Positions 1 through 64,000 of a stretch of 64,000 nt of DNA are shown here, piece by piece. Both the position numbers and the translations under genes were made by a program. Origin of the DNA: a virus. Taxonomy: Duplodnaviria > Caudoviricetes. Under the pieces are notes generated by a model that saw only the letters and a program-made list of their open reading frames with translations, ran no database searches and was not told the DNA's origin. Numbering within the stretch: the stretch's first letter is position 1; the number at the start of each line of letters is the position of its first letter. The stretch lies in IMG/VR virus record IMGVR_UViG_3300032227_000976, positions 5,239 through 69,238 of that record; one strand, 5' to 3'.

Positions 1-129
1 GGTGACGAACCGGACGCGGATCTTGCGTCCCGCGGGGATTGACCAGCAGACCTTGCGGTTGCCTGACGACTTCATCCATTCGACCTCGCCGTTCATGAGG
101 TCCTCGTCGATGTATCCGAAATTAGCCAT
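1..129 (-). CDS. Partial gene, N-terminus MANFGYIDEDLMNGEVEWMKSSGNRKVCWSIPAGRKIRVRFVT; possibly ssDNA-binding protein
   Basis: ATG at 129, open to the window edge. An IRVRF segment resembles gp32-like phage SSB N-termini. Lies downstream of the primase/helicase genes. Function is inference. Confidence 0.4.
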   Translation of the reverse strand, partial: MANFGYIDEDLMNGEVEWMKSSGNRKVCWSIPAGRKIRVRFVT

Positions 130-167
130 AGTTGTGTTTTTCCTTCTTTTCTGTGTGGGTGTGGTGG

Positions 168-446
168 TTACTGGTTCTTTTTGGCGTTGACTTGCTGCAT
201 GACGTACTTCGCGTTTTCCGCGATGGTGAACGCTCCGTCGAGGGTGACCTCGATGACGCGTGCTTGAAGGTCGGCTGCTGACTCGCCGGGGAGGGCGGTA
301 TCGCCGAACTCGAACTTGGGCCATGCGGTGCGCCCGTCGACGATGATCGTCATGCCGAGCGATGACGTGGCGTGGGCGTTCTCGCTGACGGGCAGCGGCA
401 GCGCCTCCTCGTCGTACTCTTCTAGCTCGTGTGCGATGTCAGTCAT
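168..446 (-). CDS. Hypothetical protein (92 aa)
   Basis: Overlaps the upstream gene stop; RBS-like AAGGAG upstream. Confidence 0.75.
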   Translation of the reverse strand: MTDIAHELEEYDEEALPLPVSENAHATSSLGMTIIVDGRTAWPKFEFGDTALPGESAADLQARVIEVTLDGAFTIAENAKYVMQQVNAKKNQ

Positions 447-879
447 TGCTACCTGTCTCCTTCTTCGGTTTCGCCGTGAACTTCACGTACGGCTTCTTGG
501 GTGCGGTGATCACTGAACCGGCCTCGGCACGCCCGCTCGTGAAGAAGCCAAGGTGCTGGGCTTCTTTGAGGAGGGTGTTGTCAACGACCTGCTTGGTGAT
601 CTGCTCTGCGAGATCAGGGTTGACCCCGCGGAGGGCTTCGAGGTCCACTGAGGTGGACGTTCCGCGCACAACGGCGACGGTGACGATGGTGTCCTCGTCC
701 TCATATGCGTAGGACTTGTCGATCGTCTTAGCGACCCACTCGGTCAGGAACTCAATCTCCTTATCGAGGGAGTCGCGTTCGCGCTTGAGGCGGGACAGGC
801 GCTTGATGTCATCAAGATCCTGATCGCTGATGTCGATCATTTCGATCGGTTCTGCCTGCACTGCGGTCTCCTCCTTCAT
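439..879 (-). CDS. Hypothetical coiled-coil protein (about 146 aa)
   Basis: ATGA overlap with the primase stop at 876-879. Alternative GTG at 861 behind AAGGAGGAG. The 185-aa ORF extension overlaps the primase and is unlikely. Confidence 0.75.
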   Translation of the reverse strand: MKEETAVQAEPIEMIDISDQDLDDIKRLSRLKRERDSLDKEIEFLTEWVAKTIDKSYAYEDEDTIVTVAVVRGTSTSVDLEALRGVNPDLAEQITKQVVDNTLLKEAQHLGFFTSGRAEAGSVITAPKKPYVKFTAKPKKETGSND

Positions 880-1703
880 GCGAACTTGCGATAGGTGGTG
901 CGTGAGATGGCATCGCCCAGTCCTCGTATCCGTGTTCCCACGGGCACGTCTCCTGGGTCCTTGCCTCCGATACTGCCCCAGGGGTATGACATACAAGGGG
1001 CGATATCGGTCATGGATGCTTCAGCGCGTTGCATTGCCAAGCGTCCAGCGTCATCGTCATCAAAGGCGGCAACGACCAGATACGGTGCGAGATCCGCGAT
1101 GATGCGAGTTTGTGGTGCATGGAGCCCAGCGCCGAAGCAGCCCAAGACCGTCCAATGGCCAGGGATGCCGTCTTGCGCGAGCGCCATGACGTCGGCCGCG
1201 CCCTCAACGAGGACGACGACCGGGTTGGGCCTGATATGCCCGTAGAGCGTCCGGGAGGTGCTTACCCCGAACGGGTATCGGTACTTCGGCTGCTCATCCG
1301 ACCGGACGACAACTCCCACTGGTCTGCCTGCGGTGTCACGGACCGGGTAGGTCGGTAGACCGCTGACTGGGTGAGTGCCGCACCGGTACTCCGATGCGAC
1401 GTCGTGCCCGAACCGGGACACCCAGTAGGGGCTGGGTTCGTGTGCATCAAACAGGTCCAGCCACGACTCGGTCATCACTCGCTGCGGGCGAGTGCCCCGC
1501 ATGACGTCAAGGAGCTCCTTCGCCTCGGGGATGAGGTCAAGTCCGTCGACCGCACCGCTAGCACCGCAGGCGTAACACACCCACAGGCCTTTGATCACGT
1601 TGACAGACGCCGATGCATTGGTGTCGTCGTGGACGTGGCACTTGAATGGACGTTCAGTGCCTCTGCCTGTGGCGAGCGCCTCGGCGAGGGTGTGGGCGCT
1701 CAC
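876..1703 (-). CDS. dnaG: DNA primase (CHC2 zinc finger + TOPRIM)
   Basis: CHVHDD...CYAC zinc finger; VLVEGAADVMAL and FDDDDAG TOPRIM motifs; GTG start coupled to the upstream stop. Confidence 0.9.
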   Translation of the reverse strand: MSAHTLAEALATGRGTERPFKCHVHDDTNASASVNVIKGLWVCYACGASGAVDGLDLIPEAKELLDVMRGTRPQRVMTESWLDLFDAHEPSPYWVSRFGHDVASEYRCGTHPVSGLPTYPVRDTAGRPVGVVVRSDEQPKYRYPFGVSTSRTLYGHIRPNPVVVLVEGAADVMALAQDGIPGHWTVLGCFGAGLHAPQTRIIADLAPYLVVAAFDDDDAGRLAMQRAEASMTDIAPCMSYPWGSIGGKDPGDVPVGTRIRGLGDAISRTTYRKFA

Positions 1704-2011
1704 GTTTCTTCTGCAATCCACGCATCAACAAGCAGGGATGTTCTTTCGGGTGGCGTTTCGACGCCCGAGAAGTCACCGTCTTCAACCATGTCGACATACA
1801 GCGAATAGACGCCTTGGTAGTGGGCTTTGATTCCCCGCTTATGCAACTTCTTGATGGCTGAGCGCGTTACTGTCGCGCCGTATGCCCGCTCTTCATCGGT
1901 TGGCGCTTCTGGCCAAAGTTTCCGGTGGTAGTCGCGTTGGTAGCCTTTCCAGCGCGAAGCGATCCCTTCTCCTGGACGCCATCCGTGCTGCTGATCGGTG
2001 TCGGTGCTCAC
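1700..2011 (-). CDS. Hypothetical protein (103 aa)
   Basis: Tightly coupled 4-nt overlaps on both sides. Confidence 0.75.
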   Translation of the reverse strand: MSTDTDQQHGWRPGEGIASRWKGYQRDYHRKLWPEAPTDEERAYGATVTRSAIKKLHKRGIKAHYQGVYSLYVDMVEDGDFSGVETPPERTSLLVDAWIAEET

Positions 2012-2313
2012 GTAGCCACCTTGTGAGGCTCTAGGACCGTCTCCCAGTCAGGGCACATGATCCCAGGCCAAAACACCAGCGTGCGCTTGCCTCGGTGGTG
2101 TTCGATGACCGCGCTGCTGGCGAGTGCGTCCACGAGTTCGCTGCTGCCGATGACGCGGACAATGGCAACGCCGAGTGCTACAACATCCGCCGAGTCAAGC
2201 AGGATGCCGAAGCAGTAGCTGTGGTAGATGATGTCGTAGCAGGGTGTGACGGCGTTCTTGTCTAAGGACAGTTCTGCGAGCAGCCCGTTGATGTGGTTGT
2301 TGCTGATGTTCAT
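2008..2313 (-). CDS. Hypothetical protein (101 aa)
   Basis: Starts at the recurrent start-associated sequence AAGGAGACCAGCAATG. Confidence 0.8.
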   Translation of the reverse strand: MNISNNHINGLLAELSLDKNAVTPCYDIIYHSYCFGILLDSADVVALGVAIVRVIGSSELVDALASSAVIEHHRGKRTLVFWPGIMCPDWETVLEPHKVAT

Positions 2314-2420
2314 TGCTGGTCTCCTTGTTATGGTGTTTCGTTTGGTTCCGTGGGGACGGCGGCGCTTCCCTTCGCTTCAAGCCGCTCCGCTTTTGTGACG
2401 GCTTTCACCGTCCCCACGGG

Positions 2421-3704
2421 TCAGTGGGCCTCCGCGATCTCGCGGTCGGCTTCCATGAGGGACAAGGCGGCGTCTGCACCGATGTCTTCGAACCTGCGCA
2501 GCCCTGGCTCAAACCGGGCGTACCAGCGGGCCCCTGAGGCCCCGTGGCGGTTCTTCACGAGTGAGTACTCGTGGACACGGCTGACGTTCTTCTCCCGCTG
2601 GATGGTGACAAGGACGTCGGCGTCCTGTCCGAGCGCATCTGACTGGGCGAGATGCTCAGGCGATGCGTCTTTGCTTCGAGCACCCTCCCGGTTGATCTGT
2701 GCTGCTGACACGATCGGGATTGAATGCTCCAGCGCGGCTTCTTTCAGTTGGTTGGAGATCATCGCTGCCGCCCGCCAGTCCTCAACTGCACGCTGACCTG
2801 TTGCTGAGCGCATGAGGCCGATGTAGTCGACGATGGCAATTGATCCGACCTCGTGGTTGGCAGCAATGGCAGACGCGTCAATAGGACCTCCTGAGGGGTC
2901 GGATATGGTGATTCGCCCGCATCTGCCAGCCCATTCGTCGACGAGTTCAGTGCGCTGTGGCTTACTGAGGTCCTCCCACACTCCGTGGTAGGTGTCACGC
3001 AGGGCGATCTGGTGGATTCGGTCGATGACTTCCTTTGAACTCATCTCCAGGCTGTAGAACTTCACGTTCCAGCCGGCCTCTGCCGCTGCAACGGCGATCG
3101 TGAGGAGTTTCCAACTCTTCCCCACACCAAGACGTGCTGCGATATACCAGAGGTTTCCAGGGGCGATACCTCCGGTGAGGCGAGTGAGCCGTCCGTTTCC
3201 GTCTAAATCCACGGGTACACGCGAAAGGCTTGAATCGTCGTCAAGGAGGTCATAGTCGGTGACGGAACTCGACCGGTGAGTGCCGATCGCGTACCGTCCA
3301 AGCCCTTGGACGAGCTTCTGGTAGGCCTCGTAGGTGTTGGCATCTGGTTCGCCGACATCCAGGAGGTAGTCACTGACCTCTTTGCGAGTGCCGCGGAAGT
3401 TCCACGCTTGGATGAGGTTTGCTGCGGCCCAGTGGGGGTCTTGGTTCACCATGTAGGCGAATGCGGGGTATTTACGCCGAACAAGGCCGAGATCAGGTGC
3501 TCTGCCTGCGCGTGCTTGATGCTCACGGCAGAAGTTGTGAATCTGCCTGATGCTCATGATGTGGTGGTCAAGCACTTTGTACATCTCCGGCGAGTACTGC
3601 CCTGAGTCGATCAGTGCCGAGATGAAGAGTGATTCTGGGATGAGGTGCTTGTCTCGTTCTTCCCTCATGTCGTAGACGTTGTTGTCGTAGACGGTTAGTG
3701 CCAT
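2421..3704 (-). CDS. dnaB: DnaB-like replicative helicase
   Basis: Walker A AARLGVGKS; FYSLEMS; IVDYIGLM; SAAQINREG; KNRHG motifs. Confidence 0.93.
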   Translation of the reverse strand: MALTVYDNNVYDMREERDKHLIPESLFISALIDSGQYSPEMYKVLDHHIMSIRQIHNFCREHQARAGRAPDLGLVRRKYPAFAYMVNQDPHWAAANLIQAWNFRGTRKEVSDYLLDVGEPDANTYEAYQKLVQGLGRYAIGTHRSSSVTDYDLLDDDSSLSRVPVDLDGNGRLTRLTGGIAPGNLWYIAARLGVGKSWKLLTIAVAAAEAGWNVKFYSLEMSSKEVIDRIHQIALRDTYHGVWEDLSKPQRTELVDEWAGRCGRITISDPSGGPIDASAIAANHEVGSIAIVDYIGLMRSATGQRAVEDWRAAAMISNQLKEAALEHSIPIVSAAQINREGARSKDASPEHLAQSDALGQDADVLVTIQREKNVSRVHEYSLVKNRHGASGARWYARFEPGLRRFEDIGADAALSLMEADREIAEAH

Positions 3705-3826
3705 GCGGTCTCCGTCGGGGTTGAAATGGGTGGTTGCTCAGTGTGCATCAAAACCGAGGTGAATGTCTCAAGAACGCGCATTCTAGTTGCCTCTTGGATG
3801 CACACAAGAGAATCCGGGCATGAGAA

Positions 3827-3853
3827 AAGCCCCCGGAGGATCTCCGAGGGCTT
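3827..3853 (-). terminator. Hairpin with U-tract in the leader of the replication operon
   Basis: Minus strand AAGCCCTCGGAG-ATC-CTCCGGGGGCTT-TTCTC, between the leftward promoter and dnaB. Confidence 0.65.
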
Positions 3854-3900
3854 ACGTCGAGTTCAGCAAGCGGGCAGTATTGCCCTACCCACTGAACCGC

Positions 3901-3929
3901 AGTCTACCGGGTGATGTGTCACTATGCAA
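3901..3929 (-). promoter_or_regulatory. Leftward sigma70/sigmaA-like promoter
   Basis: TTGCAT-17 bp-TAGACT on the minus strand, overlapped by phased 10-bp repeats. Confidence 0.65.
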
Positions 3930-3991
3930 CACTATGAAACACTTCCATGATCATTACCGAGAAAATGATGCATTGATGTGCTCTTATGTGC

Positions 3992-4020
3992 TTGCACTGC
4001 TTGACAAGGGTGAGTAGAAT
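3992..4020 (+). promoter_or_regulatory. Rightward sigma70/sigmaA-like promoter
   Basis: TTGCAC-17 bp-TAGAAT, divergent from the leftward promoter. Confidence 0.6.
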
Positions 4021-4432
4021 CAACAATGTCACGTGGCGAGGTAGCCAAGGCAAGCAGCTACACCGCCATGACGCACAAGACCCAGGGGAGACGAACAGAT
4101 CATTGCGCATCTGAGCATGCGATTGAACCTGAGAGGTAGACCCTCTTCTTCCAAGCGCCAACTGCCTTGTTGGTGAAGCAGGAGAACAAGAAGAAGCAGC
4201 CACAAATCCAGAAGCGTCAGACACGCAACGTCACAACTTGATATTGACCCCATCAGGTCTCCTTCTGGTGGGTGGGGTCACTATCAATACATAAAGGAAA
4301 CACGCTGCACCGCAGGAATCGAATGCCAGACGTGGCAGACGATCACTGCACCCTCCTGGCCAGGAAGGGCACGCACTCAGGTACTGACGCCTCCCGCGCA
4401 GAGCGCGTCCGGCGTCACACAGCACACCACAT

Positions 4433-4777
4433 ATGCGTGATGGCGAACGATTACTGACACGCAAGCGACGAGCCACAGACACACCCGTGGCAAAAAATAT
4501 GAGCACGCACCAGAAACACTCGCAATGTGTCAGAATGCAGCGCATGAGACTTTTCACCACATCGCTGCACCGCGAAAACAAAGACCTACGGCTCGCTATC
4601 GCGGACTGTCGTGTCACTATCAATAGCCTCGTCGCAGAAAATATCAACCTCACGGCCCGCAATGCCCTCCTTCAGTTAACACTCGAAGAAAGGCAGCGGG
4701 CCGTTTTTGCATTCCCTGGAACAGTCAAGAAGAAGAAACGACCGTCCACGACAGTGAAAGGGAAGACCAGCCCGTGA
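4433..4777 (+). CDS. Hypothetical coiled-coil protein (start uncertain)
   Basis: Leu-heptad segment and basic C-terminus; coupled to the next gene. Confidence 0.65.
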   Translation: MRDGERLLTRKRRATDTPVAKNMSTHQKHSQCVRMQRMRLFTTSLHRENKDLRLAIADCRVTINSLVAENINLTARNALLQLTLEERQRAVFAFPGTVKKKKRPSTTVKGKTSP

Positions 4778-5145
4778 CACGACAGTCCACGACAGTGAAC
4801 ACTCGACAGGCTCACACCCTTCACCGGGCAAGTGACCCAGTCACCTCCCGGCAGGCAGCACACACCCTCGACACCACCAGCATGCGCTTCGCACTCCTCG
4901 CAGTATTCGCAAGCCACCCCCGAGGACTCACAGCTGAGGAAGCATCAACCCTCGCCGGATACGGTGCAGGCGTAGGTCCATGGAAGCGTGTATCAGACCT
5001 CGAATACGAGCAGCTCATTGAACGTGCCAAGACACCAGACGGCAAAGATCAGGTTCGCACAGCCGCATCAGGCAGAGCACAACTCGTTCGGGTTATCACC
5101 AGCGCAGGCAGGGCAGAACACGCATACCTGAGCAAGGCCTGCTGA
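4774..5145 (+). CDS. Winged-helix DNA-binding protein
   Basis: GLTAEEAS...WKRVSDL...SGRAQLV pattern typical of phage wHTH proteins. Confidence 0.65.
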   Translation: MTRQSTTVNTRQAHTLHRASDPVTSRQAAHTLDTTSMRFALLAVFASHPRGLTAEEASTLAGYGAGVGPWKRVSDLEYEQLIERAKTPDGKDQVRTAASGRAQLVRVITSAGRAEHAYLSKAC

Positions 5146-5312
5146 TGGCTGTCATCGGCTCGGATATCACCATTGACGGCGAACGCCTCATGCTGTGGTG
5201 CGAAGCACCCATCCCAGGACAGTGGTGGGCACGCAAGCAGGATGGAAAGACCACAGCACTCGTGCGCAAGTCCAAGGCTAAAGACACCGCTGGGATGTGG
5301 GTGTGGGTATGA
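5145..5312 (+). CDS. Small hypothetical protein (55 aa, MAVIGSDITIDG...)
   Basis: Read by eye; TGATG overlap upstream and ATGA overlap downstream. Confidence 0.65.
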   Translation: MAVIGSDITIDGERLMLWCEAPIPGQWWARKQDGKTTALVRKSKAKDTAGMWVWV

Positions 5313-5467
5313 AGCCGTGCACATGCCGGGCACAGAACCTGGTCTTAGACAAGCCGTACCTCATTCGTCAACGCATCGCCGAGATGCTTCACAAGCAGGG
5401 CATGGTGCAAGTCAGGTGCCCTACATGCCGGCTGTTCACGGTATGGACAGCGAAGAAGACGACATGA
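5309..5467 (+). CDS. Small Zn-ribbon protein (52 aa, MKPCTC...RCPTCR)
   Basis: Read by eye; coupled ATGA overlaps; CxC and CxxC pairs. Confidence 0.6.
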   Translation: MKPCTCRAQNLVLDKPYLIRQRIAEMLHKQGMVQVRCPTCRLFTVWTAKKTT

Positions 5468-5673
5468 GTTTCGACCCAGATGAGACACGCCCAAGGCATT
5501 GCTGGGTGCTGCGCACAAATGGCATCCACATCATGTACGCGTGCGCTCACTGCAAGTTCAATCCCCGGCAGCCAATGTGGCCATTCACCCCTGATGGGCA
5601 TGTCAAAGTGGTTCAGTCGCTAGAGCAGCATTCGACACACTGCTGGTTTGTGCGACACAAGGTGGCACTATGA
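5464..5673 (+). CDS. Small Cys/His protein (69 aa, MSFDPDETRPRHCW...)
   Basis: 3' part of the 166-aa ORF; ATGA-coupled to the previous gene and to terminase. Confidence 0.6.
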   Translation: MSFDPDETRPRHCWVLRTNGIHIMYACAHCKFNPRQPMWPFTPDGHVKVVQSLEQHSTHCWFVRHKVAL

Positions 5674-7223
5674 CCGCGGAACTCACGAGGACCACACTCA
5701 GCCTCGACGACGACGGCAACCGCATCTACCCTCGGCTGCAACTCTCCAGACCGCCAGCGAACCCTGAAGAGCTCTGGTGGCTGGTGAAAGCCCTATGGAA
5801 TGTGGAGATCCCACGGGTGAAAGTGTGCCCGGACCACGTCGCCCCATTCGACGCTTTCGCGGAAGGCTACTTCGGCAACGAGAACAACTTCTGCCTCTGG
5901 TACGGGTCACGTGGCACCGGCAAAAGTTACATGCTCGCGCTCCTCGCCGTCACCAAAAGCATGGTGCAGGAGACGAACACGGTCCTCCTCGGCGGATCAA
6001 TGGCTCAAGCAGCAAACGTCCAAGAACACATTGAAAACATGCTCCTCACCCCCGGTGCACCCACATGGGCGGTTGCACGCCAGATCCAGACGGAAATCAC
6101 GTTTAATGGCGGCAACTGGATCAGGCCACTGCCGGCATCCCAGAAGACTGTCCGAGGCCCCCACCCTTCGAACACGTTCCTGGACGAGATCGATGAGATG
6201 GACGAGAAAGTGTATGACGCCGCCATGGGGCAGGCGATGGCGAAACCAAACGCGCGCGGCATTGTCATACCGGAGATGGTTGTTGCTTCGAGCACATGGC
6301 AGAACCCTGTTGGCAACTTCTCCCGGGTGCTGGGCATGTGCCGGGACAAAGGCCTGCCCATCAGGACATGGTGCTTTCAAGAAGTACTGAAGACTGAGTC
6401 GAACCCGTCAGGGTGGATGGACCCGGCGTTCATTGAGCGTAAACGTGCCTCCGTACCGGCGGAGCTGTTCCGCGTCGAATACGAACTAGGTGAGCCAGCG
6501 GGTGGTTCGAGGGCGTTCGACCTCGCACTTTTGAACAAGGCGTTCACACATATGGACACGGTGAGCGAACGCCATAGTTCCGATGACGACGAATGGGTGT
6601 TTGAGGAGCCGCAGGCGACCGGCTGGTATGCGATCGGCGCTGACTGGGCGAAGGAGAAGGACAAGACGGTCATCGTCGTTGCCAAGGTGGACGAGAAGCC
6701 GTGGAGGATCGTGTACCTGAGGGCAGTGAACAGGAAGCCGTACCCGGAGATGGCGGCAATGTTCAATGACGCTCTCATGAAGTACCAGGCGGTCGCCGCC
6801 CATGACGGAACTGGTATCGGCAACGTCATCAACGACTACATCGATGAACGGGCCCACAAGGTGCTGATGGTGGGCAGGGGCCGGACGGAACTACTCGTGG
6901 ACTACATCAACGCGGTTGAGAAGGGCGTGTACCGGCTTCCGGCGAACACCCCGGCGTTCGACGCGCATAAGGGTACGACCGTGGATGAGGTGTATGCGCC
7001 GGGGAAGTGGAACAGCCATCTGTCGGATTTCGTGGCGGCATTCTCGATCATGCACAATGCGGCAACGAAGCAGGCTCCTGCGGCTGCTGGTGAGGGTGTG
7101 AAGAAGACGGCGTACGTGTCCCGGTCGCAGCGTGACTTGGAGTATGGACCGCAAGAAACGGTGATCGCGGTGATGGGTGACGTGCGAGTGGTTGAAGGGG
7201 GTGACAACCCGTACGTCATCTAG
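5670..7223 (+). CDS. terL: Terminase large subunit
   Basis: Walker A GSRGTGKS; Walker B FLDEIDE; nuclease IGADWAKEKDKT and HDGTGIG; D-x-V near the C-terminus. Confidence 0.93.
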   Translation: MTAELTRTTLSLDDDGNRIYPRLQLSRPPANPEELWWLVKALWNVEIPRVKVCPDHVAPFDAFAEGYFGNENNFCLWYGSRGTGKSYMLALLAVTKSMVQETNTVLLGGSMAQAANVQEHIENMLLTPGAPTWAVARQIQTEITFNGGNWIRPLPASQKTVRGPHPSNTFLDEIDEMDEKVYDAAMGQAMAKPNARGIVIPEMVVASSTWQNPVGNFSRVLGMCRDKGLPIRTWCFQEVLKTESNPSGWMDPAFIERKRASVPAELFRVEYELGEPAGGSRAFDLALLNKAFTHMDTVSERHSSDDDEWVFEEPQATGWYAIGADWAKEKDKTVIVVAKVDEKPWRIVYLRAVNRKPYPEMAAMFNDALMKYQAVAAHDGTGIGNVINDYIDERAHKVLMVGRGRTELLVDYINAVEKGVYRLPANTPAFDAHKGTTVDEVYAPGKWNSHLSDFVAAFSIMHNAATKQAPAAAGEGVKKTAYVSRSQRDLEYGPQETVIAVMGDVRVVEGGDNPYVI

Positions 7224-7251
7224 ATCGACAATTCACGAATTTAGGGAGTTT

Positions 7252-7740
7252 GTGGAACGACAACCTGCCACACTCTCTTTCATGGGTCTCTTTGGAAAGA
7301 AGTCGTCGTCTTCACGCATGTCGCCACAAGGATGGCAACTCCCGCCCGATTCATGGAAAGAGGCGGTCATCAAAGGCCCCGGCACGTTCGCTCAGGAAGT
7401 CATGGGCGAATCGTTTTACGATGACAACCTGCGTGAGATTATGAACGACAATGGCATTAACAGCATCGGGCCTCACCCTGTTGGCTTGGCATTCTTATTT
7501 CCTGAGCCCCTCAACAAGTTCGATCCGAAGGCAATCGCGGTCGTGATTGACCGGAAACAGGTCGGGCATATCCCAAAGGACGACACAGCCTTCTACCACG
7601 CGGTGCTGAAACAACTTGGGGATAGTGGTCAATACCCATTAGTGGAGGCTCAGTTGTACTTGGGCAGCTCGGACAGAATCGGCATATCCCTTGACTTCGA
7701 TGTCGCTGAGAAGGCCAAGTTCTTCCAAGAAGGCAGCTAG
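7252..7740 (+). CDS. HIRAN-domain protein
   Basis: EPLNKFDPKAIAV...VGHIPK is the HIRAN signature. Start GTG 7252 (RBS AGGGAG) or ATG 7282. Confidence 0.8.
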   Translation: MERQPATLSFMGLFGKKSSSSRMSPQGWQLPPDSWKEAVIKGPGTFAQEVMGESFYDDNLREIMNDNGINSIGPHPVGLAFLFPEPLNKFDPKAIAVVIDRKQVGHIPKDDTAFYHAVLKQLGDSGQYPLVEAQLYLGSSDRIGISLDFDVAEKAKFFQEGS

Positions 7741-7762
7741 ATATCCATCTCGTAGGTGGCGA

Positions 7763-8554
7763 TCACAGCTTGAACTTCACCGGTTTCGACATTTGAGGCG
7801 TGGGATCAGAGGTCACGATCCGGTACTGGTACGTCTTGCCTTTCTTAGCTGACTCATCGAAAAACCAGCCGCCGTAATCAATGGTCTTGGTGGTGTCTAT
7901 CGTCTTCCATGGCGCGCCGGCGCTCCTGCGCTGCAATGTGATGGGTGCGAGTATCGGGACGTTCGCCCCATAAGTGACTACTGTGGCGCAACCCTTCTGT
8001 CCGCACATACGCGTCGGATTGACGATGAGGGTCCATGTCGGGGCAACTAATGTTGTGCTAGTTCCGTCCCACGTGAAGCGCCAGTCGTAGCTGATCTTGT
8101 CTTCCTTGAGCCATGAGCACCCGTCCGGGTCATACACGGAGCATTTCCACTGGCCGGCAACGTTAACTGTGAGGGAATACGTGTAGTCGCCGGGCGGCAG
8201 TCCGGTTGGGGTCTGGTTGTAGTAAGCGGAGCCGATGTAATCCGTTGCCGGTGGCCGCTTGCCCCAGCCGGATCCACCTGTGGTGAACGCACTGCTTATC
8301 CTCAATGGAACAGGGCCATTCGGTCCGGTAAGACTGGTTGAGGACCATCTCAGCCGGTCGGTGATGCGAAAGTCTGGGTCGCGGGCGACTAGCTGCGGAC
8401 CGCACCAGTTCACTTCGTCAAGGATTCCCCCGTTGCACCAGGGGCCGACGCTGAGGTACCAGTCGGTTGGGCTTGCTGCGTGAGCGACTGGCGCTGCGGC
8501 CAGCAATCCTGATCCAGTGAGCAGCATGACAACTATCCCGATTGCGCGTTTCAC
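7763..8554 (-). CDS. Secreted/surface protein with signal peptide (263 aa)
   Basis: MKRAIGIVVMLLTGSGLLAAAPVAHA-A signal peptide; beta-rich body; antisense to the late operon. Confidence 0.8.
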   Translation of the reverse strand: MKRAIGIVVMLLTGSGLLAAAPVAHAASPTDWYLSVGPWCNGGILDEVNWCGPQLVARDPDFRITDRLRWSSTSLTGPNGPVPLRISSAFTTGGSGWGKRPPATDYIGSAYYNQTPTGLPPGDYTYSLTVNVAGQWKCSVYDPDGCSWLKEDKISYDWRFTWDGTSTTLVAPTWTLIVNPTRMCGQKGCATVVTYGANVPILAPITLQRRSAGAPWKTIDTTKTIDYGGWFFDESAKKGKTYQYRIVTSDPTPQMSKPVKFKL

Positions 8555-8707
8555 TTGATCGCCCCTGCCGCTTCGATATCTCTGTTCGCGAGTTTGGCAC
8601 GGGCGGTGGGCTGGCGTCTATCTGGTTGCAGGTGTTAGACCGACGCTGCCAGCATTGATGCAGTGTGGGGCATAGACTCGGAGCATTCTGATCCAAGGAG
8701 TCTGCCG

Positions 8708-10294
8708 GTGAACCAGAAGATGAGCGCGGAGCAAGCAGCTATCGAGGGCACGCTGCTGGGCGAGCCGTACAAGCCCCCGGACCGCACGGGCACATTCGAT
8801 GTGCCGTCGTATGACGATGTCGCGGACTTGAACCAGTTGTTCAAGCGGTTCGCGAACACGGCGGTCGCCAATGGCGGCGACACGATGATCGGCGTGTACA
8901 ACATCGCGGGGTCGCTGTATGTGAACGGGCAGCCGTTGAATCCCTCGGACGCGTACACGCTGGTCGATAAGACGGCGTCGTTCACCGTTGTCATTGCAGA
9001 CGTCCTCGCTCAGACGCGATTCATGTGTACTTCAGCTGTTGACATGACAGCAGCGATGCCAGCGGATGGCTCGACTCTGCCTGACGGCGCGAGAGTGACG
9101 ATCGTCCAGGCTGGCAAGGGCAAGGTAGTCGTCACTGGCCTGAACGTCATCGGATCGCAGAAAACTAGCGGGCAGTATTCGACGCTTGAGGTGATGTGGC
9201 ACAAAGGAAACTGGTGGTGCCTGTCGTCCGGCGGTGGAGGCGGCGGGGGAATAGGAACCCCTTCGGCCCCAAAGATTTCGTTTAATGGGGATTTTACTCA
9301 GGTGACGTGGGCGGCAGTAAACGATGGCACGGCGGGGGTAACAATCGGATACGGGGTGTTGGCAGATCCTGCGGAGATCGTGTACCGCATTGTTGCTCCA
9401 CCAAAAGAGGGCGATCCGGTCACCATGATGATTGACAAAGTCATTGGTGGGACGAATGTGACCCTTGAAGTGTGGGCTGTGAACGTTGCAGGCCGAGGCG
9501 AGTCGTCAAACACGTTGACGCACACGTACCCGGCTGTTGCTCCGACGACCCTGACCGGTACGGCAGGGGCGGGTTCCGTCTCACTGTCGTGGACGGTCGT
9601 TCCTGATGCTACTGACTACGCCGCCCAATGGCGGGCAGTTGGTGAATCCGCATGGTCAATTGTCGCCGACATTCCGAAGACACTCTCCGTGTATGAGGTC
9701 ACTCAGTTGCAGGAAGTGGCGTATGAGTTTCGGGTGTTTGCGGTGAATGGGTCGTCGTTTTCACCCTCATCGAACGTTGTGACGCTGACTCCCGGTCCTT
9801 CGACTCCGCCAGTGGGGCCGGTGCTGACCCACGATCCGGACACGGTCGGTAAATGGACGATCACGAACTATGACGCGCAGCTCACGTACAGCGTGACCTG
9901 CGACAGCGGGGCTGTGCCTCTCCTGAGCGGCAACAAAATGACGGTGAGTCAACCGCAGCAGCAGTTCACGGTGTCTGTTAGACGAGGGACTGGGTTGTCT
10001 GCGAGCACGACGGCGCAATGCACGCCATACACGTTTCCGTACACCGCTGGGTACTACCAATGCACTGACCAGACGTACGACTACTGCGACGGCAACTCCG
10101 GTTACTGCCCGTGCGGGACATGGCATGAGAGCGAGGGTTCGTGCTCTGGATGGGTGTGCCATGCCGGGTACGACGTCCCTGGTTATTACACGATCGGCGG
10201 TGGTGGAGCCGGTTTTACTGCCTCTTCTAATCCCGGTGCGACGTTCGGTTCACCACCGAGCCCGCCGCCCGGGGAATGGTATCGGGTGCTGTAA
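8708..10294 (+). CDS. Fibre/decoration-like protein with FN3 domains and Cys/Tyr/Gly-rich C-terminus
   Basis: FN3 patterns (VSLSWT...Y.AQWR...YEFRVFAVNG...SNVV); RBS AAGGAG before GTG 8708. Confidence 0.75.
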   Translation: MNQKMSAEQAAIEGTLLGEPYKPPDRTGTFDVPSYDDVADLNQLFKRFANTAVANGGDTMIGVYNIAGSLYVNGQPLNPSDAYTLVDKTASFTVVIADVLAQTRFMCTSAVDMTAAMPADGSTLPDGARVTIVQAGKGKVVVTGLNVIGSQKTSGQYSTLEVMWHKGNWWCLSSGGGGGGGIGTPSAPKISFNGDFTQVTWAAVNDGTAGVTIGYGVLADPAEIVYRIVAPPKEGDPVTMMIDKVIGGTNVTLEVWAVNVAGRGESSNTLTHTYPAVAPTTLTGTAGAGSVSLSWTVVPDATDYAAQWRAVGESAWSIVADIPKTLSVYEVTQLQEVAYEFRVFAVNGSSFSPSSNVVTLTPGPSTPPVGPVLTHDPDTVGKWTITNYDAQLTYSVTCDSGAVPLLSGNKMTVSQPQQQFTVSVRRGTGLSASTTAQCTPYTFPYTAGYYQCTDQTYDYCDGNSGYCPCGTWHESEGSCSGWVCHAGYDVPGYYTIGGGGAGFTASSNPGATFGSPPSPPPGEWYRVL

Positions 10295-10929
10295 TGGAGT
10301 ACGAAGTTGAGCAGGGCAATGCGATCGACATCGTGTGGGATCTCCCGGGGGTCGAGGATCTCCCTGATGGAAGCATCACGCTGGATGTTGTGAAGTCGTC
10401 ACTGACGCTCACGTTCCCTGATGGTTCTGTTCAGGTGCTGAGGTTGATGCGTGATGTCGTTATCCAACGGCAATGGCCGTCGATGAAGGTCTCAGCGCTC
10501 CTTCGCAAGGACGACACGTCTGATTGGCCGATTGGTGACATCGGGTATGTCGCTAACTTCCTGCTCAAGGACGGGACCGTGAGCAACCATGACACGGGCG
10601 TGATCTCGGTGTTGCAGTTGTCATCGGCGTTGCAACCGAAGCCGGTGCGTCCGTGGAACTTGCTGAACCCTTTGGAGTTCCTTGCGCCAGACGCTGAGCA
10701 GGATGAGCGTCTTGCCGTGTGCAAGGGCTGCCCTCGGCTCAAGAAGGGCGTGTGCCTTGAGTGCGGCTGCGTCATGAAGGTGAAGGTTCGCTTGGCTCGC
10801 GCCACATGCCCGTTGGGGCATTGGGGGATGAGCAAGGATCCAGTGCCGAATGGCGCTGTCGGCGAGTTCCTTGCTATCAAACGAGCTCATTTCGGTGATA
10901 GCAACAACCCTGATATTGATGCTTCATAG
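10294..10929 (+). CDS. Two-domain protein: beta-rich N-terminus plus Cys-cluster C-terminal domain (DUF6171-like)
   Basis: RLAVCKGCPRL...CLECGCVMKVK..L..ATCPLGHW; TAATG coupling to the upstream gene. Confidence 0.7.
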   Translation: MEYEVEQGNAIDIVWDLPGVEDLPDGSITLDVVKSSLTLTFPDGSVQVLRLMRDVVIQRQWPSMKVSALLRKDDTSDWPIGDIGYVANFLLKDGTVSNHDTGVISVLQLSSALQPKPVRPWNLLNPLEFLAPDAEQDERLAVCKGCPRLKKGVCLECGCVMKVKVRLARATCPLGHWGMSKDPVPNGAVGEFLAIKRAHFGDSNNPDIDAS

Positions 10930-11009
10930 TGTGGTGCGTGAGGCATTGTGAGGCGTTAGTGTAGGTGGGGAGCAGCCTTCTGCTGCATCTAGCCTCAGAG
11001 GAGCCCCAC

Positions 11010-12044
11010 ATGAGTATTGGCATGGGCATCACAAGCCTTGAAGGCCAGTGGCCGAGTAACGTCACCTGGTCGCGTATCTGGGATATTGGCTGCCATTGGG
11101 GTGCGGTCAACCCGGAGCGTGGCGTGTACGACTGGTCGAAACTTGATGCCGTCGTGGATCGCATGACTTCACGTGGGATGCGGATCATCTACACGATCGG
11201 TGGCGCACCGCAGTGGAACTCGTCGAACCCGAACTCAACGACGTACGCCCCATGGCTGGGCAAGGGGTCAAATGGCCTGCCAGCGGATCAGAACGAGTTC
11301 AACGTGTTCTGCTACAACCTTGTCACCCGCTACAAGGGACGTATTCACGCATACGAGATGTGGAATGAGCCGCAGCTCATCGAGTTCCTTGACCCGTATA
11401 CGGCGGCGAACACGGACATCCTCGCCCAGATGACGAAGCGGTTCTACACGAACGCGAAACTGTGGGACCCGGATTGCCTGGTTCTTGGCGCGCCGATCCT
11501 TCCTCGGCCGACGTCCGGGGGGATGAAGAAGGCAACGACATACCTGACGTCTATGCAGACGAAGGGCTGGAACGTCGACTACATGACGTGCCACATCTAC
11601 CCGAAGACGGGTGAGGGCGATCAGTGGACGCCGTATTTGAACGAGGTGCGGGCGAAACTGGTGGAGATGGGCGCACCGAAGCCTCGGGTGCCGTGGGTTA
11701 CGGAAACGATGTTCAACCTCCTTGGGGATGACCCGGGTGACGCGACGGTGTCGGCGTGGACGAAGGCGTTGTATGACGGCGCGAAGACCGCCGGCGTCTC
11801 GGTGATCATCTGGTATGCGTGGAACCGCCCTGATTTGAAGGGTCCGTGGATTTTTACCGGCACCCAGCAGTGGGACGACATCCAACGGTATGGCCCGATG
11901 TTCGAGGAAGTTGATGACCTGTCGTTTTTTGAGGAGTTGTGGGCTGCTGTCGTGGAGTGGGCGCAGGACGTCGCTGACACTGCCCGTCGGTTGTGGTGTT
12001 CGGTTCGTAGGTTCGTGAACCGATTGTTGGCACACGAAGACTGA
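11010..12044 (+). CDS. Clan GH-A glycoside hydrolase (GH5/GH39-like TIM barrel)
   Basis: WGAVNPERGVYDWSKLD; acid/base YEMWNEP; HIYP; nucleophile WVTET. Confidence 0.85.
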   Translation: MSIGMGITSLEGQWPSNVTWSRIWDIGCHWGAVNPERGVYDWSKLDAVVDRMTSRGMRIIYTIGGAPQWNSSNPNSTTYAPWLGKGSNGLPADQNEFNVFCYNLVTRYKGRIHAYEMWNEPQLIEFLDPYTAANTDILAQMTKRFYTNAKLWDPDCLVLGAPILPRPTSGGMKKATTYLTSMQTKGWNVDYMTCHIYPKTGEGDQWTPYLNEVRAKLVEMGAPKPRVPWVTETMFNLLGDDPGDATVSAWTKALYDGAKTAGVSVIIWYAWNRPDLKGPWIFTGTQQWDDIQRYGPMFEEVDDLSFFEELWAAVVEWAQDVADTARRLWCSVRRFVNRLLAHED

Positions 12045-12079
12045 CCTGTTCCCACCTGTTCCCACCTGTTCCCGGGAAC
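12044..12079. repeat. 3x tandem ACCTGTTCCC ending in palindrome GTTCCCGGGAAC
   Basis: Copies at 12044, 12054 and 12064; palindrome at 12068-12079. Confidence 0.9.
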
Positions 12080-12214
12080 GCATCGGGGAGATATTTGCCG
12101 AATTTTGTATCAATCCATGACGCTGTGAGGCATTGTTCATCAGTATGATCATCGTGGAGACCAGACTTCTGCCGCTCGCTTACGTCGCCTACGGGCCTAC
12201 TGGAGGAATCTGCC

Positions 12215-13951
12215 ATGCACAACGTTGGAACGATGGTCGGGGCTGATCGAACCGTTCAAATCATCCCCAGTGTGTACACGATGATCTCGAACGACAACAC
12301 CAGGTACATGCACGCTGTCGCTGACACCGTGATCACGGTTCCGGACGGGACGATTGGTTGGCGGGGCGGCGTCGGTACGTCGTATGTCGTGTACGCGATC
12401 GGTGGTTCAGTGACGTGGGTGTTTGACCCGAGTCAAGCGTTCACCGCAGATCAGGGCTTGGTGTGCCCGCAGGGCGGCTACACGATTGCCTACTACTGCG
12501 ATTCGAACAAGTGGCTGGTGTTTATGCCGTCGCAGGTCGGCACCGGCAAGCCAGGCCCTGAGGGACCCGCTGGCCCGGTCGGCCCTGGCGGTCCCGCTGG
12601 CAAGGATGGCACGCCGGGTACGCCTGGCACTCCTGGGCGTGACGGACAGCAGGGCCCTGCTGGGCCTCAGGGCTCGGTTGGTCCTGCTGGCGCTGCCGGG
12701 AAGGACGGGAAGAGCTTCGAGATCAAGGGCTACTACGACACGCTGGCGCAGTTGAAGGCAGCACGGCCGGTGGGCGTGGCTGGCGACTGCTACCTCGTCG
12801 GTTCGCCCGGGCATTTGTTCACGTGGGACACGACGGAAGCCCAATGGCAGGATTCTGGTGTTGTCGAGGGGCCTGCTGGCCCTACTGGTCCGTTGGGTCC
12901 TCAGGGGCCGATTGGACCGCAGGGCGATCAGGGCATTCAGGGCGTAAAGGGCGATCCCGGCCCGGTTGGCCCTCCCGGTCCCGGTGGCGGTTCGAGCCTC
13001 ATCACTGTCCAAGTGAAGACCGGTGACTACACGGTGCAGTCTGGTGATCTTGCGACGCTGTTTGTGGCGCACGAGAAGCCGCTCACGGTGTGGCTGCCGT
13101 CTTCTGTCGAGGTGGCGATGCCGATCGGCACGTGGGTCGAGATCACTGACGAGGATGTCTCTGACGACAAGACGGTTGCCCGGTTCTATCCGACGGAGAA
13201 CGCTCGGCTTATTTCCCCGCTGGGGAACGTGGCGGGTGCGTCTGGTCAGTCGATTCGCGCGATCAAGGTCGATGACGATTCGTGGCTGATCAATGGCCTG
13301 ACGAAGGCCGACGTGAACCCGCCGGCTCCTCGGCCGTTCTCGCATTTCGGCGGCGGCACTGGTGTCGGGCCTGACGGAAAGCTGCTGCCTGACGTGTTGC
13401 AGATTGACTGGACGATCGACCAGCTCGGCGTGGTGTCGCAGACCTTGGAGATCTTTCTCCCGGATACGACCCCGGTGTGGTCTTCCGCGATCGCGCCTGG
13501 GGTGTCCCAGTTCGTGTCTGCGCAGTACCAGTTCCCTGCGTGGACGAACTTCGTGTCACGGATAACGGTCACGGATAAGCAGGGCCGGGTGTCGCAGAAG
13601 GTGTCGAGCAAGTTCTACGCAATGGGGAAGCCGACGATGGCACTCCCTGATCAGCCGTACATGTACAAGTCGACGCCGACCCTGTTCCAGTCGTATTCGA
13701 AGCCGGTGAATGGCGCGATCACGGTGCAGCATCCCGATGGTGGGTTCTTCAAGAATGTCGCTCAGGTGAAGATGGACGGCGGCCTCGATACCTGGGCGTC
13801 GTCAAGCGCTGAGAACGGCAGCTATTACAACAGCGTGCTGATCGTGAATTACCCGAGTCCGGTGAAGAAGGGCACGCCCCGTGAGGCCCGCTACGTAGCG
13901 CAGAACGATTTCGGCACGACGATTTCGACGTTCTTCGTTGACCCGGAGTGA
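12215..13951 (+). CDS. Collagen-like (Gly-X-Y) tail fibre/minor structural protein
   Basis: Two long GPXG/GXY tracts separated by the common [13 protein letters not shown]...GDCYLV spacer domain. Confidence 0.85.
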
Positions 13952-14232
13952 CGATGCGCACGTTCATCGACTTCTTCGCGATGTGGCTGGCGATCAACAT
14001 GATCGCCTGGTCGACGCTGTGGTGGACGTATGACAAGACGGTGACGTGGGACGAGGAGGGGCATCTCCTCGTCCAGACGAGCCTAGGGGCGCTGGCGATC
14101 ACGCTGGCGGTGTGGGGAGTGACTCGGGCGACACGGCCGGGGTCTGCGATCCCAGGGAAGTACTCGAAAGCGGTCGAGGACGCGCTGGATAAGACGATGC
14201 AAGTGAGTGACAAGGAGCAGGCGAATGAGTGA
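13948..14232 (+). CDS. Putative holin (2 TM segments)
   Basis: Two hydrophobic helices, charged C-terminus, directly upstream of the endolysin. Confidence 0.6.
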
Positions 14233-14698
14233 GGTCCCTCTCGCTTTTGTGTCAAGTGACGTGCAGGAGCATGAGCCGGTCGCTGCGACGGCTCGGTTGC
14301 ACAGCGTGGATCAGGCACGCGCGTATGCACTTGGTCAAGTGGATGCCCCGTCGCAGTCTTGGGCTGGCATGTGCCAGTCATTCGTACGGCATTGCCACGG
14401 TGTGCCGTCGTGGGCGTTGACGGCGTATGACGCATGGTTGCAGGTCCCAGCGGCGCACCGCAATGTGTCGGCTGATGTTCCGCTGGGCGCTGCGGTGTAT
14501 TTCAAACGGAATCATGTGGGCGCGGAACGCCCAGGTCATGTGGTGTTTTCTCTTGGCGGTGGCATGTGCGTGTCGAATGACATTTACCGCCGGGGCAAGG
14601 TTGATATCGCTCCGATTGACGTGTTTGAGCCTCATTGGAATATGCGCCTGCTTGGCTGGAGTTTTTGGACGCCGTTCGGGTTCTTGTCAAAGTCATGA
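14225..14698 (+). CDS. Endolysin, CHAP/NlpC-like Cys-His peptidase
   Basis: GMCQSFVR (catalytic Cys); GAAVYF; PGHVVFSLGGG (His); LLGWS C-terminus. Confidence 0.8.
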   Translation: MSEVPLAFVSSDVQEHEPVAATARLHSVDQARAYALGQVDAPSQSWAGMCQSFVRHCHGVPSWALTAYDAWLQVPAAHRNVSADVPLGAAVYFKRNHVGAERPGHVVFSLGGGMCVSNDIYRRGKVDIAPIDVFEPHWNMRLLGWSFWTPFGFLSKS

Positions 14699-14823
14699 GA
14701 TGGCGTGTGTGGGTTCGAGCATTGGGTGCTGCGGCCGGAGCGGTGATGCTGGTGTTGGTGTTTTTCGTGCTGGGGTTGTTTAGCGCACGCTTGTTGATTG
14801 ATCTGTTCAGCATGGTTCAGTGA
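14695..14823 (+). CDS. Small single-TM membrane protein (42 aa), lysis-associated?
   Basis: ATGA overlap with the endolysin; strongly hydrophobic. Confidence 0.55.
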   Translation: MRWRVWVRALGAAAGAVMLVLVFFVLGLFSARLLIDLFSMVQ

Positions 14824-14934
14824 TGTTTCACGGGGAACCACGATGTCTTGGGTTATGAAATTGTTATGCGTTGTGACGCAACGCTAGACAGCGTGAGGCG
14901 TTAGGCTGGGTGTATCAGACTCATGGAGGTACAC

Positions 14935-15408
14935 ATGACCGCGCTTTCCCGCCTCGCCGCCGAGGTCAGAAAGGACGAGTTCGGCTATCCGCCGAAGTCC
15001 CGTGTCCCTGAGGGTGTCATCGCTGGCGGGACGCTTGTCGGCGGTCTTGGCGCTTTGGGTGTGAACAACGCATTTCAACTGCCGAGGCGTTCAAGGGACG
15101 CGGTGGCGTATCACCAAAATAGGTTGGCCACTTCTAAGCCGAAGGCGGTAGCGGCGAAGGCTCGCGCTAAATCCACCAGCAGGCTCAGCCCGAAGAAGGG
15201 CATGTATGAGCGTGCGGCGATAGCGGCTCGTGCGGATGCGGTGAGGGACGTGAACAACCTTCGAGCGAACAAGCACATCATCCGGAATATGCGAGCGCAC
15301 CAGTTGCGTCAGGGGCTGTCCGGAGGCGGGGTGCTTGCTGCGGGTGCCGGTTTGGCAGCTCTGGGGTCGAGGATGCGCGGGAGGCGTGATGAGTATTCAG
15401 CAGCCTAG
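14935..15408 (+). CDS. Basic Ala/Gly-rich head-module protein with hydrophobic segments
   Basis: RBS GGAGG; GxxxG-rich segments; EVRK|D motif near the N-terminus. Confidence 0.75.
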   Translation: MTALSRLAAEVRKDEFGYPPKSRVPEGVIAGGTLVGGLGALGVNNAFQLPRRSRDAVAYHQNRLATSKPKAVAAKARAKSTSRLSPKKGMYERAAIAARADAVRDVNNLRANKHIIRNMRAHQLRQGLSGGGVLAAGAGLAALGSRMRGRRDEYSAA

Positions 15409-16057
15409 GTTTGGCAGCCCGAATGATTCGGGTAGGCGTGAGCGCGGCGCGGCGTATGCGGGGATGGGTACGGCGCTTGCTGGGGGCGGCGCGTACGCGT
15501 ATGGCCGTGGGCAGCGGCGCATGGGGATTGCGGCGCAGGATATTGGCGCTGAGCGGCATGCCGCTGGGCTTGCCGGGGCGAAGAAGATCATGGACGAGGC
15601 GCAACGTGGGTCAGCGACTGGCAAGGTTGATGGCCGATCAAAGGCTGGCAGGCAGTTGAAGAATTTCAAGGTCGAGGTGGAGGCTGGGCGCGACCAGTAC
15701 TGGTCTGGGAAGAAGATGGTGTCCCGGTCGAAGCCGTACCGTATCGGCGGTCTTGCGGCTCTCGCTGCGGGCGCTGGCCTGATGGGTGCTGGCATTATCG
15801 GTTCGGACCGCGCTCGGGCCCGTGGCTTGCGGCCCAAGAAGTCCACTGTCACAGACATCAATGAATACCGGGAGCGCGGCGCAAACGTGCAGGGCGGTCT
15901 GCTGCGTAATGCCGCGGGCGAGCGTAACGAAATCCCGGGCAGGAAGGTGCCAGCCAAGCAGCGGCAGTACTTGGTGGACCGCGGCTTGGTGAACCCGGAT
16001 GCGTCTGACAGGGAAGTTTTGGACGTACTGCGTCGGGAGCGCGCAAATGGCCGTTGA
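15389..16057 (+). CDS. Basic Ala/Gly-rich head-module protein with hydrophobic segments
   Basis: RBS GGAGG; AGMGTALAGGGAYAYG and IGGLAALAAGAGLMGAGII segments; overlaps the portal start. Confidence 0.75.
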   Translation: MSIQQPRFGSPNDSGRRERGAAYAGMGTALAGGGAYAYGRGQRRMGIAAQDIGAERHAAGLAGAKKIMDEAQRGSATGKVDGRSKAGRQLKNFKVEVEAGRDQYWSGKKMVSRSKPYRIGGLAALAAGAGLMGAGIIGSDRARARGLRPKKSTVTDINEYRERGANVQGGLLRNAAGERNEIPGRKVPAKQRQYLVDRGLVNPDASDREVLDVLRRERANGR

Positions 16058-17600
16058 CCCGAACTACGCGAATGTCGGGCAGAACATCGGCGCGTTGAAG
16101 ACCGTGGACGTGAACCCGGTTGATGAAGCGGCGATGGTTCAAAACGAGCGCCTGAGCCCGTTCATGGAATTGGGCACGACTGGTTTGAAGCGTGCCGCCG
16201 GGTACATCGATGAGGAGTTCCTGCCGCAGCTGCGGGGCCGCAAGTCGGTGCAGGTCTTCAAGGAGATGAGCGAGAACGACCCACTGGTGGGCGCGTTGCT
16301 GTTCTCTATCGACCGGCTGCTGCGCAACGTGGAGTGGACGGTGAAGCCGGGCGGGAAGACCGCCGAGGATGCCCGCGCCGCTGAGTTCGTCGAGCAGTGC
16401 ATGAGCGACATGTCGGAGCCGTGGAGCAACTTCATCGGTGAGGTTCTCACGATGCTTCCGTTCGGCTGGTCGTGGCATGAGGTGGTGTACAAGCGACGTG
16501 GCGGCCAGTGGAACCGCAATCCGAAGACGCGGAGCAAGTTCAGCGACAACTTGATCGGGTGGCGCAAGATGCCGATCCGGTCGCAGGAGACGCTGCTGCG
16601 CTGGGTGTTTGACGACTCTGGCGACACGAAAGCAATGGTGCAGTTGGCCCCGCCGTTCTACAAGACGACGGTTCTTCCGGTGGAGCGGAGCCTGCTGTTT
16701 CGGTACAAGTCGAACAAGGGGAACCCTGAGGGCATTTCGATGCTTCGGAACGCCTACCGGCCGTGGTACATGAAGAAGCGCCTTGAGGAGTTTGAGGCTG
16801 TCGGCGTGGAGCGTGATCTCGCTGGCTTACCGGTGGTGAAGGTTCCTGCGGAGATGCTGCGGGCGAAGCCGGGCACGGAGCAGGCGAAGGCGGTGGAGGC
16901 GTTCAAGCGGATGGTGAAGAGCGTCCGCAGGGATGAGCAGGAGGGCATCGTGTTCCCGATGGCCTACGACCAGGACACGAAGCAACCGCTGTATTCGTTT
17001 GAGCTGATGGGCGGCGGCGGGGGTAGACAGTTCAACACGGACGAGATCATCAAGCGGTATGAGGAGCGGATCCTCATGACGGTCCTTGCAGATTTCATCC
17101 TGGTGGGTCATCAGTCAGTGGGGTCGTACAGCCTGCACACGGATAAGACGGGCATTTTCCGCACGAGCCTGAACTCGATCGCAGAGTCGATCGCTGACGT
17201 ACTGAACCGCTATGCGCTGCCTCGTCTGTTCATGGTGAATGGTTGGAGGCCGGAGCATCTGCCGGAGATCGTTCCGACGGACGTTGATTCGCCGGATATC
17301 GCGCAGTTGGGCCAGTTCATGCAGGCGATGGCGGGCACTGGGGTGAGTTGGTTCCCGGATGGGGAGTTGGAGAACTTCGTGCGCGAGGCGGCCCGGCTGC
17401 CGAAACTGGACAAGGACCAAGTGGAGATCCGCCGCCAAATGCAGATGCGCAGCGATGCAACGGCGTTCGCAGACGCGAACACGGCGTACGTGCAGTCGGA
17501 GCAGGCGTCTGAGATGGCCGAGTCGGGGCAGTTGCCTCTTCCGGGCATGGAGGGCATGGATTCGCAGGGGAAGCCACAGCAACAGAAGGGTGCGCCGTGA
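16047..17600 (+). CDS. Portal protein (DUF935/Mu gp29-like)
   Basis: ELGTTGL...EEFLPQL.G; MLPFGWSWHEVVYK; GNPEGISMLRNAYRPW; GVERDLAGLP; GSYSL motifs. Confidence 0.9.
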   Translation: MAVDPNYANVGQNIGALKTVDVNPVDEAAMVQNERLSPFMELGTTGLKRAAGYIDEEFLPQLRGRKSVQVFKEMSENDPLVGALLFSIDRLLRNVEWTVKPGGKTAEDARAAEFVEQCMSDMSEPWSNFIGEVLTMLPFGWSWHEVVYKRRGGQWNRNPKTRSKFSDNLIGWRKMPIRSQETLLRWVFDDSGDTKAMVQLAPPFYKTTVLPVERSLLFRYKSNKGNPEGISMLRNAYRPWYMKKRLEEFEAVGVERDLAGLPVVKVPAEMLRAKPGTEQAKAVEAFKRMVKSVRRDEQEGIVFPMAYDQDTKQPLYSFELMGGGGGRQFNTDEIIKRYEERILMTVLADFILVGHQSVGSYSLHTDKTGIFRTSLNSIAESIADVLNRYALPRLFMVNGWRPEHLPEIVPTDVDSPDIAQLGQFMQAMAGTGVSWFPDGELENFVREAARLPKLDKDQVEIRRQMQMRSDATAFADANTAYVQSEQASEMAESGQLPLPGMEGMDSQGKPQQQKGAP

Positions 17601-17854
17601 TGCTTCAGGAGTTGGCACGTAGGTACGCGGTCGGCATTTGTGTGCTTGTCGCCGAGGGCAAAACGACCGATGCGGTTGAGGCGACGAAGGTGTTTGTCGC
17701 AGAGGCGATGGCGCTGGGGCATACACCGTTTGATGCGATGTTTGCCTTGTTTCAGACATCTGTTGGGTGCGCGGTGGCAGCGGGCGACTACATCCCGGGT
17801 GGTGCTGCTGAGTATTTCTCCGGGTGCGCGCTGGGTTTGGCGGTGCAGTCATGA
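17597..17854 (+). CDS. Hypothetical protein (85 aa)
   Basis: Coupled overlaps with the portal and the next gene. Confidence 0.65.
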   Translation: MMLQELARRYAVGICVLVAEGKTTDAVEATKVFVAEAMALGHTPFDAMFALFQTSVGCAVAAGDYIPGGAAEYFSGCALGLAVQS

Positions 17855-20800
17855 CGGTGTCGATTGATTCGTACGCAAATCCTCGGGAGGCCGAGGATCG
17901 CAGACGGGCGTTGAAGCACATCGCTGTGGGTGGCGTGATCACGGGTGGCGCTGCGGCAGCCGAGTATGGGCTGGATCGCCGGTTGAAGGCAAAGGGCGCG
18001 AAGGGCCCGTTTATTTCGGCAGTGAATCGCACGTTCAAGCCGAAGACGCATGGCCCTCATATTGCGGGACGCCTCGCGACCCGTTCACTGTCAGCGACTG
18101 GCTTGCCGGTTATGGCGTATGGGTTGTGGAATATCGCGAACCCGAAGGACGAGGTCGAGGACTTGGATTTCAATCGTCATGTGGTGCGCCCGGCGGTGGA
18201 TCACGTGACGTTGCGCGATCAGCGGAACAAGTTGAAGACGCTTCGCAAGTCGCTGACGCAGGGTGAGCAGGACTCGCTGGTGCGTCGTAAGGAGCGCGGC
18301 ACTCGGATCAGTCATGCGGCCGGCGGGCTTGGTGTGGCGGCGTTGGCGTTGCGTGCCCCGCAAGCAGCGAAGTTTGCGTTGAAGCGCTCTGAGCGGGCGT
18401 GGAAGTTACGCCCGGTGCTGCGTGCGGCTATGTCGGAGCCGAAGGCGACGGCGGCGTCGAACACTCTTGGTGTGGCGTCGATTGGCACGGGGTCGATCGG
18501 GTCGTTCAACTATGCGGCGCAGCAGAAGCTTGAGGCGAAGCAGGTGAAGAAGTCTTTGCCTGCTGCTTTTCGTGGCAAGACTTTGACCGAACTGAATAGT
18601 CGCGGTCCTGCCGGTGAGTACATGGCGGCTCGCAGGGCGGCAAACAATTACGGACGCGTGGCGGCTAGGTCGCTTCAGGACAGTTCGGTTCCGCTTGGGC
18701 TGGTGCAGTCAGGGATCGCAAGCGGCAGTGTTGCTCGTGTTCGCTCGCGCGCTCGGCTAACTCATCCCAAGCTGAAGCGGTCACGCGTCAAGAAGTCCCT
18801 GTATGACGGCATGGTGAAGGGCATCGGCCGGGTGCGCGTGGTGGAGCGTTCGAAGCCGGGGTACGTGACGGTGGTCGATTCTCGGGACACACGCCGGTTC
18901 ATGCCGGAGTCGCGGGTGACGCCTGTGCGCAAGCCGAGACCGGTTGAGGTTGATAAGCCGTCAGTGGCGCAAGGTGAGCAGTTGACGTTGTTCAAGTCTG
19001 ACCGGTTCCTTCGGGACTACGGCGACCGGATCAGTACGAAGGCGGAGTCGGGCTACAAGTACTTGAAGGACGGCCGCGACCAGCGCCGGGTCAACGCAGG
19101 GATTGGCGCTACGGTGTCGGGCTTGTCTGGGGCGATGGCGTATTCAGCGGCTCGTGGCCGTCGTTTCGGCTGGGCTGGCGGCCATGGCGCGCTCGCTGGC
19201 CTATCTGCTGTGAGCACAGTGAGAAGTGCCCGTGAGGCGGGCCGCTGGGATGCGCGGATGGGGAAGATAAAGGCGAAGGCGATGGAGCGTGCCGCTGCCG
19301 GTGAGTATGGCCGCGACCGAGTGGTGGTGAAGGCGGATGAGCGCAAGGGGGATGACAAGCGCGGTGCGTTCGCTGCTGGTGCCGGTTTGGGCGCTGCGGC
19401 GATCGCTGGTATTCCGCTGCCGATGCGTCTTCCTGTAAATAGGGAAGCATCAAGGGGGATCGCGGGCAGGCTGGATGGCGCTGACTCTGGTCGAGCCTCA
19501 GTGAGGGATGTGCGCGGCGTCGCGACGGGCGAGGGAACTCGCTGGGCTGCAAGCATTAACCAGGACCGTCTTGCGGCATCAATGGCTGACCGTCGTGAGG
19601 CTGGCAAGCCTGCGCAGGACCCGGGACGTCCCGTGCGTCTACGGCGTGCCCCTGACGGGAGCATGCGGGTCATCGATGGCCATCACCGGATTAAGGCGTT
19701 GATGGACTTGGGCGAGAAGGACGTGGATGTTCGGGTGGAGCATTCGGGCCGCTCGCATCGGACGTGGGTGCCGCTTGCTCAGCGGGCGAAGTATTTGAGG
19801 GATGTGAGCCGTGCCCGTGAGTTCACCGGCCAGCGTGACCTTGGGGAGATACGGGCGAATGCGGCCCGCCCGATCCCACGTGCGGCGCGGGTAGGGAACC
19901 GGTTGCGGTCGCGCGCTGAGCGTGGCGCGCTGGCGTTGCGCCGCCCGGCTGGTGTGGCCGGGCTTGCTGCGGCTGCCGGTGTGGCGACAGGCGGCGTGGT
20001 GGCGCATCGGATGGCGAACCGGAAGAAGGTGGAGAAGTCGTTCACTTATGACAGCAAGGGGCGTCCGAATGGTGCGATCCCGGTGTCGCAGATGTCGGTC
20101 GAGCAGCGCGGGTTGTTGCGGGAGCAGGCCGAACGGATGGCGCGTACCCGTAAGGAGAAGGGCGCAAAGTTCCCGGGATTGAAGCCGCTGGTGGAGCGTG
20201 GGGTTCGGGCGCAGCGTCCGGCGACGTCTCGTGCGGAGCAGTCGGCGAAGTATCGGGCGACACGTATTGAGCGCCGTCATGGGGAGGCTCTTGCGGAGAA
20301 TGCGTCCCGGTCTGCGAACGCGTTGAAGCGGCGCAGTCTGGTCGCACCAAGCCAGTTGGGTAAATGGGGCGCTGGGCTCGCACTTGCTGGTGGAGGCGCG
20401 GCGATGCTCGCTGCGCGCGGCAATGACAAGGAACGGGCCGGGGGCAAGGCTGGTGATGCGGTGATCGCCGCTGGGGCTGGTCTGGGGGCTCGGGAAGCGG
20501 TGATGGGTGCTGGTGGCTGGGCGACGAAGCGCAGCATTGAACGGTATCGGGAGCGCAAGCTGCGTAACCCTGAGGCGAAGGCCGCGTACAACCGGGACTG
20601 GAAGGCGTTCCAGGAGCGCGAGGGGTTCAAGCAGTTCGGGGTGAAGCATCCGGGGGACCGCATCGACATGACGAACCATGACACGCAGGTCCGGGTGGGC
20701 CGCCGGTATCCGACGTCTATCCCTGGTGGTCGCGCTGCTCGCGCACTGGCGTGGAAGAACTCCCGTCAGGTGTCGTGGGGCTCAAAGATTGGAGTCCCGA

Positions 20801-20967
20801 TTGCTGCCGCGTCGCTGGCACTGTCGAGTGGGCAACCCGTGGAAAAGGCCCTTATCCCAAGGTTGCCGAGATTGGGCAGCCGGATCGCACGCCCGTCGAT
20901 TCGCAGCAGCTACGTGGGCACAAGCGCCCGCGGCAGGAAGTTCACCGTTCGTGGAACGGTCAGGTAG
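17851..20967 (+). CDS. Large modular basic Ala/Gly-rich protein (about 1038 aa) containing a ParB/Srx-like domain
   Basis: Seven hydrophobic-x-K|(S/A) junctions, many GxxxG segments, and PVRL...RVIDGHHRIKAL..LG ParB-like motif. Confidence 0.85.
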   Translation: MTVSIDSYANPREAEDRRRALKHIAVGGVITGGAAAAEYGLDRRLKAKGAKGPFISAVNRTFKPKTHGPHIAGRLATRSLSATGLPVMAYGLWNIANPKDEVEDLDFNRHVVRPAVDHVTLRDQRNKLKTLRKSLTQGEQDSLVRRKERGTRISHAAGGLGVAALALRAPQAAKFALKRSERAWKLRPVLRAAMSEPKATAASNTLGVASIGTGSIGSFNYAAQQKLEAKQVKKSLPAAFRGKTLTELNSRGPAGEYMAARRAANNYGRVAARSLQDSSVPLGLVQSGIASGSVARVRSRARLTHPKLKRSRVKKSLYDGMVKGIGRVRVVERSKPGYVTVVDSRDTRRFMPESRVTPVRKPRPVEVDKPSVAQGEQLTLFKSDRFLRDYGDRISTKAESGYKYLKDGRDQRRVNAGIGATVSGLSGAMAYSAARGRRFGWAGGHGALAGLSAVSTVRSAREAGRWDARMGKIKAKAMERAAAGEYGRDRVVVKADERKGDDKRGAFAAGAGLGAAAIAGIPLPMRLPVNREASRGIAGRLDGADSGRASVRDVRGVATGEGTRWAASINQDRLAASMADRREAGKPAQDPGRPVRLRRAPDGSMRVIDGHHRIKALMDLGEKDVDVRVEHSGRSHRTWVPLAQRAKYLRDVSRAREFTGQRDLGEIRANAARPIPRAARVGNRLRSRAERGALALRRPAGVAGLAAAAGVATGGVVAHRMANRKKVEKSFTYDSKGRPNGAIPVSQMSVEQRGLLREQAERMARTRKEKGAKFPGLKPLVERGVRAQRPATSRAEQSAKYRATRIERRHGEALAENASRSANALKRRSLVAPSQLGKWGAGLALAGGGAAMLAARGNDKERAGGKAGDAVIAAGAGLGAREAVMGAGGWATKRSIERYRERKLRNPEAKAAYNRDWKAFQEREGFKQFGVKHPGDRIDMTNHDTQVRVGRRYPTSIPGGRAARALAWKNSRQVSWGSKIGVPIAAASLALSSGQPVEKALIPRLPRLGSRIARPSIRSSYVGTSARGRKFTVRGTVR

Positions 20968-20976
20968 GGAGACGAC

Positions 20977-23900
20977 ATGGCAGTGATGAGCGTGCTGGAG
21001 ACGATCACCAGGAACGATGAGGCGGCTGGCTGTTTCCTCATCGATACGGTCGTGTACGACTATCTGGCTGACGTCGCGAAAGCGCATGAGGATGACTTGC
21101 GTGAGGTGTACTCGCTGTGGTCGCTGGACCGTGTGCAGGTCGCGAAGCGAGCTCTGGGCCGCAGGTATGTGTCGGACATGGTGTCGGGGGAGTACCCGGG
21201 CGATGACGTGTTGGGGATGTCGGATTGGCTGTCTGGCATTGAGCGTTTCGTGTCTGCTGCTTCCGTGTCGAAGGCTTTCGAGTATTTCAACATTGATGGC
21301 AACCGGGTGCGCCGTGACGTGAACCGTGATTCGCGTGGCCAGTTCGCTCGTGGTGTGAACCAGAACAAGACGACGAAGTTGCGTGATGTGGCGGGCCAGC
21401 CGGATCGGATCAGCCCGACGTTGAAGGGGTATTTCGACGGGAACCTCGTGCCGCGCGATGGACTTGATCCTGATGAGTTGAAGGGCGCGGAGCGTCATCA
21501 GGGCCAGTGGGATCAGGTGAACCGGATCGTCTCGGGGTTTTCCCGTGATTTCAAGGGCTCGGAGAAGTCTGTTGATGTCTTGCTGACGGTGCAGGATTCG
21601 GAGTCGGGCGATATCCGCGAGGTCGGATTCCCGCTGTCTCGGTTCAACCGGAGGGACGGTGATTCTCCGGAGCATTCGCTTCCTGACTTGCGGGATTTGA
21701 AGCCGTTGACGAACGAGTCGATCATGTCGGTTCGGATTGAGCCGAATAGGAACGCGTCGGACGCGGACGTGGCGCGGTTGGTTTCGTACAACTCGTTGGG
21801 GTCTGTCGGCGGTCAGGCGTTGGCGTCGTTGGCGAACGCAGACCCGGCCCGGCTTGAGAACTTGCGTGATGCGCTGCGGATGCCGGGGTCTAGTGACGCT
21901 GCGCCGAAGCCAGGCTTGTCACGCCTGTTCGGTCTGCTTGGGTCTGGCGCGAAGGTGCTGGAGGAGGGCTTCGGCTCGAACAAGGTGACGCAGATGGCGC
22001 GGTTTGTGGGCGCTGTGGGGCCGCAGGCTGAGGAAGTTCTGAGCCCGTACGTGCGCCGCGCCGCGTACCGTTATCGCGGTACGGAGGTGAAGCCATCCAC
22101 GGCGTTGAACCCTGCGACTGCTGACCCGAATATTGAAGCCACGCAGCGGGAACGCGGCCTGACTGGTGATTCGCTTGCCCAGCAGGTGATTGCCGATAAC
22201 GCGAGCTTGTACTTGGCGACGACGTTGCCGAAGGATCCGATCCTCGCGCGCTTGTCGGAGAAGTCAGGGCAGGTGTTGCCGAGTCGCGGGGCGATCTTTG
22301 ACTCGCAGGGAAGGCCAGTGACGGAGGCTGTCGGGTTCACTGACGACCACTATCTGCCGTTCGATTTGAAGAACCTTGGGTCGTTGCGGGGTGGGCAGTA
22401 TGTGCGGACGCGGGTGACGGGTGGGCTGACTGGCGAGGACGTGTACGCGGCGGTGATGACGGGCGCGAGGAACGTGCAGGTGGTGAGCGAGTCCGGGGTG
22501 TTCACGCTGGAGTTCCAACCGGATTTCCGTGGTGCGCGTGCGAACTCGGACAAGGCGAGGTCGATGTATGACCGGTACTTGAAGATTCTTGATGCTGTCG
22601 ACAAGTCGGGCTTGTACTTGCAAGACCTGCCTCCGCAGAAGATCCGGGAGATCAACCGGATGGCGAGGGATCAAGCGAAATACGGTGGAGATGAGGATGC
22701 GATCCGCGAGGAGTTGACGCAGGCGGCGCGGGACGAGATGGATGATGTCAGTGACACGGAGTTGAAGTCTCTCGCGGCGCAGGCGTTCAAGATCGCCACG
22801 GGTAAGGAAGTCGATCCTGAGAATGCGCTGGCGGAGGGCGCTGCACTGCCGAGCCGTCAGCGTCGTGCGTTCAACGAGTCGTTGGAGGATGCCGAGGCGA
22901 TGGCCCGGTCGTCGAAGGTGAATCGGCTTCGCTTGAACGGTGAGGGCTATGCGACGGCGTTGAAGACGCTGGAGGCGCAGTTCCCGCAGTTCATCCGACG
23001 AACGGATCGCCGTGACTTGTCTGCGCTTGGCAAGGAGGCCGGCCGGGACATGCCAAAGACTCGCAGGCTGCAACAGGACCGTGGATACGTGTCTCCTGGG
23101 GGCTTGCGGGCCGACAAGGTGCGGAGCGGTTTCTACGCCAGTGGATCCATCAACCAGTCGCCTAAGTCTCAAAGTGCCAGAAGTGGTTCAACTCCCGCCA
23201 GCGTGGCTTCTTCGGCCTCTGAAGGCCAGTCTGCTGGAGCAACTGGGCAGGAAACGACCCCGAAGACTGGCGGGGAGACGGATTCACGCCCTGGAGCACC
23301 GGACCCGGCGACGGCACGCGGAGCCGAGCAGCGCTTCATCGCCCGGCAGAAGCAGTTCGATGCGACGTTTAAGAAGAAGGCCGCTGCACTTGGCGGTGAC
23401 CTGTCGCTCATCGTCTCCGACATCGACCCCGAAACCGCCGACTCGTACCAGACGAATGACTTTGAGTCGATGACGACGCCGCAGCGCCGGGCCATGTGGC
23501 TCATCGCGAATATTGAGGGCGATCGAACTGTTCAAGCGCTCACCGATCCGGGGACCCGGGAGGATGCGATCAGTGCGCTGACGACGCCGAAGGTCATCAA
23601 GGCGGCATTTACTCAGCTCATGAAAATCACCGAGGCGTCCGAAGGCGGGATGGTGGACATCGGTGGGGAGCAGATGAGCGTCGATGACGCCGTTGATGCG
23701 TTGTCTGCGCGTGCAGGCGAACTCGCGGAACTGTCCGCAATGGCAGAGCCGTTCGCTGCGTTCCCGACGGACCCGGCGAAGGCCGCATTCCACACTGGGC
23801 TATCTCCGATGAGGATTCCGGAGATCTCTTCCATTGGAAGCGTCGAACAGCTTGAGGCTTACGCTGCGAAGAACCCGGCTGTCGCTAGTGTGGCTGCGGC

Positions 23901-24327
23901 CATGGGCAAGGAACCAATGTCCATGCTTGGCGGGCTCGTCAAGAAGCAGGTCGGCGCGATGGCGAAGGTGTCTGCTGCGAAGGCATCTGGGGTGAGGGGA
24001 ACAGACCCGTCTGTCTACATGACGAAGGACGAGTTTGCGGCAGCGTACCCGGGCCGGGAGTTCACGATCCAGTCGATTCTCGCAGCCGACCCGCAAAAGG
24101 ATGCGATGGACATTCAGCGCGCATGGTCACTGGCCGTCACAGCAAAAGTGTTGCAATCATTGGGGGATGATCTCCCAAAAGATGGAGCGGCCAACAGGCC
24201 GCTGTCGAAGGCGGCAGCCGGGGTGAGGGTTCTGGCCCCGACGGACCCACTGTCGATCGCAGTGGCGGACAGGGTGATGAAGGGCCTGCCCTTCGTTCCG
24301 AGGATGGTATCGACTGGCCTGAGGTAG
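20977..24327 (+). CDS. Large head-module protein (1116 aa) with degenerate JAB-like domain; also the N-terminal part of a predicted -1 frameshift fusion
   Basis: RBS GGGAGA; long uninterrupted ORF; RDSRGQF motif; JAB-like segment near 22260-22512. Confidence 0.85.
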   Translation: MAVMSVLETITRNDEAAGCFLIDTVVYDYLADVAKAHEDDLREVYSLWSLDRVQVAKRALGRRYVSDMVSGEYPGDDVLGMSDWLSGIERFVSAASVSKAFEYFNIDGNRVRRDVNRDSRGQFARGVNQNKTTKLRDVAGQPDRISPTLKGYFDGNLVPRDGLDPDELKGAERHQGQWDQVNRIVSGFSRDFKGSEKSVDVLLTVQDSESGDIREVGFPLSRFNRRDGDSPEHSLPDLRDLKPLTNESIMSVRIEPNRNASDADVARLVSYNSLGSVGGQALASLANADPARLENLRDALRMPGSSDAAPKPGLSRLFGLLGSGAKVLEEGFGSNKVTQMARFVGAVGPQAEEVLSPYVRRAAYRYRGTEVKPSTALNPATADPNIEATQRERGLTGDSLAQQVIADNASLYLATTLPKDPILARLSEKSGQVLPSRGAIFDSQGRPVTEAVGFTDDHYLPFDLKNLGSLRGGQYVRTRVTGGLTGEDVYAAVMTGARNVQVVSESGVFTLEFQPDFRGARANSDKARSMYDRYLKILDAVDKSGLYLQDLPPQKIREINRMARDQAKYGGDEDAIREELTQAARDEMDDVSDTELKSLAAQAFKIATGKEVDPENALAEGAALPSRQRRAFNESLEDAEAMARSSKVNRLRLNGEGYATALKTLEAQFPQFIRRTDRRDLSALGKEAGRDMPKTRRLQQDRGYVSPGGLRADKVRSGFYASGSINQSPKSQSARSGSTPASVASSASEGQSAGATGQETTPKTGGETDSRPGAPDPATARGAEQRFIARQKQFDATFKKKAAALGGDLSLIVSDIDPETADSYQTNDFESMTTPQRRAMWLIANIEGDRTVQALTDPGTREDAISALTTPKVIKAAFTQLMKITEASEGGMVDIGGEQMSVDDAVDALSARAGELAELSAMAEPFAAFPTDPAKAAFHTGLSPMRIPEISSIGSVEQLEAYAAKNPAVASVAAAMGKEPMSMLGGLVKKQVGAMAKVSAAKASGVRGTDPSVYMTKDEFAAAYPGREFTIQSILAADPQKDAMDIQRAWSLAVTAKVLQSLGDDLPKDGAANRPLSKAAAGVRVLAPTDPLSIAVADRVMKGLPFVPRMVSTGLR

Positions 24328-25211
24328 ACAAGGTAAAGGCGCGACTGAACAAACTGACTGGCATGGACTCGGTCGTCGCCCAGATCGACGATCTCATCAA
24401 CGACGTGCAACTTAACCGGGAACGTGAAGAGGCTGGTCTTCCTGTGTCTGATTCGGGACCGGCGAATCTCATCTTCTCCGGGCCTTCCGGGACGGGCAAG
24501 ACGACGATCGCGAACCTCATCGCCCCCTTGTACAACGCACTCGGTATCACGCCATCGTCGAAGATCGTCTCGGTGAACCCAGCCGACCTGTACGGATCGT
24601 TCCTCGGAGTGACGCAGGAAAAGGTCCAGCAGGCGTTCAAGAAAGCGAAGGGCGGTGTCCTGTTCATTGACGAGGCGTACGGCCTCGTTACTCAAGACGG
24701 CGGCAACCGCGACATGTACGGCTTGCAGGCGCTGGCAGTCATGGCATCGGAGATGACCAAGAACCCTGACACTGTCGTGATTCTCGCTGGATACGAGAAG
24801 GACCTGAAGGAGATGCTGTCGAACAATGAGGGCATGCCTCGCCGGTTCCAGCGGGTCATCAACTTCAAGGACTTCGACCAGGACGAACGGTTCGACATCC
24901 TGCTTGGCGTGCTCGATGAGGGCAAGTACAAGCTCGCATCCCCTGAACTCATGGATGCCCTTGAGGATTCGGTGTTGGACACAGGCGGCGGTAATGCCGG
25001 TGACGTGCAGAACCTCGCAGCCGAGATCCTTGCCGCGCAAAAGCAGCGCCTGTCCAGTGAGAAGCCGGCAGCAGACCGCAAGGCGCAACTCGCGACGATC
25101 ACGGCTGCGGACATCAAGGCCGGGTCAAAGCGGTACCGCGAGATGGGGTCAGCGACTAATCCGCTGCGGGGTGCGTTGGTGCCGACGAGCCGGAAGCGCA
25201 AGACCGCATGA
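24171..25211 (+). CDS. AAA+ ATPase of the CbbX/SpoVK/EccA family (likely expressed as the -1 frameshift C-terminus)
   Basis: ARLNKLTGMDSVVAQI; NLIFSGPSGTGKTTIA; DLYGSFLGVT; GGVLFIDEAYGL; VILAGYEK; NEGMPRRF; GNAGDVQN. Confidence 0.9.
   Translation, partial: SPKRWSGQQAAVEGGSRGEGSGPDGPTVDRSGGQGDEGPALRSEDGIDWPEVDKVKARLNKLTGMDSVVAQIDDLINDVQLNREREEAGLPVSDSGPANLIFSGPSGTGKTTIANLIAPLYNALGITPSSKIVSVNPADLYGSFLGVTQEKVQQAFKKAKGGVLFIDEAYGLVTQDGGNRDMYGLQALAVMASEMTKNPDTVVILAGYEKDLKEMLSNNEGMPRRFQRVINFKDFDQDERFDILLGVLDEGKYKLASPELMDALEDSVLDTGGGNAGDVQNLAAEILAAQKQRLSSEKPAADRKAQLATITAADIKAGSKRYREMGSATNPLRGALVPTSRKRKTA
24174..24203 (+). other. Predicted -1 programmed ribosomal frameshift signal (C CCA AAA + hairpin)
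   Basis: Heptamer 24174-24180 is in frame with the upstream ORF; spacer GATGG; stem AGCGGCC-AACA-GGCCGCT (24186-24203). The -1 frame opens after TGA 24168-24170 and runs into the ATPase. Confidence 0.8.
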
Positions 25212-27877
25212 AGCGCTGGTGGGACGACGCAGGTGAGTCACTTGGGATCCTTGATCGTGTCGACGATTCGGACGTAGTGCAGGGGGTGGGGACGGCGCTG
25301 CTTGGCTATCACGGCCTCGGAACTGGCGTCTTAAGGCCACTGGTGCAGGCGACGCTGGTGGATGAGCGTGCCGTGTGCGATGCGCTTGCCAGTATCGACC
25401 TGGTTCCGGTGGCGAAAGCTCTGGCTGAGGCAACCCGACCGGTGATGGGCGATGCGTCGGATAGGTATGGGGTGCTGCTTGCCCATGACATGCATGAGCG
25501 GGCGGTGGATTCGACGACTAGGTTTGTGAGGTCGTTGACGGCGACGGGGATGGATTGGCCGAGTGCGCTGTCGCGTGCAGCAGACATTCATGGGGTTCCA
25601 TCTGACCAGATGGGTGTCGCCGGGGAGCGTCTTCGAGCCCAGCGGCTTCCTGTCGCGGCGCAGCAGGATTGGGCGGACCGTGCACTGGTCGGGTATGCGG
25701 CGCATGTGGGCAAGCGTGAAGCCGATGGCGTGGTGTCGAAGTCCATCCGGATTCGCACAGATTCGTGGGATGAGCGCGATCACCCTCGGGACGATGACGG
25801 CCAGTTCACAGCAAAGACCCGCGCTTCCACCAGTGGGGGAGATGACGGCATCGGCAGTCTTCGGCGTGCTGGCAAGTCGAGGAAGGCCCGTCTGGAGAGC
25901 CGTAGGCGACGGATGTCACGCGGCAGCAGGACGTCTTCTTCGAATGGCGTGGTTTTCGCCGGGTCTTCGACGGGTGACGTGGCGTTCGCGGGGTCTGGTG
26001 GCGATGAAACGCCGGTGGGGGCTAGGAGCCGTCAGGTGTCTGTCCGTGAGCAGCAGCCGTCTGCGCGGGAGCGCATCGCCGACCGTAGACGGACACGGAT
26101 ACAGGACCGCAGGAGAGCCGCCCGCAGGGAACGCATCAATGCCTTGCTCACTTCGGAGCCGCCGGAGACGCCGGATTCTTTCTCCGGAGGGCTTGGTAAT
26201 CCGTTCCCGAACGAGCCACGCGACGGGAACGGAAAGTACTTTGGTCACCGCATGGTGCAGCGTAGAGACCTGTACATGCTCATTCCCGGCCATCTTGCGG
26301 AGGAGATCGCTAAAGATGGCGCGTTCAACGTCGGCCGAGTCGCTGAGACGCGCTGGCCGGGTGAGATGTCTGCGCTGACTGCCAAGGAACTGAAAGTGGA
26401 GATCGCCGAGCTCCAAGAGCGGGACAAGGCGATGCGCGCCGCAGGCGAGCACGTTCACAACCCGGTCGGATCACAGGTCATCATTCGGTTCGTTGGCAAA
26501 GAGATGGCGTGGGCACCCAATTCGTCCTCGCACAAGGATGACGAGTCGGAGATCGCTACCGGTGCGACATTCAAGGTTCTTAGGGATAACGCCGACCTGC
26601 ATAGCCCGGAATGGCTTGAGGTTAATGCGACGGATTTCACGTGGCGGGCTACCGCAGCGTCGCCGAGTAAGAAGTTCCGGTCGATGTCGGTGAAGTTAGA
26701 TAACCAGGACGAGTTCGCGTTCCAAGGCTCTGATAACGACGGCTACGGGGATGACGAAGATGACGACGACGAAACCCCGCCGCTGCCGTATGACACTCTC
26801 CACCTCTTCGGGAAGGAAGATGACTGGAATGAGAGCTTGCACCCCCGTGACACGGATGGGACGTTCCGCGCCAAGGGATCGGGACTGAACGGGGTGGAAT
26901 GGAACAGGGATGAGGCGTGGGCTGCGTACCGGAAGGCCCGTAATGAGCGTCTGGCTAAGCGGCGGAAGCGCTTGGCACGTCAAGTGAGGCAAGCACGCAA
27001 AGCATCTGACCGGGTGGGTGTGCAGTTCGCCGGGTCATCCGGTCTCGCTGACGTCGCGGATGCGAGAACGGATACAGCCATTTCTGGGGACCGTGTCACA
27101 CCTGCGCCGTCGCGCGCTCAAGGGAGCCGGGAGCGCATACGTCAGCGGATCAGGGATCGTCGCAGGGAGCGGATGCACGAGCGCCGCAAGGCGCTGCGCG
27201 ACACCGGGTATAAGGGAGACCCGGCGAATGACCTGACCGGCTTGAGTGCAGCGTTCCCTGCCGATGCGGATGCGGCATTCCTTCTGCGCGTCGGAGAGGA
27301 CGGCGGCACCGTTGATGACGAGAAACCTTTCAAAAAGATCATCAGCAGTTTGATCTCCCGGTCAATGCAAGGCAAGGAGTCAATTGCGATCCTTGATAAG
27401 GACCGTTCACCAGGCCGAGAACTGGTTGCGATGCCGGAGTACGAGTCACCGGTGCCGGTGTTTGACACCGCGAACGAGGCAGACGAGTTCGCAGTGCAGT
27501 ACATCTCCAGCATTTACGATGCGTGGGACTCTGACGAGAAACTGCCGAGGCGGCTGTCCGAGTTCATTCAAGAGTCTGAGCAGGCTGGCGTTCACGTGTT
27601 CTCGAAGGCGGTCCCGCACGACACTCTGAAAGGCAAGTGGGTGCCGATGATGTTTTGGAGCGCTCCTTCTTTTGAGGCGCAGCAGATCATCGTCGCGACG
27701 GACGCGCAATGGAAGCGAGCTGCGTTGGGTGAGATCCCGACGTTTGTCGCAAGCGATCCAGTGCCGATGTCTCAGATGCTTGCCGCGAATGGATATGGTG
27801 CAGAACGCATCGAAACAACGAATGATGACTTGGTGCAGGTAATTCGGATGGATTTCATGGACAATGTGAGGCATTAG
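25208..27877 (+). CDS. Large head-module protein (889 aa) with two tandem HPRD..G.F/Arg-rich modules
   Basis: WDERDHPRDDDGQF and WNESLHPRDTDGTF, each followed by Arg-rich and GV.FAGSS segments. Confidence 0.85.
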   Translation: MKRWWDDAGESLGILDRVDDSDVVQGVGTALLGYHGLGTGVLRPLVQATLVDERAVCDALASIDLVPVAKALAEATRPVMGDASDRYGVLLAHDMHERAVDSTTRFVRSLTATGMDWPSALSRAADIHGVPSDQMGVAGERLRAQRLPVAAQQDWADRALVGYAAHVGKREADGVVSKSIRIRTDSWDERDHPRDDDGQFTAKTRASTSGGDDGIGSLRRAGKSRKARLESRRRRMSRGSRTSSSNGVVFAGSSTGDVAFAGSGGDETPVGARSRQVSVREQQPSARERIADRRRTRIQDRRRAARRERINALLTSEPPETPDSFSGGLGNPFPNEPRDGNGKYFGHRMVQRRDLYMLIPGHLAEEIAKDGAFNVGRVAETRWPGEMSALTAKELKVEIAELQERDKAMRAAGEHVHNPVGSQVIIRFVGKEMAWAPNSSSHKDDESEIATGATFKVLRDNADLHSPEWLEVNATDFTWRATAASPSKKFRSMSVKLDNQDEFAFQGSDNDGYGDDEDDDDETPPLPYDTLHLFGKEDDWNESLHPRDTDGTFRAKGSGLNGVEWNRDEAWAAYRKARNERLAKRRKRLARQVRQARKASDRVGVQFAGSSGLADVADARTDTAISGDRVTPAPSRAQGSRERIRQRIRDRRRERMHERRKALRDTGYKGDPANDLTGLSAAFPADADAAFLLRVGEDGGTVDDEKPFKKIISSLISRSMQGKESIAILDKDRSPGRELVAMPEYESPVPVFDTANEADEFAVQYISSIYDAWDSDEKLPRRLSEFIQESEQAGVHVFSKAVPHDTLKGKWVPMMFWSAPSFEAQQIIVATDAQWKRAALGEIPTFVASDPVPMSQMLAANGYGAERIETTNDDLVQVIRMDFMDNVRH

Positions 27878-27885
27878 GAGGATTC

Positions 27886-28698
27886 ATGGATTCGCGTACT
27901 GCTGTAGACGTGCTGCTTGATGTTGACCCGGGGTTCGTTGAGCTGTGTAAGTCGCTGCTTGGTGACGCCGTTGACCCTGTCGACGTGTGGGAGTTTATGT
28001 ACTCGACCGACCCGGTTGTGAAGATGTCGCCGGATTCCGCTGACATGGCGGTCCGGCGGGGCCTTGGCGCTGCGCGTGGCGTGTTGCGCAAGGTGACGGG
28101 GTCTAGGAAGGCGAAGACGGGCGCGCTGATGCTCGTGAGTGGTGCGACTGGTGCTACGGCATCTGACGCGATCCGGTCGAAGGGCGGCGACTCATCACGG
28201 CAGTACGGCTACTCCATCACCCGGGAAGATCCGGCCATGAGCGGCGGCGTCGGTAAGGCCGACGATGACGACGACACGTTCGCCGTGACGTGGTCAGGTG
28301 AGTTCTCGAAGACCGATGACGAAAAGCGGCAAGTGTTTGGGTGGGCATCTGTCGTGGAGATTGACGGCCAGCCGGTCGTGGACCGCCAAGGCGACTGGAT
28401 CACCCCTGACGAGATTGAGAAGGCCGCGTACCAGTACGTGGTGAAGTCTCGCAAGGGCGGCCATCAGCACAAGCGTGATGGCGATAACCCGTTCCATGCA
28501 TCGGACATGATCGAGAGCATTGTGTTCACACCGGAGAAGATTTCGAAGATGGGTCTTCCGGATGACTTCCCTGTTGGCTGGTGGGTCGGCTACAAGGTCA
28601 ATGACGATGACACGTGGGACAAGGTGAAGAACAGGGACGTGACTGGTTTTTCAATTCACGGAAAAGGCAAGCGGAGCCCTGTGGGGAGTGATGTGTGA
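27886..28698 (+). CDS. Capsid maturation protease, XkdF-like (Peptidase S78_2) with N-terminal extension
   Basis: KRQVFGWASV...DRQGD.I...EIEKAAY.Y...H...MIESIV...GWWVGYKV.D...W..VK....TGFSIHG. Confidence 0.85.
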   Translation: MDSRTAVDVLLDVDPGFVELCKSLLGDAVDPVDVWEFMYSTDPVVKMSPDSADMAVRRGLGAARGVLRKVTGSRKAKTGALMLVSGATGATASDAIRSKGGDSSRQYGYSITREDPAMSGGVGKADDDDDTFAVTWSGEFSKTDDEKRQVFGWASVVEIDGQPVVDRQGDWITPDEIEKAAYQYVVKSRKGGHQHKRDGDNPFHASDMIESIVFTPEKISKMGLPDDFPVGWWVGYKVNDDDTWDKVKNRDVTGFSIHGKGKRSPVGSDV

Positions 28699-28976
28699 TG
28701 CCGGTGATGCCGAATGCGAAGTCGCTGTCTGTGGGCCAGGTTGAGGCGCTCCCGATCCCTGAATGGGCACGGGTGCCGTTCTCGCTTCCTCGTGTGGTTG
28801 CGAACCCGCTGGACATGGCGGCAGGCAGCCGGATGACGGCGTTGAACACCAGGCGTGTGCTGGCGATTCCGACGTTGCCGTGGACTCAAGGTCGGGTTGC
28901 GCGCGCTGGTCTCGGGGTCGCGCAGGGCGCTGCGGCCACGTTTAACCCAATCGGATATGGACAGAGGTACTCATGA
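28695..28976 (+). CDS. Hypothetical protein (93 aa)
   Basis: Coupled overlaps on both sides. Confidence 0.6.
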   Translation: MMPVMPNAKSLSVGQVEALPIPEWARVPFSLPRVVANPLDMAAGSRMTALNTRRVLAIPTLPWTQGRVARAGLGVAQGAAATFNPIGYGQRYS

Positions 28977-29683
28977 TCGTGTCGAAGCGTCAGATGACTG
29001 ATGAGCAGCGCAGCCAGCGCACGCAGGCCCGCGTGGGCTTGGCGAGCAATGTGCTGGGGATCGCCGCTGGTGGGGCTGCCCTCGCAGGCGCGGCGAGGAA
29101 CCCGGCGCTGCGGAATCCGACTGCTCAGAATGCTGGTCCGGTTACTGGGAAGTTCGTGTGGCGTAATCGCACGTTAAATGGCCGTGGGAGGGCGCTTGTG
29201 CGGGCTGGGGCTGCCGGTGCGATCGGCTTGCAGTCGGCGAATCTTGTCGGTGATCTCGTGGCGAACAGGGTGTTGTCGCGTGAGGCGAAGAAGGGCGATT
29301 CAGTGAAGAAGAGCGTGGAGCAGTCGATCGTGAGCAAGTCCTCGCAGGCGCGGGTGACGGGCCGTGGCGTGAACATTGAGAAGTCGGAGAAGGCCGTCGA
29401 GAAGCGCTACTACGACCCGGAGATGGACCGTCAGCGCCGTCTTGGCATGTACGCGGGCGCTGGGCTCGGAGCCGGTGCCGGCCTGATCGCCATGGGTGCC
29501 AGCGGGGTGAAGCCGTCGTCACGTGAGGTTGAAGGGGGCCGGGTGGTGCGCGGCCTGTCGATGCCGAAGGGCAAGAAGGCTCGCGGAAAACTGGCGCTCC
29601 TCGCTGCGGGGCTCGCATCTACTGGTGGCGGCATCGCCGCATACAAGCATTCGAACAGCCGTGAGAACGATCCTTGGGACTGA
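28973..29683 (+). CDS. Basic Ala/Gly-rich modular head protein (236 aa)
   Basis: IVSK|R, VKK|S, IVSK|S, IEK|S and VEK|R motifs; four Gly/Ala hydrophobic segments. Confidence 0.8.
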   Translation: MIVSKRQMTDEQRSQRTQARVGLASNVLGIAAGGAALAGAARNPALRNPTAQNAGPVTGKFVWRNRTLNGRGRALVRAGAAGAIGLQSANLVGDLVANRVLSREAKKGDSVKKSVEQSIVSKSSQARVTGRGVNIEKSEKAVEKRYYDPEMDRQRRLGMYAGAGLGAGAGLIAMGASGVKPSSREVEGGRVVRGLSMPKGKKARGKLALLAAGLASTGGGIAAYKHSNSRENDPWD

Positions 29684-29704
29684 GTCCTAGTCGTTTCACT
29701 CGTT

Positions 29705-29731
29705 AAGGGGTCGCCTTCGGGCGGCCCTTTT
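29705..29731 (+). terminator. Rho-independent terminator
   Basis: AAGGGGTCGCC-TTCG-GGCGGCCCTTTT. Confidence 0.85.
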
Positions 29732-29841
29732 GCGTTGCTATGCATCGCTATGCATCAGAACGCCTTCAAGATCACAAATTGGTAACGAAAAATGCATCAA
29801 TGGTAAGGGTCTGAAGCATTGTGATACCCCATGATGGTCTC

Positions 29842-30753
29842 ATGGGACGAACCGTGAGCAAACTGATTGACCTCGACATTGATGAGGTATCCCTCGTCGA
29901 CCGAGCAGCAAATCAGCACTCACTGGTCGCGTTCTCCAAGAGCCTCCACGAGGGGGCTTCCAATCATCTGGAGGATTCCGTGAGTGCTGATATCTCAGTG
30001 TTCAACGATACCGGCGAGGAAGTGGACGCCAACGAACTTGAGCACGGTGACACCGTCTTTGACGCCGATGGAAACGAGTACGTGTTCGTTGAGGACGGCG
30101 AGGAAGACGAGGTAGGCAAGGCCGACCTCATGCGCACCGCACGCGTAATGGGACGCCGCAAGGGGCGTCAGGCCAAAGACATGTTCAACCGGATTCCGAC
30201 GGGCGCAAAGTACGGCGCTGCTGCGGGTGCAGGAGTTGGCGCTGGCATGGCCGCAGGGTCGTACAGCAAGTCGCTGTCAGAGGAAATCCTTGAGGACTTC
30301 TCCAAAGCCGTCACCGACCGCGACCGTGACTACGTCATCGCCAAGGCCATGGACGAGGTGTCGAAGGCACAGGAGATTGCCAAAGAGGCGATGCAGTGGG
30401 CTGAGTACGAGCATGACGCGCGCATGACTGAGGCGTTCATCTCGAAGGCTGCGGAGTACAACCTCCCGGTCGCGCCCGACGTTCTCGGACCGATCCTCAA
30501 GTCACTTGCCGAGGCCCTCACCGACGAGCAGCTCGACGTGCTTGACGAGATCTTCAACGCCGTCGGGGACACCCTCTACGACGAGATCGGCTACGTGGGC
30601 GGAGGCTCCAACAGCTCGGTCTTCGACCAGGTCGATGCGTTCGCTTCCGAGTTCGTCGGCAAGTCCGACCTCTCCCGCGAGCAGGCAACCACGCTCATGT
30701 TCGAGGCCAATCCTGCGGCCTACGACGCATACATCTCCGAGATGGGACGGTAA
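29842..30753 (+). CDS. Capsid scaffolding protein
   Basis: L.DLDIDEVSLVDRAAN N-terminus; acidic/helical body; position between protease and capsid genes. Confidence 0.75.
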   Translation: MGRTVSKLIDLDIDEVSLVDRAANQHSLVAFSKSLHEGASNHLEDSVSADISVFNDTGEEVDANELEHGDTVFDADGNEYVFVEDGEEDEVGKADLMRTARVMGRRKGRQAKDMFNRIPTGAKYGAAAGAGVGAGMAAGSYSKSLSEEILEDFSKAVTDRDRDYVIAKAMDEVSKAQEIAKEAMQWAEYEHDARMTEAFISKAAEYNLPVAPDVLGPILKSLAEALTDEQLDVLDEIFNAVGDTLYDEIGYVGGGSNSSVFDQVDAFASEFVGKSDLSREQATTLMFEANPAAYDAYISEMGR

Positions 30754-30758
30754 CAGCA

Positions 30759-31166
30759 ATGGCTTTTGAAGAGAACATTTATAGCGCCTCATTCGCGGCT
30801 GACGCGTCTCTTGCGAAGTACACGGGCGTTCCCGGCCAGCCGGGCTCGGCTGTCCCGAACAGCGGCTTCCAGTACCGCTTTGTGAAGGTCACCGGCAAGG
30901 CGCAGGTCGGTCTTGCCACTGACTCTGGTGACCGGCTTATCGGGGTCATGCAGTCGAAGCCCCAGGTCGTCGGCCAAGCAGCGACTATCGGAATCTGGGG
31001 CATCAGCCTCGTCGTCTCCGGTGGCGTTGTTTCAGCAGGCGACGAAATCACGACCGACGCTCAGGGTCAGGCCATCAAGTCACTGGACCCGGCGACATCC
31101 CGTGGTGTCGCAATCACCTCTTCATCGATCGCAGGCGAGCTCATCTCCGTCCTGCTCCAGTTTTAG
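30759..31166 (+). CDS. Capsid cement/decoration protein (DUF2190-like)
   Basis: YRFVKV...IGVMQSKP...GQAATI...G...V.AGDEITTDAQGQAI; immediately upstream of the MCP. Confidence 0.75.
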   Translation: MAFEENIYSASFAADASLAKYTGVPGQPGSAVPNSGFQYRFVKVTGKAQVGLATDSGDRLIGVMQSKPQVVGQAATIGIWGISLVVSGGVVSAGDEITTDAQGQAIKSLDPATSRGVAITSSSIAGELISVLLQF

Positions 31167-31186
31167 GAACAGGAAGGTAGAGACAA

Positions 31187-32167
31187 ATGCCTAGTCCCTC
31201 GCAATCCGATCTTCACGTAAACGTGCCGCTGACGAATGTCAGCATCGCGTACATGCAGTCGTCGGACGCATACATCGCGGACAAGATCTTTCCGAAGGTC
31301 CCCGTGAAGAAGCAGTCAGACTTGTACTGGAAGTACAGCAAGTCTGACTGGCGTCGTACCGATGTCGAACGCCGTGCTCCCTCGACTGAGTCGAAGGGTG
31401 TCGGCTGGAATATGGACACCGACCAGTACTTCGCGCACGTGTACGCCGTCCACAAGGATGTTGACGACCAGTTGCGGTCGAACGCGGACTCGAACTTCAA
31501 TTTGGACCGTGACGCGACGGAGTTCATCACGAACCAACTCCTGCTTAAGCGGGATATCGACTGGAACACGTCGTACTTCCAGCCGGGTATTTGGGCGAAG
31601 GACCAGACTGGCGGCACTGATTTCACCAAGTGGAGCGATGCTGGGTCCGATCCGATCGGAAATGTCGCGGACTGGATCCTTGAGTTCCGCAAGCTCACGG
31701 GCTTCGCCCCGAACAAGATGATCCTGGGTGCTGAGGTCATGAAGTCCCTCAAGCAGCACCCGGACATCATCGACCGCATCAAGTACACGCAGAAGGGCAT
31801 CGTCACAGAGGATCTCATCGCGACCCTCTTCAATGTCGATCAGCTTTTCACGTCGTACGCGACGGTCGCGTCTGGACCGCAGTTTGATGACGCCCGCACT
31901 CAGGACGCGGCGGCGACGTTCGACTTCATCAGCAACGCGAAGTCGGTCCTCCTCGCTTACGCCCCGGGCGCTCCGTCGCTCATGACCCCGTCTGCCGGGT
32001 ACACGTTCACGTGGAACGGCTACCTCGGCGGGAATGGCGAGGGCGTGAAGATCAAGCGGTTCCGCATGGAGCAGATTGCCTCTGACCGCGTGGAGGCGGA
32101 GATGACCTACGACATGAAGGTTGTTTCCAAGGATCTTGGTTCCTTCGCAAAAGAGGTCGTCGCCTGA
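31187..32167 (+). CDS. Major capsid protein (lambda gpE-like)
   Basis: PLTNVSIAY...IADKIFPKVPV.KQSD.YW.Y; PNKMILG...LKQHPDIIDRIKYT; size and position. Confidence 0.9.
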   Translation: MPSPSQSDLHVNVPLTNVSIAYMQSSDAYIADKIFPKVPVKKQSDLYWKYSKSDWRRTDVERRAPSTESKGVGWNMDTDQYFAHVYAVHKDVDDQLRSNADSNFNLDRDATEFITNQLLLKRDIDWNTSYFQPGIWAKDQTGGTDFTKWSDAGSDPIGNVADWILEFRKLTGFAPNKMILGAEVMKSLKQHPDIIDRIKYTQKGIVTEDLIATLFNVDQLFTSYATVASGPQFDDARTQDAAATFDFISNAKSVLLAYAPGAPSLMTPSAGYTFTWNGYLGGNGEGVKIKRFRMEQIASDRVEAEMTYDMKVVSKDLGSFAKEVVA

Positions 32168-32664
32168 TGTTTCAGGTGCCGAACAGTGTTGTCGTCCGTC
32201 GGCCTATCACCCTTAATGGCGTGCTGGTGCCGGCGGGCACTTCGCTGTCCAAGCAGCAGGTCATTGATCTGGGCCGGGAGTTGAACGCGCTGCTGGATTC
32301 CGGATTTGTGGTCGCTCTCCCGGACCCGAATGAGCGGCGTGGTAGGCCTCCTCGCCCGACGAGCCTGCCTCCGGTTATCCGTAACGCGATGCTGGGGAAG
32401 ATGAGTTCGCCCTTGGCCGTGTCTGCGACGGTCGCGGGGAACGCGGTCAGCGTGGTGGTGACTGGCGGCGTGCCGCAGTTCACGGTCACGATCGACAATG
32501 CGCTGCCGCAGTCGAAGTCGTCCCGGACGTTCGCGTTTACGGGTGTCGGTGCCGGTGATCACCAGATAGAGGTCACGGACGGCGCTGGGGCGAAGAGTGA
32601 CTACTCGGTGAAGGTGACGGTTGCCGATGAGGTAGCGAAGCCTGTTCGCAAGAAGGCGGAGTAG
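32167..32664 (+). CDS. Head accessory protein with C-terminal Ig-like domain
   Basis: TGGVPQFTV...GAGDHQIEVTDG Ig-like pattern; TGATG coupling to the MCP. Confidence 0.6.
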   Translation: MFQVPNSVVVRRPITLNGVLVPAGTSLSKQQVIDLGRELNALLDSGFVVALPDPNERRGRPPRPTSLPPVIRNAMLGKMSSPLAVSATVAGNAVSVVVTGGVPQFTVTIDNALPQSKSSRTFAFTGVGAGDHQIEVTDGAGAKSDYSVKVTVADEVAKPVRKKAE

Positions 32665-32667
32665 CTG

Positions 32668-32883
32668 ATGTCTACTGAGGCGTTTGAGATGGTTCCCTCA
32701 GACCGGATTCGTCCTAGGGATGTCACGAAGAAGCGCCCTACTGGTCCCCGTTACGTGGCACGCAAGCCCATGGTGATCGGTGACAAGAAGATCAAGATCG
32801 GGGATTCGGTCCCTGAGGCCAGGAAGTGGCCGCGCGTTGAGGCGTGGGTCCGCAGCGGCTACATAGACATCGTGGAGGGCTAG
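32668..32883 (+). CDS. Small head-associated protein (71 aa)
   Basis: YVARKPM...GDSVP...SGYI pattern, similar to the N-terminal domain of the preceding gene. Confidence 0.65.
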   Translation: MSTEAFEMVPSDRIRPRDVTKKRPTGPRYVARKPMVIGDKKIKIGDSVPEARKWPRVEAWVRSGYIDIVEG

Positions 32884-32885
32884 TC

Positions 32886-33566
32886 ATGTTTGATGCTCGT
32901 GAGGTTGCTGTGTCGAAGACGGCGCTGGCTCGACGGATCGCTGCGGTGACCGATGAGGCGACGATGGCGGCGGCAACGCGGTCCGGTCGCAGGGCTGCAA
33001 CGGCTGCTGGTGATGACTCGGTTCAGGTGGCTCATGCTGGTCGCGGCGGAATGTCGTCGCGTAAGAAGGCGTTGATCGCTACTGGTGTGGCGGTTCCGGT
33101 TGTTGGTGGCGCACTCATCGCGACGCGGCGCAGTAATGGCGTGGATAAGGCCTTGAATGCTGGGCAACTGGCGGGTCATTTCTCGAACAAGATTGCTGGT
33201 ACGACGATTCGCCGTGGCGGGATGTTGAAGCCGAAGCGGGTCAAGGGGACTGGCGCGCTCATGCTCGATTCCCGGTCGTCTGCGGTCGCTGGCCGCATGG
33301 TGCGTCCTTCTGGTACTGCGCCGAAGGGCATGGTGGAGACACTTCCGGGGAGGCGTGCTGGTGGAGCGAATCGCGCGATCGCCTCGCAGGGGTACCGTGC
33401 GAATCTTGAGTCCATTGCGAGGACGGCACCTGCGAAACTTGAGGGGTTAAAGGCTCGGGGCCAGTTGGAGCGCTGGCATCAGGGTGCGCTGCGCGCTGAG
33501 CGTAAGCGAGTCGGCACGGAGCCGCGCCGGGTGGCGCTGCGTCCGAAGCGCGATATTTGGTCGTAG
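32886..33566 (+). CDS. Basic Ala/Gly-rich modular protein (226 aa)
   Basis: AVSK|T and GVDK|A motifs; ALIATGVAVPVVGGALIA segment. Confidence 0.7.
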   Translation: MFDAREVAVSKTALARRIAAVTDEATMAAATRSGRRAATAAGDDSVQVAHAGRGGMSSRKKALIATGVAVPVVGGALIATRRSNGVDKALNAGQLAGHFSNKIAGTTIRRGGMLKPKRVKGTGALMLDSRSSAVAGRMVRPSGTAPKGMVETLPGRRAGGANRAIASQGYRANLESIARTAPAKLEGLKARGQLERWHQGALRAERKRVGTEPRRVALRPKRDIWS

Positions 33567-33572
33567 GTAGCC

Positions 33573-34103
33573 GTGACGTGGTCGTATAGCGGCAGTCCGG
33601 CGTCAAGCCATCGTGACGCGATTCGGTTCTACGTTGGGGATATCGATCCTGCACTGCCGCTGCTTCAGGACGAGGACATCGACTTCCTGCTGGACAAGTG
33701 GCTGGACTTGTATGGGTCTGACTTGATGGTGGCGGCTGGTGCTGCGGAGATTATCTCGAATCATTTCGGGCGCGAGGTGTCGGTGTCTGCCGATGGCGTG
33801 TCGGTTGGTTCGAGCGAGTTGCAGCAGAAGTACAACGACATCGCGATGAACCTGCGGGAGATGTACAAGATCGAGCAGATCGGTACGCCGATTGTCCCTG
33901 GTTTGTGGGATACGTCATGGGATCCGACGATCAAGGTCCTGCGCTTCGGCATCGGATTCACGGACAACTACTTGGCCGGCCGTCAGGATTACGGGGATTA
34001 CGACCCGGGCGGGTATCCGAACAATAACGGCGTCGGTGACTGGAACCAGTTGACCGGCGGTGCTGGTGGCGGCAGTGACGTTGCTTCGGATGGCGATTCC
34101 TGA
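33573..34103 (+). CDS. Head-to-tail adaptor
   Basis: MTWSYSG.P.....D.IRFYVGD.D...LLQDEDI.FLL pattern; position. Confidence 0.75.
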   Translation: MTWSYSGSPASSHRDAIRFYVGDIDPALPLLQDEDIDFLLDKWLDLYGSDLMVAAGAAEIISNHFGREVSVSADGVSVGSSELQQKYNDIAMNLREMYKIEQIGTPIVPGLWDTSWDPTIKVLRFGIGFTDNYLAGRQDYGDYDPGGYPNNNGVGDWNQLTGGAGGGSDVASDGDS

Positions 34104-34609
34104 TGTGGCAGTGGAGCGCGGTGACGCCGCGTTTCTCAACAAATACGAGCGCCTACATCGCACGGGTGTACGCGGAGCGGAACATGGATTCGACGGTGCG
34201 GATCTGGCGGCCTGCGACGCCGGGGTTCATCCCGCAGTCGGGGACGCTGCTGGCTGAGGAGATGTTCGAGGTGTACGTGGGCAAGGCCCGGGTGTACACG
34301 GTGGCAGGGCCGATCACGATGGGTATTGGTGACGAGCCGACGTACTACTCGTCAACGTTCGTGAGCATCCCATTGACGACTGAGGTCACGTCTCCGGCGG
34401 TGGAGCCGGTCGCTCAGTCCCCTCGGGTGGACGACATCGTGCAGGTGGACCGGCATCGCGACCCGCTCATGGTGGGCAGGTATTTCCGGGTGGTGGACGT
34501 GGAGGCTGGTTCCCAGTTCCCGGTGTCCCGCCGGATGCAGTGCGTGGGTATTCAGGCGTCACAGCAGTGGGGTAGTCCGCAGATTCCGACGGAATGGATC
34601 ATCAAATGA
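34103..34609 (+). CDS. Head-to-tail stopper (DUF6093-like)
   Basis: M.STVRI.RP...VYVGKARV...DDIVQV...GR.FRV pattern. Confidence 0.65.
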   Translation: MWQWSAVTPRFSTNTSAYIARVYAERNMDSTVRIWRPATPGFIPQSGTLLAEEMFEVYVGKARVYTVAGPITMGIGDEPTYYSSTFVSIPLTTEVTSPAVEPVAQSPRVDDIVQVDRHRDPLMVGRYFRVVDVEAGSQFPVSRRMQCVGIQASQQWGSPQIPTEWIIK

Positions 34610-34848
34610 AGCCTGATGAGCTGATTACTCGACTTGAGGGTTTGAGGGATGTGGCGTCACGCGCTGATGAGGCAGCGATCGCTGGTGCGCGTGACGCGAT
34701 TAAGGGAGTGAGAGTGCCGGGTCACCGGGTGTCAATGTCTGGGTCGCGTATTCGGGTGACGGGGCCGATAGCGCCGAAGGTCGCGGAACGTCTCGCTCGT
34801 GAGGCCGGCAAGGGCGCGCAGGCGTCAGTGAGGGGACTGTTGCCGTGA
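34606..34848 (+). CDS. Hypothetical neck-region protein
   Basis: Coupled ATGA/GTGA overlaps. Confidence 0.65.
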   Translation: MKPDELITRLEGLRDVASRADEAAIAGARDAIKGVRVPGHRVSMSGSRIRVTGPIAPKVAERLAREAGKGAQASVRGLLP

Positions 34849-35279
34849 TCAACATCGGGGAGTTGACGAATGTGGTGGTGGCGACGCTGTCGAAGTCTGG
34901 GCAGCGGATCGGCGATGGGATCGCACCTCATGGGGTTGGGTGGCTGTCCGGTCAGCCAAACGTGTCCGCGTTCATCCCGTACTCGGTGGTGATGTTTCAG
35001 GGCGGTCAGTTGGCTGACACGGCGTGGTCGTACAGCGAGCAGGTGCGGTCGTGGTCGACGTCGTGGCGGATGTCGTCCTACGGCGGTTCGAGGGAGCAGT
35101 GCGACTGGATGGCGGCGGCCGCACGCGATGAAGTGCCCCACTGCATTGGACAAAAATTTTACGGATACCGGGTGGGCATGGCCTCGTGGGGGTCGTTGGG
35201 TCCGATGACACGCAACGACTCGGTTGACCCGCCCATGTGGAGCGTCACTGATATGTTTACTTTGCGCTGCGATGCTTAA
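34845..35279 (+). CDS. Tail terminator-like protein
   Basis: IGDGIAP...PYSVV...S.GGSREQCDWMA pattern; position before the major tail gene. Confidence 0.65.
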   Translation: MINIGELTNVVVATLSKSGQRIGDGIAPHGVGWLSGQPNVSAFIPYSVVMFQGGQLADTAWSYSEQVRSWSTSWRMSSYGGSREQCDWMAAAARDEVPHCIGQKFYGYRVGMASWGSLGPMTRNDSVDPPMWSVTDMFTLRCDA

Positions 35280-35353
35280 CGACAAGACGCCGTGGGGCAT
35301 CTAGACTCATTCATAGTCACTCTCGCGAGAACGACCTATCGAAAGGCACCACC

Positions 35354-35866
35354 ATGAGAATTATCCCTAATGAGAATTCTTGGATCGGATTCACAAAGGT
35401 CCGTCCTGCGAATTTCACGGCACCGTCTGTTGCGGAGATCACCGCTGCAATTGACCTGACCAGTTTCATTATCAGTATCACTGCAAATTCGCAGGGCAAC
35501 ACGGTTCCGACCCCGAACATCGACTCGCTGTTTGAGACGTCAGTCCCGGGTACGAGCCAGGCATCGTTTATGTCGGACATGTACCGCGATGACGCCGCGG
35601 ATACTGCGTGGGAGACCCTCCCGCGTGGCACCACGGGATACTTCTACATTTCGCGTTTCGGCGGCACTGGCCCGGGTTACACCCCGGCGGTCGGTGAGCC
35701 TGTCGAGGTGTGGCCGGTTCGTATCGTGTCGCGCAGCGCTTCGGCGATGGCGTCGAATACTGCGCAGACGTTCTCTTGCATGGCGTCTGTTCCTGAGGAG
35801 CCTGCTGAGAACGCGAAGGTCGCAGCGACGCTCACCAGCAATCCTGCTGTGAAGCCCGCAGCATGA
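35354..35866 (+). CDS. Major tail protein
   Basis: APSVAEITAAIDLT..I...N.VPTP..DSLFETS.PG; VEVWPV; RBS AAAGG. Confidence 0.85.
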   Translation: MRIIPNENSWIGFTKVRPANFTAPSVAEITAAIDLTSFIISITANSQGNTVPTPNIDSLFETSVPGTSQASFMSDMYRDDAADTAWETLPRGTTGYFYISRFGGTGPGYTPAVGEPVEVWPVRIVSRSASAMASNTAQTFSCMASVPEEPAENAKVAATLTSNPAVKPAA

Positions 35867-35967
35867 GCTATTCGCAGGAGCCACTGGACGGAATCGATAC
35901 CGAACCGGTGGCTCCTGCGACGCACGATTCACCGGGCCTTAGGGCGCAGACCAGTCGGAGGAAGAAA

Positions 35968-36393
35968 ATGAGTACTGCAACAGAGACACGCCGTCAGGCG
36001 ACGTTGAAGGACTTGCTGAATAAGCCCGCCCGAACAAAGGACGTCGTCCTGACGGTCCCGGATGAGGACGGCACGATGATCGAGTACGTGTTCACGATGC
36101 GTGCGATCGGGTCGAAGGCGTATGACGTCCTCGTTGGGATGCACCCGCCGACACCGGACCAGAAGCGTGAGGGATCGACGTACAACCCTGACACGTTCGG
36201 ACCGGCACTGATCTCGATGTGCTCAGCGAATCCCCGGATGACGCCGAATGAGGCGAAGGAACTCTGGGAGTCCGACGAGTGGAGTCGCGGGGAGGTCATG
36301 GAGATTTTCATGGCATCTGTCGAGGTGAACAGCCGGGGACTTGATGTCCCTTTTACCGCAGCCGACTCCGGTACGACCCGGCGTTCCAGTTAG
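35968..36393 (+). CDS. Tail assembly chaperone (gpG-like)
   Basis: RAIG.K.YD.L...HPPT...YNPDTF.PALI..C; RBS GGAGG. Alternative start at 35863. Confidence 0.85.
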   Translation: MSTATETRRQATLKDLLNKPARTKDVVLTVPDEDGTMIEYVFTMRAIGSKAYDVLVGMHPPTPDQKREGSTYNPDTFGPALISMCSANPRMTPNEAKELWESDEWSRGEVMEIFMASVEVNSRGLDVPFTAADSGTTRRSS

Positions 36394-36710
36394 AGGTCGG
36401 CTGGTGCTCGGATCACGGGCTTTCCCATTCGGCGCTGCTGGATTGGGAGCCGGAGGACAGGGCGAAGCTGGTCGCGTACCTGCTGGAGTCCAGTAGCAAG
36501 TGCCAGCAGTGCGGCACCGCCGCATGGGAGTGGGAGGAGGACCGTTTTGCGTACGAGCCGACGGTTACCCAATGCTGGGGCTGCTACCTCAAGGATCTCG
36601 TGCACAGTGAGGCAGACATGCCTGGTGCGCGGATCACGCTGCTGCCGAAGGAGTCGGCCCGCCTGCTGCGGGAGTCGCCGCCTGAGCCTCCGACGAGGAG
36701 GCGCACATGA
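36348..36710 (+). CDS. Tail assembly chaperone -1 frameshift extension (gpGT-like)
   Basis: Slippery C CCT TTT at 36348-36354; stem CAGCCGAC (36359) / GTCGGCTG (36396). The -1 frame reads YRSRLRYDPAFQLEVGWC...CQQCG...CWGC to TGA 36710, overlapping the tape measure ATG. Confidence 0.85.
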   Translation, partial: PFYRSRLRYDPAFQLEVGWCSDHGLSHSALLDWEPEDRAKLVAYLLESSSKCQQCGTAAWEWEEDRFAYEPTVTQCWGCYLKDLVHSEADMPGARITLLPKESARLLRESPPEPPTRRRT

Positions 36711-39700
36711 GTGAGTACATGGTCGATGTCGGCTTGAACGTGAACGCCGGGTCGTACATGACGTCGATGGGCCAAGCCGTCGCGGTGACCCGCCAGTACT
36801 CGGAAGTCGTTGACGGCATTCCGGCCGTTGCGACGAAGATGACGAGCGCCCTCGTGGGCGCAGCGAACAAGATCACCGGGTTTAACGCAGTGAACACTCT
36901 CGCGGTGGACACTGCCGCGTCGTACCAGAAGGCGTTGAGCGGGATTGAGGCTGGCGCTGCGGCGTCGGGCCGGTCGTTCACGGCACTGGAGAAGACGACG
37001 AAGCAGTTTGGCAGGAATTTTTCTGGCGGCATGGGTCAGGCCGTTCAAGTTGTGGAGACCTTGCAGAAGCAGGGCATCAAGTCCGAGAAGCAGATCGACT
37101 CGCTGGGTAAGGCGTGGATCAAACTTGGCGCGGCGACGGGGTCGAATGCGGCGCAGATCGGCGCGGATTTCACGCAACTGTCCCGGTCAATGGGCAATGG
37201 GATCAGCCAGTTCACGAAACTGTCTGATTCGCTGGTGACGACGACGGCGAAGATCGGCGGGTCTGCTGATTCAGTGGTGTCGTTTTCGAAGGCCCTCGCG
37301 CCGGTCGCGGCAACAATCGGCATCAATCAGACAGCAGTCATGGGTCTATCGGCGGCGATGTCGAGCCTCGGTGAGGATGGGTACCGGTCGGCGAACGTGC
37401 TGAACAAGGTCATGCTGGACATGAACCGGGCGGTCCGCGATGGCGGCCCGGAGTTGAAGGCGTACGCCGATGTGATGGGGACGACGTCGGAGAAGCTGCG
37501 CGACTTGATGAAGCAGGATCCGACGGAGTTCATGACGCGGTTCGCGGAGTCACTGGGCAAGGCTGGTCCGCAGATGTCTAGGCAGTTGGAGATGCTCGGG
37601 TTTGACTCAGTGCGGGACACCCGGTCTCTTGCGGCACTGACCCGGTCGGGGAACTTGCGTGAGGCGATCGACACGGCGCAGAAGTCGTATGGGGATGGCT
37701 CGACGGAGCGCGCAGCATCGAAGGCCCTTGAAGGGGTCACGGACCAAGCGGACAAGTTGAAGGAGTCGATGACGCAGGTCGTCGTGAACATGGGTCGGCC
37801 GCTGCTGGGCGTGGCGTCAAACCAGTTGGGTGTCGCGAACACGATCGCTGGTGGCATTGCGGGCGCGACGGAGGGGAAAGTCCCCCAGGTGCTTACTGGT
37901 GTAGCGGGGGCTGCTGGCGCAGCGGGCAGTATTGGCATGAATGCGCTGACGTTGGCGTCGTTCTACGCGTTGTCGAAGATCGTCGGGAGGAAACTCGGGG
38001 AGTCGGACACGGTCCAGGAGGGTAGGCGGGCACTCGTTCAGCGGTCTCAAGGCCTGCCGGTGGCGACTGCGCCTACGGCCTTGGGAAGGTTTGGTCAGGT
38101 GATCGGCGGCGCGGTCGGTTCCACGCTTATGACCCCGTCCGGTGTTCCGATGACGGCCGGTGAGCGCTTCGCGTCGGGTGCGAGGACATTGGTTCGCACG
38201 GGCGCTGGTGTGGCGGCGTTCGGATTGAATTCGACGTACGGGAATTTGTTCCGCAACGCTCAGGGATTGGACCCGATTCGGGGTGTTGCGTACAACGATT
38301 TCAGGGATTCGGTGAAGTCTGCCGGGGCGCAATTCAAAGCCGGTGACATGCGCGGTGCGTTGCAGACGGTCGCGATGTCTGGCGGGCGAAGCCTAGGGTC
38401 TTTGGCTGATCCGTCGCAGCGCGTGACGCTCCCTCAGGCGATCGGCAGTACGGCGGTGGGCGCAGGGAGGATGGCCCTCGGCGCTGCCGGGCTCGCGGCG
38501 TCAAGTATTGGCAGGGTCGCGACATCCATCATGAACCCGTACATGATGGGCATCTTGGCTGCGGCCGGGACCGGCATGTATGCGGCGGGGAAGATCAAGG
38601 AGTCCGACGCCCGCGTACAACAGGTCGCTACCGCCGGGCAGGATTTGAACTCAACATTCAACTCGTTCGCGGCAGCGATGGGGATGGCATCGCGGGGTCT
38701 TGAGTCGTTTAGCGCGACGGCGTTGAAGTCGGCTGGCGACGTGGCGAAGGCGAACACGACGAACCGCGAGGCGACGACGATCGACCCGAATGAGGTCGCA
38801 GCGTCGAACGTGGCGGGGTATGAGCCGCAGAAGCGGTCAGACCGGGCGGAGGGCACGAATCTTGCTGCCGGTACGGCGATCGCGACGCTCGGGTTTTCAG
38901 CGAAGCCTGAGGAGATCGCCGCCTATGTGAACGATCTCGCATCGTCGAAGTCTTTGGGCAAGTTTGAGGCGCAGAATGTCGCCGATGTCTTGAGAGAGGT
39001 GTACGGCGACGGTAACTCCCGGCCGAACACCGAGATGGGCTACTCGCTCATGCAGGAGGCGGTCCGGGCGAACGGCGGCACGGTGCTGGGGTTGAATGGC
39101 CGGGTCACTGAGCCGCAGGCGGAGATCGGCGTCGGGATGACGCAGGCTGCCCAGGCGCAGGCGAACAGCGCCGGGAGACTGTTCGGCGGGGAGGTGTCGG
39201 TCTACTCGCCGAAGGACGGATCGAAGCTTTCGGCTACGTATGGGGATGTCGTAGCTGTATCGGAGGCGAAGCAGCTTTATGACGCTGCGTACGCGCAGCA
39301 GTTGGATGGCGAAGGTGATAAGAGCGCCGCTGCAATCACCGGTCAGGCAGTAAGTGACCTCATTGGAATTAATGAGGTGGACGCGTACAACGCGGGATTG
39401 CCGACTCAGGCGACGTCCCGTGGGGCGCAGTACGCACTGTTGAAGGAGAACAGGCAGACGTTCGAGGAGGTGATGGCACGCGCTGCGGAGGGCGGCAACA
39501 CGAATGCCGCACGCGCCCTCGCGCTCATCAATGAGGGGTATGTCACTGAGTCTGGGGCGAATTACAGCAAGTTCAGCCCGACGACTCCGGACAACGAGAA
39601 GGCCGCTCGGGCTCTGGATAAGTCGTTCGTGCTGACGAGTAAGGCCGCGGGGAGATTGTCGGACTCCCTGTATGAGGCTGAGGCGGCTGGTCGGGCATTG

Positions 39701-42700
39701 AAGAAGCCGATGGAAGAGTTGACGGCTCTCGACGTGAATGGGATGTCTGCTGCTGGGCGGGATATCAACAAGTACCGAATGGACCGCTCGGATACATCGA
39801 GGCGGGACGCTGGACTGAGCGTGCTGGATGCTGCGCTCGCAAACTCAAGTGGCAGCCAGGGCGTGGCTGCGGTGTCGATCAGGCTTCAGCAGGCGATGGC
39901 GACGAATGACGATTTGAAGAACGTGCTGGGCAGCGCGCTGGCGTTGCAGGAGCCGCGTAAGGCAGCGCAGGAGGCCGGTCGCACCCAAATGCAGGCGCTG
40001 CGGTCAAGCGCATCGTCGGCGTATTCCACATACGGCATGCAGTACACGCCGACGAACAGCGAACTTAACGACATCCTTGCCGCGCAGGAAGCCGGCCGAT
40101 ACCAGTGGCAGGAGGTGACGAGGTCTGACGCGATGGGTATAAATCGGTCTGCTGGCGCAATGCAGACGTCGATCAATGCAATGCAGCGCCAGACCGGGGT
40201 CACGATCGGGATGATCAACCGGGATACGGCGACGGGTGAACGGTACGCGCGTGAGGACTTCGCCCGCCAGCAGGACCTGTCGAGGTTTGAGCGAGACAAG
40301 ACGATCATGCGTTCGAACAGGGATTTCGGGACGCAGCGCACTCGTGCCACCGTCGAGTACAACAAGCAGGAGCAGTACTCAACCGAGGACAAGGAGCTTC
40401 AGGAGTTTCGGGCGAACCGTGACTTCACCCGGCAGATGTCCCAGTCCGATGACGACTACCGCAAGAGCAAATTCCGCGCTGATGAGGATTTCAATACCCA
40501 GCGGCTTCGCGCACAACGCGACTTCGATAAGCAGATGTTCCGTGGGCAGCGAGACTTCGATAAAGGGTCACTGCGTGGCCAAGAGGACTTTGACCGTGCG
40601 CGGGTGCGTGCGACGGAGGACTTCAACAAGCAGATTGCCCGCATGGTTGAGGATTCCGCGAAGCAAATGTACGACCCGTGGAAGCGGATCAGCGCCCAGA
40701 TGGTGATGGATGCCGGGCAACTGGTGACGAACTTGAAGGATCAGACGGCAGCCGTTGACAGGCAGGTGTCGAATCTTGCGGAGGCACGGTCGCTTGGTTT
40801 GTCGGATGCAGCGATCAAGGCATTGAACTTGTCGGACGCTTCAAACGCGCAGCAACTGTCCCGCATTGTGGAAGATATTCGCGGGAATGGTTCGTTCTCA
40901 ACGCAGATCAACAACGCGGCTGGGGCGAAAGCATTGAGTTCCGGGGTACTGGCGCAGGATCAAGGGAACGTGTCCTTTGCTCGCGCTCAGGAGGATTTTG
41001 CGACACAGATGAAGCGCGGCAGCGAGGACTTCAACACGTCGAAGTCTCGTGCGCTCACGGATTTCGAGCAGTCGAAGTCCGATACGAATGCGGATTTCAA
41101 ACAGTCGTTGGACGACTCGCAGGCTGACTTCAACAAGAACATGGTCCGGATGGACGCGGATTTCGCGGTGAGCGTCGTGCGAGCGAATCTGGCGTTCGAC
41201 ACGTCAATGGGTGACATGCAGCAGTCGTTCAACATCTCCCGAGCGCGCGCGAAGGAGATGTTCACCCAGCAGCTCGCGTACTCGAAAGCCGACCATGATT
41301 TGGCACTGTCGGACTTGAACAAGGACTTCAACCATGCGAGCCAGGTCGCGGCGGACAGCCTTGAACTGTCGGTGAAGCGGATGTGGGAGCGGGCGCGCAC
41401 GTCGATCGCGGATGCGGGGGCTGCTGCATCAGCGCAGATCAAGTCGATGATGGAGCAGTTCTACCAAGTAGGACAGTCGTCTGCGGCGGGCGACGGCGGG
41501 ATCACGCAGATGCTTTCCGATGCGATGAAGAACGGGATTGACCCGAAGACGATGGGCGAGGACTGGCAGGCACGCATCCAGAACTCACTGGACTACATCA
41601 AGACGAACAACATCAAGGTGCCGAAAGCGCTGACGGACTTCTACGCAGGCAAGGGGTTCACAGGCAAGGACTTGAAACCGGATCTTCCGACGGTGAGGGA
41701 GGCGGAAGGCGAGGCTGCTCCAAGACGTCAGTATGACGAGTCGGACAAGGCGGGTCTTCACAACCGAGTATCGGTCGACACGTCACCAATTTCGATATGG
41801 AAGGTTCTCGGTAATCCGGGGGGCGAGGATCTTCAAAAGAAGTGGAAAGAGCTGGGTGTGGCGGCTGCACAAGGATTTGCTCAAGGGTTCACAGGTAGCG
41901 CTGATGATGAGAGCCTGGGGCTGCAAATGATTAGGGGCTTCATTCAGGCAGTGAAGAACATCTTTGGCATCCAGTCCCCTTCGAAGGTGTTCAAGGAGAT
42001 CGGCGAGAACGTCGTGCAGGGGCTGAAGGATGGCATCACGGGCACGATTGGCGGGGTGTGGGAGAAGATCACGGACCCGATCAAGGACTTGGATATTGGC
42101 GGGAAGGTGACGGCTGCGTTCGAAACGGCGAAGACGTACCTTTCTACTTTGAGCGGGAAGATCACCGCGTGGGTGTCGTCCGCGTGGGATTCGATCACTA
42201 GACCACTGGCGTCCATCGACATTGAGAAGGCCGTAAAGGATGCGTTCTCGAAGGCGAAGGAATGGATCGGCGGACTGGGAGATAAGACTGATGGCGCGGC
42301 GGACTCCGTGTCGAAGTGGATTGGCAGTGCGTGGGACGGCATCATGTCGGGCATCCCGACGATCGAGAAGGTCTTGGGGAAGGTGCAGGCGGCATTCGGT
42401 CTGGGGGATGCGAAGGGCGGCGGCATCGCCCAATGGCTTCAGGGGCTGAAGGAAGCGGCGAAGGACGGCAAGGACACGGTCACGGGCTGGATTGGTGACG
42501 CGTGGGGGAAGATCCTCACTGGTATCCCTGATCTGGAGATGGTCAAGGACGCGTTCCGTCCACTTGTTCGCGGCATCGTGGACGTGGTGAATTCGGTCAT
42601 CAGTGCATGGAACGCGATTAAGATAACGTTCGAGATCCCGGCGATCGCCCGCGGGAAGTTCGGTATCCCCGACCAGCCGAGTTTTGCCCTCGGCACGAAA

Positions 42701-43057
42701 TCCGCTGACCCTGTCAAGTATCCCTTCGCCCTCGGCGGGATCGCGACCCGTCAGACGAATGCCATCATCGGTGAGGCCGGGTATCCGGAGGCTGTCATCC
42801 CGCTCAACCAGCGGGGTGCGGAAGTGCTCGCGGCGACGATGGCCCGATACGTGGACCGCACATCAGTGCAGACCTCAATGGTGTCCCAGTACGCGACCCC
42901 GGTGATCAACAACTACTCCAGCCAGTCATTCGACCAGTCAACGCAGTTCACTGGCCCGATCACCGTGAAGGCGCAGAGTCCCGATGAGATGGCGCAGGCG
43001 TTGCAGGCACGCGCGCGGCGCAAAGCACTGTCGCAGCCGATCCAGGGGAGACGCTGA
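36707..43057 (+). CDS. Tape measure protein (2116 aa)
   Basis: Size, position after the chaperones, TP901-type N-terminal core, 11-residue R...DF repeats, W-spaced repeats, FALGGI...IGEAGYPEAVIPL C-terminus. Confidence 0.93.
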   Translation: MSEYMVDVGLNVNAGSYMTSMGQAVAVTRQYSEVVDGIPAVATKMTSALVGAANKITGFNAVNTLAVDTAASYQKALSGIEAGAAASGRSFTALEKTTKQFGRNFSGGMGQAVQVVETLQKQGIKSEKQIDSLGKAWIKLGAATGSNAAQIGADFTQLSRSMGNGISQFTKLSDSLVTTTAKIGGSADSVVSFSKALAPVAATIGINQTAVMGLSAAMSSLGEDGYRSANVLNKVMLDMNRAVRDGGPELKAYADVMGTTSEKLRDLMKQDPTEFMTRFAESLGKAGPQMSRQLEMLGFDSVRDTRSLAALTRSGNLREAIDTAQKSYGDGSTERAASKALEGVTDQADKLKESMTQVVVNMGRPLLGVASNQLGVANTIAGGIAGATEGKVPQVLTGVAGAAGAAGSIGMNALTLASFYALSKIVGRKLGESDTVQEGRRALVQRSQGLPVATAPTALGRFGQVIGGAVGSTLMTPSGVPMTAGERFASGARTLVRTGAGVAAFGLNSTYGNLFRNAQGLDPIRGVAYNDFRDSVKSAGAQFKAGDMRGALQTVAMSGGRSLGSLADPSQRVTLPQAIGSTAVGAGRMALGAAGLAASSIGRVATSIMNPYMMGILAAAGTGMYAAGKIKESDARVQQVATAGQDLNSTFNSFAAAMGMASRGLESFSATALKSAGDVAKANTTNREATTIDPNEVAASNVAGYEPQKRSDRAEGTNLAAGTAIATLGFSAKPEEIAAYVNDLASSKSLGKFEAQNVADVLREVYGDGNSRPNTEMGYSLMQEAVRANGGTVLGLNGRVTEPQAEIGVGMTQAAQAQANSAGRLFGGEVSVYSPKDGSKLSATYGDVVAVSEAKQLYDAAYAQQLDGEGDKSAAAITGQAVSDLIGINEVDAYNAGLPTQATSRGAQYALLKENRQTFEEVMARAAEGGNTNAARALALINEGYVTESGANYSKFSPTTPDNEKAARALDKSFVLTSKAAGRLSDSLYEAEAAGRALKKPMEELTALDVNGMSAAGRDINKYRMDRSDTSRRDAGLSVLDAALANSSGSQGVAAVSIRLQQAMATNDDLKNVLGSALALQEPRKAAQEAGRTQMQALRSSASSAYSTYGMQYTPTNSELNDILAAQEAGRYQWQEVTRSDAMGINRSAGAMQTSINAMQRQTGVTIGMINRDTATGERYAREDFARQQDLSRFERDKTIMRSNRDFGTQRTRATVEYNKQEQYSTEDKELQEFRANRDFTRQMSQSDDDYRKSKFRADEDFNTQRLRAQRDFDKQMFRGQRDFDKGSLRGQEDFDRARVRATEDFNKQIARMVEDSAKQMYDPWKRISAQMVMDAGQLVTNLKDQTAAVDRQVSNLAEARSLGLSDAAIKALNLSDASNAQQLSRIVEDIRGNGSFSTQINNAAGAKALSSGVLAQDQGNVSFARAQEDFATQMKRGSEDFNTSKSRALTDFEQSKSDTNADFKQSLDDSQADFNKNMVRMDADFAVSVVRANLAFDTSMGDMQQSFNISRARAKEMFTQQLAYSKADHDLALSDLNKDFNHASQVAADSLELSVKRMWERARTSIADAGAAASAQIKSMMEQFYQVGQSSAAGDGGITQMLSDAMKNGIDPKTMGEDWQARIQNSLDYIKTNNIKVPKALTDFYAGKGFTGKDLKPDLPTVREAEGEAAPRRQYDESDKAGLHNRVSVDTSPISIWKVLGNPGGEDLQKKWKELGVAAAQGFAQGFTGSADDESLGLQMIRGFIQAVKNIFGIQSPSKVFKEIGENVVQGLKDGITGTIGGVWEKITDPIKDLDIGGKVTAAFETAKTYLSTLSGKITAWVSSAWDSITRPLASIDIEKAVKDAFSKAKEWIGGLGDKTDGAADSVSKWIGSAWDGIMSGIPTIEKVLGKVQAAFGLGDAKGGGIAQWLQGLKEAAKDGKDTVTGWIGDAWGKILTGIPDLEMVKDAFRPLVRGIVDVVNSVISAWNAIKITFEIPAIARGKFGIPDQPSFALGTKSADPVKYPFALGGIATRQTNAIIGEAGYPEAVIPLNQRGAEVLAATMARYVDRTSVQTSMVSQYATPVINNYSSQSFDQSTQFTGPITVKAQSPDEMAQALQARARRKALSQPIQGRR

Positions 43058-43491
43058 TGGACATCCTTCCAGTGACGTGCCGCCTGACAACCCCCGGTGG
43101 ATGGCTTGTCGTGTCTGAGGGCCTGTATCGGTTGAGTGCGACAGCGTTCGGGGAGCAGTCAACGACGTTCCGCCGGTCTGACGTGAGCAACCCGTTCGTT
43201 GAAGGGTCGTGGACAGTGAACGCAACCCGGGAGAACGTGACAGAGACACTGGACGTGTACGTGAGGGCTGATACTGCCCCGGATGTGCAACGGGCCGTGA
43301 GTTCGCTGCTAGCGACGCTGAGGCAGATCAACTTCGGCATGGAAGTGACGTTTGATGGGGTGCAAACGTTCTATCAGTGTTATTGCGCTGACGTGTCGGT
43401 GAAGACGCCTCGGGAGTTCAGGTTCTCGCGGATGGCGCAAGTGTCCGCTCAAATCCCACGTCACCCAGGTGCCGAGTGGAAGGCCGTCTAA
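43057..43491 (+). CDS. Minor tail protein (distal-tail-like)
   Basis: Directly after the tape measure gene; beta-rich. Confidence 0.65.
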   Translation: MDILPVTCRLTTPGGWLVVSEGLYRLSATAFGEQSTTFRRSDVSNPFVEGSWTVNATRENVTETLDVYVRADTAPDVQRAVSSLLATLRQINFGMEVTFDGVQTFYQCYCADVSVKTPREFRFSRMAQVSAQIPRHPGAEWKAV

Positions 43492-43901
43492 TGGGGTCAC
43501 TTTCAACGTGGGGCCGGTCTGTGGTGGTGAATTCGACGTTCAGGCCTGAGGCAGCACCAGCATTGGGAACGATCTGGTTGGCGCTCACAACACAAATACC
43601 GGTGTCAACGGACTCTGGGGACACGCTCCTTGAGCCGGTGGCATCAAGTTACGAGCGCAGCCCGTACGGCGTGGGTTCCTATTTCTGGAATCTGTCTGGT
43701 CCGGGGCTGCTCATTAATGCACGGGCTGTCGATTGGCGGCAGCCAGATGATGACTGGGGTCAGGTGACGGGATGGGCGTTTTGTACCGAATCGACGTCGG
43801 GGATGGTGCTGGCGTTCGGAGCACTGCCACGACCTACGACGGTTTCGAATGGGTCCCGGCTTCGAATACCTCCGGGGGCAATACGCCTCAACCTACTTTA
43901 G
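43491..43901 (+). CDS. Minor tail protein
   Basis: WLALTT...SYER...W.QVTGW...G..L.FG.L pattern; paralogous to 47571-47939. Confidence 0.7.
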   Translation: MGSLSTWGRSVVVNSTFRPEAAPALGTIWLALTTQIPVSTDSGDTLLEPVASSYERSPYGVGSYFWNLSGPGLLINARAVDWRQPDDDWGQVTGWAFCTESTSGMVLAFGALPRPTTVSNGSRLRIPPGAIRLNLL

Positions 43902-43927
43902 ACAGGCTTGATGCGTTCGCGTCAATC

Positions 43928-45160
43928 GTGAACGCGTTCGCCCCGTTTAATGTGAAGGAACTGTGCGACGCACAAGTTGCGGATCGTGGTGTTGGGGAGA
44001 TTTACGGCGACCATTTCGCTGACGTGTTTGACGTCGGGATGCTCTATGTCGCGGAACTTATCGGGCAGTGGGGTTCACATCCGATCCGGTTCATTCTCAC
44101 CGATGAAGTGCGCATCGAGGCCAATGTCGATCTCGTGTTATCGGTTGACCCGCCGGTGACGAGGCGTGAGGAGCTCATTCCGGCCCGTGTCGCTGGGTTT
44201 GAGGTTGATGACTACATTCCGATTGCTGGTCTCCCGCAGGTTGTCACTGGATTGATTGTTGATTCACGCCCGGTGATTGGTATTGGTCCGTTGACGCAGT
44301 TGCAGACGTTCCCTGAGCCACGCAATGTGAACGTGCTCGCGACAAGCCGCTGGCTTCCATTGAAGTGGGCATTGGACCCGTGGTGCACGGTGTGGGAGCC
44401 GTTTTCTGGATTCGACCCTGACCCGATCGAGTCATTGACGGTGCGGGAGTTGTGCGACCTGCCGGATTGCCGCGACGGTGTCCAATATGTGGTGAAGGAT
44501 TTCCTTCAAGGTGGTAGGTATCGGATCCGCCCAGGGGACCGTAAGTACTGGCGGTCAAATCCGGGAACAAACCCGCAGTACCGGCCTCGATACTCGTATT
44601 ACCGGGATGGCGGATTTGTCAGGAACGCCTCCGTGTCGCTGTTTGGCGGCCGGCACATGTGGTGCGATGACATTGACTGGAATGCCCAAGAGGTGACGGT
44701 GTTTGTCGTGGCAACGCTGCATGAGCCTGCTGGGGAATGGTTTGGCGTGTTGGAGACTCAGGCCCCGAACGTGCAAGGGCTGGATCCGTTTTTCGGCATC
44801 AGGTATCACAAGAGCGGCGTGTTGGCGTTGTGGGCGGATTCGATGCTCCTGTCGACTCCATTGTCGAGCGGGATGGCACGCCCAGCGCAACCAGTCATCA
44901 TCGGTTTGAACATTGACATGACGAACAACACGGTGACGATGCTCAGCGCTGATTCAGGGGTGAAGGCGCAAACAACGTCGCTACCGCGCCGGTACGACAA
45001 CCGGTCTCGGTTGTGGCTGGGGCGTTCCCCGCAGGGACAGAACGCGACAGCGTCAATGGATGTCCTTGAAGTGTCGTATTGGGAGCGCAGGTTTGGTCCC
45101 GGGGATCTTGCAGCAGTCGTGGGCGAATACGACCGCATGTATGGAGTGACGACGTCATGA
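43928..45160 (+). CDS. Minor tail protein with C-terminal LamG/concanavalin-like domain (start uncertain, 43772-43952)
   Basis: EVTVFVVATL...LWLGRSP...MDVLEVSYW.R pattern. The ORF upstream of 43901 overlaps the previous gene. Confidence 0.7.
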   Translation: MNAFAPFNVKELCDAQVADRGVGEIYGDHFADVFDVGMLYVAELIGQWGSHPIRFILTDEVRIEANVDLVLSVDPPVTRREELIPARVAGFEVDDYIPIAGLPQVVTGLIVDSRPVIGIGPLTQLQTFPEPRNVNVLATSRWLPLKWALDPWCTVWEPFSGFDPDPIESLTVRELCDLPDCRDGVQYVVKDFLQGGRYRIRPGDRKYWRSNPGTNPQYRPRYSYYRDGGFVRNASVSLFGGRHMWCDDIDWNAQEVTVFVVATLHEPAGEWFGVLETQAPNVQGLDPFFGIRYHKSGVLALWADSMLLSTPLSSGMARPAQPVIIGLNIDMTNNTVTMLSADSGVKAQTTSLPRRYDNRSRLWLGRSPQGQNATASMDVLEVSYWERRFGPGDLAAVVGEYDRMYGVTTS

Positions 45161-45378
45161 CGACAATCATGAAGGCTGGGGCGAAGGATTTGCAGTACTT
45201 GATGGGCCGTTTGAAGCGCTCCGGGCACAGGGTGGAGATGCGCGGCAGCGGCCACTACATGGTGAAGCACCGGGATGGGATCGGGTTGGTGACGCTTTCG
45301 GCAACCCCTAGTGATCGCCGTGCTGTCCATAATGTTAGGTCGCAACTGCGCCGCGCTGGGTTCGGTGATGACATATGA
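45157..45378 (+). CDS. hicA: HicA-like mRNA interferase
   Basis: L...L.R.G..V..RGSGHYMV.H.DG...VT.S.TPSD.RA..N.RSQLRRAGF dsRBD-fold pattern. Confidence 0.7.
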   Translation: MTTIMKAGAKDLQYLMGRLKRSGHRVEMRGSGHYMVKHRDGIGLVTLSATPSDRRAVHNVRSQLRRAGFGDDI

Positions 45379-47561
45379 CGTTCACAGCCCCTGTTCCGCG
45401 TCTCATGGACAACAGCATGTCAGGCAGTTGGCGGGTGTGGGTGTACCCGTCTGGCGTGCGGTCGTTGGAGTCGGCGGTTGACGTGTCGTTTGTTCGTGGA
45501 GCGCCGACGATGGTGGAGTCGTTGGCGACTGCTGACCCGTTCGGGCCGACGACGGCGTCGATCAAGTTCCCGGCAGTGACCCTCCTGGACGCGATCGGCA
45601 CGTCGGACTTGTGGTGGCTTCAACCTGAGATGGACGTGGATATCGTCTGGGTTTTGGCGGATGGCTATGAGCCGACGTACCGCTGGGAGGGCTACATGGC
45701 CTCGTTTGAGTACAGCCCGACCGAGGCGGCGAGTGAGTTGTCGGTGACGTTGCGCGGGGCGATGTTCCAGATGGACAACTACCTGGCGAAGCCCGAGTAC
45801 GTGTATCAGCCAATCCCGTACGAGGTGGCGATCTCCCGCCAGTTCACGGGGAGACCGGATATGCGGATCGCGCCGCTGCGCACGGAATGGCCGTCGTGGT
45901 GGTCAACAAAGTTCAGGCTCGCCGACTATTCGAGCAAGCCCCTGTATTTGCGCCCGGTCGGACTGGAGGATGGTGCGAACTGGTCAGGGTCGGTGACCCG
46001 CTCCACGGGGTCATTTGACCAAGTTCTCACTTCCTATGTTCAGGGACTGTTGGCGAACATGTACACGGAGAGGGGCCAGTTCACGCTGGCGTTGGACGAG
46101 GGACGCCGGCCGGTACTGCGGCACCGCGACCGCATTACTTCTCCCGACGCGCGCACCCTTGTCGTGGACTTGCTGACACCTGGTGTGTCGATGTCGGCGA
46201 CGAAGGACTACACGCAGCGCTTGAACGCCGTGTACGGGCAGGGCAAGAGCTTGAACGGCTCAACGTTCTCCGGTATGCAGGTGTCCGCTGACGGTCAGAC
46301 GATCACGTACGCGCCGTATGCCGCGAGGCGTCAAGTGCATCCGATTGACGAGAACGACTGGTTTGACCGGTCGGTGATGCGCAAGGAAGTGAACCTGTCG
46401 TTCTATGAGGGCTTGAGCGAGGTGGAGGCCGCCGAGATCGCTAAGGGGCATCTGGCACGGTTCTCCGACCCGGGGGTGACGGGGACGATCACGCTGACTG
46501 CTGACCCGGTGCGTGGCGGCGTGTTCTTCTCCCGCTATTTGGTGACGGCGGGGATGAGCATCCAAGTGAAAGGCCTGTTCGGGAACCCTGACGGGGTGCT
46601 GTTCCATGTGACGGAGGCCAATGTTGGTCCGGAGGCGACGGAGCTGACGGTTGATGGGAAGTACCGCGACCAGTTGACGGTGCAGGAGGTGACGGCCCGT
46701 ACCCGTGATTCCCTCGCCCCAATCCGGTTGCTCACGGTCGGCCAGTACAAGCCGAACATCCCCGACATGCTGTTCCCGTGGTCGTACGCGGACGGGTCTG
46801 GGTTCGTGCCGAAGGGAAGCCAGAACTTGTTCGCTGGAATGCCGAGCCTGGTGACATTCCCGTGGGTGGACTGGACGCGGCAGCGCCCACCGAAAGACCC
46901 GCAGTGGTCAGCGAACTACATCCGGATTGGCCCGGCGTCGGGGAACGCTGACGGGAACTGGGCGAACAAGCGCCAGTCGAGGCAGGATTTTGCCGCGTAC
47001 CCGGTGCGCCTGTCACAGGCTGGGGAAGCGAGCCTGTTCCAGATCGCGGCCTATGACCAGTACGGGTCGGTGCTGAAGGTGCCGTTCCACGTGTCGCTGT
47101 ATCGGACGAATGGCGTGTCCTATTCGAGCATGCCTGCATTGGGGATCAGTGACGAGCCAGACAACACGCCATACAAGGCGGGGCAGCATTACCCGTTCTT
47201 CAAGCGTGCATGGGAGGAGTACGCGGAGGATGGCACCCAGTTGAACCCGGATCTCGTGGGTGCAGTGTCGACGGCGCAAATCATCATCGGCTACGGCAAC
47301 TTCTATGAGAAGGCCGGGTTTTGGCCGGGAACGTCTGCGGTGGCAGGCGCGAAGCCCACTGGACTGCTGTCAGATTCGAGTGGGTTCTCGTGGGACCTGA
47401 CGGATGCGGTGTACGGGGTGGATCCGCAGCGGTCTGCTGACGAGAATCTGCGCTACCCGAATAGGGCTGACGTGTACGTGATGGTCTACTGCGACGCCCA
47501 GCTGACACAAGACGTGTACTTCCTTGGTCGGATCTTCCGCAAGGAACCAGGAACGGCGTAG
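45375..47561 (+). CDS. Minor tail protein (tail hub/Tal-like, 728 aa)
   Basis: Size and position; DPGVTGTITL...VTAGMSIQV pattern. Confidence 0.75.
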   Translation: MTFTAPVPRLMDNSMSGSWRVWVYPSGVRSLESAVDVSFVRGAPTMVESLATADPFGPTTASIKFPAVTLLDAIGTSDLWWLQPEMDVDIVWVLADGYEPTYRWEGYMASFEYSPTEAASELSVTLRGAMFQMDNYLAKPEYVYQPIPYEVAISRQFTGRPDMRIAPLRTEWPSWWSTKFRLADYSSKPLYLRPVGLEDGANWSGSVTRSTGSFDQVLTSYVQGLLANMYTERGQFTLALDEGRRPVLRHRDRITSPDARTLVVDLLTPGVSMSATKDYTQRLNAVYGQGKSLNGSTFSGMQVSADGQTITYAPYAARRQVHPIDENDWFDRSVMRKEVNLSFYEGLSEVEAAEIAKGHLARFSDPGVTGTITLTADPVRGGVFFSRYLVTAGMSIQVKGLFGNPDGVLFHVTEANVGPEATELTVDGKYRDQLTVQEVTARTRDSLAPIRLLTVGQYKPNIPDMLFPWSYADGSGFVPKGSQNLFAGMPSLVTFPWVDWTRQRPPKDPQWSANYIRIGPASGNADGNWANKRQSRQDFAAYPVRLSQAGEASLFQIAAYDQYGSVLKVPFHVSLYRTNGVSYSSMPALGISDEPDNTPYKAGQHYPFFKRAWEEYAEDGTQLNPDLVGAVSTAQIIIGYGNFYEKAGFWPGTSAVAGAKPTGLLSDSSGFSWDLTDAVYGVDPQRSADENLRYPNRADVYVMVYCDAQLTQDVYFLGRIFRKEPGTA

Positions 47562-47570
47562 GAGGAACGC

Positions 47571-47939
47571 ATGGCATCAGTGATCTACGACCCGCTTGCC
47601 CGTCCGTGGCTTCAATACTTGATTGGCATCAAGTGCTTCGCAAGCCTGCACTATGAGGTACCGGATCCATCTGATCCTGCCGCGAGTGAGATCAGCAGCC
47701 CAACGTACGCCCGGTCGCCGTTGACGTGGGATTTCGCGAAGGACACGACACGGACGGCGTGGAATGTGCAGGATTTGACGTGGCTGAACTTGGACGCAGT
47801 GACCCTTGTCGGGGTGGGGGCGTGGACTGATCCGACGAAGGGGGAGTTCTTGCTGTTCGCGCAGCTTGATGACCCGTACCCGGTACCTGCGCGTGGCTCG
47901 TACACGCTGGCCGCGAATGGCCTGTTCGTGCACGTGTGA
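47571..47939 (+). CDS. Minor tail protein, paralogue of 43491-43901
   Basis: SLHY..P...SEI..PTYAR..L.W...VGVGAWT.PT.G.FL.FA.L pattern; RBS GGAGG. Confidence 0.7.
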   Translation: MASVIYDPLARPWLQYLIGIKCFASLHYEVPDPSDPAASEISSPTYARSPLTWDFAKDTTRTAWNVQDLTWLNLDAVTLVGVGAWTDPTKGEFLLFAQLDDPYPVPARGSYTLAANGLFVHV

Positions 47940-47956
47940 CTGCTGGTTTTGGGCAC

Positions 47957-48007
47957 AAAAAAAGACCCGTTTGGGGGCAGCCCGAAGGCTGCCCCCAAGG
48001 GGTTTAG
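47957..48007. terminator. Bidirectional terminator between the late arm and the leftward early region
   Basis: TTGGGGGCAGCC-CGAA-GGCTGCCCCCAA with an A7 run on the left (U-tract on the minus strand) and TTT on the right. Confidence 0.85.
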
Positions 48008-48390
48008 AAACTGTCCATGATGTCCGGGTCCGTGATGTCTGTGAACACACGCTTCTTATCGGACGGTGGGGTGTAGGCCGTGCGGGGCTGCGGGGAGTAG
48101 TTCGACGGGTTGGGTCTCGGGCCCCCGACTGGTGTCGGGACAGTGAGCGGCGGACTGCTGATCCGCTGATGCTCCAGACGCCTGCCGGCGTAGTCGCGAG
48201 GCCACGAGTCTGACCATTCGATGATGGAACGGAATGCGTCAATGGTGGTGAAGACGCGTGTGAGCACCCCTGCTGAGGCGCTGAACATGTTCAGGCGATT
48301 AAGCGCTGAGGTGCGGGTTGCCGGAGAAAATCCAGCGATTTGCTTGATGCCAAATACGGTGAGTAGTGCCGCAAGTATTGTGATAAGCAT
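48004..48390 (-). CDS. Hypothetical membrane-anchored protein
   Basis: MLITILAALLTVFGI N-terminal TM; RBS GGAG; Pro-rich C-terminus. Confidence 0.65.
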   Translation of the reverse strand: MLITILAALLTVFGIKQIAGFSPATRTSALNRLNMFSASAGVLTRVFTTIDAFRSIIEWSDSWPRDYAGRRLEHQRISSPPLTVPTPVGGPRPNPSNYSPQPRTAYTPPSDKKRVFTDITDPDIMDSF

Positions 48391-49220
48391 GTATCTCCAT
48401 TCTCCATTTCGATGGCACGGTGCCATCCTTGCTTGTATCGGGTGATCGCGTAGTCCATGACTTCGTCGAACACCTGGGGGTCGGTCATCCACTGCGATTC
48501 CTCGAACCCGCCATTCGCGAACTTCACTGCCAGTTCGAAGATTTCCTCGAACGGGCAGTCAGTTTCGCCTTCGCACGACCAGTTGTCGCAGTAGTAATCG
48601 TGGTAATCCCCTGAATGAGGGCAGATAGGTATCTCGGAGGCGTCAAGGGACTGCGAATATGCCATCCACATGCGCGTGATGTCTTTTGACCACTGCTTGT
48701 AGAACGCAGGATCGATCGGTGTGATCACCCACATCGGGACGATCGCATCGACTGTTCCATACCAACCGTTAGCGTCCCTGGAACAAAGACCTGGGATGTT
48801 GTGTTCCTGCGTATGCTGTCCGAAGGTCTGGTCCGGGTACCGGAGTCCCTTCACCCGCACCCACGGGATGACTTCAAGCCACTCTCGATCACCTTCACCG
48901 ATGAGCATGCCGAAGCCCATGTAACTGTCTCTCGCGTAGTCGTCGATTGAGCATTCGCTGATCGGGATGTCGAGCTTGCCGTTGGCGTCGTACGCGCATG
49001 TCCACGCCGTGGGCGCGGGCGTGAGGAACCCGCCGGACATGTCATGCGCGGACTGCGCTTCCTCGCGGCACCCGTACAACGTCATGTTCCACACCATCAG
49101 TCCGTATCCCGAACTTCCGGGGGTGAGCATTTCTCGTGCCACGCCGTCGTCATAGCCCGCGTACCAGCTTTTGAACGCTTCGGAGGGGGCCTTGTTGGCC
49201 CCCTCCTCGCGCTGCATCAA
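48291..49220 (-). CDS. Hypothetical protein (309 aa, acidic, Cys cluster)
   Basis: Long ORF coupled to the upstream stop; overlaps the next gene by about 100 nt. Confidence 0.75.
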   Translation of the reverse strand: MMQREEGANKAPSEAFKSWYAGYDDGVAREMLTPGSSGYGLMVWNMTLYGCREEAQSAHDMSGGFLTPAPTAWTCAYDANGKLDIPISECSIDDYARDSYMGFGMLIGEGDREWLEVIPWVRVKGLRYPDQTFGQHTQEHNIPGLCSRDANGWYGTVDAIVPMWVITPIDPAFYKQWSKDITRMWMAYSQSLDASEIPICPHSGDYHDYYCDNWSCEGETDCPFEEIFELAVKFANGGFEESQWMTDPQVFDEVMDYAITRYKQGWHRAIEMENGDTCLSQYLRHYSPYLASSKSLDFLRQPAPQRLIA

Positions 49221-50185
49221 GACGAGACTGCTTCCTCAACGTCTTCGACGTCGAGGCTTTCAGCGTTCTCCAACGCCTCGGCCTTAGCGGACTTGGCAGC
49301 GGCCTTCGATGCCTTTGCCTCATCTGCCTGCGCCTGCTCCTTGGCGACCCTATTTGCCTTAGAGATCTGCTTGGCCATCGCGTCGGCCGCGCGGATTTCC
49401 TCGGCCTCCTTGAACTTCGCCATGGAGTCGGCGTCGATCTTGGCGATCTTCGCTGCCTCGGTCTCGCTGCCAACTTCCTGCGCACGGAACATCATCGTGT
49501 AGGCGATCCCTGCAAGGGCGAACCCTGCGAGGACCATCATGGAGCCGATCCCGCCGCCGACGATGCCAGCGAGGGTGCCGCCGATGAGGGGCACGGATGC
49601 TGCTGCCGTGGCGACCACGCCGCCACTGACAGCATTGACACCGATGAGGGTGAAGAACGCCATTGCCGAGTAGTTCACGAACTTCATGGTGAAGCGTGAC
49701 AGTGCCGAGACGGTGAACCACTCGGACTGCTGGGCAGTGAACGACTTCACGATGTCAGCGGCGCTAGCAATCGCACCTGTGATGGTCCACGTGAGACCCT
49801 GAACCCAGTTGCCTGCGTCCTTGTTGGCCTTGCCGACTACCCGGGCAATCCGGTTGCCGATCCAGCCGATGCCCCTGTTCACTCCATGGAGTGTGCCGAT
49901 GACGGCCTTGGAGGCGAGCTTGGCGATGCTGGTGATGGCGTTGATGGCCATGCCGTAGCCCTTCTCGGATGCGAGAAGGAGTGCGCCGCCCATGCTGATG
50001 CTGAAGGCGTTCTTGCGCACGATGGTGGACGCGAACGTCCAGGCGTAGGTCCAGCCGCCGCGTGCGGCGAGGAACGCCTTAGCCGCGAGCAGCTTCGCCC
50101 ACGACAGTGCGGTGGTAGCGGCGGCGTTGACCTTTGCCGCCACGGTGGTGCTTGTGCTGCGAGGTGCAGCGATTGTTGCGCTCAT
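49217..50185 (-). CDS. Multi-pass membrane protein with Ala/Lys-rich C-terminal coil
   Basis: Several hydrophobic helices; RBS AAAGG before ATG 50185. Confidence 0.8.
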   Translation of the reverse strand: MSATIAAPRSTSTTVAAKVNAAATTALSWAKLLAAKAFLAARGGWTYAWTFASTIVRKNAFSISMGGALLLASEKGYGMAINAITSIAKLASKAVIGTLHGVNRGIGWIGNRIARVVGKANKDAGNWVQGLTWTITGAIASAADIVKSFTAQQSEWFTVSALSRFTMKFVNYSAMAFFTLIGVNAVSGGVVATAAASVPLIGGTLAGIVGGGIGSMMVLAGFALAGIAYTMMFRAQEVGSETEAAKIAKIDADSMAKFKEAEEIRAADAMAKQISKANRVAKEQAQADEAKASKAAAKSAKAEALENAESLDVEDVEEAVSS

Positions 50186-50279
50186 TGCGCGTGTCCTTTC
50201 ATGATGCTGCTGGGACCTTCCCAGAAGCACGAAGACCCCCAGTCGGATGACTGGGGGCCAACGTGAAGCGGGGATGGTG

Positions 50280-50450
50280 CTACATGTCACTGCCGCAGTT
50301 CGGGCAGTGGCAGTCCGACTCGTACCCGTTCGCGCTCATGCGCATACGGGAGCGGATCTGCTTCGGCTGCGGGACATACCCCGGCGGCCGGTACGTGAGG
50401 AACTTCGACAGCAACACAACGCCGACGCCGATCAGGAAAAGAGTGAGCAT
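50280..50450 (-). CDS. Small membrane protein with CxCxxC tail (56 aa, MLTLFLIGVGVVLLSK...)
   Basis: Read by eye; RBS AAAGGA. Confidence 0.65.
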   Translation of the reverse strand: MLTLFLIGVGVVLLSKFLTYRPPGYVPQPKQIRSRMRMSANGYESDCHCPNCGSDM

Positions 50451-50461
50451 GGTGATTCCTT

Positions 50462-50647
50462 TCAGTTGAATGCGTGAATGCTTTTAAGGATGCTGCCGCG
50501 CTCATTGCCAGTCAGGCACAACCAGCAGGAGAGCGTGTCGTCCTTGACGACTTGGAGTGAGGAGACGCGGGCACGGCGGTTGCACCGTTCGCACCTCATC
50601 CGCTCCTCCGTGGTCTCGTTCATGAGCCGTGCGTCTGCCCGGCTCAC
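50462..50647 (-). CDS. Small Zn-finger protein
   Basis: CERC...CWLC pairs; coupled to the upstream gene. Confidence 0.6.
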   Translation of the reverse strand: MSRADARLMNETTEERMRCERCNRRARVSSLQVVKDDTLSCWLCLTGNERGSILKSIHAFN

Positions 50648-50820
50648 TGCGTGCCGTCCGATGCTTCAGCGTCCCAGTTCAACTGCAACTGGTCGTCTGC
50701 TGCGGGCTTCGCATTGAGCGCGTTCAATGCCTCGTACAATGCGACGCCGGCCAAGAGGACAGCGGTCATCTTCATGGCAATGTCAGTGGCCTTGCCGAGG
50801 TATTCGGCTGGATCTGGCAT
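50644..50820 (-). CDS. Small membrane protein (58 aa, MPDPAEYLGK...)
   Basis: RBS AGAAAGG after a hairpin; one hydrophobic segment. Confidence 0.65.
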   Translation of the reverse strand: MPDPAEYLGKATDIAMKMTAVLLAGVALYEALNALNAKPAADDQLQLNWDAEASDGTQ

Positions 50821-50869
50821 GTGGTGCCTTTCTGTGGAAATGGAAAAGCCCCGCCAATTGGCGGGGCCG

Positions 50870-51031
50870 TTACTGCTTGCCTTCTTCGTTGTTCCAATCG
50901 CAGGAGGTGTACCCAAACCCTCCGTTGTTCCAGCACTTGCCTGCCGTGAGCGTCGTGGCAAGGAATGACACCGTGACGATGGACAAGATGACGACGTACC
51001 ATCCGAGTTTCGTCAGCTTGATGTCATGCAT
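50870..51031 (-). CDS. Small membrane protein (53 aa, MHDIKLTKLGWYVV...CWNNGGFGYTSC)
   Basis: Read by eye; one TM followed by a Cys pair. Confidence 0.6.
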   Translation of the reverse strand: MHDIKLTKLGWYVVILSIVTVSFLATTLTAGKCWNNGGFGYTSCDWNNEEGKQ

Positions 51032-51050
51032 CGCCGCACGCCGTTGTTCT

Positions 51051-51204
51051 CATTGCTGGTCTCCTTCGGAAATAGGAAAAGCCCCCAGGCAGTGAGCCTG
51101 AGGGCTGAGGATGTATCAAAAGGTTCTGGGCATAGATCTCCCGTCGCCTGATAGATCAATTATAGCGCATTTTGAGACATAACTGAACAGTGCTCAGTTA
51201 TGTC
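51051..51204 (-). promoter_or_regulatory. Promoter-leader-hairpin-RBS unit (family B copy) with 11-bp inverted repeat over -35
   Basis: TTCAGT-17-TATAAT (51187-51159); IR GACATAACTGA/TCAGTTATGTC 51176-51204; hairpin 51080-51106; TTTTCCTATTTCCGAAGGAGACCAGCAATG. Confidence 0.75.
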
Positions 51205-51554
51205 GCGACGACGCGGAAGTCAGACGGTTTGTGCATGAATAATGGGTCATCGTGGAACGTGCGGCAGAGATCGTCGATCTCGGCCTGCGCCTCCTCGATG
51301 CTGTCGAACCGCCACGGGCTGTCGTCATGCGTCCAGTTGGCGTCGTCCCATCCGTGGGAGAAGAGCATCTCGACGAGGTACTTGGGGGTCTCGCTCTTGG
51401 CCGTGATGTCCTTCTTTTCGACAACATTGCGCCAGTAGTCGCGTTCCTCGCGAGCTGACTTCAACTCCGCGAGGAGTTCACCAGTTTCCCGGGTGAGTCT
51501 TTCGAGGTACTCAATGCGCCCGGCGATGTCTCCCGTGCTGGTCATGTCCTGCAA
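51198..51554 (-). CDS. Hypothetical protein whose N-terminus is homologous to the C-terminus of the BRO protein
   Basis: QDMT..GRIE.LER...AE.KS.RE.RDYWR is shared with 51934-52575. Confidence 0.8.
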   Translation of the reverse strand: MQDMTSTGDIAGRIEYLERLTRETGELLAELKSAREERDYWRNVVEKKDITAKSETPKYLVEMLFSHGWDDANWTHDDSPWRFDSIEEAQAEIDDLCRTFHDDPLFMHKPSDFRVVAT

Positions 51555-51598
51555 GGTGCAGCTCCAATCATGTTGTTCGTAGATTTGCCGCTAGGCGC

Positions 51599-51655
51599 TC
51601 CTAACGACAAGAAGCCCCACGACCTTTGGGGTCGTGGGGCAACTTGCTGCGAGGC
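51599..51655 (-). repeat. Family A intergenic hairpin repeat, copy 1
   Basis: GCCTCGC-AGCAAGTTGCCCCACGACC-CCAAA-GGTCGTGGGGCTTCTTGTC-GTTAGGA on the minus strand. Confidence 0.9.
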
Positions 51656-51657
51656 GT

Positions 51658-51825
51658 CTACTTGTTCTCGAAGAATCCGACGACGCCGACCTGAAGACCG
51701 AGGATCTCGAAGTGCTCGCGGATCTTCGCAAACTTCTTCATCGACGTGTGCAGCTCCGCGAACGGAACCTCAGCCTTCGGGAGGGACAGGCTGAAGATGA
51801 CGTACTGCTTCTTGTTCTTGCTCAT
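51658..51825 (-). CDS. Small hypothetical protein (55 aa, MSKNKKQYVIFSL...)
   Basis: Read by eye; RBS AAGGAGACCAGC; bounded by two family A repeats. Confidence 0.75.
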   Translation of the reverse strand: MSKNKKQYVIFSLSLPKAEVPFAELHTSMKKFAKIREHFEILGLQVGVVGFFENK

Positions 51826-51876
51826 GCTGGTCTCCTTGATTCATTGGTTGTTTATTCATTGGTTGCTGCTAGACGT

Positions 51877-51932
51877 TCCTAACGGCAAGAAACCCCACCA
51901 CCGGAAGGTGATGGGGCAACTTGGGGCTAGGC
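51877..51932 (-). repeat. Family A intergenic hairpin repeat, copy 2
   Basis: GCCTAGC-CCCAAGTTGCCCCATCACC-TTCC-GGTGGTGGGGTTTCTTGCC-GTTAGGA. Confidence 0.9.
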
Positions 51933-51933
51933 G

Positions 51934-52575
51934 CTACTTGAGGTTGATGAGGTCCGACATGACCGGGTCGCCGTAGATGTGGACCTCGGTCTTCGACAGC
52001 CCTTCGGCGACGGTGCGCCAGTAGTCGCGGTCCTCGCGGATGGACTTAAACTCCGCGACGAGCGTCCCGATGACGCCTTCCTGTTCCCGATTGATCCTTT
52101 CCTGTTCCCGATTGACCCTTTCGAGGATCTCGATGCGCCCGACGAGTGCCGCCATGCCGGTCATGTCCTGCACGTCCTGCATGGGCGTGCCGTCGGTGCT
52201 GATCGCCTCGCCGCGGCGGATCGCCGGGAGGAGCTCCTCGACGACCCATTCGCGGAACTGCTCGGCGCGGGCGGTGTTGCCGCGCATCATGAACTCATAC
52301 AGCCCGTACTCGCTGATGAGGGAGCGGTTCGGATTACCGGCCGAACGATCAAACATCGTTTGGTTCTCGTTAATTACCCTATCAAAGAGAGGGTTAATCG
52401 AACGGATGTCGATCTTGGCCTTGTACTTGTCGCGCACGTATTTCGTGACGTTGTACGCGTCTCGTGCTCCGTACGCCTGGGCGATCTCTTGGGCGAAGAA
52501 CCACAGGTGACCGTGCTGGTCTTCCAGGACGCCGACGGTGATGCCGCCATATTCGGCGGTGTGTGAGTACTGCAA
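51934..52575 (-). CDS. BRO-N domain (antirepressor-like) protein
   Basis: LWFFAQEIAQAYG...LISEYGLYEFMMRGNTARAEQFREWVVEELLPAIRRG; TTG start behind GGAG. Confidence 0.85.
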   Translation of the reverse strand: MQYSHTAEYGGITVGVLEDQHGHLWFFAQEIAQAYGARDAYNVTKYVRDKYKAKIDIRSINPLFDRVINENQTMFDRSAGNPNRSLISEYGLYEFMMRGNTARAEQFREWVVEELLPAIRRGEAISTDGTPMQDVQDMTGMAALVGRIEILERVNREQERINREQEGVIGTLVAEFKSIREDRDYWRTVAEGLSKTEVHIYGDPVMSDLINLK

Positions 52576-52614
52576 GGTGTCTCCATTCATGTTGTTTCGC
52601 GTTGCAGTAGGGGT

Positions 52615-52670
52615 TCCTAACTGCAAGAAGCCCCACCACCTGACGGTGATGGGGCAACTTGGGGCTAGGT
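52615..52670 (-). repeat. Family A intergenic hairpin repeat, copy 3
   Basis: ACCTAGC-CCCAAGTTGCCCCATCACC-GTCA-GGTGGTGGGGCTTCTTGCA-GTTAGGA. Confidence 0.9.
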
Positions 52671-52671
52671 G

Positions 52672-53697
52672 CTACTCGGAGATGACTTCCTGCGCTTTGG
52701 ACCTGTTTATATGCGCCATCACCATCGGCATTGACGAGATGAACATTTCCCGCACCTTGTTCGGCGGAGTTGGGATGCTCTGACTGGTTCGCACGAGACC
52801 CGCGATGGTCTCATCCCCAGCGAGGTCAAGCATGCAGTTCACGGCGATCGAGGATCCCATGCTTGCAGCGAGCAGTGCCGCGGCTGCGCCCGCAATCCGA
52901 GGACGCAAATCCACTGGCGCTGTGAGGGCGGCCTGCACCACGACATCAGTCAACACGTCGATGTCGTCCCCGCTGTCTGCGATGCTCGCGATGACGAAGT
53001 CCCGAACGCGAATGTCGTTCATCCCGATCTGAAGCATGACGGTCAGGATTGAGAGCGAGACTGTGTCTCGCAAACCCCGACGACCGTCAAGCAACTGAAC
53101 TACATCCAGGCACTGATGACACCGTTCAATGAGATCATCTTTGAGGGCCGCTGCCGCTTCCGCAAGACGCTCAGGGGATGCAGCGAGATCCGGTAGGGGG
53201 CGGTACCGCTCGATGATGTCGTCCCGGTTCTCCGCCGTGGAAAGCTGCCCAGCGCCGATGCGCTCGGCTTCCAGTACGCGATTCTCAGGAATGAGAACCC
53301 CATCTGATGAGCAGCAGTCCTCACTCATGCACTCGTACGACCAGTACCGGCCGTTGTCGATGAGGAGCGCGTCTTTCACGCGTATGCCCTCGTCCTCAAG
53401 TGCGACGATGATGTCGTCAATGGCGATGTCATAGGGCAGCGGGCCTTCGCGCCGTTCGCAGTACAGTGCGAGGATGACCTCGTCTGCACCGATCTGCTTG
53501 GACGTCGCCACGACATGGTCGGCAAACACGAGGAAGTCGTCCAGGTTAATGCGGGACGTGAGCATGACACAGCTTTCCATGAGGAACACTACGACAGCCG
53601 AGTCGCTCGGGTTGAACCCCAGCAGTGCGGGGATCGTGGCAGCGACGCCCCCTGGGGACCGCAGCACAATCTTTGGACGTTCAATATCAACGGACAC
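52672..53697 (-). CDS. DUF4192-family protein
   Basis: LRSPGGVAATIPALLGFNP.DS.VVV; V.DAL.I..GRYWSY.C....CC..DG; IRVRDF; GTG 53697 behind AAGGAGACC. Confidence 0.8.
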   Translation of the reverse strand: MSVDIERPKIVLRSPGGVAATIPALLGFNPSDSAVVVFLMESCVMLTSRINLDDFLVFADHVVATSKQIGADEVILALYCERREGPLPYDIAIDDIIVALEDEGIRVKDALLIDNGRYWSYECMSEDCCSSDGVLIPENRVLEAERIGAGQLSTAENRDDIIERYRPLPDLAASPERLAEAAAALKDDLIERCHQCLDVVQLLDGRRGLRDTVSLSILTVMLQIGMNDIRVRDFVIASIADSGDDIDVLTDVVVQAALTAPVDLRPRIAGAAAALLAASMGSSIAVNCMLDLAGDETIAGLVRTSQSIPTPPNKVREMFISSMPMVMAHINRSKAQEVISE

Positions 53698-53825
53698 GAA
53701 TGGTCTCCTTCGGAAATAGGAAAGGCCTTCAGGCGAGGTGCGTGAAGGCTGAAGGTGTATCAAAAAGTTCTGGGCACGCTTGCCCTTCGCTCCATGAATC
53801 AACAATAAGGCATTTTGATACATAG
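53698..53825 (-). promoter_or_regulatory. Family B promoter-leader-hairpin-RBS unit (homologous to 51051-51180)
   Basis: Shares TATGT.TCAAAATGC, TGCCCAGAAC.TTTTGATACA and TTTCCTATTTCCGAAGGAGACCA. Confidence 0.75.
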
Positions 53826-53836
53826 CCGCTAGATGT

Positions 53837-53892
53837 TCCTAACGACAAGAAGCCCCACCACCGTGAGGTGATGAGGCAACTTGGGACTAGGA
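53837..53892 (-). repeat. Family A intergenic hairpin repeat, copy 4 (contains the stop codon of the upstream gene)
   Basis: TCCTAGT-CCCAAGTTGCCTCATCACC-TCAC-GGTGGTGGGGCTTCTTGTC-GTTAGGA. Confidence 0.9.
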
Positions 53893-54276
53893 AACAGTGA
53901 GCGTGATGCTCCTGATCGGCGACGTAATGAGGTCGAAATCGCCGTCTCGCATGGGAGCATCAAGGTGATCGCTCTTGCGGAACTTCATCACTAACCTCGT
54001 GCCCCACAGGTTGCTGAAATCAGGGTCAACGCACTCGTACATGCAGGCGTTGATTGCGGTGGACATGTCCTTGGTGAACGTCGCGTAGAAGCCCTTGCAC
54101 GCTTCGTGCCGACCGTTGGTCGATCCGGTCATGGTGATGCGCGTGATCCACGCACCGCCTTCAACGCGGAAGCTGTACTCGCTGTTGAAGGTCTTGACGA
54201 TCAAGGTGCCGACTGCGTAGTTCCAGTTGCGGTAGTCCCTGGTGGGAGGGCAGTAGGCGGTATCGAAAATACTCAT
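53887..54276 (-). CDS. Hypothetical protein (129 aa)
   Basis: Starts at AAGGAGACCAGCAATG. Confidence 0.8.
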   Translation of the reverse strand: MSIFDTAYCPPTRDYRNWNYAVGTLIVKTFNSEYSFRVEGGAWITRITMTGSTNGRHEACKGFYATFTKDMSTAINACMYECVDPDFSNLWGTRLVMKFRKSDHLDAPMRDGDFDLITSPIRSITLTVS

Positions 54277-54454
54277 TGCTGGTCTCCTTCGGAAATAGGA
54301 AAAGCCCCGAAGCTGTATGCCTCAGGGCTGGTACTTCATCCCCCCTTCGCCTGCGCTCTGGCGGGCTACTCGATGAGGGGAACGGGCTTGGTTTTGGATA
54401 GTGCTCTTCCGTTGCTCGTGTAACTATTATGACGCAAAATAACAGTAAATGCAA
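54274..54454 (-). promoter_or_regulatory. Early promoter with structured leader, hairpin and RBS (family B copy)
   Basis: TTGCAT-17-CATAAT; hairpin AGCCCTGAGGC-ATACA-GCTTCGGGGCT followed by TTTCCTATTTCCGAAGGAGACCAGCAATG. Confidence 0.75.
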
Positions 54455-54836
54455 GCGTTTTCTGGTCTTTATCTATGAAATGAGCTTGGCCCCGGTCAAT
54501 CAGCAATCGCGGGGGCGAAGTGACTCAATCGGGGCCAAGCAGTACATATTTTCGCGCTTTTTAGGCTGCTGCGCAAGCATTTCACCCGAAAACGGGAGCG
54601 GCCCCCGTACCCCACTCTGTCTGGAGGTACGAGGGCCGTTTACCCATTTCCGAATGGACACAGCATGTAGTGCAGCAACCACTACAAATTGTATCAGTAT
54701 GCGTCACTATGCACAACTGTGACGCATGTGTGATGGTGAGGGACACAGGATCAGAAAGCATCTACCCTTGGAACCGGATAGGACTGGTCTCCTTCCTGCG
54801 ACTGGGAGGGAGCATTGCGCCCCCTCCCAGTCCGTC

Positions 54837-55817
54837 CTACATCCAGCGACGAGCAGTGGCGAGCGCACGCGCCTTGTGCGGATGCTCACCCAGCATGATC
54901 CGAGCAGTCCTTGTCTCAAGACTGCGCGCAGGGAAGTAGTGGTCGCACGCCTCAACAGCAGCCTCCACCACCCCGTACAACGTTCCGGTGATTCCCTCAC
55001 AGGTCTCCGAGTTGTACGCGAGCCAGAACGCATCCCGCTTCGCCTTCACCATCGTCCTGGACTTGTCCGGGGCGTCATCGGCAGGCATCGGGAGCCAGCG
55101 CTCCACGAACATCTCCACATCGAGGTGATCCAAGCGCAGCTTGATCATCTCCCGGGCGAGCTCCTGCTGTGCCTCAATGCCGCCGATCGACGCTGCGATC
55201 GCCCGCCGTGCGTCGTTCATCCGGTCGGCCCAGTTCACCGTGTGCCGGATGTTGAACACGAAGCCGTTACGGTCCATGACGGCCTCCGACGCCCGCATCG
55301 TGTTCGCGCAGACAACCCGGAACGTTCCCGGGCCGCCCTTCATCCCGCCCATGCCGTCATGTCGGGTCCATGCGTTGAAGAACCCGTACGTGGTGCTGGG
55401 ATCGCCAGGAACCTGAAAAGGCTCCTTCATGAACAGGCTGACCGCGATGACCCGACCCTTGCGCAGCACTGAGAGGGTCTCGTACTCGAACCCGGGCATG
55501 CCCGGCATGTCGAGGCCCATGATGTACTCAATGACGTTGCCGAACTCCGCATTGGAGATGACAGCGTAGGAGTCCTCCTGGATGGACAGTGTGTCCCCAG
55601 TGTCGGAGCGCACGATCTGGTTCCAGCCCTCAATCTGCTCGTATGAGGACTGGAACGTTCCCGGTATCTGTGCGTAGATCGGCTGGGCTACCGGCTCCCA
55701 GTCGAGGTACCCGGCGCGGGCTTCGTCCCACGTCTTCGGACGCTCGCCCTTGATGTCTGCGAGGCCATGCCATGCGGCGGTGTGCGCCACCCATCCATTC
55801 TCATATTCGTGCCCCAT
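54837..55817 (-). CDS. DUF932/TIGR03299-family phage/plasmid protein
   Basis: AWHGL...VRSDTG..L....SY.VI.N.E.; H.DG.G..K...FRVVCANT; RHT; GTLYG...AA motifs. Confidence 0.85.
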   Translation of the reverse strand: MGHEYENGWVAHTAAWHGLADIKGERPKTWDEARAGYLDWEPVAQPIYAQIPGTFQSSYEQIEGWNQIVRSDTGDTLSIQEDSYAVISNAEFGNVIEYIMGLDMPGMPGFEYETLSVLRKGRVIAVSLFMKEPFQVPGDPSTTYGFFNAWTRHDGMGGMKGGPGTFRVVCANTMRASEAVMDRNGFVFNIRHTVNWADRMNDARRAIAASIGGIEAQQELAREMIKLRLDHLDVEMFVERWLPMPADDAPDKSRTMVKAKRDAFWLAYNSETCEGITGTLYGVVEAAVEACDHYFPARSLETRTARIMLGEHPHKARALATARRWM

Positions 55818-55851
55818 AATGGTGTTGCCTTTCTGTTGTGGGAAATGGAAC

Positions 55852-55885
55852 GAGGCAGGCACCCCGTGGGTGGGGTGCCTGCCTC
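55852..55885 (-). terminator. Perfect 14-bp hairpin before the DUF932 RBS
   Basis: GAGGCAGGCACCCC-6 nt-GGGGTGCCTGCCTC followed by GTTCCATTTCC. Confidence 0.65.
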
Positions 55886-55901
55886 CTTTGCTCGACCGCG
55901 C

Positions 55902-56240
55902 CTATTCGGGGTCAAGCGCCTGGGTGATTGCGAGATCGCCCAGGAGAATGTGGGAGGGAATGCCCGCGCAGTCGGCCCAGCAGTGAACGAGCGCCGCTGC
56001 GATGAGCGACAGTTGCTTGCCGATCATGATGGATTCCTCGTACTTGTCGAGCAGTTCGTCAATGTCGCTCTGGTTGACTTTCCTATCGGACAAGACACCT
56101 TCAGCGATCCTCAAAGCAGCGGGGGAGCGTTCGATGACCTCGTTGGGGAACTGCTTTTCTTCAAGCACCCATGAGGAGATCATCGCCATGGCCTTCCCCC
56201 TTTGGTCAGCGCTGGGCTGATCCAGACCAATCTTTTTCAT
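55902..56240 (-). CDS. Hypothetical protein (112 aa)
   Basis: TAATG coupling to the xis stop. Confidence 0.7.
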   Translation of the reverse strand: MKKIGLDQPSADQRGKAMAMISSWVLEEKQFPNEVIERSPAALRIAEGVLSDRKVNQSDIDELLDKYEESIMIGKQLSLIAAALVHCWADCAGIPSHILLGDLAITQALDPE

Positions 56241-56512
56241 TAAGACTCCCGTAAAGACTTGACGTATGCGTAGAGATCCTCAGGAAGGATTCGGGTCTTG
56301 CTCAGGACGCTTCCAGGCATGGAGATGTCAACGGTTGGCAGGAAGCCGCCGTTGATGAGCCGATATATATGCGCCCTGCTCGTACCGAGCTGGTCTGCCG
56401 CCTGCTGGATTGTGTACACGGCTCGTGTGGGTGGGTCTTGCGGTGCAGCCTTCACTTCGATGTGAAGTTCTGTGAGTTGGGTCACGGTTTCCGGTGTTAC
56501 GTCTGTTGTCAT
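56240..56512 (-). CDS. xis: Excisionase/Cro-like HTH_17 (MerR-like) protein
   Basis: VYTIQQAADQLGTSRAHIYRLINGGFLP...TRI...DL; divergent from the repressor. Confidence 0.8.
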   Translation of the reverse strand: MTTDVTPETVTQLTELHIEVKAAPQDPPTRAVYTIQQAADQLGTSRAHIYRLINGGFLPTVDISMPGSVLSKTRILPEDLYAYVKSLRES

Positions 56513-56737
56513 CTAAGTATCAAACCGCATCATGGTGCGACATGCAACCCATTTCTGAACATTTCCCTCCATAGCACTGGGTTTTCTACTCGTCAGTATC
56601 TAAAACCTATTTGTTTGGTTGGTAATGCACTATTGGCACCCCGGTTTGGATCATTTTGCGTCATGGTGCACTATGAAACTTACGTGCGTGATAAATGTTC
56701 CATAATGCGACACAAAACAGAGAGTTGCGAGGAAACT

Positions 56738-57106
56738 ATGGGTGAAAGAAACATTGAACTTAGCGATGAATCAGCAAGAAGGTTGGCAGATGCCCTAGTA
56801 CGAAGGCGGACCGAACTCGGATGGCGCAGCGCACGAGCAATGGGGGTCGAGGCTGGGCTGGACTACCGAACGATCACGAACCTTGAGGCGTGCCGTCGCA
56901 CCGAGGTGTCAAGGAACACTCTCGCCGTCCTTGAGTTGAAACTCAGGTGGCCCGAGGGGTACTTGAATGCGCTGCTGGATACGCAGCCCTCAAAGGAGCA
57001 GACAGTTGAGCTGACAGTCCCACCTGGAACTAACGAGGTTGACATCCTGCGCGCACGTGCGATCGCCCAGGCAACGTTCTACGCGGCCATCAAGGCGTCA
57101 GAGTGA
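56738..57106 (+). CDS. Immunity repressor (XRE HTH)
   Basis: LADALVRRRTELGW.S...M..EAGLDYRTITNLE...TLAVLE..LRWPEG; RBS GAGGA before ATG 56738. Confidence 0.8.
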   Translation: MGERNIELSDESARRLADALVRRRTELGWRSARAMGVEAGLDYRTITNLEACRRTEVSRNTLAVLELKLRWPEGYLNALLDTQPSKEQTVELTVPPGTNEVDILRARAIAQATFYAAIKASE

Positions 57107-57126
57107 TGCAGTGCGCACGTAATGCT

Positions 57127-57412
57127 GATCTAACAAGGATCTAACAGGTAGCCTGAGAAGGTATGAAATGCTATGCGTCAATATGCTTCACTTGTGAGGA
57201 AGCGGAGAAGCCAACTGAAACACTATGACACACAGTGCGTCGTTTTCCCGGGACTGTTAATCGAAGGGTTTCTGGTTCGAGTCCAGATGGGGGAGCAAAT
57301 GGCCCAGCACCGAAAGGTGTTGGGCCATAACGCTTTTCAGGGCCAAAACCCCCGACGGAGCCGCTTCCCTGAAAATAGTCTCAGGGTCCCGATCTAACAA
57401 GGATCTAACAGG
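57127..57412. other. attP: arm-type sites (57127-57148, 57391-57412) flanking a core identical in form to the 3' half of tRNA-Asn(GTT) (57254-57296)
   Basis: GATCTAACAAGGATCTAACAGG occurs twice. Core CTGTTAATCGAAGGGTTTCTGGTTCGAGTCCAGATGGGGGAGC has a GTT anticodon loop, a TCTGG/CCAGA T-stem and a G discriminator. Adjacent to the integrase 3' end. Confidence 0.85.
57301..57326 (+). terminator. Hairpin downstream of the att core (would terminate the reconstituted tRNA)
   Basis: GGCCCAGCACC-GAAA-GGTGTTGGGCC. Confidence 0.75.
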
Positions 57413-57416
57413 GGTG

Positions 57417-58544
57417 TTATCCGCCGTCGCCCAGCAGCTTCGCCGCGAACACGTCTGCGGCCTGCCTGGACTGCTTCCTCGTCACCTGCGCATACGTGTT
57501 CATCGTCACGACAGGGCTCGAATGCCCAAGACGCTCCGAGACGACATGTGGTGAGACACCCTCCTCCAGCAGCCACGTCGCATGCGTGTGGCGCAGCCCG
57601 TGCGGCTTGAGGTACTCGACGCCCGCCTCCGCGCAGATCTCACGCCAAATGGCGTAGATCTTCGTCGGGTCCAGCCCGCCGCCGTTAGGGTTCGTGAACA
57701 CCAGCCCGGAGTCGACCCACCGCCGGGATGCCATCTTCTTCTCCAAGTGGCGCTTGTAGTGGACGGAGAGCGCATGGAGCGTCGCGTCGTCGACGGCAAC
57801 CTGCTTGCCCTTCCCCTCCTTGAGCGTCCCGGTGATGATCTTCCCGCCGACGACGGTTCGGTTCTCGATGAACGTCACAGTCTTGCCCTTGTAGTCAATG
57901 TCCTTCCACCGCAGCCCCAGCGCCTCGCCCCTGCGGCATCCGGTCGCCGCGAACAGCAGGTACAGCGCCCCGGCTGGATGCTTGACCAGCACCGCATTGA
58001 CTCTGTGCATCTCCTCCTCGCTCCATGTGAGTTTTGCGACCCGCTTGGGGCGGGGGATGGGAACATGCTCGGCTGGATTTGTCTCAATGAGCCGGTAGAC
58101 GACCATGGCGTGCTTGAACGCCATCTTCAAGATTGTCCCCGTGTACTCCACGGTCCTGCGTGCTTGGGTTTCACACAGCGCGGCGTACAGGTCGGAGATG
58201 GTCATGCTCGTGACGTCCTGCATCTTCATCCCACCGATGCGCGGCTTGATGTACAGCTCGATCTGCCGTCCGTATGAGTATTCAGTGGATGGCTTAAGCG
58301 GCTTGGTGAGCGCATGCGAGGGGAGCCACCTGTCGAGGTACTCGCTGACGGTGATCTTGTCCTTGCGGACAGCGTGCCCTTTGCGCAGTGCGACACGCCG
58401 CTCGTCCCTGAACGCCTTCGCCTCGTCCTCGCTGCGGAAACCGGAATGCACCACGACCTTGGTCTTGCCCGTGGCTGGGTCCGGTTCCCGCAGCGTGACG
58501 TAGTAGAAGGGTCCTTTCGAGGAGACCCCGTCTCTCATTGCCAT
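57417..58544 (-). CDS. int: Tyrosine integrase
   Basis: Arm-binding N-terminus; TGCRRGEALGLRW.D; LKEG; HGLRHTHATWLL; LGHS; TMNTYA. Confidence 0.95.
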   Translation of the reverse strand: MAMRDGVSSKGPFYYVTLREPDPATGKTKVVVHSGFRSEDEAKAFRDERRVALRKGHAVRKDKITVSEYLDRWLPSHALTKPLKPSTEYSYGRQIELYIKPRIGGMKMQDVTSMTISDLYAALCETQARRTVEYTGTILKMAFKHAMVVYRLIETNPAEHVPIPRPKRVAKLTWSEEEMHRVNAVLVKHPAGALYLLFAATGCRRGEALGLRWKDIDYKGKTVTFIENRTVVGGKIITGTLKEGKGKQVAVDDATLHALSVHYKRHLEKKMASRRWVDSGLVFTNPNGGGLDPTKIYAIWREICAEAGVEYLKPHGLRHTHATWLLEEGVSPHVVSERLGHSSPVVTMNTYAQVTRKQSRQAADVFAAKLLGDGG

Positions 58545-58554
58545 GCGCTGGACG

Positions 58555-58755
58555 CTACTCCGGGCGCAAGGCGATGAGGAACTTTCCGTCCTGCGACATG
58601 CCAAGGGGGCTGTCCGGGTCGATGACGGCCAACTGCGTGGCAAGCCATCCTGCGGTCCAGCGTCCGGTGGAAATGTTGTAGGCGACGGCCATGTTCTCGG
58701 CGAGGATGCCGTGACCTGCTTCCGGGATGACCCCCGGAGGCAGTTGCGTCAACAC
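58555..58755 (-). CDS. Small hypothetical protein (66 aa)
   Basis: Overlap-coupled within the leftward operon. Confidence 0.6.
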   Translation of the reverse strand: MLTQLPPGVIPEAGHGILAENMAVAYNISTGRWTAGWLATQLAVIDPDSPLGMSQDGKFLIALRPE

Positions 58756-58973
58756 GGCTCGTGACCCTTGCCCTCAAGGACCCGAAGCAGATCTCTCTTG
58801 AAGCCGGGCGAGACAGGTCTCCCGAAGCCCATGATCGGCGTCAAGTACTCCACGGACTTAGCTCGCTCATTTGCGCGCACTTTGGCAATGAAGTCGCACT
58901 GGCAGGTGCAATCATTCCCCTTGCATACGGGGCCGATGCATGAAGTCACCGGACACAGCTCATCGTGAGTCAC
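58749..58973 (-). CDS. Small Cys-rich protein (MTHDELCP...CQCDFIAKVRANER), diverged member of the paralogue array
   Basis: GTGA coupling; H..LC...CxC..I..VR pattern. Confidence 0.7.
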   Translation of the reverse strand: MTHDELCPVTSCIGPVCKGNDCTCQCDFIAKVRANERAKSVEYLTPIMGFGRPVSPGFKRDLLRVLEGKGHEPC

Positions 58974-59335
58974 GTGGCCGCCTGTAAACGAATGGCTTCG
59001 AGAGCCTCGAATCGTGAGCAGTTGCACGTCCGGCGCGCGGCACCCTTGCAGTAATCCTCGTGTGGGAGTGCCACGCCAACCGCTTCCGCCGCTGCGAGGA
59101 GTCCTTCGCCGTAGCCTTTTCTCCGTTCCTCAATGCAGCCAGTCAAATACCGACATGACAGGCACTCAGGACCGTTGGGGCACGGTGGTGTGTGCCAGGT
59201 GCATCCTTCCCCCACGGCTTCTGCTCGGACGTTTGAGCACACTCGGTTCTCGCAGGCCCGCAACTCGTCGCAAATGCACCACGCAGGCGGGTCGCTCTCA
59301 TGCGTCGCCCAGCACTCAGGTACATGCTCAGTCAT
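58970..59335 (-). CDS. Cys-rich MTEHxPEC paralogue (121 aa)
   Basis: MTEHVPEC...CICDELRACENRV. Confidence 0.75.
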   Translation of the reverse strand: MTEHVPECWATHESDPPAWCICDELRACENRVCSNVRAEAVGEGCTWHTPPCPNGPECLSCRYLTGCIEERRKGYGEGLLAAAEAVGVALPHEDYCKGAARRTCNCSRFEALEAIRLQAAT

Positions 59336-59454
59336 GGCTGATCTCCCTTGATCGCGCCAAGCACCCGCTGCTCGCAGGCACGGAGCCGTTGGCAGATGCA
59401 AGCATTACGCTGGGGGTTTTTCTCGTAATTGCACTCTGGCAGATGCTCAGTCAT
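59332..59454 (-). CDS. Cys-rich MTEHxPEC paralogue (40 aa)
   Basis: Read by eye: MTEHLPECNYEKNPQRNACICQRLRACEQRVLGAIKGDQP. Confidence 0.75.
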   Translation of the reverse strand: MTEHLPECNYEKNPQRNACICQRLRACEQRVLGAIKGDQP

Positions 59455-59719
59455 CACTGTCTCCCTTGATAGCGGCGATGGCCTTCGCCCGGGTGATCAG
59501 TTCTCCACGGGAGTGGGTGTAGTCCCACCCAAGCGCCTCTACCCGCTGCGCGGCTTCACCAAGCACCCGAGCCTCGCAGGCCCGCAGCGCGTCGCATATG
59601 CACTCGGCCATGCAGTGCAGGCAGCGGCCCACGTAGTTGCCGCAGAAGCCATGCTCGGGGGACTCCTCGTCGTCGCAGCATGGCTTGAGGATCGGGCATT
59701 CTGGCAGATGCTCAGTCAT
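59447..59719 (-). CDS. Cys-rich MTEHxPEC paralogue (90 aa)
   Basis: MTEHLPEC...CICDALRACEARVLG...AIKGDSDD. Confidence 0.75.
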   Translation of the reverse strand: MTEHLPECPILKPCCDDEESPEHGFCGNYVGRCLHCMAECICDALRACEARVLGEAAQRVEALGWDYTHSRGELITRAKAIAAIKGDSDD

Positions 59720-59918
59720 TGCTCCACTCCTCTTCATGATCTGAGTCGCACGTAGGGCACGACCAGTAGAAGCGACGCGCATCAACCATCGCCGTGACTT
59801 TCCCCTCAAATGAGCAGCTTTTTCCGTCGTCATCCTCAATCTCGCATGACACTTCCATGTCCTCCTCTTCTGCTTCAGGAGGAGAGGCAAGTTTCCACAC
59901 GTCGTATGCGGTGCTCAT
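59712..59918 (-). CDS. Small acidic Zn-ribbon protein (68 aa)
   Basis: YDVWKLASPP; C...C...WSCPTC..H. Confidence 0.7.
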   Translation of the reverse strand: MSTAYDVWKLASPPEAEEEDMEVSCEIEDDDGKSCSFEGKVTAMVDARRFYWSCPTCDSDHEEEWSND

Positions 59919-60289
59919 GACGTGGCCTTTGCCTTGCGCAGGTGCTGCTCGACGTTCTTAGAGGCCCACCAAGGCGGTCCTGCATCAACCCATTCTTGGG
60001 CTTCGGTTAAGGTCAAATAGAACGTGACTTCCACGTATTCGCCTGTCTCTGGCTTCAGTGAAGGGTTGCTGCGCGGTGTCGTCCGCTCGCAGTCCCCACA
60101 TTCGCAGTAGCCTTCGTCGCCGTCCTGCGGGGCGCGCCAGTTAGCCGACGCCTTAGCGAACTCCCTGTCATCCGCATCGCACATGCAGCGATCGCCGCAC
60201 AAATCCGCGTGCACTACGTCTTTTGCAAAGGCCATCGCATCCTCGTAACTGACCATGCGTATCGACGTATCCTTCTCGTTCATTCCCAT
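59915..60289 (-). CDS. Hypothetical Cys-containing protein
   Basis: Coupled overlaps; CGDRCMC and CECGDC. Confidence 0.65.
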   Translation of the reverse strand: MGMNEKDTSIRMVSYEDAMAFAKDVVHADLCGDRCMCDADDREFAKASANWRAPQDGDEGYCECGDCERTTPRSNPSLKPETGEYVEVTFYLTLTEAQEWVDAGPPWWASKNVEQHLRKAKATS

Positions 60290-60546
60290 GATTGCTTCAC
60301 CCATCCTTCTTCTCTCGCCCGTTTCGGGTTGTCGGTAATGACCGTGTGGCACGGCCGGCACAGGCAGGCGAGGTTCCTCTCGTCGTCCAAACTGCCGCCC
60401 CTGGCACGGGTCTTGATCTCATGCACGTCCACGGCCCGCTGCGAATGGCAGCGGGCACAGACGGGGTTCTCATCCAGCAGGCGCTTCACCAACGGAATGC
60501 GGACATTCCGGTAGTAGTCCTGTCGTTTCTTGCTACGTGTCTTCAC
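60280..60546 (-). CDS. HNH endonuclease
   Basis: CARC....AVDVHEIKTRARGGS..D..NL..LCRPCH. Confidence 0.85.
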   Translation of the reverse strand: MKTRSKKRQDYYRNVRIPLVKRLLDENPVCARCHSQRAVDVHEIKTRARGGSLDDERNLACLCRPCHTVITDNPKRAREEGWVKQSWE

Positions 60547-60721
60547 GTGGACCGCCGGGGAAATACCGAACGATCTCCTTGTATGGGTGTCTCTCGCGAG
60601 GTGTCACACCGCATTCGTGGTATTTCGCTTGCGTTTGTGCGGCCCCAGCAGACCTGTGAGGTCCGAACATGCGCCCGCATATGTGGCACTGGATGAATAT
60701 GGAATATCCGTCGATCGCCAT
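60533..60721 (-). CDS. Small C2H-type Zn-finger protein (62 aa)
   Basis: CHICG...H...A..HEC; RBS AAGGA. Confidence 0.6.
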   Translation of the reverse strand: MAIDGYSIFIQCHICGRMFGPHRSAGAAQTQAKYHECGVTPRERHPYKEIVRYFPGGPREDT

Positions 60722-60733
60722 AGGGGTTCCTTC

Positions 60734-61081
60734 CTACGTGTACTGACCGGTCGCCTCGGACATAAACTCCGCGCGACGGGCAGCAGAAATGGACCGGATG
60801 GCGTCGAACGCCACTTCCAGGTACTTGATGCGTGCTTTCGCGGCCCGGACCCTCATGTCGGCGAGTTCCCGTTCAAGGGCTAAGCCGCTCGTGTCGAGGA
60901 TCGACTGCTGCTTGCGGATCTCCATGGACCCGTTCAGGGACATGAACGCATGGGCATACGCTTGGCGCTCCTTCCATTCGGCTCGTACCGCGAGTTCGTC
61001 GAGGTCGGCGAGTTCAGTCACGGTGGACTTCAACTCGATGGTGAGTTCGGTGAGCTGAGTGACGATGTCTTGAGCGTTCAA
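60734..61081 (-). CDS. Coiled-coil protein (possibly UvsY-like mediator)
   Basis: TTG start behind AGGAGGAG; helical AY..AF....GS.E.RK...A...RI..LE...DA.RS pattern. Function is inference. Confidence 0.55.
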   Translation of the reverse strand: MNAQDIVTQLTELTIELKSTVTELADLDELAVRAEWKERQAYAHAFMSLNGSMEIRKQQSILDTSGLALERELADMRVRAAKARIKYLEVAFDAIRSISAARRAEFMSEATGQYT

Positions 61082-61101
61082 CTGGTCTCCTCCTCTTGTT
61101 G

Positions 61102-61506
61102 TTACGTGCCGTAGCCGCAATGCGTGCCCCGCCAGTTCAAGACACCGCCATGATTGATGGAGTGCAGGAACACGAGGTCCTGTATGTGGGCAGGTGCGTG
61201 GTTCGCGGCCTTGTACTGCTTGGCGACGTACACACCTTGGTATTTCGTCCACTTCGCGTTGCCCTGCCACGTGCTGTCAAGGAACTGGTAGGCACCGGCG
61301 GCTGAACTTGTAGCGTTGTGCGCCTTGTAGTCGTGGCGGCTCTCGTGTGTCCTGATGCAGGCTGCAAGTTCACGGACCCATCTGGGTTCGTTACTCCATG
61401 CGTGGTGCCCGGAGTCCTGGTACATGTTTGGTACTGCTTTCGGTGCTTGCCGCGGCGCTTCCTTAGGGATGAGGATGGCGACGGAAGCGACTAAAGATTC
61501 GATCAT
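61102..61506 (-). CDS. Rpf-like/lysozyme-fold transglycosylase
   Basis: LAACIRTHES...Y.A.N..S.A.GAYQF...TW...A..AP...QD......GG...W...C; hydrophobic N-terminus. Confidence 0.85.
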   Translation of the reverse strand: MIESLVASVAILIPKEAPRQAPKAVPNMYQDSGHHAWSNEPRWVRELAACIRTHESRHDYKAHNATSSAAGAYQFLDSTWQGNAKWTKYQGVYVAKQYKAANHAPAHIQDLVFLHSINHGGVLNWRGTHCGYGT

Positions 61507-61639
61507 GGGTTTCCTTTCACGAAGTTCGGCTCCCTCACATCGGGTGCCCTGCCTATTCAGTTTCAATCACCGTGCATCAGAACAACCTAATGCAATGACG
61601 CAGAATGTGTCAGTGGAACACGGTGATACACCGGAAATG

Positions 61640-61678
61640 CGAAAGGCCCCGCCGGACCGAAGTCCGACAGGGCCTTTC
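61640..61678 (-). terminator. Hairpin terminator
   Basis: AAAGGCCCTGTCGGAC-TTCG-GTCCGGCGGGGCCTTT on the minus strand. Confidence 0.7.
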
Positions 61679-61857
61679 AACCGCATCATTGATGCGGGCA
61701 TTTGTTACATCAGCGCCTAACTGATGACTGCGACAACGATCGCCAGCGTCGTTACGGGCGCACCTGGGCGGTGGCCTCGGCTTACCCCAATACGGGTCGT
61801 GCTGGTGATGGCAGCTTTCGGGCAAGCCCTTGGCTATGACATTACGTTCCTATTTTA

Positions 61858-62019
61858 TCACGCGTCCGTCTTTGAGTTTCTCCAAATGCCGTCAGCGCCT
61901 AGGACGAGCGTGTCCCCTGCCTGCGGATCCACGATGACCACGTCAGCGAGGTCGTCAAGTCGGTGAACATGCCCGCCGGTCGCTCCAGATGCCTGAATGA
62001 GTCCACGATTCATGTCCAT
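61858..62019 (-). CDS. Small protein with tail-fibre-type L.DL.DV...P..GD.L....G.W.N repeat
   Basis: LDDLADVVIVDPQAGDTLVLGADGIWRN. Confidence 0.65.
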   Translation of the reverse strand: MDMNRGLIQASGATGGHVHRLDDLADVVIVDPQAGDTLVLGADGIWRNSKTDA

Positions 62020-62020
62020 G

Positions 62021-63085
62021 TCAGGCCACCGTGATTCGGATGTCGCCGATGCGCGGCGACGTCCCATACGGCATGTTTCGGCTCAACTGGTACCGCTCAG
62101 GCACGCCGCCCCACGCAACACCGTTGGCGAACGCACCGATAATGAGTTGCGTCGCCCACTCGGTCGGCACCTCCACCCACGATGACTCACCACGGGACAG
62201 TGTCCCTGCATCGACCTGGCTGTCCGTGAGGAACGGCTCCCCGTCTGGCTTGCCTTGGTAGGCGTGCAGCGCCAGCCGCGACAAGACAGGCCCGGGGTCG
62301 CCACCAGCCGAATACCGGTCGATAAACACCTCGCACTTCGACACGACTGCGCCCCTCAGCACCCCGAACGGGTTGGGGGAGCCAAAGAAGAAGTACGTCG
62401 TCTGCACCCCGTTGTTGTCATTCCACTCGTACCCGTCACCGTGGAACCAGTCGGACTGGGCAGGTATCCAGTGCGGGTCCGTTGACCCTGGTCTCCCAGC
62501 AGCCCAGCAGTAGATCGCCCCGGGACTGAACGAATACACCCCGGGGGTGATGGAATCCGGTGGGAGGGTGAAGAAGGTGACGGGCGCACTCCAACGGGAC
62601 GTTTCGGCGGCCAATTTCGACCTGACTGAGTATGAGTAGCGAGAGCTGGGTGTCAGCCCGCTCACTGTGAGTGTCGTCTCCGGTCCGGTGTAGATGACCC
62701 GGTAGGAGTCAGTGACGTCGCACACCTCGTACACGGTCGTACCAGACTGAGCATTCCACTTGAGCGTGACAGCAGTGTCGCCGATCGCTGCCGTCTCCAA
62801 CCCTGACGGGGCTGGAAGGCTGGACGTGTACGTCATGAGCGACTTGTCGTATGTCTTCGCTCCCACAGTTGTCTCAACTCGGAAGTCGTACCGGCTGCTT
62901 GGCTCCCCAGTGAACCCAAACTGACGTTCGGTGCCCGTGTAGATGGGTGTCGCCTCACCGACCCGGTACAGGTTCCATTCAGTTCCGGACCCATTCCACC
63001 TCAGGACGAGATCCGTCCACGAGTCGGTGCCGTAGTAGGCGAGGAAGTACTTGATTGGTGGTACCTCCGGTGCAGTGATGCTCAT
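62021..63085 (-). CDS. FN3-domain protein with tail-tip-like C-terminal domain (about 354 aa)
   Basis: PAPSGL...TAVTLKW...Y.G..TT.TVSGLTPSSRYSYSVR; ATGA coupling. Confidence 0.75.
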   Translation of the reverse strand: MSITAPEVPPIKYFLAYYGTDSWTDLVLRWNGSGTEWNLYRVGEATPIYTGTERQFGFTGEPSSRYDFRVETTVGAKTYDKSLMTYTSSLPAPSGLETAAIGDTAVTLKWNAQSGTTVYEVCDVTDSYRVIYTGPETTLTVSGLTPSSRYSYSVRSKLAAETSRWSAPVTFFTLPPDSITPGVYSFSPGAIYCWAAGRPGSTDPHWIPAQSDWFHGDGYEWNDNNGVQTTYFFFGSPNPFGVLRGAVVSKCEVFIDRYSAGGDPGPVLSRLALHAYQGKPDGEPFLTDSQVDAGTLSRGESSWVEVPTEWATQLIIGAFANGVAWGGVPERYQLSRNMPYGTSPRIGDIRITVA

Positions 63086-63555
63086 TGCTCCTCCATGATG
63101 TCTGCCTGCACGGCCCGCAGCGCAGCGACGTACTCCACGGTGTTGCCGGGGACGACGATGGTGTTGTTCGTGACAGTCTGGCCAGTTGAGTTTTCCAGCC
63201 CGAGGAGTTTGGCCCGCTTGTCGATGATCTTCAGGCACGTGTCAACGGCACGGTTGTCGCCTCCTATGGCGTCATTCCACACTGCCTGCTGCAACTGGTC
63301 GAGCCGGTCCAGTTCAAGGGCGAGCAGAGTGCGTCGCTGCCCGATGTCGACGAGGTTCGCCGCAGTGGCGATCCGATCAGACACGAGCCCTGATGCGACA
63401 TGCTCACTGATTCCGAGTGCTTCGGCAATGTCCCACCAAGCGACGCCGTCGCGGCGCATGCGGTAGGCGCGCAGGGACAGGTCGTTGACCCGTGCACGCT
63501 CCTCCGCGTCCGCGAGGGCCTTTTTTGTCCTCGTGAGTTCGGTTGTCTTGGTCAT
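63082..63555 (-). CDS. HTH protein of the type often annotated terminase small subunit in actinophages
   Basis: AYRMRRDG..W..IAEALG...LELDRLD.L....W..A..GD..AVD..LKI..KRAKLLGL. Confidence 0.5.
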   Translation of the reverse strand: MTKTTELTRTKKALADAEERARVNDLSLRAYRMRRDGVAWWDIAEALGISEHVASGLVSDRIATAANLVDIGQRRTLLALELDRLDQLQQAVWNDAIGGDNRAVDTCLKIIDKRAKLLGLENSTGQTVTNNTIVVPGNTVEYVAALRAVQADIMEEQ

Positions 63556-63995
63556 GCGCTCATCCTTTCCCGCTGCTTGGCGATCGCGGCGGTTGCTGCG
63601 GCCTGCTGCTTGGCGATCGCGGCCCTCGCTGCGGACTGCCAGTTCCATTTGTGTTTCGACAGGAGCGCGTGGCGTTCCCGGTGGGTGATGCCACCCCATA
63701 CCCCGTGCGGTTCCTTCGACTCAAATGAGGCAATAAGGCAGTCGGTGCGCACGGGGCATGGGCCGCATATCTTCCTCGCCATGCCTATCTCCCTGCGGGT
63801 GATCGGCTCAGTGAGCGTTCCGTAGAAGATCTCGATGGGCATGCCCTGGCATGCCGCGCTATTCGTCCACTTGTCTCGTGGCGCTAAGCGCAATGCACGT
63901 GGCATCGACGAGGTCTTGGGAATGGGCGTTCGCACGAAGGTCTGGGTGTTCAGACTGAAGCCATTGTGCGACTTGTTCCTTGTTCGCGTTGCCAT
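63552..63995 (-). CDS. whiB: WhiB-family transcription factor
   Basis: W...AAC.G....IFY...A..IC..CPVR..CL......HGVWGG.T..ER. Confidence 0.93.
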   Translation of the reverse strand: MATRTRNKSHNGFSLNTQTFVRTPIPKTSSMPRALRLAPRDKWTNSAACQGMPIEIFYGTLTEPITRREIGMARKICGPCPVRTDCLIASFESKEPHGVWGGITHRERHALLSKHKWNWQSAARAAIAKQQAAATAAIAKQRERMSA

Positions 63996-64000
63996 GACCA

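Follow-up and report, generated by a model that had tools for sequence, protein, structure and literature searches.

We identified, in the head module of an uncultured tailed phage with a genome of 69 kb, a scaffold protein and a prohead protease that are dense in the motif hydrophobic-x-Lys-(Ala/Ser). We consider it likely, with a probability of roughly 0.7, that this motif is what the XkdF/S78-type protease encoded by the phage itself recognises, that this enzyme would cut after Lys, and that its substrates include several large head-module proteins. The code would represent a new variant of the Lys-specific maturation of the HK97/T5 (S78) type. Processing of the scaffold and of the protease itself at Lys motifs is highly likely; for the large proteins, whose location in the capsid we infer, the chance of such processing seems slightly less than even. 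The window, that is the whole stretch of 64,000 nucleotides analysed here, contains the features listed in Table 1. The phage is probably long-tailed, judging from its tape-measure gene, which encodes 2116 aa.

Table 1. Features of the head module and candidate cleavage sites (a vertical bar marks the predicted cut).
Feature	Position (nt)	Strand	Remarks
Portal protein (Mu-type)	15999–17600	+	Pfam PF06074, phrog_113
1038-aa protein, net charge about +116	17851–20967	+	Mosaic of basic Gly/Ala-rich modules; motif Lys at 133, 234, 315, 382, 494, 729, 999
1116-aa protein	20977–24327	+	
Conserved VSK99|A of 1116-aa protein	21265–21276		Followed by RDxxGxF box (21322–21345)
Conserved LSK1078|A of 1116-aa protein	24202–24213		38 aa from C-terminus
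889-aa protein	25208–27877	+	Conserved N-terminal domain aa 1–175
Invariant VSK178|S of 889-aa protein	25733–25744		Follows N-terminal domain
First HPR box of 889-aa protein	25781–25807		aa 192–200
Second HPR box of 889-aa protein	26840–26866		aa 545–553
Prohead serine protease, 270 aa	27886–28698	+	Pfam PF14550; N-terminal helices 1–40, disordered basic linker 42–129; candidate cuts LCK22|S, VVK46|M, VGK124|A
VGK124|A of protease	28249–28260		
XkdF (Peptidase_S78_2) domain	28300–28674		aa 139–263 of protease
236-aa basic protein (+23)	28973–29683	+	Gly/Ala-rich hydrophobic segments; K113, K122, K137
Scaffold protein, 310 aa, acidic, helical	29821–30753	+	Nine motif sites
Scaffold motif Lys	29932–30666		K40, K100, K150, K162, K175, K182, K209, K227, K281
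Scaffold N-terminal segment, aa 15–41	29863–29943	+	Homologous to last strand of canonical S78 proteases
Scaffold C-terminal helix-turn-helix, aa 282–310	30664–30750	+	Directly after invariant VGK281|S
Major capsid protein (lambda gpE-like), without delta domain	31187–32167	+	phrog_1005, E 3e-85

Distribution of the motif in the genome

The strict motif, [VIFLY]-x-K-[AS], was counted and compared with the numbers expected from composition-preserving shuffles. The 17 ORFs counted as the head module contain 36 copies where 14.9 are expected (z 5.6), and the rest of the genome contains 41 versus 26 expected (z 3). The original prediction that the motif is concentrated in the head module agrees with this difference (Fisher p=0.003 per residue, p=0.034 per Lys). 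However, the scaffold (9 versus 0.74) and the XkdF protease (4 versus 0.68) account for most of the excess, and after their removal no difference between the head module and the remaining genome is left (Fisher p=0.58 per Lys, p=0.21 per residue). All motif sites listed in that prediction were found in the sequence, but the five sites claimed for the 236-aa protein are reduced to three in the strict count. In addition, the scaffold has ILKS, the 1116-aa protein VDKS and VIKA, and the 889-aa protein YRKA and FSKA. The 1038-, 1116- and 889-aa proteins together hold 16 copies versus 7.0 expected, and this 2.3-fold excess is not significantly above the genome background of 1.5-fold (Fisher p=0.12). 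For the portal, AAA ATPase, cement and major capsid proteins the pooled value is 0.75-fold; the portal itself has no strict copy (1.0 expected), with 0.62-fold in its 61 homologues (Arg control 1.25), and the two copies in the major capsid protein (1.06 expected) are probably structural. When Arg was put in place of Lys, counts were close to chance in all protein groups.

The scaffold

Among 34 scaffold homologues (28–93% identity) the motif occurs 244 times where 26.3 copies are expected (9.2-fold), and an unbiased pattern scan of this family ranked it first, with a z-score of 35 that, like all family-level z-scores, overstates the significance because homologues are not independent. Of the Lys residues in these proteins 47% lie in the motif, as compared to 2% of the Arg residues (Arg control 0.46-fold). 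K40, K162 and K281 are invariant, and from clade to clade sites move by a few residues without a loss in number. In the AF2 model, helices end at K162 and K281, and disordered segments hold K40, K100 and K150; another four sites fall within long predicted helices, which counts against cleavage there.

These four sites would also suit the view that the motif is merely a by-product of the Ala/Lys-rich amphipathic helices or coiled coils of the scaffold and other helical proteins and carries no protease signal. The 1.5-fold background outside the head module fits that view as well, and so does the helical tape measure, where the motif reaches 1.9-fold and the Arg control its maximum of 1.6-fold. 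It is difficult to reconcile, however, with the depletion of Arg in the scaffolds, with the position of the three invariant Lys residues at helix ends or in disordered segments, and with a site number that is maintained as positions move. Moreover, the likewise helical scaffolds gp22 of T4 and Nu3 of lambda show no Lys signal; Nu3 gives no signal at all, in gp22 it is hydrophobic-x-E-[AS] that is enriched (9 versus 2.57), and the motif-density test recovers the known Glu rule of T4 in gp22, gp21 and gp68. We regard an origin of the motif in helix composition as improbable.

The N-terminal segment of the scaffold is closed by FSK40|S. Residues 4–38 of scaffold homologues match positions 127–161 of the 165 in Pfam Peptidase_S78 (E 5e-4, in 8 of 31 members), and the spacing from Glu to Lys in this segment is 18, as in HK97 gp4 (E141–K159) and T5 pb11. 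K40 could owe its conservation to a part in the fold instead of to cutting. At the other end, the AF2 model places helices at 286–296 and 298–308, and an NPxAYDxYL tail is kept in all homologues; this helix-turn-helix is the probable capsid-binding end.

Cultured relatives and precedents

The comparison was extended to five cultured phages whose head modules are related; their scaffold-position proteins all exceed expectation: RDJL6 (7 versus 1.35), ValentiniPuff gp54 (9 versus 1.19), DLP_5 (9 versus 1.99), RHph_TM3_3_9 (11 versus 1.93) and the XkdF-scaffold fusion of Bacillus phage B83 (13 versus 1.59). The haloarchaeal HSTV-1, which likewise has an XkdF protease, shows no enrichment. The delta domains of HK97 (3 versus 0.47) and T5 (4 versus 0.65) carry the Lys motif as well. 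The HK97 cut K103|S104 reads FNK|S (PMC10275583), and the S78 proteases gp4 and pb11 cleave after Lys (PMC13517437).

In a different reading the Lys motif would serve in docking or binding, with the capsid interior, the portal or DNA as examples of partners, or would be the target of a host protease. The link between motif and XkdF protease is drawn from sequence comparison, which leaves room for this reading, and DNA binding would agree with the basic nature of many of the proteins that carry the motif. Yet the highest motif density is found in the acidic scaffold, which is no DNA binder, the motif tracks the protease family across hosts as different as Bacillus, Rhizobium, Roseobacter and Microbacterium, and it agrees with the experimentally known site of HK97 (PMC10275583). 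Docking or host cleavage is accordingly very improbable. An XkdF-type protease that cuts after Lys and clears the scaffold, as originally predicted, finds good comparative support in the ninefold enrichment over 34 scaffolds, the restriction to Lys and not Arg, the turnover of sites, the five cultured phages, the HK97/T5 precedents and the T4 control, which pointed to Glu.

The protease

The protease gene is located in the head module, between those for the portal and the major capsid protein. Its product matches PF14550 with 77.0 bits (cut-off 24), the XkdF domain covering profile positions 4–124 of 126, and XkdF was the only peptidase domain found. A wide VIA-align search with the AF2 model returned T4 gp21 as the top structure (5jbl_A; Z 7.8, rmsd 4.1, 115 residues aligned), ahead of a second-best structure at Z 5.0 and the VZV protease (1vzv) at Z 4.5, while Foldseek by itself gave no significant match. 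With a top Z just under 8, the model moderately favours an assemblin-like fold of the herpesvirus and T4 gp21 kind. Among 30 homologues H195 does not vary, and conservation of S256, in GFSIHG, reaches at least 90%; by analogy with H65/S114 of HK97 they form the putative catalytic pair. In 49 protease homologues the motif is enriched 2.6-fold (Arg control 0.95), and a Lys lies upstream of the XkdF domain in 17 of 17 homologues. FSK|T had been placed directly before the catalytic domain, but it falls within a beta-hairpin of the folded protease domain, and VGK124|A is therefore the better candidate for the pro-domain cut. Our search of the literature found no cleavage data and no specificity paper for any XkdF-type protease.

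We propose that recognition involves a hydrophobic residue (I/V/L/F), a small one (A/S/G) and Lys, followed by Ala or Ser, with cutting after Lys as by HK97 gp4 and T5 pb11. In the procapsid, the protease would free its own catalytic domain from the N-terminal extension at about K124 and chop the scaffold at about nine sites, among them K40, right behind the S78-like strand, and K281, immediately ahead of the probable capsid-binding helix-turn-helix; the chopped scaffold would then be able to exit. A few accessory head-module proteins may also be trimmed: the 889-aa protein at K178 and ahead of its second HPR box, the 1116-aa protein at K99 and K1078, and the 1038-aa protein, which is very basic, where its modules join.

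The large proteins

The 1038-aa protein has homology blocks (q12-236, q134-231, q380-495, q521-729 and q724-970) whose order and subset vary among relatives. Of the internal block ends, 53% have a motif Lys no more than 5 aa away; with random positions the share is 7%, and with non-motif Lys it is 10%. Counted by cluster, motif sites mark 5 of the 13 boundaries (P=1.7e-3), the four most populated ones all being at such sites, and on the subject side 23 of 85 block ends are near a site (6.8 expected). This protein behaves as a chain of basic modules that have been shuffled and that have motif sites at their limits. Joints in the family are frequently K|R, K|K or K|G.

In the 889-aa family, K178, R194, G198 and F200 are invariant in 21 homologues, and every HPRxxxGxF box has a hydrophobic-x-K 6–16 aa upstream; the second box of the window protein is preceded by FGK536|E. 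The motif is enriched 2.26-fold in this family (Arg control 1.02). Among 30 homologues of the 1116-aa protein, conservation is at least 90% for K99, R117 and F123 and complete for G121, and LSKA1076 is present in 9 of 9 full-length homologues. In both proteins an HPRDxxGxF box is preceded by one or two sites that are conserved, which would fit removal of an N-terminal part and not a polyprotein. Their remaining listed sites are not conserved, and their homology-block ends do not coincide with motif sites. That sites fall at module boundaries, as had been claimed, holds for the 1038-aa protein on statistical grounds and for single conserved sites in the protease, the scaffold and the 889- and 1116-aa proteins, but not for most others listed.

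The 236-aa protein has its three Lys sites clustered between its two halves, and its family shows 2.25-fold enrichment (Arg control 0.74). Its N-terminal module is fused before the XkdF domain in relatives L025, L115 and L120; these and L111 carry homologous modules fused to the prohead protease, and both basic and ParB-like modules are joined to the protease in relatives.

Lys cutting may be real and yet confined to the scaffold and the protease, the 1038-, 1116- and 889-aa proteins staying intact or outside the capsid and their motifs being due to chance or structure. This is consistent with the loss of the head-module excess once both are removed (p=0.58), with block ends off the sites in the 1116- and 889-aa proteins, with the low enrichment in the 1038-aa family overall (1.36-fold, Arg control 1.24) and with the absence of Pfam, PHROG or PDB annotation. 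It does not accommodate the coupling of K178 and K99 to HPR boxes, the coincidence of sites with the most populated 1038-aa boundaries, the module–protease fusions or the position of the large-protein genes between those for portal and protease. We judge so narrow a substrate range fairly unlikely.

The proposal that head proteins are polyproteins releasing cargo is thereby upheld in part, by the module string of the 1038-aa protein, and not for the 889- and 1116-aa proteins, which keep one or two sites by an HPR box. That the fragments are capsid cargo we infer from the module–protease fusions in relatives. Strongly basic Gly/Ala-rich, membrane-like modules and a ParB-like module would be exchanged among the 1038-aa protein, the N-extension of the protease, a scaffold insert and the 236-aa protein as their carriers, accompanied by the HPR-box proteins, loaded into the procapsid and freed inside by Lys-specific cuts. 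The protease might be completed or tethered only on binding the S78-like strand at the scaffold N-terminus, so that proteolysis would be licensed by assembly. A lineage combining all of this, with a capsid-internal cargo system, a split S78 protease, shuffled modules, Lys-specific release and assembly-licensed proteolysis, is a tentative and rather doubtful extension.

Comparison with known systems

HK97 gp4 and T5 pb11 share the protease clan with this phage, and all have a scaffolding part rich in hydrophobic-x-K-[AS], Lys cleavage being known for HK97 and T5. An E-[IV]-S-x-V..P.N strand with K|S 18 residues on is also common to them. The scaffold is the delta domain of the major capsid protein in HK97 and T5, whereas here it is a separate protein; the protease is the shorter XkdF (S78_2) type, the scaffold gene, two genes downstream of the protease, begins with the coding sequence for the last S78 strand, and several large accessory proteins carry matching sites. 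In XkdF protease–scaffold fusions such as B83 gp09 and PBSX XkdF, the XkdF domain, an S78-like strand followed by a Lys site, the motif-dense scaffold part and an LTK|A-DD type site immediately before the XkdF domain recur as in this phage. In B83 all parts form one chain with the strand N-terminal, whereas here the protease, the products of two inserted genes (93 and 236 aa) and the scaffold are separate.

The proteases gp21 of T4 (S77) and gp175 of phiKZ or gp245 of SPN3US (S80) process the scaffold core and internal or ejection proteins. The motif at which they cut is short, with three residues, and an N-terminal targeting part is often taken off. A similar scheme, with one prohead protease for the scaffold and head-internal proteins, is proposed here. 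Those enzymes have Glu at P1, belong to myoviruses and giant phages and are backed by proteomic proof, whereas Lys at P1, a 69-kb genome and predicted sites apply here.

Phage-type polyvalent proteins are multi-module proteins for which packaging, followed by processing into units, has been proposed (Iyer et al. 2017, PMC5512222). The 1038-aa protein is similarly large, located among late/head genes and variable in module order, and one module may resemble ParB-like nucleases (ParBc_2, E 0.1 in the window protein; ParB_N, E 0.004 in one homologue). Unlike in polyvalent proteins, no MuF/portal anchor (MuF similarity by hhalign: none, probability below 1%) and no zincin (MPTase) peptidase were found, the modules are mostly basic and Gly/Ala-rich without known domains, and the proposed processing is by the prohead protease at Lys sites.

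Implications

If the code is true, one sequence rule would predict the mature ends of head proteins in phages with XkdF proteases, a large and mostly uncultured group for whose specificity we found no description in the literature searched. Protease-programmed loading and trimming of internal head proteins would then extend beyond T4, P1 and the giant phages to an ordinary-sized tailed phage. K40, K124, K162, K178 and K281 provide handles on the function of the basic internal modules and the HPR-box proteins. The motif-density test, validated on T4, HK97 and T5, offers a cheap readout of prohead-protease specificity from genomes alone.

Layout of the head module

The source record is complete (69,238 bp, with direct terminal repeats; the window comprises its bases 5239-69238), and the structural genes occupy its + strand between roughly 4.3 and 48 kb. 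Between the portal and the protease are the genes of three large proteins (1038, 1116 and 889 aa), none with a family match, and the scaffold position, between the protease and capsid genes, is occupied by an acidic 310-aa protein. Among cultured phages, the closest capsid relatives, those of Arthrobacter, Microbacterium, Roseobacter, Rhizobium and Pseudomonas phages, show about 40% identity. An AAA+ ATPase gene separates the 1116- and 889-aa genes; the head module is an unusual place for it, and it is kept in dozens of related loci.

Head-module features and their coordinates in the window
Feature	Position	Strand	Basis
Mu-type portal	15999-17600	+	Confirmed (Pfam/PHROGs)
1038-aa protein	17851-20967	+
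1116-aa protein	20977-24327	+
Degenerate RDxxGxF box, 1116-aa protein	21322-21345
AAA+ ATPase	24363-25211	+	PF00004 plus AAA_lid_6
889-aa protein	25208-27877	+
HPRDxxGxF boxes, 889-aa protein	25781-25807, 26840-26866
XkdF-type prohead protease	27886-28698	+	Pfam PF14550, 77 bits
Protease basic insert (aa 44-125)	28015-28260
Protease gene end, after the Ser motif GFSIHG	28660-28698
236-aa protein	28973-29683	+
Scaffold (310 aa)	29821-30753	+
S78-like strand of scaffold	29863-29943
Scaffold basic insert (aa 98-150)	30112-30273
Phage_cement_2 protein	30759-31166	+	Weak match
Lambda gpE-like major capsid protein	31187-32167	+	phrog_1005, E 3e-85

A lysine motif in the scaffold and protease

The original prediction held that the head proteins are polyproteins, cut by the XkdF-type protease after the Lys of a recurrent motif, and all of the sites it listed are present in the window sequences. 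Counts of the strict motif, [VIFLY]-x-K-[AS], were tested against within-protein shuffles, with the same pattern carrying Arg for Lys as a control (a slash marks cuts or candidate cuts below). The excess was spread unevenly over the head-module proteins, and the Arg control was at or close to chance in all groups, with a maximum of 1.6-fold in the tape measure. As its Arg control was elevated too, the 11 motif copies of the tape measure were not regarded as meaningful. A Fisher test of the head module versus the rest of the genome gave p-values of 0.003 per residue and 0.034 per Lys, but these rose to 0.21 and 0.58 when the scaffold and protease were removed. In the window alone, the scaffold and protease bear out the claim of enrichment; the other proteins give no more than a suggestion of it.

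Strict motif counts and ratios of observed to expected
Group	Observed	Expected	Ratio	Family ratio, Lys	Family ratio, Arg
17 head-module ORFs	36	14.9	2.4
Rest of genome	41	26	1.6
Scaffold	9	0.74	12	9.2	0.46
Protease	4	0.68	5.9	2.6	0.95
Three large proteins pooled	16	7.0	2.3
889-aa protein				2.26	1.02
236-aa protein				2.25	0.74
1116-aa protein				1.58	0.97
1038-aa protein				1.36	1.24
Portal, ATPase, cement, major capsid and two small proteins	3	4.0	0.75
AAA ATPase				1.35	1.35
Cement				0.87	1.01
Portal				0.62	1.25
RDJL6 (Roseobacter), scaffold position	7	1.35
ValentiniPuff gp54 (Microbacterium)	9	1.19
B83 (Bacillus), XkdF-scaffold fusion	13	1.59
DLP_5 (Stenotrophomonas), scaffold position	9	1.99
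RHph_TM3_3_9 (Rhizobium), scaffold position	11	1.93

About 140 related IMG/VR loci were retrieved with capsid and portal queries, with capsid identities from 96% down to 37%. Among the 34 distinct scaffold homologues (28-93% identity), the motif was observed 244 times versus 26.3 expected, and 47% of the Lys residues stood within the pattern as compared to 2% of Arg, 5% of Glu and 7% of Asp. The motif ranked first, with a z-score of 35, among all [class]-x-[residue]-[class] patterns scanned in this family; since homologues are not independent, the family ratios are more trustworthy than any z-score. Preferred residues were I, V, L or F at P3, A, S or G at P2, K at P1, A or S at P1' and often L at P2'. 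Only 17 scaffold columns are invariant, K40, K162 and K281 among them, and between clades the remaining sites are displaced by a few residues, yet each protein keeps about 7-9 of them. Short linear motifs under selection typically show such positional turnover.

The portal family (61 homologues) was depleted of the motif, with 40 sites observed versus 65 expected in homologue counts unweighted for relatedness and an Arg control of 1.25-fold. The portal and the protease occupy the procapsid interior together, and the depletion may mean that cleavage of the portal is avoided.

The scaffold found no match by tblastn in 50,697 phage records. Scaffold-position proteins of cultured phages, which have no detectable sequence similarity to the window scaffold, were still motif-rich, the haloarchaeal HSTV-1 being the exception among the phages checked (2 versus 0.64 expected). 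The same motif-density test recovered the known specificities of T4, HK97 and T5. In T4 gp22, hydrophobic-x-E-[AS] was observed 9 times versus 2.57 expected and [LIV]xE 20 times versus 10.3, the Lys signal being absent, and lambda Nu3 gave no signal in this test. The Lys motif occurred 3 times in the HK97 delta domain (0.47 expected) and 4 times in that of T5 pb8 (0.65 expected). If the T5 delta domain has 159 residues, as we assume, it ends in HLK159/A. HK97 cleavage has been mapped to K103/S104 (PMC10275583), where the sequence reads FNK/S, and the S78 proteases gp4 and pb11 both cleave after Lys (PMC13517437); the Lys rule for T5 draws on the latter report and on the motif count made here. 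Our search found no literature on the cleavage specificity of XkdF.

An S78 fold apparently divided over two genes

The AF2 model of the protease consists of helices (1-40), a disordered stretch (42-129) and a folded domain (130-261). By VIA-align, the best structural match of this domain was T4 gp21 (Z 7.8; runner-up Z 5.0), and comparison with the varicella-zoster virus protease gave a Z of 4.5. Foldseek of the model against the PDB returned nothing significant, and PDB sequence and profile searches with the protease, scaffold and large proteins returned nothing meaningful. All family members have H195, and almost all have S256. A Lys site precedes the domain in 17 of 17 aligned homologues despite diverged flanks; it reads VGK124/A in the window, followed by an acidic run, and LTK/A-DD at the equivalent position of the B83 fusion. 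The FSK/T site that had originally been placed directly before the catalytic domain is present, but it lies within the first beta-hairpin of the fold and is unlikely to be cut. Because this hairpin is folded and K142 is invariant, FSK/T was rejected as the pro-domain cut, and K124 would be the better candidate.

Scaffold residues 4-38 (8 homologues) match positions 127-161 of the 165 of Pfam Peptidase_S78 (best E 5e-4), which identifies this segment as a homologue of the last part of the canonical S78 domain. The profile match ends at K159/S160 in HK97 gp4 and at K166/S167 in T5 pb11. The XkdF gene ends 11 residues past its Ser motif, and the strand that follows this motif in gp4 and pb11 (E-[IV]-S-x-V..P.N, with K/S 18 residues past the Glu) is found at the start of the scaffold gene, two genes downstream. 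The Glu-to-Lys spacing of 18 is common to gp4, pb11 and the scaffolds of the window, DLP_5, RHph, RDJL6 and ValentiniPuff. The protease-scaffold fusion of phage B83 carries the S78-like strand at its N-terminus. Given where the XkdF gene stops, the S78 fold appears to be divided over the protease and scaffold genes, with K40 at the Lys-Ser junction that closes the profile in gp4 and pb11. The scaffold strand might either complete the enzyme or merely tether it. The protease's own N-terminus was rejected as the source of the missing strand, as AF2 places helices there.

In the scaffold model, disordered residues 1-54 are followed by a small beta unit and a disordered basic insert (93-147) with K100 and K150 on either side. 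Two helices terminate exactly at K162 and K281, and a cut at K281 would release the terminal helix-turn-helix (286-308), the probable capsid-binding end. Variable, basic, Gly/Ala-rich inserts flanked by motif sites occur in both scaffold and protease; both are disordered in AF2, and are found in some homologues and missing from others.

Accessory head-module proteins

Pfam and PHROGs revealed no informative domain in the large and small basic proteins or their families. The 1116- and 1038-aa proteins had no tblastn match in the 50,697 phage records, the 1116- and 889-aa families showed no similarity to the RDJL6 MuF protein by hhalign, and for the 236-aa protein the ESM Atlas returned unnamed viral clusters only. 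Yet the core of the 1116-aa protein (aa 357-540) recurs, highly conserved, in about 60 uncultured viral contigs; it represents a dark though widespread head-module family.

With a net charge of about +116, the 1038-aa protein is basic in every inter-site fragment; many of its segments are Gly/Ala-rich and moderately hydrophobic. Its homology blocks reappear in relatives in varying order and subset, and a motif Lys is found no more than 5 aa away from 53% of the internal block ends, as against 7% when random positions are taken instead and 10% when non-motif Lys are. Of its 13 boundary clusters, 5 are at sites, including the four most populated (P=1.7e-3). At the joints of relatives that match these blocks, a strict site was present in 23 of 85 cases (6.8 expected), and many more had K/R, K/K or K/G. 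The predicted coincidence of sites with module boundaries is borne out here but not in the 1116- and 889-aa proteins, where it was rejected as 2% and 0% of block ends, respectively, lie near a site.

The 1116-aa family retains VSK99/A plus an RDxxGRF box, as well as LSK1078/A close to the C-terminus; its other sites are not conserved. Members of the 889-aa family are alike only over roughly their N-terminal 200 residues. K178 is invariant, and a hydrophobic-x-K lies 6-16 residues upstream of every HPRxxxGxF box. The 889-aa protein carries two HPRDxxGxF boxes and the 1116-aa protein a degenerate version. The box is kept in 20-30 diverged homologues, always with a hydrophobic-x-K 6-16 aa ahead of it, and might act as a docking or address peptide at a new N-terminus.

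The XkdF domain of relatives can be sandwiched, within one fused chain, between a basic module like the 236-aa protein and a ParB-like module. Four related loci (L111, L120, L025 and L115) have 1038-aa modules and a 236-aa-like module fused to both sides of the XkdF domain, as in the 781-aa L120 protein. Such fusions link the basic and ParB-like modules to the protease, and hence presumably to the procapsid interior.

Implications for prohead maturation

By sequence comparison, the motif is a real, conserved and Lys-specific signal, and its likeliest role is that of a cleavage site for the S78/XkdF prohead protease. The view that this protease cuts head proteins after Lys is favoured by the conserved motif excess in the scaffold and protease, and these two, the latter through its extension, are best read as the main candidate substrates; the accessory proteins have only a limited number of conserved candidate cuts. 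As for polyproteins, the 1038-aa protein, many of whose blocks end at sites, is the sole convincing candidate among the head proteins. The window phage would thus vary the S78-type, Lys-directed maturation of HK97 and T5 and combine it with a multi-substrate trimming like that of T4, a combination that, as predicted from sequence, is new.

Follow-up and report, generated by a model that had tools for sequence, protein, structure and literature searches.

The window (the whole 64-kb stretch of DNA that was analysed) carries a gene for a 1116-aa head-module protein, the end of which overlaps a -1 reading frame that runs on into an AAA+ ATPase. The features of this cassette, with a nearby protease gene, are given below in window coordinates.

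20977..24327, plus strand: 0-frame gene (ORF) for the 1116-aa head-module protein
24162..24167, plus strand: G-rich SD-like run GGGGGA, ending 6 nt 5' of the heptamer
24168..24170, plus strand: TGA closing the -1 frame just 5' of the shift site
24174..24180, plus strand: slippery heptamer C CCA AAA, Pro1067-Lys1068 in the 0 frame
24181-24185: spacer GATGG, 5 nt, from heptamer to hairpin
24186..24203, plus strand: putative stimulatory stem-loop with a 7-bp perfect stem, 5 nt 3' of the heptamer
24181..24327, plus strand: 0-frame tail, 48 residues past Lys1068, with the stop TAG at 24325-24327
24180..24305, plus strand: -1-frame linker, 42 residues, Gly/Ser/Glu/Pro-rich
24306..25211, plus strand: AAA+ ATPase of the SpoVK/CbbX/EccA clade (AAA + AAA_lid_6, by Pfam)
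27886-28698: XkdF-type prohead protease, 2.7 kb downstream

The two reading frames overlap at 24171-24327, and the heptamer lies inside this overlap. It is in the frame of the 1116-aa ORF, with CCA and AAA as 0-frame codons, and is a canonical X XXY YYZ slippery site; the earlier note had called the site 'non-canonical', which was wrong. The rest of its description was borne out. The 5-nt spacer and the perfect 7-bp hairpin follow the heptamer as claimed (stem arms AGCGGCC, 24186-24192, and GGCCGCT, 24197-24203; loop AACA), and the -1 frame, open from 3 nt ahead of the heptamer, has no stop from 24171 to 25211 and leads into the ATPase. On a -1 shift A24180 would be read twice, and the predicted products, which we recomputed and found to be correctly given, are 1116 aa in the 0 frame and 1068 + 343 = 1411 aa for the -1 fusion. 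The -1-frame linker contains the tryptic peptide WSGQQAAVEGGSR.

The ATPase matched the Pfam families PF00004 (4.9e-16) and PF17866 (AAA_lid_6; 2.9e-06). Its Walker A (GPSGTGKTT) and Walker B (LFIDEAY) motifs are conserved, and it keeps an invariant Arg as well as a pore loop of the aromatic-hydrophobic-Gly type. ILAGY and N..G...R were invariant in 10 sequences (G162, Y163, N174, R180), the Arg at N+6 being conserved and that at N+4 not. The SpoVK-EccA-like clade has as its marks a GY signature at sensor 1 together with a conserved Asn that lies upstream of the Arg finger, and its members are described as dedicated chaperones in which variable N-terminal domains recruit the substrate (PMC11513918). 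E-values to CbbX, EccA and SpoVK ranged from 1e-30 to 1e-45, with 126, 155 and 155 bits to TIGR02880, TIGR02881 and TIGR03922 against equivalog cut-offs of 459, 423 and 467. Judged by its motifs and profile scores, the ATPase belongs to the SpoVK-EccA-like clade, and is not CbbX, SpoVK or EccA proper. The sensor-2 Arg is replaced by Gly in the window (GNAGDV), while three relatives (L007, L011 and L013) read GNARDV or GNAREV; the window protein is thus a divergent relative.

The conserved core of the 1116-aa protein spans residues ~345-720, and its C-terminal domain, at 785-1063, is helical. In the AlphaFold model the folded parts stop at residue ~1063 and residues 1064-1086 are disordered, so that the shift site sits exactly where the modelled fold ends; a further helix is modelled at 1091-1101, in the 0-frame tail. 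The frameshift product would lose this 48-residue tail. The protein is encoded between the portal and the prohead protease, next to two other very large proteins of 1047 and 889 aa. For none of the three did Pfam, PHROGs or NCBIfam yield a match, even with E relaxed to 5, apart from an insignificant ParBc_2 match (E 0.1) of the 1047-aa protein. A profile of 20 homologues of the big protein gave nothing above noise against PDB sequences, a search of the ESM Atlas gave no usable match, and Foldseek gave no match at E <= 0.001 with either the whole 1116-aa model or its confident core. The core was modelled with confidence (pLDDT 88), and the best Z in a wide VIA-align comparison was <= 5.2. Its values against JAB/MPN and cytidine-deaminase-like folds (JAMM1 4.5, Sst2 4.0, Cap3 3.9, deaminases 4.4-4.8) all lie below the noise guide of Z 8.

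We further evaluated the signals at the shift site within the window. The heptamer there goes beyond a chance occurrence. CCCAAAA occurs twice on the two strands of the 64 kb, against 5.1 occurrences expected, and the site at 24174 is the sole in-frame copy among 8022 structural-gene codons. From the codon usage of the 1116-aa gene, the odds of x-Pro-Lys being written NNC CCA AAA are ~0.002. None of the 490 control windows from the same gene is as stable as the hairpin (-18.1 kcal/mol), and the hairpin region, folded over 45 nt, has an MFE of -20.3 kcal/mol. Single-hairpin shuffle z-scores were modest (-0.2 to -2.6), since GC-rich RNA folds well anyway. The GGGGGA run, a possible upstream stimulator, forms an anti-SD duplex of -8.9 kcal/mol, at the 6th percentile of same-gene control windows. 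Codon periodicity of the 0 frame is retained across the overlap, and the analysis found no periodicity or independent selection in the -1 frame there. This is as expected of a linker, and equally of an untranslated frame.

Homologues of the big protein were present in 20+ loci, and the signals were conserved with them. All 19 of the 19 other loci that pair the big protein with a -1-frame ATPase keep an in-frame C CCA AAA inside the overlap; they represent ~17 lineages, with ATPase identity from 92% down to 32%. NNC CCA AAA is kept in frame in 23 loci, against codon usage, and the heptamer stays while the residue before Pro-Lys varies (L, R, A, I, G, S, V). The odds of the heptamer per lineage, each from its own codon usage, were 1e-5 to 7e-3, and 0.05 in one lineage. 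A stem-loop begins 4-9 nt past the heptamer in every one of the 22 loci examined, although the stem sequences differ, and its stability lies at a median percentile of 0.011 against same-gene controls; the corresponding median for the SD-like element is 0.03 (18 lineages). The minimum of nucleotide diversity falls at the heptamer and hairpin. The linker is poorly conserved, with little constraint of its own. It is open in all relatives, and its length differs always by multiples of 3, so that the -1 relation stays constant despite the indels. At the protein level, the motif DPLS.AVA.RV.KGLPFVP of the 0-frame tail is conserved across the loci with a -1-frame ATPase (type A).

In searches of wider collections, a megablast comparison of the region with 50,697 phage records gave no match, and tblastn of the ATPase against the same records gave only distant matches, which lay in other contexts (30-37% identity). 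When fused forms (613-1953 aa) were sought in a set of 5.8 billion proteins, four homologues came back and no fusion. The phage and its host are uncultured, and the sole hint at a host is a Microlunatus MAG contig, L094.

Six-frame analysis of viral contigs did recover in-frame fusions. Five relatives (L019, L020, L026, L043 and L050) are natural in-frame fusions of both proteins. Three of these (L026, L043 and L050) retain the heptamer and hairpin, with the -1 stop one codon later, an arrangement resembling a polarity reversal of the dnaX type, in which the 0 frame gives the fusion. Such a reversal is documented for dnaX, for which a near-parity ratio of products has also been argued (PMC5009743); by analogy, the reversed-polarity relatives suggest that the ratio of plain to fused protein may be nearer parity than in the sub-stoichiometric fusion put forward by the earlier note. 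The earlier note had proposed asking whether homologues keep the heptamer and hairpin or are in-frame fusions, and we observed both.

The conserved signals and the natural fusions support its core reading, that CCCAAAA and the hairpin fuse the head-module protein to the ATPase. We put at roughly 0.85 the probability that ribosomes are programmed to shift by -1 at CCCAAAA and so make both the 1116-aa and the 1411-aa product. The upstream SD-like run, C CCA AAA and the downstream stem-loop would form the classical three-part bacterial signal. Ribosomes staying in frame would make the 1116-aa protein with its conserved 48-residue tail; those slipping at Pro1067-Lys1068 would pass through the flexible 42-residue linker into a complete AAA+ ATPase, which would have no translation start of its own, and so make the 1411-aa fusion. 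The efficiency of the shift would govern how many copies carry the motor for each plain one. We infer that the giant protein takes the place of the variable N-terminal targeting domain usual for this ATPase clade, and that it may anchor a ring-shaped, substrate-threading chaperone, with its pore loop intact, to the machinery of head assembly or to capsid cargo whose genes lie between portal and prohead protease. The earlier note had suggested that such a fusion may load, remodel or eject capsid cargo.

More tentatively, and with the odds rather against it, the product might be a head-tethered unfoldase or translocase, carried on a fraction of a giant capsid-associated protein by a CCCAAAA device used family-wide. 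The neighbouring giant proteins would then be loaded into the prohead or prepared for passage through the tail, the motor perhaps gripping their conserved C-terminal tails, as CbbX does with the RbcL tail. It belongs to the same doubtful proposal that the cassette may swap in other modules in relatives (L094).

It is also possible, but in our estimate improbable, that the frameshift serves merely to dose or deliver the ATPase, with the fusion a transient precursor from which cleavage of the putative linker, for example by the XkdF-type protease, frees the enzyme. The length, disorder and poor conservation of the linker are compatible with this, as is the prohead protease gene 2.7 kb downstream, and enzyme delivery by frameshift fusion is a known logic of the Gag-Pol type (PMC5009743). 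The permanently fused relatives, however, also keep a linker, an observation that fits either reading.

Annotation pipelines call a truncated, stand-alone 282-aa ATPase in every relative, and in each of them the first 51 nt past the 0-frame stop contain an ATG or GTG; in L004 and L007 a GTG overlaps this stop (GTGA), which could permit coupled re-initiation. One might therefore propose that no frameshift occurs, that the ATPase is translated separately, from ATG 24363, a non-canonical codon or by termination-reinitiation, and that CCCAAAA and the hairpin owe their conservation to something else. We consider this very unlikely. The ATPase frame has no ATG, GTG or TTG before ATG 24363, and the 20 nt 5' of this codon lack an SD. 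The SpoVK, EccA and CbbX profiles (NCBIfam) and the CbbX and EccA1 structures (PDB) begin their alignment at nt 24333-24336 (residue 55-56 of the open frame), 10 codons 5' of ATG 24363, and the N-terminal helix of the ATPase thus begins upstream of the annotated start. The stretch from the 0-frame stop to the ATG shows three differences from L001, none of which changes a residue in the ATPase frame. Gene-finder starts fall on different residues in different relatives, and a free-standing ATPase gene whose start is conserved was seen in none of the relatives examined. These observations bear out the view of the earlier note that Met 24363 is not the real start; we find that it has no SD, that the family homology begins upstream of it and that its position is not conserved. 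Because the homology starts earlier, with neither a start codon nor an SD, the ATPase must be translated from 5' of ATG 24363. A separate gene would also leave unexplained the constant -1 relation, the heptamer kept against codon usage, the fixed distance of the hairpin and the five fusions.

Two further readings, for which one could cite the in-frame fusions in relatives and the A4 run at the site, are extremely improbable: that the frame break is an artefact or a sign of decay, through an assembly indel or the loss of a once in-frame fusion to pseudogenisation, and that transcriptional slippage on the A run makes the shift. More than 20 contigs, assembled independently and from different samples, repeat this frame structure, the 0-frame tail past the site is conserved as a peptide in its own right, and productive bacterial transcriptional slippage takes runs of ~9 A or T, not 4 (PMC5009743).

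If the programmed frameshift does make the fusion, it would connect an AAA+ clade of dedicated chaperones with the assembly of the phage head or with capsid cargo, a setting in which terminase is the only ATPase expected, and the true, motor-bearing product of 1411 aa would have been missed by annotation throughout this phage group. It would also give a handle on the very large proteins encoded from portal to protease, as the tethered partner is a likely client or adaptor. Frameshift to fusion, fusion with frameshift to truncation, and constitutive fusion would all occur in one family, which thus offers a clean natural series for studying the setting of protein ratios by recoding and the flipping of its polarity, as in the dnaX proposal. 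In the literature on CCCAAAA phage frameshifting, and on frameshifting linked to AAA+ or CbbX and the phage head or capsid, we found no description of this case; the decoding mechanism is textbook, and for its use to attach an AAA+ motor to a head-module protein we found no published account.

Among known systems, E. coli dnaX (tau/gamma; PMC5009743) is alike in its X XXY YYZ heptamer and downstream stem-loop, in the Lys in the A site, in two products with a common N-terminal part and in having both polarities within the family; the GGGGGA run may be the counterpart of its upstream SD-like element, but lies closer to the shift site. The heptamer, however, is C CCA AAA here and A AAA AAG in dnaX, and the proteins here have no kinship with subunits of DNA polymerase III. 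In the window the shift gives the long product, and the 0-frame chain ends in a conserved 48-residue tail of its own.

Lactobacillus phage A2 has -1 frameshifts in its major head (gp5A/gp5B) and major tail proteins (Garcia 2004 and Rodriguez 2005, cited in PMC5009743). There too, a -1 shift near the end of a structural-module gene gives a C-terminally extended second product; A2 extends a major capsid or tail protein by a small structural or Ig-like part, whereas here a complete 300-residue AAA+ enzyme would be placed on a giant non-capsid protein. The A2 site is reportedly C CCA AAA as well. Lambda gpG/gpGT likewise shows a conserved -1 shift in tailed-phage morphogenesis, with an extension that adds a second activity and short and long forms that have a common N-terminal binding part; it belongs to the tail and not the head, its products are of ~140/280 aa and not 1116/1411 aa, and the part appended here is an ATPase.

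In retroviral Gag-Pol (PMC5009743), a shift near the end of the structural ORF puts an enzyme on a fraction of the copies, and by analogy the frameshift fusion could carry its enzyme into the particle at a set ratio. Here, however, the virus is bacterial and the enzyme, an AAA+ chaperone, is of another class than protease or polymerase. CbbX (red-type Rubisco activase; PDB 3SYL, 3ZUH), EccA and SpoVK are alike in the AAA + AAA_lid_6 architecture, the N-terminal helix before Walker A, the GY signature and the pore loop; in contrast to these, the N-terminal part here would be a 1068-residue phage protein joined by recoding.

We re-inspected a candidate −1 frameshift site in the head module of the window, which has a G+C content of ~60% and covers bases 5239-69238 of a 69,238-bp IMG/VR virus record with direct terminal repeats. 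The genes of this module are:

15999-17600, Mu-type portal
17824-20967, 1047-aa protein of no family
20977-24327, 1116-aa protein of no family
24171-25211 (open frame), AAA+ ATPase
25208-27877, 889-aa protein of no family
27886-28698, XkdF-type prohead protease
31187-32167, major capsid protein

Residues 608-641 of the 1047-aa protein (19645-19746) gave a weak, insignificant match to Pfam ParBc_2 (E 0.1), coinciding with a ParB/Srx-like motif seen earlier at this position.

The earlier note had proposed that a −1 shift fuses the 1116-aa protein to the ATPase, and its statements on the sequence of the site were all correct. The heptamer C CCA AAA (24174-24180), formed from the codons CTC CCA AAA of the 0 frame (that of the 1116-aa gene), is followed after a 5-nt spacer by a perfect 7-bp stem at 24186-24203 (AGCGGCC, loop AACA, GGCCGCT). 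The −1 frame is closed by a TGA at 24168-24170 and is thereafter open through to the ATPase stop, giving predicted products of 1116 aa and 1411 aa (1068 + 343). The label "non-canonical" has to be dropped, as C CCA AAA fits the canonical X XXY YYZ pattern. CCCAAAA was under-represented in the window, with 2 copies on the two strands together where 5.1 were expected, which would fit a tendency to avoid a shift-prone heptamer away from its programmed site.

Relatives were gathered independently of the signal, through ATPase protein matches, homologues of the 1116-aa protein and an ATPase-profile scan of viral contigs, and all loci were then analysed by script. We observed the window's arrangement, with the big-protein homologue in the 0 frame and the ATPase in the −1 frame, in 19 other loci (type A: L001, L003-L008, L011-L018, L021, L022, L028 and L040; L009 and L010 were further copies of the L008 sequence). 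These represent ~17 lineages, in which ATPase identity falls from 92% to as little as 32%. All 19 carried C CCA AAA in frame within the overlap of the two reading frames. The distance from heptamer to stop ranged from 117 to 177 nt, indicating that insertions and deletions have occurred, each time by a multiple of three nucleotides. The residue preceding Pro-Lys varied (L, R, A, I, G, S, V); however, its codon always ended in C, while Pro was always CCA and Lys always AAA. In these genes typically 1-15% of the Pro codons are CCA and 1-14% of the Lys codons are AAA, and the per-lineage odds of the heptamer from codon usage were 1e-5 to 7e-3 (0.05 in a single low-GC lineage). Among the six closest sequences, the nucleotide diversity minimum of a 435-nt stretch fell exactly at the heptamer and hairpin.

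A stem-loop began 4-9 nt 3' of the heptamer in every locus, with differing stem sequences (for example AGCGGCC/GGCCGCT, GATCGGCT/AGCCGATC, GGGTCGCC/GGCGACCT and CCGGCTGAT/GTCGGCCGG). Individual hairpins had modest shuffle z-scores, since GC-rich RNA folds anyway. Compared with every in-frame control window from the same gene, the stem-loop position stood at a median percentile of 0.011, and in the window's own gene 0 of 490 controls folded as well. A G-rich, Shine-Dalgarno-like run 6-12 nt upstream was also enriched (median percentile 0.03; only the 6th percentile in the window). These comparisons provide very good support for a programmed −1 frameshift at the heptamer that joins the big protein to the ATPase, a reading to which we give a probability of about 0.85.

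The two frames would end the protein differently. Across type A lineages the 0-frame tail can be recognised by its conserved peptide sequence, DPLS.AVA.RV.KGLPFVP, and 0-frame codon periodicity is maintained in the overlap; the −1 frame there encodes a poorly conserved linker rich in Gly, Ser, Glu and Pro. In the AlphaFold model of the 1116-aa protein (mean pLDDT 70; folded parts 80-92) the last folded helix ends at ~1061-1063 and residues 1064-1086 are disordered, which places the shift site (1067-1068) exactly at a domain boundary. The 0-frame tail (DPLS.AVA.RV.KGLPFVP..STG.R; 24247-24324) and the ATPase C-terminus (PLRGALVPTSRKRK; 25161-25208) have in common a hydrophobic-Val-Pro ... Ser/Thr ... 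basic ending, conserved in several lineages, to which the C-terminus of the 1047-aa protein (20833-20964; ALIPRLPRLGSR) is loosely similar. This motif may be a docking or recognition signal.

The earlier note had proposed testing whether homologues keep the heptamer and hairpin or are natural in-frame fusions. Both were found: type A loci keep the signal, and one continuous frame joins the two proteins in L019, L020, L026, L043 and L050. The first two have no heptamer and would make the fusion alone. The other three retain C CCA AAA in frame and have a hairpin 6 nt beyond it, and in L026 (2916), L043 (2964) and L050 (2964) the −1 frame ends one codon after the slip (CCC AAA AGC TGA; PKS* or PKR*). 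Here the 0 frame would yield the fusion, and a slip the shortened form. A further locus, L094 (contig DATDAP010000559.1, whose assignment to a Microlunatus sp. MAG is the only host hint), encodes a homologue of the 1116-aa protein with the in-frame heptamer but no ATPase. In place of the ATPase the −1 frame (5054-5590) holds a 178-aa module that belongs to no known family, directly followed by a homologue of the 889-aa gene. The cassette seems to work as a general socket into which different C-terminal modules can be placed.

The ATPase (AAA + AAA_lid_6) conserves Walker A (GPSGTGKTT), Walker B (LFIDEAY), an ILAGY signature, a pore loop with an invariant Gly (FLG in the window), a basic tail at the C-terminus and an Asn that precedes an invariant Arg; at the sensor-2 position the window has Gly instead of Arg. 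We class the protein as a divergent relative of the SpoVK/CbbX/EccA clade, and scores far below the equivalog cut-offs ruled out membership in any of the three families. The core of the giant protein (residues 366-715; 22072-23121) has ~40 invariant residues in 20 homologues and, modelled alone, folds confidently (pLDDT 88, pTM 0.83). No solved structure was found that clearly matches it, and likeness to JAB/MPN and cytidine-deaminase-like folds was weak (Z 3.9-5.2).

Because of the gene position, the known behaviour of the clade and the covalent joining of the two parts in three different ways, we infer that some copies of the giant head-module protein would carry a tethered chaperone/unfoldase ring, which could act on the head-assembly machinery or on neighbouring giant proteins. 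In a variant that shares the shift and differs as to function, the ATPase would afterwards be released by proteolysis; we consider this unlikely.

A rival reading is independent or coupled initiation of the ATPase. As claimed earlier, the annotated ATG at 24363 has no Shine-Dalgarno sequence, while other genes of the module have one (GGGAG before 20977, AGGAGG before 27886). No ATG, GTG or TTG lies upstream of this ATG in the −1 open frame. Alignments to the SpoVK, EccA and CbbX profiles and to the CbbX and EccA1 structures begin at open-frame residue 55-56 (24333-24336), 9-10 codons upstream of this Met. Relative L001 is 95% identical; from the 0-frame stop to the ATG it differs at three sites, each a third codon position of the ATPase frame that leaves the amino acid unchanged. 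Gene callers began the ATPase of relatives at varying positions within the conserved N-terminal helix, or at a GTG that overlaps the stop upstream; no start was conserved among them, and no locus holding both proteins encoded the ATPase as a free-standing gene whose start is conserved. The earlier doubt about Met 24363 was well placed: translation of the ATPase very probably starts upstream of it, and separate initiation is very improbable. An artefact or transcriptional slippage can be practically dismissed.

A presumed tail-assembly-chaperone pair (35354-36393), preceding the 2116-aa tape measure, also stands in a −1 relation. We found no X XXY YYZ heptamer in its 58-nt overlap (35809-35866), and its second ORF carries an ATG of its own, which overlaps the stop.

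The mechanism itself is textbook −1 frameshifting, with precedents in dnaX, lambda G/GT, phage A2 head and tail proteins and Gag-Pol (PMC5009743). Our literature searches found no description of a frameshift by which a giant head-module protein acquires an AAA+ ATPase, nor of both polarities together with constitutive fusions within one phage family. Members of the SpoVK/CbbX/EccA clade are described as dedicated chaperones, which recruit a narrow range of clients through variable N-terminal domains (PMC11513918); in the predicted fusion the giant phage protein takes the place of that domain. With its heptamer, its stem-loop and a Shine-Dalgarno-like run that may act as upstream stimulator, the cassette looks like the three-part dnaX type. 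The dnaX homologues show the same role reversal, which is read as a sign of shift efficiencies near 50% (PMC5009743), and L026, L043 and L050 follow the tau/gamma logic, their predicted slipped form resembling the gamma product of E. coli dnaX.
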